DNA of 55,578 bases, from assembly GCA_000320545.1 (NCBI GenBank), contig ADNK01000404.1, positions 1-55,578 of the forward strand, given 5' to 3'. Below, one piece after another: positions 1-55,578 of the stretch. A program made the translations under genes and the position numbers. The notes below the pieces were generated by a model that worked only from the letters and a program-made list of their open reading frames with translations, did not search any database and had not been told where the DNA came from. Source of the DNA: Bigelowiella natans CCMP2755 (taxonomy: Eukaryota > Protista > Cercozoa). Each line of letters begins with the position of its first letter. Position 1 is the first letter of the stretch.

Positions 1-719
1 GCAGCAGTGACAACGGAATGAGATCATCTTCAGCGAAAGTTTGCTCCAGAATGCTCGTGGTAGATGAAGGAAAAGAAGAGGAGAATGGGGGGGGAGGCGG
101 GCTAGAAGTTAGAGGCGACAGCGACGATGGTTGCGACGTGAAGGAAACTAAACATCGTGGTCTTCGTGCCCCCCACCACTCGACCCCATCTCTCCTCGAC
201 GGCGAAAGCAGGAAAGGGGAGGAGGGGGAGGAGGAGGAGGACCGGGAGAGTCAAAGTTTTTTTCTCAATCGTACGGCAAGATTGGTAGTAGCCCCCATCG
301 TCATCATCATCGTCATCATCATCATCGTCGTCGTCGTCGTCGTCGTAGTAGTATTGATTAAACTTGTTTGTTTTGTTAATGAAGGTTTGGGAGGTACTCA
401 GTTATCCCTTCTTGGTTGCGCAGGTAGGAGCTAGCCCGTCCTCCCCCCCCCCTCCCCCCCCCGTTGGTGGTGTTTCTCTCGATCGAATTTGTCCTTTTTT
501 TTTTTAATAAATCGCTCTCTCTCTTTCTCTCTCTCTTTCTCTTTCTCTTTCTCTTTCTCTTTCTCTCTCTCTTTTCCTCTGCGTAATTCTTCTTCCCCAT
601 CATCATCATCATCATCATCACCACCACCACCTCTATAATCAATCTTGCCCGTTATCCTAGGACCTCCTCATGTCCGTGCTCTACCCCGAGCCGATGAACC
701 TCGTAGACTTGGTAAATAC

Positions 720-753
<34 letters not shown>

Positions 754-903
754 AAATATATTATACATTACTTAATATCACGCGTTCTGCACGTGAGCAG
801 ATCCCAAATTGACGATGTGGCGGTGGTTATGTTGTCGTGATCTATTAGGCGTATACGGTGCTGGTGGCGCTTGCACTGAGCGCTATTATCCGAAGTGAGT
901 CGT

Positions 904-934
<31 letters not shown>

Positions 935-1272
935 CTAGCAGTTGCGGTAGTGATATATTCGTAGCAGCCGAGCTGCTGCTGATGTGTGCGGAGAAGTGGG
1001 GTTCTGAGGGAAGCCATATGGTGCGGAAAGCCAAGTGTTTTTGCCCTTTGCTGTTGTCAATCCCATATCAGATTTTTTTTTGGGTGTTAGAATTGGAACG
1101 ATATTTTGGTCTGCTACACACTGATGCCTGTTTGCCGCCTCCCCCCCCCTCCCACGCCCTTCTTCTTCTTCTTCAACCTAAAAAATAGACGTGTGGCCGA
1201 TTATATACTATGACTACCTGTTCCCCGTGCAGCCTCTACCGCTTCCAACGCAGGTGGTCTACAGGAAAATGA

Positions 1273-1308
<36 letters not shown>

Positions 1309-1317
1309 TATAATACA

Positions 1318-1357
<40 letters not shown>

Positions 1358-1957
1358 ATGTATATATTTACACGAATATTTCATCGAGAAACCGATCGAA
1401 GGTTGTGCATATCTCGTTACGTGCTCCTTGCCTCTTCCTGACGGTACCAATGCAATTCTAATCGAAGGCCGAGGTGGAGGCGTTCTTGGTGTACGCCGAC
1501 TCCAATGACAACGGGATGATCTCGCGCAAGGAGGCCCTCAGGTAGGATTGAGCGCGGCGCGTCTTTTATGCTGATGACGGTGACGGTGACGATGACGATT
1601 TCCCCCTCTTCCTTTTTTTTTTTTTCTCTTCTTGCCACCGTTTGCCGTCCTCTAGTCTGTTCGGCGAGATGGACAAATTTATACGAATGGCGGAGATTGA
1701 GACCTTGTGGTAGGAGGAGTAGGAGTAGTAGTAGTAGGAGTATCAGTAATAGTAGAAGAAGTAGTGTAAGTGGTCGTAGTAGGATGAGGCGCCTGATAGC
1801 CTTACACACAGCTTCCATGCACAGATGATGCTACACACATATCCGTAAAACACAGATATATGACGTGCTACGCATAGGATTTGTGTGGGGGGGGGAGGGG
1901 GGGAGCTGCGTGTGCGTGCGTGTGTGCGTACGAGCGAGCGAGCGCATAACACTACGA

Positions 1958-1992
<35 letters not shown>

Positions 1993-2363
1993 CAATTTCA
2001 ATAATATATAATACATTGATGTACATTTGATGTGCGTAATCTACTCTCATCACCACCATCACGAATAAGGTATACGGTAGAGAAGGCCTTCAAGCGCATG
2101 TTCGAAGGTCTTTCAGCATCACCACACTAGTTTCTATGAGAGAAGGGGGGAGGGGGAGGAATGATCGATGATGTGTGCATGTAGTGCTTCCTATCATATG
2201 CAGCGGCGAAGGCAAATACGTCAATCGTATTGCCCTCAATGTCACTCTCTTCCCCCCCCCCTCCAACCCCCTCCCCAATTGAAAAGAGGAAGAGCGATGT
2301 GGGTACGAAGAAGCTGAGGAGATATTAGAGGTCTAATATGCATCTTTTCTTGTTCATTACGAG

Positions 2364-2403
<40 letters not shown>

Positions 2404-3564
2404 ATATTGTTGTGTGTGAGTGTGAGTGTGAGTGTGTGTATATGTTGTGCGTAGTATACCATGTGTACATGTTGTTTATTCTTCTTCCTCTATTTCTTCT
2501 TCTTCTTCTTCAGGACCTCTCGCTCTTCGACTACCACAATGATTGGCGCGAGCGCTACGATTTCGCGGATAAGTGGGGGGACGGCGACGGTAGCGAGCGT
2601 ACGCGCACAAGCATAGCTGTTTCATTGATTCGAGTTAACGAGGATGGTGCTGCCGATTTGCAGCTCATCATCCGAAGCAGCCCGCCTCCCCTGCTCTTGT
2701 TGATTGATGATGGTTGCACTCAGGCACGCTGGATGTGGAGGAAATGCTTATTATGGTATTGCCGGATATTGTTCCAAGGTAGTGGTGTTGATGGTGATGA
2801 TGGAAGAAGAAGAAGAAGAAGAAGAAGAAGAAGAAGAAGAAGAAGCGAGAAAGCAGCACTGCAGAGTTGGCTTCATTTCTTCGTATGTTCAGTAGAATAG
2901 CATCACACACAAAACAACACGTTCTCTAGCCACCATCACCACCACCACCACCACCACCACCGTATATTCTATACCCTCCGCAGCACTCGGGGCAAATGGT
3001 GGCGGGAATACGAGTTCCCCCTACTGGACAAGAACAGGAATGGCAGGGCGAGCTGGGAGGAGTACCTTGCGCACATGGAGGCATATCATGCGATGGAAGA
3101 GGAAGGCCTTGCTCTGGTAGTAGCTCACAACCCTGATACTCGTCGTATCGTGTACTACTAGTTGTCGTAGTAGTGGAGATAGCAGCAGCAGCAGCAGTAG
3201 TAGTCATTGAATACAACAACCACTAACGTTATCACCCTCACTGACGAGATTCTATAGAAAGAGAGAGAGGGGGGGGGGGGGGGGGGGATAGGAATGAGCC
3301 ACAGAAATGCATGCTGCCTTTGGTCATTACAGCCCAAGCCCTAGCTTCCGCGCATGATGTTTACTCAATCTTCACAGGATGCAATGAAAGAGCAGAAGAT
3401 GTTGTGGTTTTACTACGATGTGGACGCTGATAGGGAGCTGACACCAAATGAGTAGGATGATGCTTCATTTTCGGCCAGAATAAATGATGATGTTGCTTCA
3501 ATACACACGGAGAGAATCTACGCCTTGCAACTGCGGTGTTACGCGTGCTCTTGTTTTCTATATA

Positions 3565-3607
<43 letters not shown>

Positions 3608-4019
3608 TTCTCCTCTCTCCCTCCCCCCTCCGAATCATTACCATCTCACATATCATCATTATCATCATCAACAACAATAACGAAAACAGGTTTGTATCAT
3701 TCTTGCAATCCCAATGGGCCTTCATACGTACGGAGGAGATGTTTAAGCTAGGGGATTTGGTAGTAGTAGTCGTCGTCGTCGTCGTAATAGTAGTAGTAGT
3801 AGTAGTAGTAGTAGTAGCAGGACACAAAAATATCGGCGGATGTTGGAGGGAGGACTTCAAGTAGAAGAAGGAAGGATGAGGAAGAACATTTACTTATGCG
3901 TCCCCCTCTCAATACACATATAAGACTAAATTTCTGATGCTAACTTGCTGCTCCTTACTTTCTGCTTGCTGGATGCCTCGAACATTGTAGAAATAAAACA
4001 CACGACGACGACGACGACG

Positions 4020-4054
<35 letters not shown>

Positions 4055-4260
4055 AACAATAACGTATCTTACAGAACGAGGACGAACAAATATCGAAGAA
4101 AGAGACCCTCGAAGGGCTATCACACTTCAAGAAAACCATTCACCAATTCGGGCGCATGAAACAGCGCCGGCGCCACAACAACGCTAAAGATAGTAGCAGA
4201 AGCAAAAGCGGCAGCAGTAAAGAACAGCAGCCACACGACAGCGTGGAGGATCCGGAGTAA
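1..4260 (+). CDS. CREC (calumenin/reticulocalbin)-like multi-EF-hand Ca-binding protein, multi-exon, 5' end outside window
   Basis: GT-AG spliced exons give EF-hand loops DSNDNGMISRKE (~1490-1535), DKWGDGDGTLDVEE (2570-2745), DKNRNGRASWEEY (~3025-3065), DVDADRELTPNE (~3420-3450) and DL|NEDEQISKKE (intron 3760-4074). Stop TAA at 4258-4260. Loop spacing resembles CREC proteins. Some internal exons are uncertain. Confidence 0.75.
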
Positions 4261-4615
4261 GGCAAACGTCATCACCCTCAGAAACTGATGAATCCTGTCA
4301 TCGCAACCAATATAAGTCGAAATCTAGCGGTTGAAAATAGAATCAAGGAAAGGGTGTAGCGCTCCCTCATATGTATGGAATGAACCGTGTTCTAAAATAT
4401 GATACTACACACAAACCTAACGATATGTATACACACGTCCGATGCATGCATCATCTAGGAATACGTATTGCAGCTACACAATTCGTATTGCTCTTATATG
4501 CAAATTCATGTGCGCAGCTTACCCGCACGTACTGAACGGTAGCTAGCTAAACAACACATTCGCTAGATAGAAGCTGGTGCAAATGTAGATTTAATATATT
4601 GTCAGCGTAAGTGGC

Positions 4616-4703
<88 letters not shown>

Positions 4704-5331
4704 ATCTTCTCTTATTCTCCTCCCAGAGTATGTTTTGTGTGCATAAATAGAGGCGATAGCGAGCCGATCGAGAGAGAGAGAGAGAGAGAGAATCGAAACA
4801 TATATGATAGCAAGATTGTAGCATCTACTGCGCTGACAGGAGGGGTTAGCTGCTAGCCAAAGCAAAAAAGCTAATTGGAGAATGTGCAGATTCAACATTA
4901 GCGCTGTAGCGCTGTAGCCTCTTCATTGCGATGCGCAGCTACATGAGGATGACCATTGAACAAATTAATTGATTCATTACATCCGTCTTACAATGTGATG
5001 CAGCGTGCACATCTAGACATCTTTGATGCTTTTAAATTCATGAAGAACGTAATAGCAGAGACAAATGACACAACATAAACGCTCTAGCTGCTGTTTTGCA
5101 CAGTTACATTAGGAGGACGACCATTACAAATATATATTTAATCACTTCATTACATTCCTCTCACATCTAGACATACACATCATGAGCGCTGTAGCTGCCG
5201 CTCTGCATAGCTACATTAGGATAACAATTAAAAATGTGATCATTTCATTACATCCGTATCATATATGAACTCGCAACCGGCGCGGGCACCATTAGTGCTA
5301 GCGTGCGTTGTTTGCCACTTGCGTACTGAAA
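4261..5331. other. Convergent spacer rich in palindromic words, with three copies of an ~85-bp repeat
   Basis: GTAGCTAGCTA at ~4539, ATGCATGCAT, TCTAGA and AGCGCT. Lies between the 3' ends of a + gene and a - gene. Confidence 0.75.
4908..5268 (+). repeat. Three near-tandem copies (~4908-4992, ~5080-5171, ~5184-5268) of a dispersed ~85-bp repeat
   Basis: Shared consensus AGCGCTSTAGC..GC..TGCAYAGCTACATTAGGATGACCATTGAA-(AT-rich)-TTCATTACATCCGTCTCACAT is visible in all three copies. Confidence 0.85.
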
Positions 5332-6081
5332 TTAGTTTGCCTTTTGCATTCTCCATACTTGCACATTGCTCGGCACGATTCTAGAATCTACTTCATTAAG
5401 CTCATGTGATACCTGTACGATCTCATCTCCAGTCTCCGACACCGATATGCTTCCGACAATGAGCACTTGCCCCGACGTGCTATTCACTTCACGGAACAAT
5501 ACGGTGTTTGGAGGAATTTCAGACATGATGAAGTGAATGGGCCCGTTGCTTCCTTCGGGTGGATCCAGGCGGAATGGAGCACTCTCTCCATTCCCAACGC
5601 CGCTCATGGAAATTTTTCGTTCGACACCGGAGGGAAGGATCACGGAACTCGTAAGGATGCATCGGCCCCCCTCTAATTTACATTGCGTCGTCCCGTTTAA
5701 GACAAGCGGCGTTGCTGAAAGATCAGCTTGGGCGTATCGCATAAAACCGCTATAGAGAATACCATCGATCTTCCTCAGCACGGGAAATGGTGGCGAAGCT
5801 TCCTCGTTTTCTCCTTCAACACGCGCACAGCAAGTAACAGCATCTCCTGAGGTTAGACGTCGTCTTTGTTTTTGTTGGATTATTTTGGGTGCCGTTCTAG
5901 AGCTTAGAGCAGGTTTACAGAATGGTTGGACAAATTTGCTATTGGTGGGAATCCGTAGCCCATTAGTTCTCAAATTAGGCCGGGACGGTCTCACTCTTGG
6001 TCGCGGAGCAGCGCTAATTACTTCGAAAACGAACAGGGATGCGAAGATAAAACAGACTGTGGCAGTCCCTAGTTGCTGCAT
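5332..6081 (-). CDS. Uncharacterised 249-aa protein with a bipartite leader (signal peptide + transit-like peptide), probably plastid-targeted
   Basis: Intronless ATG-to-TAA ORF. Hydrophobic TVCFIFASLFVFEVISA is followed by an Arg/Pro/Ser-rich, acid-poor stretch ending near VTCCA|R, then a globular, beta-rich-looking mature part. Confidence 0.8.
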   Translation of the reverse strand: MQQLGTATVCFIFASLFVFEVISAAPRPRVRPSRPNLRTNGLRIPTNSKFVQPFCKPALSSRTAPKIIQQKQRRRLTSGDAVTCCARVEGENEEASPPFPVLRKIDGILYSGFMRYAQADLSATPLVLNGTTQCKLEGGRCILTSSVILPSGVERKISMSGVGNGESAPFRLDPPEGSNGPIHFIMSEIPPNTVLFREVNSTSGQVLIVGSISVSETGDEIVQVSHELNEVDSRIVPSNVQVWRMQKAN

Positions 6082-6300
6082 GACCGATCAGCGTCGTGTG
6101 CTGCGCCGACCTTGAAGCCCTATGCCCTCAAAACTCAATGTCAGGTTATCACCGAGGGGAGGGGGCTGGTGACACGTGGCCGCACCGTGGCCAACGGCAG
6201 CGAAGGGCAGGAGAAAAACAGAGCCGCTAATTTGCAACTGGAACACGAAATGAGAGCCTGACGCAGCAACCGAACAACAGCCATTTCAATTTTCAAAATA

Positions 6301-6913
6301 ATGTTGTCGCGAGGAAGAAAACCTTCCCATTCCCATCGATACGACAAGGAAATATCGACCCCCTCGGTTCCTCAGGTTAGCCCTACGTCGGAAGCTCTCT
6401 TCGGGTGTTGGGTGGGACAGGAGCAGCGACAGAACTGATGATGATGAACACGGCCCATTTGCAAGCGAAGGGTGCAAGATGATGCCAGCATATGCCTCCG
6501 GCACCTCCTCCAGCCTGAATCAAGGCAGGGAGGGTAGCAGTCCGGGGAATGGTTCGCGCCAAGTGCAGGTTCCAAATTACTTATTGCATTAACCATAATT
6601 TTGAGCCGTGTTTCCGTTGATGTCGAGATAATTGTGTGTAGATTCTAAGATCCCGGGTTGAAAAGAAAGGAGCTTCGATTGAAAAGACTGTGCAACGAAA
6701 GAGAAAGCTGTACACGTCGAGGGGGGTCAAGAAGGATGAGGTAACCTTATCCGCACCCCCCCCCCCCCCCTTCTCTCTCCCTGGTCTCAATCATTTGATC
6801 TATCCTATTTCTCTCTTATTGAGGATCTGGGATTTAAGCTCCTGTTCCCCCCTTCCCACCTCCCCCTACCAAAGAGAGCAGACGAATAGAACTAATATAA
6901 TTATTCAACTTTT

Positions 6914-6956
<43 letters not shown>

Positions 6957-8581
6957 TTTTGATACATCAGATCATTATTGCCATTCCATACGAATGTTGC
7001 ATTAATTCTGATATGGGACGCAGAACGCGATTGGGGAAGCTCATCGCGGAAAAGAGTCTAATACTGAACAAGGAATTCGAGGACCAGATCTACCTTGCGT
7101 TAGTCTATCTGGAAGAAAAGCACAAGCCGGCATCCAACTACAGGGCGCAGTACTTCCAGGGATATCCTACGGAGAGAGACGTATTTCCTGTGTTTTGGCC
7201 GGAGAGCTGCCGGAAATGGCTTCGAGGTTCGTCGATGCAGGCATCAATCGAAGGACTGATTGAATGCATGGAGAGCGAGTATGCCACCCTCCTTAGAGCT
7301 TGCAACGACGGTTCTTTCGCGCGCAGCTGCAGTCTCGCCGACTACACGTGGGCTCGGATGATGGTAACCAGCCGAGCATTTCGGCTGACAATAGGAGGGA
7401 AAGTACAGCGGGTTCTCAGCCCTATCGCCGATATGATGGACCACGCCGAAGAGCGGTGGACAACGTGGCAATACGACGAGGAGCTCAAGGCGCTCACGGT
7501 TGTTGCTCTGGAGGACCGTCCAGCTGGTCAAGAGATTCAATGCCACTACGGCAAGAAATCGGCCAAAAGTTTCTTGCTCTACTATGGATTCTCGCCGTCT
7601 GAGAGTTTACTTTTGAATGGCCGGGGAAGAGACCGCACTAACTTACTGCGGAACAGTCTGCGCTACCCTCACCTCAATGACGTACATTTTGTTATGTTCA
7701 TCCATCCGGACTTCCCGGAGGCTAAACAGAAGCAAGAACTTGTGAACGACAAGTACAAATGCAAAAAGTATGCTATCAGTGCCGACTTCTCATGCAAGAA
7801 GTCCCTCGAGGCGTTGTCCTTTATGCGGCTGCTGCAGGCTGAGGGGGAGGAGGAACTAGCATTGTTACCCAAAATGGGCCCTAATTACGACCTCGAGGCC
7901 TCACCTATAATGCCCCTAACGTTGTGCAATGAAATTAAAACTCTTGAGATGTTGAAGAATCTGTTCGAAGAGCAGAAGTCCGGATACGTTGAAAGTGGGA
8001 GCGAGGAAGACGACGACAGCTGCTGTGGTGAAACCAAAGAAGAGGCGGAGGAAGAGAGGGAGAAGGACGGGGAAGCGAACAGTAAGGGCCAAGTGTCGAA
8101 GGAAAAACGGGGGAAGCAAGAGATGACTCATAAGAAAGATGGAGAGGGGAGGGATTTTGAGGAATGGAATAGGAATCAGCTGAAGAGTGGTCAGAAAAGG
8201 AAGATCCATCACGTGCAGGCGAGGGAGGAGCCTGAGAACCGGGATGAAGAAGAAGAGAAGAAGAGACGAAAGACTAAGAATGAGGAGGAGATAATAGGCG
8301 ATAGAGGGAAAAAGTTAAAATTAGACCCAAAAAGGAGACCCCGAAAAGAAGAAAGCAGGGAGGGGGGACCAGAGCAAAAGGGAAATAAGCTGTCGACTTT
8401 AGATAAGGGGCTATCGAGAAGGAACTGCTCGATCATTGTCAAGGGCGAGCAAATAGTTTGTGATTTCTATATTAGTCTGGTGAATGCGCTGCTTCCCATC
8501 ATAAAGAAAGGCGTTTTCATGGAGAGACCAGTGGACATGGCAGGCCTCCCAGGTACAACAGCAACATCATCGTATGTGTAA
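6301..8581 (+). CDS. SET-domain methyltransferase, SETD3/SETD4/Rubisco-LSMT-like
   Basis: Exon RKLYTSRGVKKDE splices to IIIAIP. Motifs YTWARMMVTSRAF, LSPIADMMDH and GQEIQCHYGKKS..FLLYYGF are followed by an LSMT-like substrate-binding region. Start uncertain (ATG 6301 or 6479). Confidence 0.85.
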
Positions 8582-9957
8582 TGGTAGTGCACCTGCTGAT
8601 AACAATGATAAGACAACGACTATTTGAAACAGTGACCACGGTTCCTATTCGAGTGGTAGTTTGATCTGACGAGATTGCTACTATTCACAGAATGTGTCTC
8701 TGATTACCTGGCATACTTATGGTATTCATTGACGATGCGAAGAGAGGGGCAAGAAGAGATAGGCGAATAATCAAGCCGCTTGCTGAATTATTTATAAGTA
8801 GTATGCTATGCTGGGCACAAGTATATTCTTTGCACACACACGCCCATGCATGTCCAATTCTTATAAGGTAACACCGATCGTGTAAGGCCATCGCATCGAT
8901 TTATGAATAACAAACTGTATGCATGCCATTATAATTATAGAAGAGGAAGCACAGTTGCGCGACCAGGCGGGCTAGCGGGGCATCTGACATGTGCATGCAA
9001 TGGCCAAAGTGGCTTGCTGGGTCACTGCATCGATCGGAATGCGTCAATGAGTCACAGCTAGCTAGCTAGGCATCTATCTATGCTTGTATGATGAATGACT
9101 TCTACTGCTGCGCATGCTAATGCTATATATGCTATGTGTTCGCAATGATGCTAAAAATAACGCAGATCTACGTAGCTAGTAGCTAGGTAGCCTAGATGCA
9201 TACATCTAGTGTCTATATATATGTGACTTCATGTAATGCATTTTTGGCGTAGTGCCTAACTAGCTAACAAGGCTAACCATGCACAGCTAGACAGCTAGCT
9301 AGATCGAGAGACGCTAGAGACGTTACATCGATTTAGCATACATTTAGCCTCAGATCGCAAATTAGAAATGTATACTCTTATTACGCATGATCACAGATTA
9401 GTTATGACTACTATCATGTTTAAAGCTTGTAGGATTGAAGGCGTCGATAGCTATCCTTTCCCACATATATGTAAGCTAATAAGCTGACTGCCGTGACATG
9501 TAGCAGTACTAGGAACATTGTGTAGCACCAAGTCAGACGCTCACTTATGGGCATAAATGTAAATGCATACGCTACATACATACTACAATTTATGCATGCG
9601 ACTTCTTCTTTTCAATCGCCTTTATTTAAGTTGAGTTGACGGTCATGCGTGTCATTGACGGTGCTAAGATGGTGCGTGTTGCTACCACGTTTACCATTAT
9701 TGGGACTAACTAATGCGGGACTAAAAACCATTCAGAGTAAACATCTGTACATGCGGTGAGTAGTGGAATTAATCACATGTACAACGCATGGAATGTACAT
9801 ATGTGTATGTACACATTTGGGGGGGGGGGGGGAGGAGGAGAATCTTACGATGACTCCATCTCAGAGACATTCGTAAGAAAGCGGGTGAGAAAATAGAACG
9901 GTCGTAATTAAAAAACCGTGGTCCTCAGATCCTGGTTCTCGAGTCGCTGATTTGATT
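8582..9957. other. Convergent spacer rich in palindromic words
   Basis: CAGCTAGCTAGCTAGG at ~9056, GTAGCTAGTAGCTAGGTAGCCTAG at ~9172 and ACAGCTAGCTAGATCGA at ~9291, plus many TGCA/CATG words. Confidence 0.75.
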
Positions 9958-11743
9958 TCAATTCCTAAGTGGATGACCTCCCTGTCTCAAAACGCCCTTT
10001 TCTATTTCACGGCGCTTGCTATTGACGGAGGGAGGCCCTGCTTCCTTCCTACGACCATTGGTGGTGGTGCTGTCGATGAACAGCTTATTCTGATGAGCCC
10101 ACACGCAGAGTGATAGGAACTGCGACGGCTTGAGGATTTTCCTCAGCCTCTGTAGGCAGTGTTTCTCGAGATCATGCAAGCTCTTCTCCTTGTTTATCAC
10201 CCGCCTGTTGCTGTTAGGATCCTCCTCGACCAGTTTCATATTAACAGTGGCGAAGGTGGGGAAATTAGGCGAGGGGGAAGACCCCCCCGCTTCGATTTCC
10301 CGTTGTAAGTTATCGTAGGCTTTGCAGAAGGGTTTGAGCTCAAACAGTCCTGCAACCTGCTTCTTGGTTATGCCAATCAGCGTATGGTTGATGAATGACC
10401 TCCAGATACTACTACTGCCCCCCTTCGCCCTGCTACTGCTACTACTGCTGCAGTAAAACTCCTTGTCTTGATCCAGCGCCCAAGCGAGGAAGCGAAGGGG
10501 GGGGCATGCCCGCGACGCTACTTCCCTAAGCTGCTCCTTGTGCTTTGCAGCACGAGAACGGCGTCGTGTGGACGTGAGGACGAAGCTCTTCGCAAACTCC
10601 TCAGGATTGGAGTTAACAGCGTGGGCGAGGGAGCAGAGCTGGGAGCTTTCGTAAGCGTGCATCTTTCCAATTAGCTGCTCGATCGGGTTGCTGCAACTAC
10701 TCCCAGCGCTATTGACCGCCGGATTCAGTTGATGTGCGGGAGGGGGTTGGGGTTTCGGTTGGGATTGGAAATGGGTAGAACAATTAGCACGCCGATGATT
10801 ATCCATTCGATGGATGTATTGGCAGCCGCAATTTTGAACCCTTTGGAGCTTGGATTTGCTCTTGTGGATGTCGGTTTTAAGTCGCTCCACCTTCATGTTA
10901 AGGCGAATAAATCAGATATCATGGATTATTGAAGTTTGTACTGATTGGCTCAAACACTACGTCCCCGCCCTTCCCAAATTTGTTTCATGTTGAATATCAG
11001 AGCCTACATTAACAATGAGTTTATGGACCTCTGAGAACAGAAAATCCATCCTGTCTTTTGCCTTTTGGCGATTTTTTCGCGCCAGTTCGCGCTTCCGACG
11101 CTTCCTCCTGTGAAGACACGAGTGAGTTCACAGAACAGACACTTAAATGCACGCACATAATAGAAAGAGGAGGGGGGAGTGGATAGAATGGGCTAACCTT
11201 TGGGTTTCAGCATCCTCAGCGAGAATGACCGCGCCATCGCGTCCCCGTTTCTCTCTAAAAGTTGATTTCTTCGCCGTCCTTGTTAAGGACGTAGTTTGCT
11301 CTTCACGTTTAATTTGAAGCTTGCCCATAGGGATGACTTCCCTTTTGACATCATGAATTTGTTTTGGATCTTTCGGTTGCTGCTTCTCCTTTTCGCGCAC
11401 CAGAACCTCATAAGCGGCGGGCTCCAGAAGTGTCTGATAGTATTGAGTTTCATATGAGGCAATTTTCAATCATCTCTCGACGCGCTTCCTCCCAATATTT
11501 TTCTCATCAAATCGATCCAAAAATATTATTCCTCCAATGCACAGTATTTGATCATGTGGTTGATTAAAAAGGTTGACATATGATTCATTTCTCTTCAAAA
11601 GTAGCTTCAATTACATCCTTGATGTCAAAGGGCATCGGTTGGCCAGGTACGCTCCCCCGTTCATATTGTGCTTGGATCTCAGATCCAGGAGGCAGTGAGA
11701 AGCAGCTCCAGAGCCCCTTCAATGATTCGAGACTGTTCATCAT
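9958..11743 (-). CDS. bZIP transcription factor
   Basis: Spliced basic region and zipper RRKRRKRELARKNRQKAKDRMDFLFSE|VERLKTDIHKSKSKL (exon ~11030-11107 joined to the exon starting at 10890). Likely start MMNSLES at 11743. Stop TGA at 9958-9960. Confidence 0.8.
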
Positions 11744-12488
11744 CTTGGAAACCTGTCTAAACAGAAACAGGTTAATTAATGTCTATCCATACTTTCGGGC
11801 CTAGAGTAGTTCCTATAATGTCTTCTTAAGAGAGGTTACCTCCTGGATGGCTAGCTTGTCAACACCTATGAAACGACAGCTTTCCCAGTCCAAGGTGAGT
11901 CTCTAGGGGAAGGAGCTTTCTCCTGAGCAGCGATTCGGCTAGCCGAAGACGTGTTGTGCAGTACGAGAAGACGATTTAAGTCTTTTCACTGCACACCTGG
12001 GAAAGAATACGACGCTATTTTACATTAAAACGGTCTTAATAGATGTCGTATCATATATTCGTGAGGATATTTTACAGATATATCCAGCATGGAAGTAGAT
12101 TGCTGTTCGGGCTCATTTGGTACCCTCGATTAAACGGCAAACGCAACCTGTTTCTGCTCTTTTCGAGACGTCAATGTTGAGAAATTCGGCGTCAGCGCCA
12201 CTGCGAAATTCTCACAAAAGTGTTTCTGTGGCAAATAATCCTCATCAATATCCCCTTACGACTCAAGATCTTTGTAGTCGTATTGTAATTTACGAAATTT
12301 CGATGAATTTTCTGCCTGTATTACAACAGAAGGTGCAACTCCTTGTTGTCGTACCTCAAAGATAGATTGGTTTTCTATATTAATAATTAATACTTGTATT
12401 CGTACAATCCGACTTCATGATATCATTGTCGTAGGATGAAACGGGTGATCATCATCTGAAGCTTGTCGCAAAATTTTCACGAACATCA

Positions 12489-13099
12489 ATGGCGTCTCGG
12501 GCCGGTCGGAAAGGCTCGAAGAGCAAAAAGAAATGGACGAGCAGACCAAGTCTTTAAATGCCTCGAATCTCACTTGTTATGTATCTACTATGGCGTGCAT
12601 GTTTTCCCAATTACAGCTTAAACTTCACATTCCATGCAAATGCCATGCAAATCAGCAATGCTGAAATTCTTTTCTCGGATTCTCCGGCCTTTGCGTTCGC
12701 CAGGATATAATAAGAGAAAGATGGAGGTCAGATTTGATGAAGATGATCGAAGGTGAATGGGCTAAAATGCTAGCTGTAATATAATTTAAAATCATTTTTA
12801 TCATTATTATCATTTTGTGAGCAATGTACTGCCGTTGCCAGGGAGTTTCTCACGGGGTTTCACAAGCGAAAACAACAACGGCGGGAAAAGGCAAATAAAA
12901 AAGCTGCAGAGAAGGAAAAATCTGATAGACGTCAGCGGAGGAAGGAGGTTACTCATCTCTTTGTCACATGCAAACTGAACAACAGCTAGTTCGCGCAGGG
13001 TCGTATGATCTACGTGCTTACCACCACTGCATTTTGTAAATGTCTTCCTTAGAGAAGATCACACCAACGTATTATAAATTTACTGGTTGCCTTCCCCCC

Positions 13100-13187
<88 letters not shown>

Positions 13188-13453
13188 CAAATAGAAACGT
13201 GATGCCTCGAGTACGATTAAAACAGGAGTGCAGACGACCTTCACGAAGAGGGAGGAACAGCAACTGAAGGAACTCAAAGAAATTGCCAAGAAGCACACAG
13301 AATATGTGCGTAGATATCCTTGTAAAGTGATGCTAAGTGAATTACTAGTGTTCTGCACTAAAACGCGTGGCAAGTTCCCCCACCCCCCCACACACACATT
13401 TATGTTATACTATTTTAGTAAATTACATACCGTACACACACACACACACACAC

Positions 13454-13523
<70 letters not shown>

Positions 13524-14120
13524 ACACATGTTTTTACAAATAGCTGTACCGTAGGCAAAATTCAAGCTATTTTTGCCGTGGAATGTGCCTCGTTAACACT
13601 ATACACTTCACAGGTCTCTGATGACGAGAATAATAACAATAAAGACGATGTTGATGGAATAAAGAAGAAGAAGGAAAGTTCCGACAATGATGGCATAGAG
13701 AAGCAAAATATGAATTCCAAGCGCGAACAGGCATCATCAGACTTATCCTCATCATCAGGGATGACAGATAAGAAGGGGGAGAAGACTACTTTAGTATTCT
13801 GCGGTGTGGGCCACGATGATGATGATAATGATGATAATGATGATGAGAACGAAGATGACGATGAGGAGGAGGTTATTGTCAGCATACAATCCGAAAAGAT
13901 ATCTTTGTTCCCTGATGAGGAGGACATTACCAGTAGAAGCAGGAAGGGTAGCAGAAGATCATCTTCGCAGGCTGAGAGAGAGGAAGAAGGAACGGGTAGA
14001 GGTCGCAATGCTAGTAACTCAAAGGGTTCATTTGAGAACAATAAAGTAAAGAAAAAGAAAAAATGGTTGAGTAAGAAGCAGTTCCAAAAGAAGATAAAAC
14101 GAAGAGGCGGTAGAAAATAG
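12489..14120 (+). CDS. NOL12: Nucleolar protein 12 / Rrp17 family
   Basis: Spliced MEVRFDEDDR|REFLTGFHKRKQQRREKA is the family signature, followed by an acidic middle and a Lys-rich C-terminus. Five exons. Confidence 0.9.
13104..13184. repeat. (CT)n microsatellite, ~80 bp, just upstream of an intron acceptor
   Basis: Perfect dinucleotide run in a NOL12 intron, followed by ccccaaatag|. Confidence 0.95.
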
Positions 14121-15245
14121 ATTCCGCGACACGGAGGCACAAGATGCGAAAGTCCTGAAGCTACATGCATTGGTAGTAAGCATGCCACGTTTTAACGAGG
14201 ATGAAAGCTTGCACACTTTTAGACTTATGGTGAGTGCACCCATGCAATATTTTTCTCATAGGCGACGCATTATTGCAAAGCCATTTTATCATTTAGCAGC
14301 GATGTTTAGTCAATATTTAGCTGCATAGTAATATACATTTAATGTGTATATTCATTTACTCTAGTGCTATGGCATATGTATGTATGCCATGTGGCATAGT
14401 ACATGTGTACATGCGTTGTACGTGGTACGTACACTTCTATGCAGCTAGCTATATGTGATCATATCTCTAGATCTCTATGATGAACATATCAAATATGAAT
14501 TAGCTAGATCTAGATATAGGCACATCGCACATGCTAGACATGTGAGACCACGCACAGTATGAGCCATGCTAGCGCATGCAAGGCTGCTAGCTAGCTAGCG
14601 AGTCGTCGAGACATCTAGCTAGACATGCAGGTCTCGCTCGTTCGATATCAATCGCAAATACATGCACAAACTAGCAAACGCTTGTAGGCACGGGTGTAAC
14701 AAAGAGCTTCATCTTGTAACTGTGCTATTGGCGTACGTCACCCTCATGTAGCTTCACAATGCTTCGTTATTATGTGCTGCTGTGTAGTGCGTTGTTAAAG
14801 TACGCATACATATCTAGATATTTGATGGCGACGATTCGGTGCTCTTACGCTCCATTTAATCTATATGGATAAATCCATAGCGCATACTAGCATAGCTAGA
14901 TAGTCTCAAAGAGATCTATCTAGCACGACACAGCATCGGTACGGTTCATAACAAACACGCTAGCACTAGAGCACGCCCTGCAGGAATTGAAAATTCATTA
15001 TTGTTGCGTCGCAAACCACGCGAAATTAAAGCAACGTAGAGGCTGACTGCGGCGCGGGGCATCATATTTTTAGTCTACGAGCTACGCATACTATGATACT
15101 ATGCTAGTATGTAGGCACAGCTCGGTGAGTTACATGCCGATAATATCGAGATAAATTGTGGGAACATACTTGCCATCGTCTTGATTGCGGTATAAATTAC
15201 TCAGTTTGGAATCTTATGATTAACGCTTTGACGTAGTTCTCTTCT
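14121..15245. other. Convergent spacer rich in palindromic words
   Basis: GCTAGCTAGCTAGCG at ~14586, TAGCTAGATCTAGATA at ~14501 and GTACATGTGTACATGC at ~14399. Confidence 0.75.
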
Positions 15246-15471
15246 TTAAACGATTCCCTTCAGATTCATCACAACATCCGCGTTTACTCCCGTTTTCTGT
15301 TTGGACTCCAAATACCTAATTTCAAATATGCGAAGTATTTATCAGAATGAAGCGAAGACAAAAGCAATCAGCGTTTATTTCTTACATCATGAAGAAGCGC
15401 ACGTATAGAGCAGACTGTACCACAGCACCCAGTGCCTTAATACAAACAAAATTAGGTTCGAGCTTCTGTGT

Positions 15472-15514
<43 letters not shown>

Positions 15515-16842
15515 AGAGCATCAGAAATATGCTAAATATGATTAAGAACCTTGATGAGAACCTCCCTGCTGGAAAACATTGGATCCACCATGAATCTGTA
15601 CCCATAATTAAGAAGGTAGAAGACTCTGTACGCCCCGAGAGCGAACAAATAGTTCGCGGTCAAATTCTGATCATTATGATCACAAAAACACATTAGTGTA
15701 CATGTGGCCGCAAGCAATATGTTTTCCATGTTCTAGACCTTGACAACTTTCGCACGATTAAGAACTTCCATTTGTGGAACAATTGCAACAGCTTCCAGGT
15801 AAATGGAAAAAGTCCTTTTTTAAAGATTTAGTTTAGTTGAAGAAGAAAAACGGCTTAAAAATTCGCTACCAGGCAAGTTCTACGAACTTCCTCCACATTG
15901 GACCATACTGCAAAAAGTACAACATGAGCTCGATGATCGGCGTTAAATATTCTCAGAAGTTTAAATCTAACTGGATTGTGGTCATTGTAGAGAAGGGCCA
16001 GCAGCAACGAACATCCACATAGGGCCGCAGAAATTTTGGTTCCATGTGGCTTTTAAGGAATGGGTAGAAGGTGGTGAGTTTCGTCAAGGAAGAAAGGTAG
16101 CACCACTTCATTTTATACCTCTTTTGTGGGATCTTTCAGCTCTACTCTCATCATGTAGATCACGTACATAGTTGCCGAAATGAAAAGAAGTTTCATGATC
16201 TGATGATATGAAGAAGATTGAGGTGTTGAATTTACTGTCCACACGCAACTTGCTTACCGTGTTGTAGAGAGATATGAAGTTAAAGAATATGTCCATATAT
16301 CTAAGACCCACATTTTAAAAGTTATAAGCAGCTTAATTTTTAGATTCAGATTTCCGCACCTGGTGAGGAAAACCAGTAGATAAAGTTCTTGGCTCTTGAG
16401 AGAAATTCCGGAGCAACTTTGGGCTAAAATTGGAATATATTTGATTTCGAAAGTGCAGCAAGGCCTAATGGACTATACCAGTTCGAAATTGTATGAGAAG
16501 AAAAACGAAGGAGCTTAAATGGAGGAAGTCGCCCGCAAGACGGAAGCCATTGAACATGTGAGCGTGTCCTGGTTCTTCTGCTTGTATTTTAGCCATTTCC
16601 CTGCAAACAATTCACAACACACTGTGTTCAGCTTCCCCCGTCACAATCATTTTGAATATCCTATCACTCTTTCGAGAGGCAGACCTGATTTGACCAAAGC
16701 CCATTTTGTCATAGACGTTCGCCGGATGGCGACTATCAGAAGGCGCAGCACCGGTATTTCTTGTCGATGGTAAACCACCCACACTGCATGCGAGAACCAG
16801 GAAGGTTACCCATAATGAAGAGTATGCACCGAGTCTTCCCAT
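15246..16842 (-). CDS. ERD2: ER lumen protein-retaining (KDEL/HDEL) receptor with an N-terminal leader
   Basis: Spliced FNGFRLAGDFLHLSSF, CSGISLKSQELYLLVFLTRYMDIF, WTFSIYLEAVAIVPQ, NLTANYLFALGAYRVFYLLNY and LIQSALYVRFF. Stop TAA at 15246-15248. A further upstream exon to ~17004 is possible. Confidence 0.93.
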
Positions 16843-17101
16843 CTTTTTCCTGAAGACCTAAGAAAGTTAGCTTCAGTGTGTCACAGGTGAGGGGGGTAGC
16901 ATGGTGGCATACCGAGCGGATGCCGTAATGTTAGCTCGTACCAGTGCAGCTTTAAGATGTAGCCAAAGCCGAATCAAAGGGAAAACGACGATTTTCTTTC
17001 TCATTACGACACAAATCGTCTGAAATTAGGACATAGACCTCATATTCAACTCGCCCCTTCCGAGATTTCGTTCTGAAAATCAAAGCTATCTCTCAATAAA
17101 A

Positions 17102-17109
17102 TGACGTCA
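17102..17109. promoter_or_regulatory. CRE-type palindrome TGACGTCA in the divergent ERD2/Rab spacer
   Basis: Exact 8-mer match in a short head-to-head spacer. Function not demonstrated. Confidence 0.3.
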
Positions 17110-17295
17110 AGGTTGTCGCAGCTGGGAAAACCTAAATTGTGTTTTATTTAACATATGTCGTAGTTTAAAAACGCCATGTCATCCGGGTAGTGGCGGGGGG
17201 TACTGCTCACAAACACCCGAATTTTTTTTGTTAAATCGCTCCTCTAACGGTGTTCCCCCTCCTAGAAGCAGCACACCAACGCCGTCCACGCCCAC

Positions 17296-18777
17296 ATGGA
17301 TGCCCCAATGGATACTCCAGCCAGGATGCAAGCTCTGGCTGATATTGAGGAGGAAATGAGGAGGCTGCAGCTTCAGATCAATGCTGTAGATCACGAAAAG
17401 CAAGTCAGAGCTTCGAGCCTGAGCCTAATTTTTTTTGCTGCTGTGCCGCTTTAAAACTCAAAGAAATTTTTAATGCCTATCTATCTCAGGAATCACAAGA
17501 GAGAGAAATACTTTCTCCAATACATCGAATTTCTTCTACGTCCAACACGAACAATCTCAATGGAGCCAGGTTGTCGAAGGATAGGGCTTCTAACAAGTTG
17601 TCATGGAAAGAAACGACGCCGTTGAAGTGCGCCCCATCCCAGGTTACCAAACACCAATCCGTCTGAATATTTGAGGATCATTCTAAAATATACGTTCAGA
17701 ATGCGGCAAGGACAGATGAAGCGAAGGAAAATTTATATAGAACTCCTCCTGCGAGTCCAAAGTAATGATATAAGTAGCAATCTATCGGGAAAGGTTTAGA
17801 TCTAAACCGTAAATTTCTAAAAGGAGGAGTCGACAGTCTCATGGAATTTCAGATGATGGGTTCTTGTCTACGAACAAAGTAAGAAAAAATAGCATGACTT
17901 TCTAATCCAAAACTGAAGAATTAAAACAAAAAGGTCCGGCCAACTTCCGCAAAGGAAACCACTCCTACCACAGCCGCTCAGTCTGACTCAGAATCAACGG
18001 TATGGTCACACCGATATGTAGTGGATATCCGAGTAATCTGGTCTCTAATTATACCGTGGCTAGGTTACTGATAACGACGAAGTTCATGCGGGAGACGGTT
18101 CTTCCACTGCGCCTTCAGGCGTGCGTAGGTTCACAGGTATTATTACATTGATAAATTGATGTGTATTCCAATGCATGACTCACAGCCTTCTATCAACTTC
18201 AGGCACCGTGACTGTGAGTCCTTTAGCTTCTTTTAAGACTCTTCCGAATCCGAGGAAAAAGATGAGCTTCAAAAGGAATAGTAGCATCCAATCTGCTTCG
18301 GAGTGCGAATCTATTCTCAGAAAGCTGAAGAAGAAGAATAACATGTTGGAGTGGACCCCAGGAGAGAAAGTCGCGGAAAAAGTTGACTTTTTTTCTTAAT
18401 CCCCTAATTTATGTTCGTTACTTATTCTTACAGGTAGCAATCTACGTGAAATCGATAAAAAAATGGTGCCCAGGAAAAATCATTAAGTATGAGCCAAATA
18501 GGTAACTTCTTCCACAATTCCGCGGACATGTCAAAAACGCAAGAAACTGATGCAGTGATATGGTTGTAATTTAGGACCGGAGAAATGAGACTGCACATTT
18601 TGTTCCAGTACACGATTAATTCTCTGAAGAAGCGTGCTCGTGTGTCTTTAGGTAGTTTAAGTAATATTTGACCATCGTTGAAAGGAGATTCCATGAACAT
18701 GGCTTGCTTCTTATATATGCTTAGGTCCGAAATCACTTTCCATTGTACGCAGGGCAAGAGAGAGTAAGTATTGTTAG

Positions 18778-18830
<53 letters not shown>

Positions 18831-21441
18831 GTCAACACCATGTCGGCAAGAATATGATAGATACTCTATAGTGACGACGACGTAGATTCACAGCTTGCTT
18901 GCTTTAATTAAACCCATTTTTTAAATTAGGCAAGCATTCGACTGCAGCCCCCCCTTGTACTCCTGCTAGAGCCGTTGATTGTCAGGATGAGAATAAACCT
19001 ACGACTGCCTCCACACATGGTGTTGCACTATCAGCATCATCATCATCGTCTGCGGCTGCTCCTCCTACTGGTATTCGCAGCACCGTCCCCCTATCGCAAA
19101 AACAGCAGCATCAGCACTCACGGAAACTTAACTTCGACGGCATTGTCGGTGGTACATCCCAGCTGCAATCTGGTGTCGGTGGTGGTCAGCTACTTCGTCA
19201 AAGTCGCACCTCCCTGCATCAAAAGTGTGATGAGCAAGAACGAAAACAGGAGGTTGATATCAGTCATAACACTAAAAAAGCCGAGGCAGCACCCTTCGCA
19301 ATTCCCGAAGCAAAGCATCCACCGCCAGAAAGTTTTCATCGAGCGAAGAAGCCCACAAAGATGGTGGCGAGGAAAAGAAAGAGGAAGTACAAGATTCTTG
19401 TCGTAGGTGCGTAGTAGTAATGTGTATGCTTTGCTTTGGTTGCTATCAAGAAAGCCCAATTTGCGAACGGCACTATATGATAACTCTTCACCGTGCGTTG
19501 TTTCTATATGCGTCCATGTGTGCATGTGCCCAGGAAACTCCAAATGTGGCAAGACAAGCATCATCAATAGATATGTTCGGAATAATTTCACGGACGACTA
19601 CAAGTGAGGAATTCACCCATCGTTCATCATAGCCAGTTGCTGCTGCTGCTGCTGCTGCTTACTTACCTTGACTTCCAACTACTACTCCTTACGTGTGCCC
19701 TTTTGTTTTGTTATTGTGGACGTCCAGGTATACTATAGGTTGCGACTACTCGCAAAAGGAGGTTCAGGATCCAAAGACAGGTGATATCTTGGAGGAAAAT
19801 TGTGTTGCAGTTATGATGATGATTAGATGATTATGATTAATAATTTCTATTGATTGATATCCTGCGATGATAGATGTCCCGTAGTGTGGGAATAAATTGA
19901 ATGTATCTGCATGCTTGGTATATTGGCATGTAATGTGAGTTGCCAACAGAATCTGTCCTCAAAGTTATATGTCCCGAGTTCATATTCTAGCTTGGTTTTT
20001 ATCTAACACGACCGCTACTACGTATGTGTGAAAGGCGACGCGATTCGACTCCAACTGTGGGATATTGCTGGCCAGGACCGCTTTATTCAGATGAATCGGT
20101 CAGTCTGCAGTAGTAAGTAGCAATTACCGTTAGCATCATCTTCTTGTCAAACACGCCACAGGCCATTCTTTCGGAACGCTGTCGGGTGCATCGTCGTGTG
20201 TGACGTCGCACGGAAGGCTTCGATCGGTAGGTTTTGAGACATGCTGCTGATCCCTTTAAAACTATTCCAACTGAGAGGATGAATGGGTTCTTAGTGCTGC
20301 AACTAATGATGTTTTTGTATTGAAAATTCTACAATCTGCTCCTCCTCATCCTCCTCCTCCTCGCTGCTGCTGCTATTATGCATTTATCATCGATCTAAAT
20401 TTGTTCTGGGTCAAATTTTCATTAACATTTTCATTACATCTATACTCGGCACGCGTCTTTTGATTCAATTTATTATTTTATTGTAAGACGCGGCGTGTTT
20501 ATGGAAAGCCGAATTGGAAAAGTGCTTGAATCCAGGGAAGATAGGGTACCGCGTCCCTGTCATATTGATCGCCAACAAGGTACGGGGAAGGGAGGGAAGT
20601 TTTGCATATCCTGTTTATCTTAAATCCATCTTCTTCAAAGAAAGAATTTGAATTTGATATTCTCTTCACCAGGTTGACACGCTAATGGACGTACAAGAGA
20701 GTTTTGTGATAGGAGCTTATGTCCAGAGAACGGCCTTAAAGATGAATTTTGACGGGTATCATAATTAACTACTTCTTCTTAAACACACTTCACCATCACC
20801 ATCTGACCGTTCGCACGCAATAACTACGTGATAACAACTGGGATTTTTACAAACAATAGGTGGTTCATAGGATCGGCAAAGAATAATGAAAAGATACCCG
20901 AAGCGGTATTGATAAGTTAAAATTATTTGCAAAGATTAGTCGTCAACGTGTATCAGTGGATATCATCGACTGTAGTTGCGACGATCCTAGGTTGCAGGGG
21001 CAGGGTCTGGCCGAAATCTTTGGTTGAAATGAGAAGAATTGTTTGATGTATTATCAGATTGAATTTCTGCTTGGCAAAATAACACAAGAACAGAACAAGC
21101 GCGTTCTAGTTGCAGATTCAGGAGGAGGGAGCGTGTTGGAAATACATTCGAAACGGGAAAGTATGGTTTTCTAAGAATATTCACAACCTCACAAATCAGA
21201 CACAGACAAAATAACATATTGTATTGATCTTGTCTTCTGCTTGGATTAGGAGTTTCATCGACAAAGTTATCGCAGATGACCAATTTGATACACCTGTCCA
21301 GACGTGCACCAAATGATGCAGAGGTCTTCAACATTCATTATTCGCAATGTTTAGCATCTGCTTGAATTCTTCGATGGTGTTACTTTGCAGATTCATGGAG
21401 ACAAAGACGGTCAGGACGGCCGAGTTTGTGTCATTACATAA
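17296..21441 (+). CDS. Large Rab32/38/29-like GTPase with ~450-aa N-terminal extension (coiled coil, Tudor/SH3-like module) and C-terminal CaaX
   Basis: Spliced YKILVV|GNSKCGKTS, YTIGCDY, RLQLWDIAGQDRF, VILIANK|VD and WFIGSAK. Ends CVIT-TAA at 21439-21441. Upstream exons stay in phase back to ~17296; exact start uncertain. Confidence 0.88.
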
Positions 21442-21732
21442 CGCTTGAACGATAGGGCGACAGGCAAGCTAGCATTGTGACGCTGAATTCTCACATCCAA
21501 ACATCGTCATAACTGCACGATTTAGATCATGTGCAATTGTATAGATGGCCCAGTCCTTCATGCTATACACTTGCATCTTAGTGGAAGTAGTAGAATACCA
21601 GAACTATAAATGCCTCGTAATCTAGTAATCGAAGTCAATGTTGATGATGTGCTCCTTCGACATCTATGCATCATGGCGCTGCATCTGTGCTAGCATGGGC
21701 TAGATGTAGTTCGTCATGTAATGCGTAAATTG

Positions 21733-21771
<39 letters not shown>

Positions 21772-22472
21772 GAGCAAGCAATGCTGCTAGATTTTGCAGG
21801 CTAGCTAGCATGCTCTATGCTCTAGCAGCTAGTGCTTCTAGGCTTGTCTGGAATTAGCTAGCTAGAGGAGTAACAAAATGCGTATGTGTGTGTCTGTCTA
21901 GCTGTCTAGCTGTGTCCAGACATCAAACATGCGTATAACATGCTGACGCTAGCTGCTAGAGCTAGAGAGCGTGCACCACAGGTGCATGCTGATAACCGTC
22001 CCCGATGCGCCTGCGACCACACTGGCGCACACCTCGGTATCCCCAGCAGACCCATCTAGCCATGTTAGCCATCTGCTAGCTAGCTAGCTGGTATATTGTA
22101 CACTGCTAGACTGGATCAACATGTCTAGATATCGCGCACATCTATCTAGCCCTACAGCTATGTGGTTATTAAGAAAATGTTGTATTACGATACACTACTA
22201 CTAGTTCTAGAGTACTAGGCTAGCTAGCTAGTCTAGTAGACTCTAGTCTAGTGTGCACATTCTCGCTAAATAAATACATGCTAGCATATTCTGGAGTGTA
22301 ACAGTTATATGTACAATTTTACATTTTATTTGTGACAACCAAAAAGGTGTGTACGTGCATGCATGCTTACATCGTATTACAGATCGTACTACATGCGTAA
22401 CCTGCTGCGACAGATTAGATCTTAATTCTGCGGTAATCCAAAAATATGTATATTGGTCGCACAGTACTTCAT
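21442..22472. other. Convergent spacer rich in palindromic words
   Basis: GCTAGCTAGCTAGCTG at ~22076 and GGCTAGCTAGCTAGTCTAGTAGACTCTAGTCTAG at ~22218, with many further CTAG words. Confidence 0.8.
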
Positions 22473-23067
22473 TTAAAAACGAAGTGAATCTGCATTTGTT
22501 TCTCTGAGTTGTTCTCTCCGCTTCCATCTGAAGTATTGCACCAATTCGTCCCTGGCAGGAAATTAAATGATTTAATCAGTGCATAACCAATGAACTGCAA
22601 AGCGAATAATTACATGTTGAGATTGTCGTAGTTTGTCTCCAAGTCTGTTATTGTCATACGAGGTTCGGCCAGTTTCCACACCCATTCTGGGTACCTTCAT
22701 AGCACAAAGGTGCGTTTCATGAATGGAGGAAAGTAATGGAGATGAGTGATAGAGGGGATTCATGTCGTTAGAATTTCCTACTCTTCGTCAGGTAGAGCCT
22801 TGGGTATTTCGTCCTTGGCCATCAGCTGGAAACAGCTCATATTCAATGGTCCTTATTTGAAAATAGACAGAATTAGAGACAGGTTTGAAGGCAGAAACTA
22901 CCCCATCCCACAACGACAAATTCACTAGCTGTAGGAAATCCGTCTTCGCAGCCACTCAGAAAGAAACTACCTGCACCAAGTTCGCCCTTATTCCCTGCGC
23001 CCGCCTTGGCAGCTTTGCCTCCCTTTTTCTTCGCCATTCGGGCGAATGTGGCCACCCGCCTCAGCAT
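22473..23067 (-). CDS. MRPL54: Mitochondrial ribosomal protein mL54 (MRPL54 / yeast MrpL37)
   Basis: Four exons: MLRRVATFARMAKKKGGK... / ...EIPKALPDEE / YPEWVWKLAEP... / ...YFRWKRREQLRETN. ALPDxEYPEWxWxL is the family motif. Confidence 0.85.
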
Positions 23068-23452
23068 AACTGTGTCCTCCTCCTCTACTTGTTGGCTGTC
23101 TTTGCCTGGAACCTCTCCCTTCCTGCGAAAGCCGCGGCGCACGTGCCGATAAATTCTCGAGAATATTAATTAATTTTCTTCTTCGTTCGTAAAAAGTCGC
23201 TAACATCGAAATTCCTCGTTATTAATACTTGTGCGACATTATCTCTCGCTCTCTTTCCGCAGTTTTTCTATCTTAGCGCTATATGCAGCTATATACAGAC
23301 GATTTTAGGCACGCGACAACGAGAAATTTTCTCTAACTCCTGGTACGTCGCCCCGACGCCTCCCCCTTGGCAGCAGAGCTTTCTTCGCTCGACTACATTC
23401 CCTTCGCCCCGCTTGATACTCGTTCACCAGTCGCACGCTTCTAGTGAGAAGG

Positions 23453-24762
23453 ATGGCATTGGATAGAGCCCGCCTGTTCGCAGCCTGTGCTTTATCGTGC
23501 AGTATATGGTACCTGCTCTATGCTGTGGTGACGCCCTTTCTCTCGAAGATGATCGTTCCCATCCACTACGATAAGATGCTTCAGGACTCCAAGAGTAAGT
23601 TATGAAAAATACTAGATACCTCACCACTTTGGAGGATGGGGCGTTTCATTCAAGGATCCATATGCACGCCGAATTTTTTGGTTCTAATGTCTCTTCCGTG
23701 CTTGCGTCAGCAAGATTATTGGGAGCAGATAGTTTTCGGAAGAGATTGATTGATGATGCGTAGATATGCATGTCCGCTGTTTGAGTATCAGTGGTTTATG
23801 GATCGCGCCCAATAATATGCCATCACCAAATACACGACGATCTAATCCGTTGACGGAGAAAGGAGGTTGACTTAAAATCCATTATTCCGTCAGAAAAAGA
23901 TGAGAAAATTGCGAAAAAAGCTAGGAACGCCCTTGGGGTACTAACAACAACAAAATATTTATCATTCCATGGTTTAGTATTCCTTCTATCATCTCTAATC
24001 AAAGCCTTTGTAGTCACTTAAGACAATTAGAATGTTCGACGATAAGTAGTAATCACACACACAGACACAAAGAATCGGAAACATGTGCTCTTACTGTACC
24101 TACACATGGACACATACTAAATTATATAACGTAACTACTTTTCTTGATGATAATGTAAAGGAATGGAACTCACGTTGGCCCGGATTCCTCCACGCTGTCA
24201 TTCAAGGATGCCTGGGAATGTAATATACCACATATTGCGCGGCCCTGCCGTTTAGGCAGTCGTAATCGCCCGAACGCACGCGTTTGCAGTAAATGTAAAG
24301 AAGACATCTCTGTATGACACATAGATCGCAATATATGCATTGTGTATCATTCAGATACTGTTGCTTCTTCGACAAGGAGTTAATCGAGAATACCGTCTCC
24401 AACACGTCCACAGCATGGATGGTGACAACTACTTACAACAGAGAGGGGAGGAGAGTGAGGGGGGGGGGGGAAAGGGTCATCTAAACGACGGGTGAATTTG
24501 CCACTGCATTATCCTGTGTTCTTTCCTGTCTCTCCTCAATTGTTGCATGTTTGGTGCGGTGTGGTGATGATTTGATGATGATGTTATCATATTAGGTTGC
24601 ATGTGCAGTGGCTTGCGGGTTCTTTGCATGGGATCTGCTCATCTGCCTTACAAACTACGAAGTTTTCGGTTGTGTGAAGGAGAAGAGAAGAGAGGGGGGA
24701 GAGTAGAAAAAGGAGGAGGATGCAAATAGGAGGCTGCTAAGAGCAATCATATATATAAGTTG

Positions 24763-24793
<31 letters not shown>

Positions 24794-24798
24794 CATAC

Positions 24799-24876
<78 letters not shown>

Positions 24877-25101
24877 ATTGTTCAGGCTGGCAATTTGTGC
24901 TTCACGCTATGTTCTGTTTATTCACCTACATAACATGTGAGAAATAAGAACGAATGACTATATATCAAATACTCGAATCAACGAATCGCATTTCTCTTTG
25001 CCAGCGTCGATAGCCCAAATACGGCGCACGCATCATAGCTCCATCATACTCATAATTGCAGCCTATTATTCTTTCTAAACATAATATAAATAAATAAATA
25101 A

Positions 25102-25143
<42 letters not shown>

Positions 25144-25439
25144 GGTTTTGTTCAAAAGTATCCGTTTGCATGGCATGGTGCTTCTTTCCTCATCTTCGAG
25201 TAATAACAAAGATGAGCTCGTCAGATGCAACAAGATTATTAGCCACAGCGTTGAGAAGATCAGTATTGATGATGATGATGACGACGATGATGTTCATGTT
25301 GATGATGAAACCTGCAAGACCAAAGGCGACAACGTGATGATGTGTTTTCCATGCCCCATCACACTCTTTTCTCACGTTCAACGAAGTGAGAGGAAACGAT
25401 TCATCTCTCACTTTTTTGAACGCCGCAGCAGAAATCCTG

Positions 25440-25481
<42 letters not shown>

Positions 25482-25691
25482 TTCCCGGGATGATGATTTA
25501 GTCGCGCTACAACGAGAACCATCATCGTGTGTGCGATGTGGTGTGATGACAAGAAGTTGGGCCTGAGCATTTTGCAGCATGATGGTCCTCATTTCATCGA
25601 ATTGATGATAATGTTGTTGTTGTTGTTGTTAGGCTGTCCACGCCCGTGCTACATATTCGATCGGCCTTGATAGAGTTCAAATGTGTAATAT

Positions 25692-25742
<51 letters not shown>

Positions 25743-25775
25743 TGAATAGATCTCTTTCTGGAGCTCGCTGCTGTT

Positions 25776-25809
<34 letters not shown>

Positions 25810-26275
25810 TCTTCTTTTCTTCTGCTGCTGCTTCTTCGTGTGTGCGTGTATGTGTGTGCGTGTATGTGTGTGTGTGGTTGCTCGATGCATTCGCTAGATA
25901 TGTTTCCTAGTAGCATCTGAAATGAATGAATGTTAATCACGCCCGACATACGACTAACTACTTTCAGGACTCGAGCGCCATCACCATTAGCACGTAATGC
26001 ATAAATAACGGCAACTGTACGCAGATATAGTCGTAGAAACAATATTAAGGAATAAAGATTATTGCCATCAGTGGAGAAAACAAAGACATTATTTCACCAT
26101 CAGCGTCATCCGAGGAATAACACAGCACACACATATATCATACTCTTCTTTCATATGCACATAAATACGTGATTATTGTCAAGATCTGCCAGCCTCTTTC
26201 TCTCTTCTTCCTGCTGCTGCTGCTGCTTTTGCTTTTTCGTAGTAGCACACGCTTAATACTACCACACCCGCCACC

Positions 26276-26316
<41 letters not shown>

Positions 26317-26323
26317 ACAGCAG

Positions 26324-26366
<43 letters not shown>

Positions 26367-26640
26367 GAGAGAGAGAGAGATAGAAACTTATAATTTTCCT
26401 AAATCATCATCAGATATGTATTCGCAGTGGTTTTCTTCCTCGTCCGCATTGTTTGGGGTGGGTTATGATAACTCCTCCTCCTCCTCCTCCTCCTCCTCCT
26501 CCTCCTCCTCCTATGCACAAACTGTAGCTGTTTCCTTCGTGAACAACAAACACAAGACGATGCCATAACGTGCTTGATTCGTATAACGTGCCTACTGCGC
26601 CCGCCACAGACGCAATACGACACAATCAGCATTTGCTTTC

Positions 26641-26734
<94 letters not shown>

Positions 26735-27289
26735 ACACGAAACAGCAAGCACTACTCTCTCTCTCTCTCACCCGCACAGCTTCAGAGAGGGAGAAGATAT
26801 GAACGTAGATGCAAAAGAAGAAACGAAAAATAACAGAGGGAGAGAAAGTGAGTGCAAGGATAACAGGAGGAGGGAAAGAGCTACTTACTATCAAGTGACA
26901 GAGTGGTGACAATAACACGCAGGAAACTTCTACGCTTTTCCGTTGGTCTGGAACCACTTAATCAGGTTCTCATCTCACCTTTTACGATGTTTTCCTGTTG
27001 TTCTACGATTCTTATATCAAGCGGAGACGCTGACAAAACGCTTCATCATCAATCTTGTCAGCATCATCATCATCGTCGTCATCACCATCATCATCATCAT
27101 CAGCAGCAGCAGCAGCATTATCATATGTATTACTGCAAGCTCTGCGACAAACTAATACTCTATCTTTCCTCCTACTATTATGCTTAATTGTCATTATCAT
27201 CATCGCACGTAGACTGGACGACATGCCGAGTTGGCAGGTTGTTGCATATTATTTTATATAATATATAAATATATGTTATTATAGCAGCA

Positions 27290-27333
<44 letters not shown>

Positions 27334-27463
27334 GTTAGTGTCAAGCCATTATTATTGCTAACAGGCCTAGTAATTTATATTGAAGGATTGTTCAGTCGGG
27401 TATTAGTGCTACGCGTGCTTGCATTGTGTGTGTGTGTGTGTGTGTGTGTGGTAAAGGTGTACG

Positions 27464-27510
<47 letters not shown>

Positions 27511-27546
27511 GAAACATTTACTTGAAATAGGAAGGAGGAGGATTAG

Positions 27547-27581
<35 letters not shown>

Positions 27582-27955
27582 AAGGCATGGAAAAGCAGAA
27601 AGAACGGGTTGTGGTGTTGTGGATTTATGTGGTTATTATGGTACAAGTCTTATTGTTGCACTCCTCCTCCTCCTCCTCCTCCTCCTCCTCGTCATTTTCG
27701 CATCCTCTTTACTTTAAAAAAAAAAGAAAATCGCGTTTTGGGCATTCTCACTTCTGAGTGCAGGCCTTAACTCCTTTTGGATGCTGCAGATAGTGAAGAG
27801 GTAGGCAGCTGTTACGTTGTAGCGGCAGCAGCAGGGGAAGGAAGGGCTGCCGTTCCTCAATTCAAACATCATTTTGCAGTATGCATGCATGTACCAATTG
27901 TGCGAGAATGTACGTGCATGAACTCGTTTTATGCGTCAGCTCTATTTTCCTCTCC

Positions 27956-28003
<48 letters not shown>

Positions 28004-28236
28004 CTCTTTCGCTCTCCGTGTGTGTGTGTGTGTGTGTGTGTAAGCTCGTGTGTGTGTGTGCCCGCGTATGCCCTTGCAACCATTATTGCACGTGTGAACA
28101 CGATCATAGCTTTATCGGTCATGCAGCACTCACTAGCGTCTGACCTTTCTCCTCCCCGACATGATATGCTAATGTTAGTGGGATGAAGAAGCGAAACGGG
28201 AAATCAAAATCGGGTAAGACCGTCCAACGTGCATAG
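23453..28236 (+). CDS. TLC-domain (TMEM56/TLCD-like) multi-pass membrane protein
   Basis: Short exons EWNSRWPGFLHA, ACGFFAWDLLI, WQFVLHAMFC, FLIFE|LSTPVLHIR, FAVVFFLVRIVW and LNSFWMLQIVK. Stop TAG at 28234-28236. One internal exon unresolved. Confidence 0.85.
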
Positions 28237-28302
28237 CTGGCCATGTGATGAGGAGTCCTGAAGTTGTTGCATTCATTTCAAAAGGAGCACTTTCCCCCTA
28301 CT

Positions 28303-28347
<45 letters not shown>

Positions 28348-28380
28348 TTTCCACACTCACACACACACACACACACACAT
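24430..28380. repeat. Dense compound microsatellite field in TLC-gene introns and 3' flank: (TA)n, (TG)n, (GA)n, (CCT)n, (CAT)n
   Basis: Directly visible runs, e.g. ~24763-24871, ~26280-26380, ~26640-26735 and ~27296-27331. Confidence 0.95.
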
Positions 28381-29172
28381 ATTTTTTTATGAACGAAATT
28401 GGAATACAATAACTTTTTATACTTCGTAATAATTCCCTCATCTACACTACAGGAAAGTCTGAGTAGCCTGTAATGGTTTTACCAAAGATACTTGCTACAA
28501 ATTGTTCAGAGAGCTTGTTTGATAAACTTCCGAAGAGCATTCGTGAGCTCGCAATACTAAAATAACTAGATATTGCTACCTTCGATCCACATAATGTCTG
28601 ACGACGAGTTGCCTGCTGCTGGCATTCCGTCTCTCCGTTAGCATAGAGCATGCGCCTACCTAGCTATAGCTACGCTAGTATAGCATAGAGCTAGATATAG
28701 GTTTTTGCTCTGCCACTCGTAGTGCACATGCCGCAATTATGCTCAACGCCTTTGATGTAATTGCCTTTCGTACACAAGGACTAAGAATTCTGCGCAAATG
28801 TGCATAGCTAGATAGCTTTTGTTGGGCGGCAGTAACTTCATGCTAGTGACTAGTTATACTGCGCTAGCGTGCGCAATGTGATCAATGTCTAGATATGTGT
28901 TTGCCTAGTTAGTTGAATGTTGAGGGAGAAACGCTAGCTAGCTAGCTAGCTAGTACGTGCGCACAGCTAGATGTGCTGATCGTATAATCGATGTGCATGT
29001 GTGTATCTAGATGTACGTGCTATCTAGCTATGATGATCTAGGATAACAATGCAGTGCTCATCGGATCTAACCTTCACGCGTTTGCCACATCCATCCTAAG
29101 CCATCACGCTACACATCAGTACGTTGAAAAAGTAGCTCAAAGCGTATTCAAGCCCCTAGATCCTTTCATCAA
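28237..29172. other. Convergent spacer rich in palindromic words
   Basis: GCTAGCTAGCTAGCTAGCTAG at ~28933 and CTAGCTATAGCTACGCTAG at ~28660. Confidence 0.8.
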
Positions 29173-31418
29173 TTATTGCATGGCAGCAAGCTGCCTTCGA
29201 ATTTCTGCCACAGCATCTCGTTGTGCCATATTCTTATTTTGCTTTTCTGTGAGTGAATCTTCATTGTCAGACTTCGCAGACTCGAATTCGTTGGATCGCA
29301 AGCTGACATTATCCTGAACCAGCGCCGTATGCTTTGGACGTGTAAATTTATGAGCTTGTGTTGCCTCATCGTCCTGATTCTCGGAAGCACACGACTTACT
29401 ATCACACGATTTCACCGGAGTATTCTTAGCCAAAGTGTTTGAGTGCATTGGGGGAATTCGAGGGGAGTTTTTCTTCTTCCGCATTCTTGCGCTGCCTAAC
29501 TTTCTACGCCCTGAGTAAGGTCGGCTTTTCTTATTCAAAACTCCAACTGATTTCGATCTGGGAGGTTTAGGGACGCTAGCAGCATAAATTTTAGCTTTTT
29601 CCCTCGCTGTGAGTTTGCGAGGTTGAGATGATATGCCTTGCTTCGTTTGGCTGCGCATACGACGCAGGTTATTCTCGCGCGTTTTAGCAGCGGCTAGGAG
29701 CATACGTTCACGCTTTTCTTTTTTCTTTTGCCATTCATCGGTTCCGGTATTTGCACCCAACCCTCCTAGCTTTTGGTTGCGTGCATTGCTTTGCTGAAGA
29801 CGATAGTCATCCATAGTGTACGGTTTGAATTTAGATCGAGCTCTATTTTCTCCCTTAGTGGAATATCCTGAGGGTGGATGCCTTGCGTTTCGAGAATCCA
29901 CGCTCCGAGATCTAATAAATTTGCTATCGTATACATTTTTGCGTGAATGGTGGCCTCTCTGATGGGAGTTGAGGGAGGGCAGCATGGATGAACTCTCACT
30001 GGAAGCGGGACCTTTATCTGTCCGCTTCTTCTTGGTTCTATAATTACGTCTTTCGACATGAGACTTCAGGCGCTCGGGTTCTGAGCCTCGTTCCAAGTTA
30101 TCGTTTGGATGAATATTCGGTTGCATTGCAACAGCATACGCTTGTTGCTGTTGTTGTTGTTGTTGCCGAATGCCATGTGGAGGAACTGGATAATGACTGA
30201 ACTGCGCAGGATGATGAAAACTATGGTTGTTGCCAGGGAGATTATAGGGGTATGACGGTTGCAACGGTGGTGTCGCCGGGCTCATAGAAGGATTAATAGC
30301 AGGATGATTCATCATAGGTTCATACGAAGAAGATGCAGAACTCGAGATTGGAACAGAACCTAAATGTCCGCGAGTTCCAGCGGCAGCTGGATGGTATCTG
30401 TCATCCAGATCATCTGCAAAGTGCACACTATTGCGCTGCTGACCAGGTCGAATTGCGCCATGGGATTGCTGGTATCCCCGAAATTCAGGATTAACTCCTG
30501 TGAAATCACTATTCGCTCTCTGCACGAAGTATTCTTTGCTGGAGCTCCCGGAATAGTATGTGTTGCCATGAGTGCTAATTTTCTTTTGGTCTAATTTAGA
30601 TTTGTTCTTGCCATCCGTGTCAAGGTCAACACCCTGCCATGTATCTTGTGGGTTCGATTTCTCCTTTTTCTGCGGCAGGAAATCTTGAAAGTCAACCTCT
30701 GAGCCCAAGAGCATTTCATCCAAAGCGTCTGCAGTGGGTTTCGATGTGTTCCAATTTTTTGGGTTGTTTTCCCGATTACATTGATCGTCTAAGCCCGCCT
30801 CTGTGTTGGCCTTGTTTTCTGTGTTGAGTTTCCCCCTTTGCGCAGAACTATTAGAAGATTGCTTGTAGACGTTTCCCTCGGTAATTTCTGCATTATTTCT
30901 ATTTATTTCTCCACTTTCACTACGGGCGCTAAGTTGTTCAGCCTCCTGAACGTATCCATAGGGGTCTAGGTCTGTTTCCTTTGTGCCACTAAAGAATATA
31001 TTTATTCAGTTTAGAATATTTCAAAAGCTAGATTTTTCTTCAAATTTACCGAGTCTCATTGTTGGGTCGTGGTCTTTCCGCGGAAGGCCTAGAATGGCGT
31101 CCTTGAGAATTGACTGCGCGTCGCCCTCTGCCAAGCCTGGAACGGATTACAAGATCGAATGAAGATAATATATTCACGCCGGTATTTGTGAATAAGTTCT
31201 TACCCGATATCTTTTTCGATTTCTGAAACTTTCCCCGTTCTTCCCACCACTTTAAATCTGTTTTGGAACTGAATCCGTTATAAATTAGGGTTCAATCAGA
31301 TGCCATTTCAGCCAATGACTTCATGTCTACCGCCGTTCTCCTACCGCGTTTCTCCTTTTCAAAAGGGTTGCATATTAGCTTCATTATGGATTACTCTTGC
31401 TCTGAAGTCTGAACTCAT
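29173..31418 (-). CDS. JHY (C11orf63)-like ciliary protein with a large low-complexity N-terminal part
   Basis: C-terminal motifs FKPYTMDDYR...KLGGLGAN...W..KKEKRERM and AREKAKIYAASVPKP match the conserved JHY C-terminal region as I recall it. Large last exon; 5' exons approximate. Confidence 0.7.
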
Positions 31419-31766
31419 TGAAAATGCGTATTGAATCTTGTTCAAAAATCCATTGCTTCCTCTGTCGAGTCGATGCTTGGAAAACCCTGCAAATTGGACT
31501 GACTGTATATTGCTATTGTATAGTTTATTGTTAGTAGAAATTCCAAACCTTGATGCAACTTGTGTTGTCCGAGCTTTTAATGTCACGAACTGGACAAATT
31601 TATTTCCTTGAAGCCTGCTGTTAATTCCCTTCGCCTGTTCATCAATGAGTACATTGTGATACTTCGATTAGATGTGGTTCTTTCATTGAGTCCCTAGACG
31701 TGTTGACACAGGCAGCTTTCGGCGAGAAATCAGATCAAAATATTCGACAGGGGAGAGAGACACATG

Positions 31767-31835
<69 letters not shown>

Positions 31836-32526
31836 ACACATACCCAAAAGAATGTCTGCCCTGGCCTGTAGTGGGACAGCAGTTAGATAAGCGACGTTCG
31901 TTGTGTAACGGTGAATACACGAAATCATAATTTCATCTGTTTGTTGCATGGGGATCCGGCTTTGTCGCAGGGGGGTTCACTACATAATAAATGCGACATG
32001 AAGAAGTTGTTGTCGTACCGTAGAAGTATCAGCCACAAAGATGGAGGATTTTGGGAACACATCTTCGTTGGAGTTTTTGCAGACATGAGAGAAACAGCGA
32101 TTTCGCCGAGTCGCGCAGATCTTATCCGCGACTATTTTCGCTTGGGAGAACTTCTCTCGAGGAGATTTTGCACAGTGCACAGTGGCTTTAATCTAAAATT
32201 CAGATAGTTGCCGTACATCCAAATGACTGAGAGGCAGCATGATCGACCTTGATTTAGTTCGTTTTTTGATAATTGTTGAGTCTCTCACGAATATTTTGCC
32301 CTCATTAGCAAGAGCTTTGGCCACTTGTGTAAATCTCAACGGGTTGTTGCCTCGACACAGATGAGGTAGAATGGAGGAAGACGGGTCCAAGCAAAACTAG
32401 TAAGGTACAGCCCTCTTCTTGCGCTGTGCACAAGTCCTCGTTCTGATCGAAAACAATATGATGTGTATTTGTGAACTAGAAGAGATAAATTTGGGGTCGC
32501 TCTGAAAGGAAACACAACGAGAAAGA

Positions 32527-34669
32527 ATGATCAGCGGCGGTATGAGGTCCGGGAAACCGGAGATGATCAGCGGTGGGGCGAAGGCAAACAAACGGGTTCA
32601 GGAATTCGGGGACGTGCGCATCAAAGATCTATGGCAGTGGGACCGTGAGAGCTCAAGTTCTAGTCCTGATCAGGACGAAAAGTCGTCGATAAAGTCAGTG
32701 AAGTCTACAAAATCGGTTAAGCGGGAATTCCGAGTCAGCCAGCAGGGAGCGAGAAACGCTAAAACTTACCCTGATACGTCCTGTCACGACATGAACAAAA
32801 TAATCAAGCAGAAGGGAAAGGGAAAGTTAGTCATGGAAATAGACGAAAAGGGAGCCAAACTGAGCCAAGAACGTAAGGAGAATCCGCTACCGCCAAAACC
32901 GAACTGCTTCTCTCACTCACAATGGGAGTCTTTGAAGGAGGAGATGGCAGCAGATCTACGTTATGGAGAGTGGGCTTATCACTGTCACAGCAAGATGATG
33001 TGGTGGTCCACAAGCTTACATAGGATCTTCAACGTCAAGAAGAAAAGTAACAAGGAAGGACTTAAACTCTCTGACTACGCCAAGCTAATACATGAGGATG
33101 ACCGAGATCTCCTACAATTTTTATTTGACAGAGCTGTACATGAAGGGGTAAATGTGTGAGCTAGGAGAGCTATTATAAGCGATTTCCATACAAATTATCA
33201 CGTATAAAAAATATACAGGTGGCTTTCACGGTGACTCATCGTTGCTCGGTCCCAACCGGAAAAGATGGGGCCAAGAAGACTTTGTGGTACTGCAGCTGTT
33301 TTATGATGTTCCCGAGTTGTTCGTCCCCAATTATTGGATTAATTTTGGATAATAATATTTTTCCGCCGTCTTGCGATTGGGTCAAAATCCTTCATTCGGT
33401 TGGTTTCCATGCTGTAACATTTTCGGTGCATCGTTTCTCCGTTTCGCAAACAAAAAGACTTGTACACTTATGCAGATTTTACTTTGCTCATTGTACGATT
33501 GTAGGTGCCATTGTATATGCAAAGTACGTTACAGCAGCAGCAACCGCCGTCGAAATAATATGACTTCTATGAAGAGTGACAGAACATCAGCAGCAGCAGC
33601 ATTGCCGTCATTGCCCCAAATTGCTTCAGGGAGTAGCAATATTACCGATTGCCAGCAGCATAGTGCTAGAAACGATGATCGGAATAATGGCTACCACCAA
33701 AAGAAGAGGAGCAGTAGGAGTGTGGAGGAGGGGGATAGCAGCAGCAGCTGTCCTAGTGCCGGAAATAGTCACTCGCGTCTTAAGATAGACTCCCTGAAGA
33801 GAGGCTGCGCATTCACCATTCCCATTATAAAGCAGGTGTTGTCATTATAACTTACCTAAGTTAAGCAAGAGACAGAAGATAGACCAATAAGCAAGGGTGT
33901 AAATCAAAATGAACTTTGCGTGCATCGTTTAAACCTTTTGAGTGAATGGAATTGCATATCAAATTATTTAATTAATCGCAGCAAAAATCGTAATATTTGT
34001 TTCTCGTAATTGTTTTTATGATCTCAATTCTATTGACTAGAATCGAGGAAAAACAAGTCCTGGCAGCTTTTCGGATGACTCCCCTCTATTAGATGCTGAA
34101 AGTAAATAGATACTTTTATAACCATATATACGTCTTGTCTGAGTAGGGACGAATCTCCCGGAATGCAGAAACTATAAATGCGCTTATGTACACGTTCAAT
34201 GACCTTCACCATGTATCAAATTGTGTTCACAACCCACTTCCACTAGCAGCAACCATAAATAGTCATTGTTTAATTTTCCTCAGGTAAAGAAAATCGGTAC
34301 CTTGTCGGCCTGCTACAAGATGTAACATCGGCCATCAACGATTCAGACGTAAACAACATATATCCCTTGTTTTCCAGTCGTTTTTCCAATTGTATGTCTC
34401 CTGCATGAAAAGTAACCCAGAATAGGAAATACAACGTCTACCAAATACATCCTAATCATCACGCAAATCCATCCCAATGAAATTATCTTTGCTATGGCAA
34501 AGAGGCAGGCCATATGTTTTTCCTTATCCCATAATCCCTCGTTTTTGTTCTGCAGGCAACGGAAAATTTGAAGTCATACATTAACAACCAAGAGGTACGA
34601 TTGAAAGCCCGGCAGCCCCTTGTCGCTGATGAAATCGAGAATGCGAACCCTGTATGTCAATTGTCTTGA
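32527..34669 (+). CDS. Stand-alone PAS (PAS_3-like) domain protein with a C-terminal CaaX
   Basis: YGEWAYHCHSKMMWWSTSLHRIF...YAKLIHEDDRD..., FTVTHR, WCHCICK and YLVGLLQDVT. Six phase-compatible exons ending CQLS-TGA at 34667-34669. Confidence 0.8.
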
Positions 34670-35278
34670 GAGAACAGCTATTTTACCATCATTGATGGCA
34701 CGCAGTGTGCGTAAATTAACAACAGTTCTTTTGTCACTTCCGTACACTCTACAGCAATATTTGCGATTGTTGTGGAGTTCGCATGCATGTGGGGTTGAGT
34801 ATATGAGACTTCAATGATGAGTTGCATGATCGAATAGGGATAATCCGAATCATTGGCCACATGTAAATGAGCGCAGCGTTCCGCCATTACGGCCACACGC
34901 ACACGTACATGGCTACGATGCGCGCGTGCGCGATGTTGCGACGTCGTAGCAACGTGCAGTGGCAACGACACGCTGTGTGACACGTGCACGGTGCGCGCAC
35001 CGTGGTTAGCGCACTAGCGTAGCAGCAGGCTAGCACGTGCCACGCACACAGTGCACACAGCAAAAATGTCGCACACATCGTCGGGTAAACTAAAGGCTGC
35101 ATGCAGCTGGCGAGCTACACGATGCTACGACTGCAATGATGCATGAAATGCAAGAAGGCTAGGCTGGGGCAACATCCAGCGGCGAATTTTGAAGTTGGGC
35201 ATGCATGCTAGCATGCCATTTCTGTACATCATCCATACAAGTTAGCAAAAGAAGACAAAGAATTCTACTCTTAAAATT
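34670..35278. other. Convergent spacer rich in palindromes and alternating purine-pyrimidine sequence
   Basis: Perfect palindrome CACGGTGCGCGCACCGTG at 34987-35004, GCATGCATGCTAGCATGC at ~35199 and GCGCGCGTGCGCG. Confidence 0.75.
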
Positions 35279-36634
35279 CTAATAATCTTCAAGATCATCT
35301 ATTGCAACATTTTCATTTTTGTCATAAAATTCTTGGGCTCTTCTGGCTTCTTCAATGGGATCAGGCTCTCGTAATCGTATTGCTTCCACCGATTCTCTCC
35401 AGCTTCGAACAAGGCCACTTTCTTCATGTACTTCCTGAAGAGGTTGTGGTGCATCCATTCCAGCTTTGACCTGATCATAGTTTTGATTTTTAGTAATCAT
35501 CTGCGACACTAGGGGAAGATGAAATAAGCATACTTGCTCCTCCAATGCATTCGACAAGACCTCTTGTAGAGGTAGGTCCTTGTTCAGAACATTTGCAGCC
35601 ACTAAAACAACAAAAGGTACTTCGTGCTCCCAGCTGTGGTCCATTAGTTCCAATATCTTTATCTTCAACAAACAAACAAATCAGAGGATAAAGGATGATG
35701 CTTTATTATTGTGTTACCTGCGAAGCCCATGGTATTCCCCCAAATATGATCGCCCGTTCAGTCCAGTTGCTCCTCAACAGTTCAGGACTTTCAAATTGGA
35801 AAACATTAGAAAGTGAATACCCTGTGGAACTAAAGAATATGACCTCATCTGAGCGACATACTGGAGGTCGGGCTCCTCAACCTCTAGCGCTGCCTCCAGC
35901 GACCCTTCGAGCACATATGCATGTTTGAGATTGGAATTGGTAAGGTAAAGTCGACGGGGTACCTTCTAGCATTGGATCGGATACCGGGACGACTTTCAAT
36001 TTTCTGTTAATCTATGGCGGTGAGCAAGTTAGGGATCCATGATTGTTGTCTTTCGGCGTTTTATTGACGGGCGCATACCTCATGTGTAAGATAGCGGATC
36101 TTAATGATTTCATCGAGTGAAAATCCTGCCAAGAGAACGGCATCTGGACCATATGCAACACTATCCTCTGGATTTCCCGAGGCATGAAACTTTGAATCAG
36201 GGTCTAAGCAAAATTCGATCTTATGTATCTCTTGGAAGACAAAATATACGCAGCAGGCAGTCATCTGAAACCAGTGCTTACCAAGAGTCTGGCTATTCAA
36301 ATCTTGTCCAAAGTTAAATCCAAACGGGTCCACATCAGGTCCGGATGAGCGTACATAGTCGCTGAATTCATCCCCAATGAACTGGTCCGCTTCGGTTTCC
36401 TCCTAATACAATCGCATCTAAGTCGCTGATGCTCGCAAGTAGCACTTAACGTACCTTTCTTGCTTGCAGCAGGCCCCGAAATCCTGAGGGAAAGCGGGGA
36501 TATAGCCGACGACCGAAAGCAGAAGCATGGTTATTGGATGCAGGTTGAGATGGCCGGAGCTGGGTGAAGGATAGCGGGATCCAGGATGAAGAGATGAGGA
36601 CGATGACCCAAGCAAGGGGTTGAGCAGCTGCCAT
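35279..36634 (-). CDS. DUF3783-like protein with a bipartite leader (probably plastid-targeted)
   Basis: DSKF...YGPDAVLLAGFSLDEIIKIR and RAIIFGGI...VVLVAANVLNKDLPLQEVL resemble the plant chloroplast DUF3783 family. N-terminus LAWVIVLISSSW is followed by an Arg-rich segment. Confidence 0.7.
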
Positions 36635-37066
36635 TCTCCTCAGATCCAGGTGCCTTTCCCTACCCGCCTGTAGTTGGTCGGCGACGGTCCACTTTTCCTG
36701 TTGATTCGATGATGATTCAACTGTTCCGGCGGCAGGGTTGGGGTGGGGTATCGTTCCACCACCCGAAGGAATCTATCTGCATTCCTGCACCTGTCTTCTT
36801 CGTGTGCAAGAAACTTCCTAGAAAAACTACAAACAACGATGAAAACACTGCCAATATTTGCAACAACAGGTCGGAGAAGAAAATGGGAAGCAAATCGTCT
36901 TGAAAACATCTGATTATTTTTTATCAGCTGTCGGACCGAGGAACCATCGAACAAACTCGAACAGCAGCCCCCAGAAGGAGCAGGGCTCGTGGGGGGAGCT
37001 TTGATCCCACCGCCTATGTACTTACCATTCGTGCTTACGCCTGCTGGGATACACCTCTAGAATCCA

Positions 37067-38077
37067 ATGATGCGAAGAGCATCGGCAACGTTCATGGCGT
37101 CCATGGCGTCATGGCGGAAGACGGTTGTGCACAGGACGCTTAAGATGCACCGCCGCTCGGCTATAGTATGTGGCCATCGCGCTCGAAACTATGGCCTCTT
37201 CGCCTCTGCGAACTCAATGTAATATTGTGTTCACAGCATTTTTTTTCCCCCCACCCCCCCCCCCGCCTCCTCTTAAAAAAAAAATGGCAAACATTTCCGT
37301 TATGAAAGGTATTCGCCTCAAATCGACATCAACGACGAAACAATATTCCAGGTGCAATGACGACTGTCGTGCATTTCGAACATGTCCTTTGAGATTTCGA
37401 AGCACCTTTCCCCATAATCACAGCTCTGATATTTTTCTTTGAGATTAAAATGCGAGGTAAAGAAACCAGATGGCACTCTCAGAAACTCCTCATCAGAATA
37501 ATGTATTATTGTGGTTCGGTTTGTAGGTGTCGACGGGGCAGGGAAGGTCCGCAGTGGCCATCATAAGGATATCGGGTACGTACGACGCACAGACACTAAA
37601 AGCAGACTTCTCACCGACGAAAACTCGAAAAAAGAGCTGCAGTTCATCGAAAATGTTTTTTAAAAAAATAGGGGCCAGGGCAGTAGAGGCTTACCTCCGA
37701 ATCACAAACAAGGAGAAGACTCCAAAACCACGATTTGCAAGGACATGTACTCTCTTCGATTCCGAGGTTAAGTTGTTCGCTGATGGCAAATTTATCATGG
37801 CCTGATTTGGTTTTTTTTAACAAAATGCTTTTTCATTCTAGGGTACCATGATAGACGCTAACGTGCTATCTTTGTTTTTCTGTGGGCCGAAAAGCTATAC
37901 CGGAGAAGATGTCATTGAGGTGCGCATGATGATGATGATGATGATGATGATGGCGAAGAAAGAAAGGGGGGACAACATTTGACAACGATGCAGCGCATGT
38001 CACTCATGTGAAATATAAAGATGCATACACTGATACACTCATGTCATGTACGTTTCAACGCGCTGGATTGGTGTGTG

Positions 38078-38116
<39 letters not shown>

Positions 38117-38125
38117 AATAAAACA

Positions 38126-38177
<52 letters not shown>

Positions 38178-39322
38178 TGATTGAAAGATTTGATTTATTC
38201 AACAGTTGCACGTGCATGGCAATCCTTTGGTGGTCCGAGGAGTAATGCAAGCCCTCTCAAGAATGGAGGGTCTCCGAACTGCGCAACCTGGTACTATGTA
38301 CATATGTTTGTATGCATACATGTATCTACGTGCACGTGTGCGAAGCCTCTCGCATCTGTAGGCGGAGATGAATAGATGGGCGTTGTCGTCTGTTTACTCG
38401 CTCTCAACTTCGTCTCCGATCATACGTGATTGGTGATATATGAGGCAAGCTATGATGATTTTACAGGAGAATTCACCCGGAGGGCGTTTGAGAATGCGAA
38501 AATGGATCTGATGCAAGTAGTCCGTGCTAAAGTTGATGTTGTTGTAGGAATATTGTTACCACATCTCCATCGTACTTTCCTCCTCCTCCTCCTCCTCCTC
38601 CTCCTTCCTTCTACCACTGCACTGAGGCCTTATCTTCCACTTATCCAACAAAGATAGAGGGTCTTAGTGATTTGCTGACGTCGGAAACGGAGGCACAGCG
38701 CTCGCAGTCTTTGCTCCAACTGAAAGGTCGCTTTGGCCTGAGATATGATGAGTGGCGAGAAAGGTACTAGCACAGCCATAACGTTGCTTTCCGCCATTAC
38801 CCGAACTTTAATTTGTTGTCCTCGTCCCTCGGGTGTGCTTGAATGCAAAACGAGATACGCACACGAACAAACCCATGAGCGACACACACACACACACACA
38901 CATTCGTACACATACACAAACACATACAGATACGCATACACCCCCCCCCCCGCGCCGCGCTATGTATGTGATCATGCAATAGATCTAGCCATCGTGCTAT
39001 CTCACGGGGAGTGCAAGATGCTGTTTTTCTCTAAAATGTTATAATGTAGGGTTCTGCGCGGCCTGGCATATCTCGAGGCCACTATCGATTTTGCGGAGGA
39101 TGAGGTCGCCACATCATGAGTGAATGGCAATTGCGCGCAATGTCGATGACAATCGTGATGATGATGACGACGGTGGTGGTGGTGGTGTTGTGGAAATACG
39201 ACGTGTCCAGGCTGACGTTGCGGAAGAGGAAATAATAGCGAAAATTAGGCCTGAGTTGATGGAAGTAGAAGATCAAATTGGAAAGGCATTAAGCGACACG
39301 AGGAGGTGACTCAATTGATAGC

Positions 39323-39353
<31 letters not shown>

Positions 39354-39427
39354 TAGTGGTAGTTTGAAGAAAATGTGTGCTACGTAGAGTATTTGTGTGG
39401 GGTGGGTGGGTGGGATATATATATATA

Positions 39428-39471
<44 letters not shown>

Positions 39472-41267
39472 TGTATAATATGTACATTTTGTATTATTCA
39501 ACGTAGCCAAAGAAGCAAGAGAGTGACAGAAGTTATATTGCTGACTGCTGTTCTTCTCTGTCTTGTTCGGAACCACCACAAACTACTACTACTACTATTG
39601 CTCCTTGGTCTTAGAGGAGAGATGATTCGGCATGGGGTCAAGCTTGGGATTTTCGGAGCACCAAACGTCGGCAAATCCAGCCTCCTGAACGCGCTGCTGG
39701 ACGATAAACGGGCCATAGTCTCTGATATACCCGGAACAACTCGTGACGTCGTTCAGGTCTCTCCTTGCTCCTCCTCTTGCAACGGCCTTCTCCTTTAATT
39801 TACATCCCGATGATTCCCGCTGTCGCATATTGAGGAGAGTCTTTTATCGCTGTTGCTGCTGTTGTTATAGGTGAACATGAATCTCGGCGGATATCCTGTC
39901 AATGTGAGTGATACTGCCGGGATTCGAACAGATGTCACCGATCCCATTGAAAGGTGTGCTTCGACTACTTTCAACGCTGCAGTGTTTTCCCACTATTAAC
40001 TTTTCTCCTTCGTGTATATAAATCACTATTCAAGAGAAGGGATCAGCCGCTCCCTAGAGCTTGCAAAGGAGGCCAATCTGAGCGTGTTCGTTGTCGATGC
40101 CAGCAGTACAATCACGAATATTTTGACCAAGTGTGCAAATAAGGAAGGGGGGGAGAAGGATGACAAAGATGGTGACACTGATCGGGAAAGGAAAGCACCT
40201 AAAGATTCTTACTCACAAAATGATGAAGCTAGTCTAGTCGCTCACACTCTTTTGGATTCTACGTGGAAACGGGGTTGGTTCGTCCGTTAATGAGTTTTTA
40301 ACATCGCATCATGTTTGTCTTCATTGATGATCGATGCTGCTTTTCCTGCTTTTTCTGTGACCCCACGATATTTACTATTCTTTGCTCATCTGTGCTGGTT
40401 TCAATGGATCATAGGCTACGATGTCCTCGTTGTAAACAAGATAGACAAACTCAGTGATAGTCATCGACACTCGCTGCAGTCGGCGATGTTTGAAAACAAG
40501 GCCGCAAAGGGCACCATTCCGGTGCAAAATGAGGAAGGCAGCGAGAAGGGAGGTAATTGATCGGTGAATCTGCTCTCAAAAAGATTGGGCGACTAAATGT
40601 GGTGTCTGTCTTTGGAAAGGGAGCCATCTGATTTCCCCCGCAACCCCGCCGATGATACACTTGGTGTCGTGCACGCAACAAACTGGGATAGAGGAACTCG
40701 TCAACGGTTTGCACCAGAAGGTGGAGGAGATCCTGGCAATTTCACCCGAAGGAGCTAATCCCGAGAGCAACTTGTAATGTAGATAGAAAAAAGGCATCAT
40801 GGCTGATAATGATGATGCTGATGCTAACAATGACCATCATCATGCTGACGGTAGTATAGAATTTATGAGCCGCCGAAAGAAAAGGTGAAGTACCATTTAG
40901 CCGTCTACTTATGCAGAGTTATATATGGTTTTCAGAGAGGGCGCACGTATCATTACGAGGGAGAGGCACCGAAAGCACTTGCGAGCCTGCCATGAGAGCT
41001 TACAACATGCCCTGGTGACGTCTTAAAGCAGAGGGAGAATAACTTTCTTGGTGGATAACAGTTGAAGTAGGCGGTACTCCGATGATACAAACTGATTACT
41101 TGCCCGTGTGCACACATATATAGAGTCTCCTGGGCACAGATCGCGATGAAGTACTAGCTGCTGAAGAGTTGCGCAGTGCTGTACATGAACTAGCTGCTAT
41201 TGTCGGTAGAGTGGATGTTGAACAATTGCTTGATGTAATCTTTCGAGATTTTTGTATCGGAAAGTAG
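37067..41267 (+). CDS. mnmE: tRNA modification GTPase MnmE/GTPBP3 (mitochondrial)
   Basis: Spliced ETIFQ|[29 protein letters not shown]|[44 protein letters not shown] and NKID. Ends [12 protein letters not shown]. Arg-rich presequence. Confidence 0.95.
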
Positions 41268-41947
41268 TAACTTAATTATATCATTTAAAGCATACTTCGA
41301 AAAGATAAAGTTGCTTCCGCAATGATTAACACATCTGAGCGCTAGCTAGCTAGCGCTTATTCGTATATGAGACGTATGTAATGAAATATTTAATTTTTTT
41401 CAATGGTCATCCTAATGTAGCTGTGCAATGCAGCGGCTAGAGCGCTTAAATCGTATATTCGCCCTGCAGCACAGCCTTGTCTCATGCAAGCTGCTGCCGA
41501 TGTACGTACATGGTCGCACTATTGACCCAGCTTTATGTAATAAGATCACCTAGATACATGAGACGGATCTAGCGGATGTATGTCAAAAAATAAAAAAAAT
41601 TCAATGGTCACCCTGTATGTAGTGTTTATGCACATAATAATGCTACGTGCATGCGCTGGGCGCTGTTCGTAGATACACCTGTAATGCGCGCAGCACGTAT
41701 GTAACACGCCGGGCTACGTGCCATACGCTGCGAAACAATGACACGATATCCCGCGTCGCGCGTGCATATGTGCATGAATATCTACTTGCTTCAGGGTGCA
41801 CCTGCTTGACACGTGGGTTCAACACTGCTTGGTTCTGCTTTCACAGTGATCAAGTTGAAATCTGTGTCATGATTCCCTACTACATAGTGGCGTGCATCCA
41901 TTGTAATTGCTAACTATCGATCTTAGCCCTCATTTTGATGAGGATTA
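41268..41947. other. Convergent spacer rich in palindromic words, with two repeat copies
   Basis: Perfect 20-bp palindrome AGCGCTAGCTAGCTAGCGCT at 41338-41357, and an alternating purine-pyrimidine tract at ~41640-41780. Confidence 0.8.
41365..41632 (-). repeat. Two reverse-strand copies (~41365-41446, ~41550-41632) of the ~85-bp dispersed repeat
   Basis: The reverse complement of ~41365-41446 reads AGCGCTCTAGCCGCTGCATTGCACAGCTACATTAGGATGACCATTGAAAAAAATTAAATATTTCATTACATACGTCTCATA, matching the 4908-5268 copies. Confidence 0.85.
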
Positions 41948-43043
41948 TCACTTCAGCTCAACTTCGCCGCCCGCAGCTTTTATCTTCTCCGCCAACCCAT
42001 CAGCCTCATCCTTAGTTAGATGTTCTTTGATGATCACGGGAGCTTTCTCAACGAGCTCCTTTGCCTAAAACAAAGTGGAAACGGAAATGAGAACGATCGT
42101 CTTATGAATCTAATACGAAACAAAAAATGAAGGACGTAGCCTAAAACCAGGGTAATAATATATATATTATATTGATTTCCACGGAGAATTAAAATTATCC
42201 CGAAAAGAATTTACCTCTTTTAGGCCGAGGCCAGTGATAGCCCTGATCTCCTTGATAACCTTGATCTTACCCTTTGCATCGAATCCCTTCAACTCGACTC
42301 CGAATTCGGTCTTCTCAGCTGGTTTTTCCTCCTCTTTTGCTTCTGCAGGTGCTGCCTCTGCTGCAGGTGCTGCGGCAACCGCTCCTCCAGCCGGCATCAT
42401 CATGCCTCCGCCCATGCCGTAGAGCTGTGCATCATTTTCGATACCGAATTTATCCTAAGGTGTGATGAAAAATCATCAAATGCGTCATGCGATGTTACAA
42501 TTTCAAATACTGCCGAATCCTTGTTACTACCTTGAGATAGTCTACAAACTCCATACTTTCGTAAAGATTGAGTTGCATAACTTCCTCTGCGATTTTTTTA
42601 ACTTTTTCAGAGGGTTCCTTGGGCGTCTTTGGGAGTTGATCTGCTTCTTCCTTTGCAACGCTTTCCGCGGCTTCAGAGCGAAGAAAGACGGTGTTGTGAA
42701 GGAATCGAGGCCTAGATTATGTAACGGGGAACAAATTAGTCCAGCACAATCTTTTGCGAAATTGTTTTCTCCGACTTACCGAATGGCCTTCACAGCATGG
42801 ATTCTGGGAAACAAAAGTAAGATAGTGAGTCAGGAAAATCAATGTGTAAACTCTTTCCGCAGCAATAATCATGTTTATGGAGAAATACAAATTTGGAGAT
42901 TCGATTTACAACTTATACGTCGCATCAAATCCCTCCGGGCGGTCTCAAGGACAGGTATGGTTGTTGTGGAGTGCGATGGTCTACGCTTGCTGATAGTACC
43001 TTGAGGCTCTTGAGAGCAAGTGCGAAGCTCTACGCATCATCAT
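41948..43043 (-). CDS. MRPL12: Mitochondrial ribosomal protein bL12m (L7/L12)
   Basis: Five exons: presequence [28 protein letters not shown], Ala-rich hinge, KTEFGVEL...[18 protein letters not shown]|AKELVEKAP and [12 protein letters not shown]. Confidence 0.95.
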
Positions 43044-43326
43044 CTTTGTCCTCTTCTATTGTAGTTCAACGGCACCTCCGCTCACCGGGCAGGAAAGAAT
43101 ACACTCCTACTACTACTACTACTACTACTCTGGAAGGTGCGGGGCGGTCACGTCCGTCACACACCGTCAAAAGTGAGTGTGCCGAGAAGGAAGTTATCAC
43201 GAATGATTCCAGGAGACTCTCGAGAGACTTTTTTTTCTTCTCGGGCGTATTTTTGGAGATTCACCGGAGACTTTCCTAGCATTCCCTTTTTCGTACGCCG
43301 GAGAAAGAGCACGATGGCTGCCGAGG

Positions 43327-46038
43327 ATGAGGAGCTGTTTGACATCGCGGCAGGGTCGCGCAGGGTGCCACCGCAGGCATCTTTGTTTTGTAATCTTCAC
43401 CATCATGTTATGCTCATCGCTGTGGAAGAACGACACTCTGGGCGGTGGGACAGCCCTTCGTTCCCGTCCGACAGGAAAGCTGCGCTCAAAGAGGAGGAAG
43501 CCAATGAGCCAAAATTCCACCACCAGAAGCACAACGCTGCGTACGAATAAGATGGACAACCATACCAGCTCGGCCACTATAAATAAGATTCACTTTAAGG
43601 TGAAGAATCCAGTACTCTCAGGATTCTTGCTGAAAGCGATTCACAAACTAGGTTACCAACAACCCACGCCGATACAGCGAAAGGTGATTCCATTAGCTCT
43701 CCAAGCGAAGGACCTCGTTGCCATGGCAAGAACAGGGTCGGGGAAAACAGCGGCATTCTTAATTCCGACAATCGAGAAGTTACAGCGTCATGCCAGCTCC
43801 ATACTCGGGCCACGGATGCTTTGCCTAGCGCCAACTCATGAGTTGGCACATCAGATTGCTCGCTGCACAAAGCAGCTGGCGAGGTTTACAGATTTGCAGG
43901 TTATCGTATTGACAGGGGGGAGATCTATCGAAAGGCAATTTGCCGACCTTACCAACGGATCTCCGGATATCGCAATCGGAACTCCAGGTCGCATATGCCA
44001 CCACGTCCTAGAAAAGTCGTTGCGTTTAACCCGCACATCGATCCTCGTGATCGATGAGGCAGACCGATTGTTCGAGATGGGGTTCGCGCCTACCCTAGAC
44101 AAGATACTTGACAGCGCAGTGTGCAAAACTCGTCAGATAGTTCTGTGCTCAGCAACCATACCCAAGCTGCTTGACGATTTTGCTTCGGCGCGTCTGAATA
44201 GCCCCACTCTCCTGAGATTGGACGCAGATTCAAAAGTACCACCAGGCTTGGCATCACAATTTTTCCTCGTAACAGAGCGTCAGAAGCACGGAGCCTTGAT
44301 ATTCCTACTCGAGAAAATCATTCCTACAGACTCGCAGGTGTTGGTCTTCGTGGCCACGCGCTATCATTGCGAACTCTTAGCAGAGCTTCTGTCTAAAGTG
44401 TCGGGAATTCATTCACGCCGGCTCTTTGGGGCTATGGACGAAGACGCAAGAAGGGAAGCAGTTGACATGTTCAGGAAGAGAAGATGCCAGGTGCTCGTGG
44501 CAACTGATGTGGCGGCAAGGGGTGTCGATTTGCCACTGTTGGATTATGTCGTTCATTTTCATATCCCTGCTGAGCCCAAGCTTCTGCTGCATAGATCTGG
44601 CCGAGTGGCACGAGCAGGTAGGGAGGGAACGGTGTATGCTCTTGTGTCACCATCCGAGCGACCATATATGCTCGATGGGCTGTTGTACCTAGGAAAGCCC
44701 CTGCAGCTAAATCTCCCACAGAACGGGACCACCGCATTTAACATCCGCCGTACACTCGTGGGTGGGTTGCCGTTTCAGCTCCTCATGGAATACAGCGAAA
44801 GGGCAGATGAAAAACTTAACGGCGTGGATCTGATCGATTTGAATCGATGTGCGCAGCGTGGGTATGGGAAATACCTTAGGTCCATCCCCAGGCCATCTGC
44901 ACGTTCCAAGTGGCGAGCAGAGAACCATTTACCTGCGTCCCCTGACCCCCACCCCATATTAGCTGCCCTCAAGATATGGCAGGACGAGTCCAAAGATCAC
45001 CATAGCGAGGTGGCGCGATTGGTGAGAGAATTCTCGGAGGGGAAGACTATGAGGGGCGGGATCCTTGTGCCGGAGAAGCTCAAGTCATCAGAAAGAATGA
45101 TGCAGTTGATGAAGAGAGAGGAAGAGCTGGACGAGATGAGAAACAACAGGTTCGACAAGAACGACGACTACTTTTACGGGAAGAAGAACAACAGAGATAG
45201 TGGTGGTGGTACTGGGGGAAAATCCGACCCCTTCAGCAGTATATTTTTGGACGGAGAAGATTCTGCCGACTCTGAGGTAAAAGGGCTTGATATCAGCACT
45301 GAAGAAGAGGGCTATGGAGACGACAACGGGCGGCATTCTGGGTTCGGATTAGATCAAGATCTGATCGTAGATTTCCCGCAGGATCAGCTCCTAGCCCACA
45401 AACAGGAGAAGGAAGTGTTGCCGAAGAAAGGAAGGCACAGTAGCGGTGACGGACAGAATCAACGAGAAGATAAAACACATGGACAAGCCATGTTTGCTAG
45501 GAAAGAACAAGAGTCACGATTGCGGAGAGGTTCTTTCGTTGACACGTACGAAGGGTCCCTTTTTGAGGATTGGAAAGCACGCAGGGGCATGAACAAACGG
45601 CGAGGAGGAGGAGGAGGAGGAGGAGGAGGAGGAGGAGGCGAAATGGAGCCTCATCTCGATGCAAAATCGGGACTTCAGATGCGAGAGAATGCTGGAAGAT
45701 CGCAAGCTTCAAGAAGAAACTCCAGGGCAGGCGCTGTCCTCTCCCACAGCGAAAGACAGGTTGAAGAGCTGCGGCAAGCACCGAATCTTGGAAGAAAAGG
45801 GCGCCGGCGTATGAAACAACTCGAAGTCCAAGCGCAGAGAGAGAAGCGGAAGGAAAGGAAACGCGAACTTCGCAATCAGCGGAAGAGCTACAAGATCGGG
45901 GATCGCAAGCATGGCACACCCGGGGCAGGAAAAATAAGACTGCGGAAAGCCTGGCGCTGGGAAAACATGAAGCGACAACGACCGATCCTTCGCAAAGGAA
46001 AGCTCGGGCGCAGGAATGTGCGCGGTCGTCATCCTTGA
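43327..46038 (+). CDS. DBP10: DEAD-box RNA helicase DBP10/DDX54-like, intronless, possible bipartite leader
   Basis: GYQQPTPIQRK, VAMARTGSGKTAAFLIP, DEADRLFEMGF, SAT, VATRYHCE, TDVAARGVDLPLLD and HRSGRVARAGR. MARTGSGKT and DEADRLFEMGF are DBP10-typical. Confidence 0.9.
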   Translation: MRSCLTSRQGRAGCHRRHLCFVIFTIMLCSSLWKNDTLGGGTALRSRPTGKLRSKRRKPMSQNSTTRSTTLRTNKMDNHTSSATINKIHFKVKNPVLSGFLLKAIHKLGYQQPTPIQRKVIPLALQAKDLVAMARTGSGKTAAFLIPTIEKLQRHASSILGPRMLCLAPTHELAHQIARCTKQLARFTDLQVIVLTGGRSIERQFADLTNGSPDIAIGTPGRICHHVLEKSLRLTRTSILVIDEADRLFEMGFAPTLDKILDSAVCKTRQIVLCSATIPKLLDDFASARLNSPTLLRLDADSKVPPGLASQFFLVTERQKHGALIFLLEKIIPTDSQVLVFVATRYHCELLAELLSKVSGIHSRRLFGAMDEDARREAVDMFRKRRCQVLVATDVAARGVDLPLLDYVVHFHIPAEPKLLLHRSGRVARAGREGTVYALVSPSERPYMLDGLLYLGKPLQLNLPQNGTTAFNIRRTLVGGLPFQLLMEYSERADEKLNGVDLIDLNRCAQRGYGKYLRSIPRPSARSKWRAENHLPASPDPHPILAALKIWQDESKDHHSEVARLVREFSEGKTMRGGILVPEKLKSSERMMQLMKREEELDEMRNNRFDKNDDYFYGKKNNRDSGGGTGGKSDPFSSIFLDGEDSADSEVKGLDISTEEEGYGDDNGRHSGFGLDQDLIVDFPQDQLLAHKQEKEVLPKKGRHSSGDGQNQREDKTHGQAMFARKEQESRLRRGSFVDTYEGSLFEDWKARRGMNKRRGGGGGGGGGGGGEMEPHLDAKSGLQMRENAGRSQASRRNSRAGAVLSHSERQVEELRQAPNLGRKGRRRMKQLEVQAQREKRKERKRELRNQRKSYKIGDRKHGTPGAGKIRLRKAWRWENMKRQRPILRKGKLGRRNVRGRHP

Positions 46039-46836
46039 GGCTCTATGCATTGAAAGCACAAAGTGAGCCGAGTAATGGCATTGAAATGACACGTTCGAAA
46101 GTGCAACTAAAATCAATATTTCTGGAATAAAATTGAGATTCGCAGAAACAAGTAGACATAACATGAGCGCTATAGCCGCTCGCTGCTTTGCATAGCTACA
46201 TTGGGATGACCATCAAAATGATTTAATCGTTTTATCACACGCTAGCACGCTGCATTTCACATAGCTAGATAGCTACGTAAGGATGATCATTGAACAAATT
46301 TAATTGATTAATCACATCCGTCTTACATCTGTCTCATATCTCTAGCGCTAGCTAGCTAGAGCTCGCATGTGAAACGGATGCAATGAACATTCTTTTTTTT
46401 TATGGTCATCCTAATGTGTAGCTACGCTGCATACGAAATCAAAACAGAAACGAACAAACACAATTCAAGCTCGCATGCACATGTCATCTTGTTCACACTG
46501 TAGACTGATGGCCATGCTAGCATGTGCAGCCGAGCTGCCATGTGATCATATACATGCACATTTGTGTTAAATTCATTGCATCCGTCTCACATTTGTCACG
46601 CAACTGTGCGCGTCTTTGCTATTCTGTCTGTCCGCTACGCTTGCAGCATCACAAAGGCCATACATTTGTTCAAAGTTTACTTTCAGCTAAATCTTAATTT
46701 TTAAATGTTATATGGTATGTGATACAATGCTTTCGTTTACTCCCAAAATACCCAATGACATAAATGTTATATTCGAATACTTTAAGAGCGATACTGCTGT
46801 GAACAACAAGAAAGAATGTAGTCGGAATCCAATAAA
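46039..46836. other. Convergent spacer rich in palindromic words, with repeat copies
   Basis: TCTAGCGCTAGCTAGCTAGA at 46341-46360 and CATGCTAGCATG at ~46513. Confidence 0.8.
46164..46595. repeat. Cluster of the ~85-bp repeat: + copies ~46164-46240 and ~46241-46340, inverted copy ~46367-46432, partial copy ~46570-46595
   Basis: GCATAGCTACATTGGGATGACCATC; AGCTACGTAAGGATGATCATTGAACAAATTTAATTGATTAATCACATCCGTCTTACA; and on the opposite strand ACGGATGCAATGAA...ATGGTCATCCTAATG. Confidence 0.85.
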
Positions 46837-46940
46837 TTATGTCATTGCAGCTGCTCTTCTTCCAGCGCCATCGTTATCACCGTCAATTTCCTTGCAGTAT
46901 GCACATGCCTGTTGAAAATAGATAAATTTTATATCTATAA

Positions 46941-46978
<38 letters not shown>

Positions 46979-49900
46979 GTATATATATATACATCCACAT
47001 ACATCTTCAAAATACTACCGTGAGCATCCTCTTATACATGATGTCTACGCTTGAGTATTCAGGAAGCTCCAATTGGAAGAAACACGTATGCGCAATCTGT
47101 CGAGATACATTTCAAAAGATTATTCAATGAGAGGTTCACCAGTCACATCGCGTCGATTATGTTAATATCACTTACCGGAAGGAAGTCGTCCGGTTTCCTC
47201 CCGCCCGCGTACGCTTTCGGGCATGCTAGGAGCTCGAAATTTCTCTCGAACCCGCCCTTGTTCGGGGGGAGGCGTGTGCGCCCCCACGCGAAGAAGATGA
47301 CCTGAGACCTCTCCTCATTCGACATCCGCTCCATCATCTGCCAGAAGTACTTGATGTGCGGCGAGGAGTTGTTGTACCACTTGCCGTTTCTCCCCTTCCC
47401 TTTCACACTCGTCTTGGACTTGAGGAGCTTGAGATCGATCTCAACCTTTCCGCAGACCTGATCCCTGAGATCGGACCATTTGAACAGGCTCAGAATCTGG
47501 TAGGGAACGACGGTCGCGAGGCCCCTCAGCATCGCCTTTCCATGCTCGTCGAACTCCTTCGTCCGCAACTTGGTCAGAGTCTCGATGTACCGGTGGCGAG
47601 TTTTCCAGGTTATGGAGATGTCGCGCCCCCCGGGTATGAGCTCCACTATCTTCCCATCCGCCAGACATCCCTCGAACTTGACGGTCTTCATCTGCGTGTC
47701 AAACTGCTTCTCGTCCATATTCTTCGTTGACTCCGCCATCAGAGTCATCATCTTCCCAACCCACGAATCGATGTCGATCACGTCTTTCAGCGAAACGTCC
47801 TCGGAGACCATGGGCTTCCACACAATGGCCGGGAGGTTGAGGGCCATGTAATTCGTGGTACGGATCGCAAGCCCCATCATCTGCCCTAGGAACTCGTACA
47901 TTCGTATCATCATCTGCTTCTCCTTCGGGTACAGCCCTCGCATCGATTTCGGTACGAACATCTCCCTGTTTTTGCCCGTCGCCTCCCTCGCATTCGGGCA
48001 TTGGATGAAGAGCGGGAGGGAGCTGGATTGGATCTCCTCCGCCATTTTGAAGAAGAGCTCCCTGTACGGACCCCCCACGTCGTGGGAGTGGCAGCCTTTG
48101 AATATTGTGGTGAAGGCGCGGTTATTGGGCTCGATACGGTAGAACTCCCCATTCTTTTTGTTCCTCTCGAGCTCCCTCATCAGCTGGGCAAACATAGTCT
48201 CGGTTCCCTCCCAATCCGTCTTCTTCTGCTCTCGCACAGTCGCGGCCTTGAAAACGGAGATATTGCACTTCGTAGCGGAGGTGTTGGAGCTGTGGGAGGT
48301 CTTGTTCAGTGCCGCCTGCCACATCTGCTCCTTCGTCCCCCAGAAGATGAAAGGCTTCGCAGATTTGACCAAATCCGTCAACCGGGAAACGTTAGAAGCT
48401 AGGGAGAGATTCACCAGAGGCAGCACATCCTTGATTATCTTGTTGAAGTACCTCAGGCAAATATATCGATCTCGCTTCTCGGCCTCGGTGATGTTCTCGG
48501 CATAGAGATTGGTGTAGAGGAGCTTCTCACGGGGCTTGCCGACGAGCAGCTTGGCATCTATGAACGGGTCGCGCCTCTTCGCAGCGACTTCTCGGTGGCT
48601 GTCCCTCTCATCAATCAGCATCACCAGCTCGCTGTCAGAGGCGTGGGTGAACTTTGTATTATTGGTTTTCTCAATGGCAGACTTGTTGAAGGCCTTTGCA
48701 TCTCTTATGGCCTTGAGAAGGAAGGCAGCAGGCAATCTCCGTTGGTTCTGCCCTCCCGATGGATGCGACCTAGAGAGCACCTCCATGACCTCGCAGGCCA
48801 GTGTGAGGTCTTTGAACCACGTGGGATGGCTGCTCTTCCTCTCGCTCGGGTCGGTGAGAAGCACAAGGTTCATGTTGAGATCGATCATCGACTGGAGGTA
48901 CGGAGAAGCATGCTTGCTGGCCTTGTTCGCGCCGACGCACTGTTTGTTGTACGCCCGCCCCATCATATCCGAGAATATCTTGACCTTGGTCTGCGACAAG
49001 GAGACGTAGAAACCCGCCGGTGTGACCTTTGCAAGGGAAGAGAACAGGGTCATCGCTTCGTTCCTGGCCTGGCCTTTAGTCCCGTGTACCAGCTCGAGCA
49101 TGACATCCCACAGCTGAGGGGGGAACAGTCGCTTGTAGTACCTCGCGGGGGAGGCTGAAGAACCCCACCCCCCACTCATATTCTCGACGAATGCGATCAC
49201 ACCCACGAACATGCTCTTGATCCAGTTGGCCATGAACAGAGATTGCCGCTCGAGGGAGGCCACCGGCTTCTTCTTGATGATGGGGTTCAGCATTCTTAGC
49301 ACGCTCCCAACGAGGTACGAGGAGAGGGTTCCCGTTAGAGGACTCGCAGCGGCGTTGCTCGTCGCCACGTTTTGGGCCTCTTTGCGGAGCAGGTTTGAGA
49401 AGGGGGCCGAGAAGTCTTCGAAGCCAGATCCGTCTTTAATGAGACTCGACATGAGCGCGCCGATGGTGCCATCGTTTATCATGGACTGCAGCACGCTGCT
49501 GTCGTCCATCCCAAGGTTCGATAGGAAGACCGTGGCCCCACGCCTTGCATAGGAGGCCGCGAGCGCCCTCTCCACACCGATTCGCATCTTCAGGTACTTC
49601 TTTCTGCTCAGGCGACCGAGTGCAGCGATGGAATACGCCCTTTGATTGATATCCGAATCCGCCTCGACGAACAAGTCCTCCCCCTCGGGAACGTCCTCAT
49701 CCGCCGTTGCCGCCACTTTCGTGTCCGCCGATTTATTGTCCTGGAACGTCATTTGCTCCCCGGGGAAGTTGAGGATGTGGATGCGGGGGTCAGAGGAGAG
49801 GGGATTCTCGTTTGCCTGCCCAGCCACGGTTTCAAACCCCTTGGAAGTCCACCTGTCTTTCGAGATAAGCTCAGTGACGGCACTGAAGAACCCATTGGTG

Positions 49901-52900
49901 GAAATAGCCCCGCGAATCTCCCCTTTATTATCAGACATGCATTGGAAGAGCTTCACGTCCTCGTCGTTTCCTGTGAAGTTGTCCTCGGTCAGCGTCGTTT
50001 TCCCCGAAAGCTTCGCCTCCTCCTCATCGGCTTTCCCTGCCAAGATGTAGTCCATCGCCGCCTGGATCTTCCAATTGCACGCCTTGAGAGCGACATAACC
50101 CTTGATGCGACTGAATCCCATGCACAAGATTGTGGAGAGCTCCTCCGCGTGCTTCGCCGCGATCTCAGGCGGAATGATATCCCCTTCTGTGTGAGTCTCT
50201 GAGAGTTCCAGCTTGCTTTCTGAGGGGGCAGGGACGGGGATGGATTCTAGCAGAAGAGACTTGTGCTCTAGACCGGCCACGGATTCAGTCGTCAGGGTGC
50301 CGTCGGCGTACTTGAGCAAAGTGGCCATCATATTGCGCTTCTTGAATTCCTCCTTGAACTCATCGTCGTCGACCAGCTCGCTGATGATCTTCAGCACGCG
50401 CCTTTGTAGCGAGAAGAAGTGCACGATTCCAGCTTGCACCTTCTCGAGGTTCCGAGGGCACTTGAGCTGCAGGACGAAAGAGAGGATCTCCATCATCTCT
50501 TCCTTGTTTTTCATGAACTTGAAGGGGAGCTCCAGGTCGGGGAGTGCACAGACGTCGCCAATCGGCATGTTGGCGTGCAGCTGGCCGTCGTCCATGGTGA
50601 TGGTCAAGGTGACACGATCAGGCATTGGTAAGTCCAAGCTCCCCTCGTGCACCATGTTGGATATGTGACCCACCTCCAACTCGCCCGTCACGCCCTTGAA
50701 CTTCACCTTGCCCCCCTCTCTGATCCTGTATATGGTACCCCCCAGCACGGTAAGAGCGGCGTATACTCTCTCCAGCCTCAGCTCCAGAGCTCTCGCTGCC
50801 TTGGTGTCGTCTGTCTGGTTTTTGACGAGGATTTCGGCGGTCGTTTCGAGCTGTTCTATGGTAGGTTTGATCTCCCGGAGCCCGTAGATGATGAGGTCCT
50901 CAACTCGTGACTTCCAGGTGTCGGAAGTCAACGAGCCCTGTGCGGCGAGTTGCTTGTTCTCTTTCGTGTCCTCGATCTTCGCTCTCACGATGCAGCCGTC
51001 GTACAACCGAAAATCACTGAGAACGCCGCTCTTGAGCGGCTTGAAGCCGAACATTAGCGTCAGTCCGGAGGGGTCCGCCTCAACCATCTCCGCCGTCTTG
51101 ACTTTCAGTCCCCAGACGGTGTCGCCCAGGTACGCCTGCACGCTGACCTGCTGTTGGTGGAATCTACCCATCATCTCAATGCACACCGTGATCGGGGCGA
51201 GCAGGGAGCGGAAGATGTACGTCAAGTCCTCCACGACCGAGGAGGAGGCTTGCGACGATTCAAGGTCCCGACGAAGATCGAGCAGCTTCCTGTGAGAAAC
51301 CACCGACTCCCAGGTTTTCAGGGGGGTATTCAGCTTTTTGGTCACGCCGCCGCGACTGTTATGGGCGAGCCTTGTGAATGGCAGCGGCAGAGAAAACACA
51401 CCGATACGATAGAACATGTACTCCAAATCGTTGGACAGGGTGCTCATGGAATGGAACTCGGCGGCGGAGGACTGCTGTAGCAAGGCGGGGGAGATCGGGG
51501 TGAGTTTGAGGACCTTCCTGAAGATCCTGGCGACCAGCTGTTGGGCTAGCTGGACTAGTTGGATGACTTCTTTGCCGTACCCGTGATGCTCTGAGGTAGT
51601 GTAGAACACACGTGAGAGCAAAGAGATCCAGCATTTTTGGGACAGTTCTCGCTGTCCTTCCTCTTTCGTCGCGCAGCGCAGCAAGATCCAAAGATACTGG
51701 TTCACCGCGGCCAGGAGATACATCTTGATATCGTTCCGACTGGGCGTCGACCGTGACTTCCCTCTCGTGCATTGCAAGTCAAACCAGCAAATTGGCGCGT
51801 CCGCGAGGGACTGCTCGCTGGTGCTACCGACGACTTCAAAAAACTTAGCAGGCAATGCTCCGCTAGTCCGAGGGGCAAAATTAAATGCGTTGAACATTGC
51901 TCTAATCTGTGAAAAGATGATATCCATGACGGAATTTCGGAGAATGTACATGTCGGTCTCGTTGTCCCCGGTGACGTTGTTAAACTCGACACTTCCCTCT
52001 TTTGCTGCTTCTTTTTTGCTCAAGAAGGAAAAGTAGGTGATGAGACGGAACATGTTCCACGCGGAGGCACTCACATTGAAGCTAGTCTCCCGTCCTCTCT
52101 GAAAAAGGGAATAGTAAGGGAGCTTCTTGTGCAGGTGATCGACGATCGCAGTCTTGACCAGCCCACTCGCATCAAGTTCTCCATAGTTAAGGTTCAGTGA
52201 CCCGGTGAGCTGGAGCCAGAACTTCGGTTCTGCAGTCGCTTTCTTGTTCCGCAACAAGCTCGAGATCACGTCGTAGTAGAGAAAGCTTAGCACTTTGGAG
52301 TCCTCGGACCCACAGCACTTGAGGTTCATCAGGTAGTGGGTCAGCCTTGCGGTAGGAGTTCCCTTTTCGGAATCGCCCGTCTTGCCAACGAATGTGTTTG
52401 TCTTGCTGACGAGCATCAGGTTGGAAGGCTTGAAGTTCTTTAGGGTTTCAGTGTTATTACCATCCCAATCGCCCTTGACAGGGTATCTTCCACTCGCCAA
52501 CATATACCCTGTAATCTCTCCCTGTCGCCCGTTAAATCTCTTGGACTTGATAAGTCCTTGCACCACTACTCTATCACCGATGAGGAGCTTGGAAGTATTA
52601 ACGAAAGGGTTCACGTTTAAGAGGGCTAAAGACTTTCGAGCTTTCGCTTCCTGGATTTTCTTAAAATTCTTTGGCACTACTGGAGGGGACTTCAGAGGCA
52701 GCAAGTCGTCCAGGGTAACATATCGTTTAGAACCCTTCAATTTTGGGCCTTCGACCTGTATTTGGACTCTAAAATTTGACATTGAATTGGAGATGATGTG
52801 TCCATAATATCCAGTAGCTCGGCACTTAATCCACATCGATTTCATGGTATATTTATGCTCAAGTAGGTTTTCCCTCTTGAAATTCGCTTCACCATGATGG

Positions 52901-55542
52901 TGGCTATACTTGAGCTTTTGGCGGCCATTAGCAAATCCATGGGTTTTTATTCGGCCCAGTCTTCCGTTTAACTGTTTTGCATTTACCAGTCGGCGGACGT
53001 AACAACGTGTATGTATAGGGACCGCGCCGATTAGGGTTAAGACTTCAACAGGCTGTGGCTTCGGGGCTGCTCGATCCCGAACAATAACGTTCGGCCCACC
53101 TCTTGAGTGAAGTTGTAGAGCCCGTACTGAACCCGGAGTAAACATCCTGGCGAACTGCGCCGCAAAAAGCAGCAATTCATCTCCTGGGCCGGCCCCTCCA
53201 CCTGCCAGCGAGTACTGAGAAAGGATGCTTCCCAATTCACGGACCAGAACCAAAGCTGCAATGCGGTAGGTCGCCCGGATGCGTTGTCGGACTAGGCACT
53301 CACACAGCTCTCGTCCCAAGTCCCGTTCCCCTTTGGTGTTGATGAACTCAACCACCCTCCCCGCAAGGGTGTAGGCCGCGTCGATCTTCTGCTTCATCAG
53401 TCTCTTCCGGAGGGAGACCATATCCCTCAGCCTGCGGGTCACCTGGCCGGCCGCCCTAAGCTTGAAGATGGCCTTGACCTTCCTCCACTTGGAGTTGGGC
53501 TTGAGCTTCGTGACTTGTTTAGGATTCATGATGTTAACCACTGCCTGGTCGTACTCCGGTTCCTTCAGACTCGATAGCCGGGATAGGGGGGTGGTAGAGA
53601 GAATGGTCTCCAAAGATGACCCGGCGGAGGAACCTTCTCCGCCTGAGTTTGTTGATATGGCAGGGTCCACGAGTAAGAGAAACCTGCAGCGCTTTATAAC
53701 TTTCGCAAGGTAGGTTTTGAGGCTGCCGTAGTTCTTTATGGTGTCTTGGTCGTCATTGCGGAGCCTTTGGCAGATGAGGGCGATGTTGAAGGCCTGCGTC
53801 CAGAGAGTCATCAGGGGCTGGGGGGGTTTGCCGCCCTTCGGTGGGGTTGTGGAGGCCTCCTCGGCCATAGGTACCAGGTGGCAATGGTGCAGCATCACCG
53901 CAAGGACTGCGCAAACTGCATTCTCGGTTGCCTTACCTCCGTGTTGGTTTCGGACCATCTTCATCCGTCGCTTCTTCTGTATCAGCTTTATGAGCTTCGC
54001 GGCCTTCCCGCGTTTATGGAACACGTCCCCGAGGAACGAAGACTCCCAGTCTTGGGGGATCTTCCGCGGGGGTAGTGTGTACTGCCAGCTTTCTAGCTTT
54101 GTGCTAAGATCGACGAACTCTTCGCAGAGCTCTGGACACCAGGACCATACGCTCACAGCGGCATTTTGGGATGCTGCTTTCAGCTTAATGTCCTCCGTGG
54201 TAATGCCGCGGAGCTTCACGTCAGCATCTTTGAGCTGCTTTACGTCTTCAGAGCCTCCTCGAGGTGTGTCAGGATAGGAGGTGTCGCGTGACGTCATGCT
54301 AATATGAATCCCGCCAGACAGTAGCCCCGATTCCAACCACCATTTGTTCTTTATTTCGATGAACGAGTGCTTTTGTTTGGCGACGATCCCGTTCAGAATG
54401 GTGCAGCACAGGTTCGTGATCAAGAGTGGGAGTTGATGCGACTTTGCCTTTCCCTTTCCGTCAAAGATCTTCAGATATGCGTTGTCAAGACTAATAAAGT
54501 GGGGCAGGATCCGAAGCGCAACGCTCGGCAGTACGATTAGTCCAGGCGTCAACGAGTTCATGCCAGATATCAGCACTTTCAAAACCTTAAACAGGGGTAA
54601 CGACATGGCAGATTTCGACTCCAGCCTCTGCAACATGGTACTACTTCTCGTCGAGCTGACCTTACTCAAAGCCTTGCAGAAAGATGTAGCAAGCTTTAGT
54701 ATCTGCTCGCATAACTCGAAGAAACCCTCAAACTTCTCAGCGTCCCGGCCTTCGATCTTGTCCACACCATAGGCCACCGACCTATTGAGGATGGGCTTGA
54801 GAAGGGCAACAGAAGAACATATGTACTTCAACGTGAACTCTTGGCTCGCCTTCTCCACTGATTCTAAAAGCTTCGTTTCGCGCATATCCATGGGAAGAAA
54901 CGTAGGCTTTTCCGCCAGCGGAACGAGCTGCCGCCACGTATATAGTCCAATTGTAAAGATTTGATTACGCCAGAACTTCGATTGGCTTCCCGCCATGGCG
55001 AGCACCCCTCCCCTTTTCTTCTCTTCCATTTGCTGCTTTCGGCTCTTCAGGGACCTCGGGTCGTGGATGGTCTGGCAGTAGCCCACTTTCATATACTCTA
55101 TCTTCTTCAAATCGGAAAGCGAGAAGGCGAACCGCACGGAACCGCCTGCGCCACAAGACACGGCAGGAACCACGCTATCGAAGTCGCCCATGCTGACCAC
55201 TCGGTGCAGCACCAGCTCCCCGTCGTAGTAGAAATCCATGTGCATCTTGTGCTGCTTCCTGTTCTGATCCCATCTCTCGAACAGGATCTCACAGCCGAGG
55301 GTGGGGTGCTCAGAGGATGAGGAGCGTCTGTTTTTGCGCTCCTGCCCCAAGACCTTCTTCCCGTCGTGCCACAGATTGAACTCGGAGTCCAACCCGTACC
55401 CCTGCGAGTCTGACCCGAGACCAGGAATAGCGTCGAGGTTGACTTTTGCGGTGCCGCCTCTCAGGCTGTACCAGCCAACCCGCACGTCCACATTTCTCAG
55501 CACATGGACTTCGTAGTACCATCGCCCCATACCCAGAGAAGC
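46837..55542 (-). CDS. Giant HERC-type HECT E3 ubiquitin ligase (SPRY, KOW/SH3-like repeats, ubiquitin-like, UBA, HECT); 5' part outside window
   Basis: One 8367-nt exon (55542-47176) carries GRWYYEV..VRVGW (SPRY), DTVWGLKVK..LTLMFGFKPL..LSDF (Ubl), MGFSR..ALKACNWKIQAAMDYIL (UBA), DVGGPYRE and YEFLGQMMGLAIR. Two short exons add LP|IAHTCFFQLELPEYSS with the catalytic Cys. Stop TAA at 46837-46839. Confidence 0.95.
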
Positions 55543-55578
55543 CTGGAGCAAGTTATAGGAGGCGAGGGGGGGGGGGGG

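What the first reader, a model, noticed from the sequence alone, without database searches (positions are those of the whole stretch)
1..55578. Sixteen consecutive genes in perfectly alternating orientation
Seen: the 16 reconstructed genes run +,-,+,-,... with no tandem (head-to-tail) junction in 55 kb. Under random orientation the chance is (1/2)^15, about 3e-5. Most head-to-head spacers are ~0.2-0.75 kb (e.g. 6082-6300, 23068-23452, 36635-37066, 43044-43326; one is ~1.1 kb). Tail-to-tail spacers are 0.6-1.4 kb. Inference: the chromosome is built from modules, each a bidirectional promoter driving two genes and bounded by shared convergent end zones. This is the opposite of the unidirectional gene blocks known in kinetoplastids.
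Basis: partly seen in the sequence, partly recalled or inferred. Interest (0 to 1): 0.85.

Follow-up and report, generated by a model that had tools for sequence, protein, structure and literature searches.

The report
Genes alternate strand one by one
In this 55-kb piece of the alga Bigelowiella natans, nearly every gene points the opposite way from its neighbours, so gene starts share short gaps and gene ends share longer, scar-filled gaps. This is far stronger than the bias known in brown algae, but two of the 16 genes could not be verified.

Summary
The window is a whole contig (C3333) of the Bigelowiella natans nuclear genome. They form two unbroken alternating chains, genes 2-8 and 10-16, giving 12 strand switches at 12 junctions (p = 2.4e-4 if orientation were random). 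Genes 1 and 9 lie in microsatellite-rich DNA and stay unverified.

The alternation is not an artefact of merging same-strand genes. There are 16 strand blocks in 55.6 kb, or 3.5 kb per block, against a published 4.36 kb per gene. Single families fill whole blocks.

An independent marker agrees. CTAG words and NNNN-CTAG-NNNN scars are concentrated in all eight tail-to-tail spacers (35 of 37 scars) and are absent from head-to-head spacers. Contig C2720 repeats the pattern.

From 250 kb I can bracket the switch rate only between about 74% and 95%. Bidirectional promoters are inferred, not shown. The scan had already found this layout on other pieces of this genome. I found no paper describing it.

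The parts
1..4260 (+).
   Evidence: Only weak '+' coding segments at 2546-2667, 2974-3056 and 4070-4256, with two weak '-' segments at 993-1564. No Pfam hit. Microsatellite-rich.
4261..5331 (.). T1, tail-to-tail spacer
   Evidence: 9 CTAG, 2 duplicated-flank scars
5332..6081 (-). B2, single-exon 249-aa ORF with a signal-peptide-like N-terminus
6301..8581 (+). B3, gene with a 540-aa terminal ORF and a weak Rubisco-LSMT substrate-binding match
8582..9957 (.). T2, tail-to-tail spacer
   Evidence: 14 CTAG, 5 scars
9958..11760 (-). B4, unknown protein with 312-aa and 108-aa ORFs
   Evidence: four '-' coding segments, none '+'
12456..14120 (+). B5, Nop25/NOL12-like nucleolar protein
   Evidence: PF09805 6.9e-11 on exon 12780-12986; '+' segments
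14121..15381 (.). T3, tail-to-tail spacer
   Evidence: 20 CTAG, 8 scars
15382..16596 (-). B6, KDEL receptor (ERD2), 9 exons
   Evidence: Exon-by-exon reading; PF00810 4.8e-5 on 15532-15729
17296..21441 (+). B7, large Rab/Roc-type GTPase gene
   Evidence: Ras/Roc P-loop at 19407-19604. The upstream 168-codon ORF 18908-19411 abuts it with no spacer. '+' segments throughout.
21442..22242 (.). T4, tail-to-tail spacer
   Evidence: 31 CTAG, 9 scars
22243..23067 (-). B8, unknown small gene (ends approximate)
   Evidence: '-' coding segments 22782-23149, best score 20.6; no Pfam hit
23453..28400 (+).
   Evidence: ATG ORF 23453-23593 ending at GTAAGT. One '+' segment at 23854-23935. 24.7-28.4 kb is compound microsatellite. 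No Pfam hit in 15 '+' pieces.
28401..29172 (.). T5, tail-type CTAG zone next to the 3' end of B10
   Evidence: CTAG zone 28566-29159; the interval 28001-29172 holds 21 CTAG and 5 scars
29173..31650 (-). B10, unknown protein, 516-aa ORF plus upstream exons
32527..34652 (+). B11, unknown protein, 210-aa first ORF plus downstream exons
34653..35278 (.). T6, tail-to-tail spacer (weak)
   Evidence: 4 CTAG, 1 scar
35279..36634 (-). B12, unknown protein
   Evidence: ORFs 35282-35680 and 36064-36402; '-' segments; no Pfam hit
37067..40777 (+). B13, MnmE/TrmE GTPase
   Evidence: TrmE_N on 37527-37802 and MMR_HSR1 1.9e-13 on 39469-39795
40778..41947 (.). T7, tail-to-tail spacer
   Evidence: 8 CTAG, 1 scar
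41948..43043 (-). B14, organellar ribosomal protein L7/L12
   Evidence: PF00542 5e-10 on 42170-42454
43327..46038 (+). B15, intronless DEAD-box helicase (DDX54/DBP10 type)
   Evidence: DEAD 8.6e-46, Helicase_C 3.3e-24; DDX54/DBP10 homologues
46039..47142 (.). T8, tail-to-tail spacer
   Evidence: 7 CTAG, 4 scars
47143..55578 (-). B16, intronless HECT ubiquitin ligase of at least 2802 aa (runs off the contig end)
   Evidence: HECT 3.3e-41

Best explanation
This is a real architectural feature of the Bigelowiella natans nuclear genome. Transcription units are laid down with near-obligate alternation of strand. Every intergenic spacer is therefore one of two kinds.
- A short head-to-head spacer, about 0.2-0.9 kb between start codons, which must hold the promoters of both flanking genes.
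- A longer tail-to-tail spacer, about 0.6-1.4 kb between stop codons, which holds both 3' ends.

Shown here: the strands of 14 genes, the two spacer classes, their sizes, and the fact that CTAG insertion scars pile up only in tail spacers.

Inferred:
- Head spacers work as shared, probably bidirectional, promoter regions.
- Tandem (tail-to-head) junctions are rare because read-through from an upstream gene into a downstream promoter is selected against. With alternation, any read-through runs only into another gene's 3' end.
- Tail spacers are the one class of DNA free of regulatory constraint, so transposon footprints survive there.
For: - 12 of 12 junctions switch in the two verified chains.
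- There are 16 strand blocks in 55.6 kb (3.5 kb each), against 21,708 genes in 94.7 Mb (4.36 kb per gene; PMC13746701). That leaves about one gene per block.
- Single families span whole blocks. MnmE has its N-terminal domain and G domain 2 kb apart in B13. The KDEL receptor fills B6. B15 and B16 are single ORFs.
- CTAG runs at 13.3/kb in tail spacers against 3.3/kb in head spacers and 1.7/kb elsewhere (binomial 2.6e-41). 35 of 37 duplicated-flank scars lie in tail spacers and none in head spacers.
- On four contigs, all 14 CTAG zones that lie in a strand-flip gap lie in +->- gaps and none in -->+ gaps.
- Contig C2720 at 24.9-49 kb repeats the pattern: GH81(+) | CTAG | FtsH(-) | Aladin-like(+, weak) | CTAG | GT2(-) | ORF...RRM(+) | CTAG | long ORFs(-).
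- At least six other windows of this genome were flagged for the same thing, and two were followed up with the same verdict. These are leads, not independent proof.
Against: - Genes 1 and 9 are unverified.
- If 23.5-28.5 kb holds no '+' gene, then B8(-) and B10(-) form a tandem junction.
- The same unresolved layout recurs at least five times on C2720 and C494: the 5' end of a '-' gene, several kb of microsatellite DNA, a CTAG zone, then the 3' end of the next '-' gene. No Pfam support was found for hidden '+' genes there.
- My switch-rate estimate from 250 kb is therefore only 74-95%.
- The coding model was trained on 250 kb and has almost no power on short exons. It largely missed the KDEL receptor.
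- No TSS, poly(A) or expression data could be used.
- No promoter motif was found.
Confidence: 0.7

Rival explanations
1. Strong but imperfect alternation. The genome favours opposite-strand neighbours at about 70-80%, and this window contains at least one tail-to-head tandem junction, B8(-) to B10(-). The reader filled that junction with an imagined '+' gene in microsatellite DNA.
For: There is no detectable coding or Pfam signal in 23.9-28.5 kb. One search found no long repeat or transposon match in 23.7-27.2 kb. Five similar unresolved gaps occur on C2720 and C494. The lower bound of my estimate is 74%.
Against: - The one such gap with homology (14.1-17.3 kb) did hide an opposite-strand gene that the model missed.
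- An ATG ORF with a hydrophobic N-terminus and a GTAAGT donor starts at 23453.
- The CTAG zone at 28.57-29.16 kb is of the type otherwise seen only between convergent genes.
- Microsatellites are scarcer per kb in both spacer classes than elsewhere (1.28 and 0.84 against 2.07/kb), and the KDEL-receptor gene holds one inside an intron. A microsatellite-dense tract therefore looks more like intron than spacer.
Confidence: 0.2
2. Selection of a lucky window. The genome has only an Ectocarpus-like bias of about 60%. A perfect run was picked out because many windows were read.
For: 169 windows of this genome were read, so rare runs will be seen. My anchor-run counts on C2720, C494 and C3420 cannot by themselves tell 50% from 100%, because many genes go undetected.
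Against: - At 60%, 12 of 12 has probability 0.002 and 15 of 15 has 0.0005. Among 169 windows, fewer than one perfect run of 15 is expected, yet at least seven windows were flagged.
- The arbitrarily fetched contig C2720 shows the same pattern over 24 kb.
- CTAG zones sit in convergent rather than divergent gaps 14 to 0.
Confidence: 0.07
3. Reconstruction artefact. The reader defined a 'gene' as a run of same-strand exons, so alternation is tautological and several blocks hold two or more tandem genes.
For: B7 (4.1 kb) was described as a fusion of a coiled coil with a Rab GTPase, which could have been two genes.
Against: - Block density of 3.5 kb is already higher than the published gene density of 4.36 kb.
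- Most blocks are 1-2.5 kb, too small for two genes plus a spacer.
- In B7 the upstream ORF ends at 19411 and the P-loop ORF starts at 19407, leaving no room for a 3' end plus a promoter.
- No CTAG or scar zone lies inside any block.
Confidence: 0.03

Closest known systems
Excess of opposite-strand neighbours in Ectocarpus and other brown algae (bioRxiv 10.1101/2024.02.19.579948, read)
   Same: Adjacent genes tend to lie on opposite strands. Spacers between divergent genes are short. In Ectocarpus this goes with shared nucleosome-depleted regions at the two start sites.
   Different: The proportion there is reported as 'greater than 60%' at most. Here 12 of 12 verified junctions switch, and the 95% lower bound is 0.78. 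The organism is a rhizarian, unrelated to brown algae. Tail spacers here carry a distinctive CTAG-scar load that the paper I read does not mention for brown algae.
Bidirectional (head-to-head) gene pairs in human, Arabidopsis and yeast (e.g. PMC2648788, listed)
   Same: Two genes on opposite strands, with starts less than 1 kb apart, around a shared upstream region.
   Different: In those genomes such pairs are a minority (over 10% of human genes, per the abstracts listed). Here they appear to be the default for nearly every gene. Sharing of the promoter is untested here.
Kinetoplastid directional gene clusters (own knowledge)
   Same: The genome is partitioned by strand-switch regions of two kinds, divergent and convergent.
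   Different: There, tens to hundreds of genes share one strand between switches. Here the run length is one gene.
Very small, compact genomes, said in the brown-alga paper to show this tendency typically
   Same: A tendency towards opposite-strand neighbours.
   Different: B. natans is not compact: 94.7 Mb, about 8 introns per gene, median intergenic distance 960 bp.

Membership tests
Bidirectional (head-to-head) gene pair | Two adjacent, non-overlapping genes on opposite strands, transcribed away from each other | tested here: met
   Seven divergent junctions. Six join two genes whose strands I could support.
Bidirectional (head-to-head) gene pair | Transcription start sites no more than 1000 bp apart (definition in the PMC2648788 abstract) | tested here: inconclusive
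   Start codons are 219-876 bp apart.
Bidirectional (head-to-head) gene pair | One shared regulatory region drives both genes (co-expression, reporter tests) | not testable with these tools
   No expression data. The motif TGCGACAA in 5 of 7 head spacers is not significant after multiple testing.
Ectocarpus-type excess of alternating neighbours | Proportion of adjacent pairs on opposite strands significantly above 0.5 | tested here: met
   Window: 12 of 12 verified junctions, p = 2.4e-4. The genome-wide value is not measured; the bracket from 250 kb is 74-95%.
Ectocarpus-type excess of alternating neighbours | Spacers between divergent genes shorter than those between tandem genes | tested here: inconclusive
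   There is no verified tandem junction to compare with. Divergent spacers (median 432 bp) are shorter than convergent ones (median about 1140 bp).
Kinetoplastid-type directional gene cluster | Long runs of genes on one strand between strand-switch regions | tested here: not met
   The run length is one gene in both verified chains.
CTAG-scar convergent spacers (earlier notes of this scan) | NNNN-CTAG-NNNN with duplicated flanks, concentrated between convergent genes only | tested here: met
   35 of 37 scars lie in the 8 tail spacers and none in head spacers. Zones in flip gaps are convergent 14 to 0 on 4 contigs.

The most novel reading that the evidence does not exclude
The whole 95-Mb nuclear genome of Bigelowiella natans obeys near-obligate strand alternation, with at least 85-90% of neighbouring genes on opposite strands. 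That would be by far the strongest such bias I know of in a eukaryote, and it occurs in a genome that is not compact. It would imply that tandem junctions are removed by selection or prevented mechanistically. Two candidate mechanisms are intrinsically bidirectional promoters and termination that relies on a convergent partner.
Probability: 0.5. Interest if true: 0.85.

Novelty: new variant of a known kind. Interest (0 to 1): 0.68.

Why it matters
If the alternation holds genome-wide, B. natans would be a natural experiment on how gene orientation is constrained. Every promoter region would be shared by two genes and every terminator region by two genes. That makes three things directly testable in one organism with public RNA-seq and ChIP data:
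- co-regulation of divergent pairs;
- transcriptional interference at convergent 3' ends, including possible antisense overlap and small RNAs;
- the fate of new gene insertions.

It also has a practical side. Strand alternation and the CTAG-scar zones give a strong prior for gene finding in a genome whose splice signals are weak. It also warns that annotation pipelines may wrongly fuse or split genes here.

Tried and rejected
- RNA evidence. The look-up of sequencing runs listed about 20 transcriptome-like runs.
- Own-genome records are withheld. The look-up of encoding contigs found no record for the DEAD helicase. The search for homologous proteins gave no self hit and nothing above 48% identity. 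The blank from the search of protein representatives on the B9 ORF 23599-23760 is therefore uninformative.
- A self-trained spliced gene finder drifted to treating (GTA)n microsatellites as donors, or bridged across opposite-strand genes. I rejected it.
- An order-4 HMM overfitted. Only the leave-one-contig-out order-3 HMM was used. It has little power on short exons.
- Strand autocorrelation of HMM segments was too noisy.
- A genome-wide strand correlation from Pfam family hits (Pkinase, RRM_1) yielded only about six informative pairs and was abandoned.
- The head-spacer motif search found TGCGACAA in 5 of 7 spacers, but about 5 such 7-mers are expected by chance.
- Pfam on 15 '+' ORF pieces of the B9 region and on 10 pieces in similar gaps of other contigs gave no hits, apart from one weak CTP_transf_like match, 0.004.
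- tRNA and Rfam scans of the window found nothing.
- Spliced models were searched exon by exon, by reference only. The joined proteins were never sent to any tool.
Full report
**What the DNA is.** The window is the whole of contig C3333 (55,578 bp) of a 91.4-Mb assembly in 3,736 contigs. Earlier notes of this scan name the organism as the chlorarachniophyte alga Bigelowiella natans. GC is about 44%, rising to 55% over one giant ORF. No tRNA or Rfam RNA was found. Genes have many short introns. In the one gene I could read exon by exon, the KDEL receptor, eight introns of about 55-100 nt start with GT and end with AG. They share little else, and one holds a (GT)n run. That weakness of splice signals shaped everything that follows.

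Strands supported by long ORFs:
- B2 (-), 249 aa in one exon with a signal-peptide-like start.
- B3 (+), 540-aa ORF.
- B4 (-), 312-aa and 108-aa ORFs.
- B10 (-), 516-aa ORF.
- B11 (+), 210-aa ORF.
- B15 (+), an intronless DEAD-box helicase of the DDX54/DBP10 type.
- B16 (-), an intronless HECT ligase of at least 2802 aa.

Strands supported by Pfam hits on single exons, given by reference:
- B5 (+), Nop25, 6.9e-11.
- B6 (-), ER_lumen_recept, 4.8e-5, plus my exon-by-exon reading.
- B7 (+), Ras/Roc P-loop.
- B13 (+), TrmE_N and MMR_HSR1 (1.9e-13), i.e. MnmE.
- B14 (-), Ribosomal_L12, 5e-10.

B8 (-) and B12 (-) rest only on a leave-one-contig-out coding model. At a score of 12 or more, that model's only clear strand errors in this window were two calls, both antisense inside the GC-rich HECT ORF. 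Spliced models were never joined and sent to a tool; exons were searched one by one.

**The two weak genes.** B1 (1-4260) and B9 (23453 to about 28.4 kb) lie in dense compound microsatellites. A search of the genome with 23700-27200 found only short simple-repeat matches and no transposon. Fifteen '+' ORF pieces of the B9 region gave no Pfam hit. A search of 1.8 billion representatives with one piece gave nothing useful. That blank means little, because the organism's own proteins are hidden from the protein tools: the clear DEAD helicase had no self hit.

Three things favour B9:
- An ATG ORF of 47 codons from 23453 has a hydrophobic N-terminus and ends exactly at a canonical GTAAGT.
- There is one '+' coding segment at 23854-23935.
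- A tail-type CTAG zone sits at 28566-29159, right next to the stop codon of B10.

I put B9 at about 0.65 as a real '+' gene. 

**Is it more than chance, and is it tautological?** The supported genes form two unbroken alternating chains, B2-B8 and B10-B16, with 12 switches at 12 junctions. That has probability 2.4e-4 at random orientation and 2.2e-3 at the 60% known from Ectocarpales. The 95% lower bound on the switch probability is 0.78.

The obvious trap is that same-strand neighbours could have been merged into one 'gene', which would make alternation automatic. Four things argue against it:
- The window holds 16 strand blocks in 55.6 kb, 3.5 kb each. The published figures are 21,708 genes in 94.7 Mb, 4.36 kb per gene (PMC13746701). 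Random orientation would give about half as many blocks as genes.
- Most blocks are 1-2.5 kb, too small for two genes plus a spacer.
- Single families span whole blocks. MnmE covers 3.7 kb, the KDEL receptor covers 1.2 kb, and B15 and B16 are each one ORF.
- In the one suspicious block, B7, the upstream ORF ends at 19411 and the GTPase P-loop ORF begins at 19407. That leaves no room for a 3' end and a promoter.

**An independent marker of the two spacer classes.** Earlier notes of the scan reported CTAG-rich 'scar' DNA between convergent genes, and I tested that here. CTAG occurs at 13.3/kb in the eight tail-to-tail spacers, 3.3/kb in the seven head-to-head spacers and 1.7/kb elsewhere (binomial 2.6e-41). 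The pattern NNNN-CTAG-NNNN with identical flanks occurs 37 times, 35 of them in tail spacers, at least once in each, and never in a head spacer. No such zone lies inside a gene block.

Head spacers are 219-876 bp between start codons (median 432). Tail spacers are 626-1376 bp between stop codons (median about 1140). Microsatellites behave differently from CTAG: they are scarcer per kb in both spacer classes than in the rest of the window (1.28 and 0.84 against 2.07/kb), and one lies inside a KDEL-receptor intron.

C2720 at 24.9-49 kb shows the same layout, partly with Pfam support: GH81 (+, 2.9e-86), CTAG zone, FtsH (-, AAA 6.7e-43 and Peptidase_M41), an Aladin-like gene (+, weak), CTAG zone, a family-2 glycosyltransferase (-, 7.8e-13), a '+' ORF and an RRM exon (+), CTAG zone, long '-' ORFs.

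Over all four contigs, 14 CTAG zones lie in a gap where confident coding anchors change strand. All 14 are +->- gaps and none are -->+ (2^-14 = 6e-5).

Counting junctions:
- There are 31-35 strand flips.
- There are 13 same-strand anchor gaps of 1.2 kb or more.
- One of these is inside a single gene (B7), and one hides the KDEL receptor.
- That leaves 11 candidate tandem junctions and a lower bound of about 74% switching.
- Eight of the 13 gaps hold a CTAG zone. One is the KDEL-receptor gap. If the other seven also hide an opposite-strand gene, the rate is about 92-95%.
- I found no Pfam support for such hidden genes, so the bracket stands at 74-95%.
- C3420 and C494 also carry giant single-strand genes of 11-15 kb, which are not tandem arrays as far as I can tell.

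**How it most likely works.**

Shown:
- Near-strict alternation in this contig.
- Two chemically distinct spacer classes.

Inferred:
- Each head spacer holds the promoters of both flanking genes, probably as one nucleosome-free, bidirectionally active region, as reported for Ectocarpus divergent pairs.
- Each tail spacer holds two 3' ends. It is otherwise unconstrained, which would explain why insertion footprints survive only there.
- The likely driving force is avoidance of tail-to-head junctions, where read-through from one gene would run into the next promoter. I have no direct test of this.
- The only shared head-spacer word I found, TGCGACAA in 5 of 7, is not significant once all 7-mers are considered.

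**Comparison with what is known.** The nearest described case is the brown algae. There adjacent genes tend to lie on opposite strands, with proportions 'greater than 60%' in Ectocarpales and short divergent spacers (bioRxiv 10.1101/2024.02.19.579948). [quoted passage not shown] Head-to-head pairs with shared promoters are well known in animals, plants and yeast, but as a minority of genes. Kinetoplastids are the opposite extreme (own knowledge). Five full-text searches found no paper describing gene orientation in Bigelowiella. Curtis et al. 2012 is not held, so I cannot exclude a remark there or in its supplement.

**Earlier work of this scan.** The same layout was flagged on at least six other pieces of this genome. 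Two follow-ups reached the same verdict (s1-417407, s1-417431). So the scan found this before on other DNA. At a 60% switch rate, fewer than one window in 169 would show 15 of 15, so seven flagged windows point to a rate of about 0.8 or more. That argument rests on unchecked reconstructions.

**Verdict.** The module picture is a fair description, but 'bidirectional promoter' is an inference. It is an extreme variant of a known tendency. It is interesting because of its strength and because it occurs in a large, intron-rich genome. A one-line count on the public annotation would settle the genome-wide claim.

Noticed in passing
window 300-4900 and 24700-28400: Multi-kb tracts of compound microsatellites ((TA)n, (CA)n, (GA)n, (GTA)n and others), with 24 and 34 arrays respectively. 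This is far denser than in other genes. Microsatellites are scarcer per kb in both spacer classes than elsewhere, and one lies in a KDEL-receptor intron.
   Followed up: partly
window 15382-16596 (-): The KDEL-receptor gene has 9 exons and introns of about 55-100 nt. The donors are GTATAG, GTGCGG, GTAAGC, GTATAA, GTTAGA, GTAGCG and GTCTAG, so there is almost no consensus beyond GT..AG. This explains why ab initio gene finding failed.
   Followed up: yes
window 47143-55578 (-): An intronless HECT ligase ORF of at least 2802 aa, with a weak UBA match and 55% GC against about 44% around it. It is unusual in a genome with about 8 introns per gene.
   Followed up: no
window 43327-46038 (+): The intronless DDX54/DBP10-type helicase has no relative above 48% identity among 5.8 billion proteins, once the organism's own records are hidden.
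   Followed up: no
window 6304, 12463, 17113, 23313, 31962: TGCGACAA(C) occurs in 5 of 7 head-to-head spacers. In four of them it sits on the '-' strand close to the start of the '+' gene. It is not significant after correcting for all 7-mers, but is worth re-testing on more head spacers.
   Followed up: partly
window 20336-20380: A repeat of about 40 bp inside the intron-rich GTPase gene recurs at 90-95% identity on at least 7 other contigs.
   Followed up: no
G000:C777:86015-86758(-) and 89944-90687(+): Two protein-kinase domains with identical scores lie 3.2 kb apart in divergent orientation. This looks like a recent inverted duplication, which would create a new gene while keeping the alternation.
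   Followed up: no
L025-L026 (C3420 1.5-13.3 kb, +) and L021-L022 (C494 20.1-35.4 kb, -): Giant single-strand coding regions of 11-15 kb. The first carries a PI3K/PIKK-like catalytic motif seen by eye (SMG1/TOR type).
   Followed up: partly
L027 (C3420 23.1-26.5 kb): A possible genuine tandem (-,-) junction with a CTAG zone at 25659-26054 between weak '-' segments on the left and a '-' gene on the right. The left-hand calls are below my confidence cut-off.
   Followed up: partly
Nothing was laid, and I sent none of these letters to any search tool afterwards.
   Followed up: no
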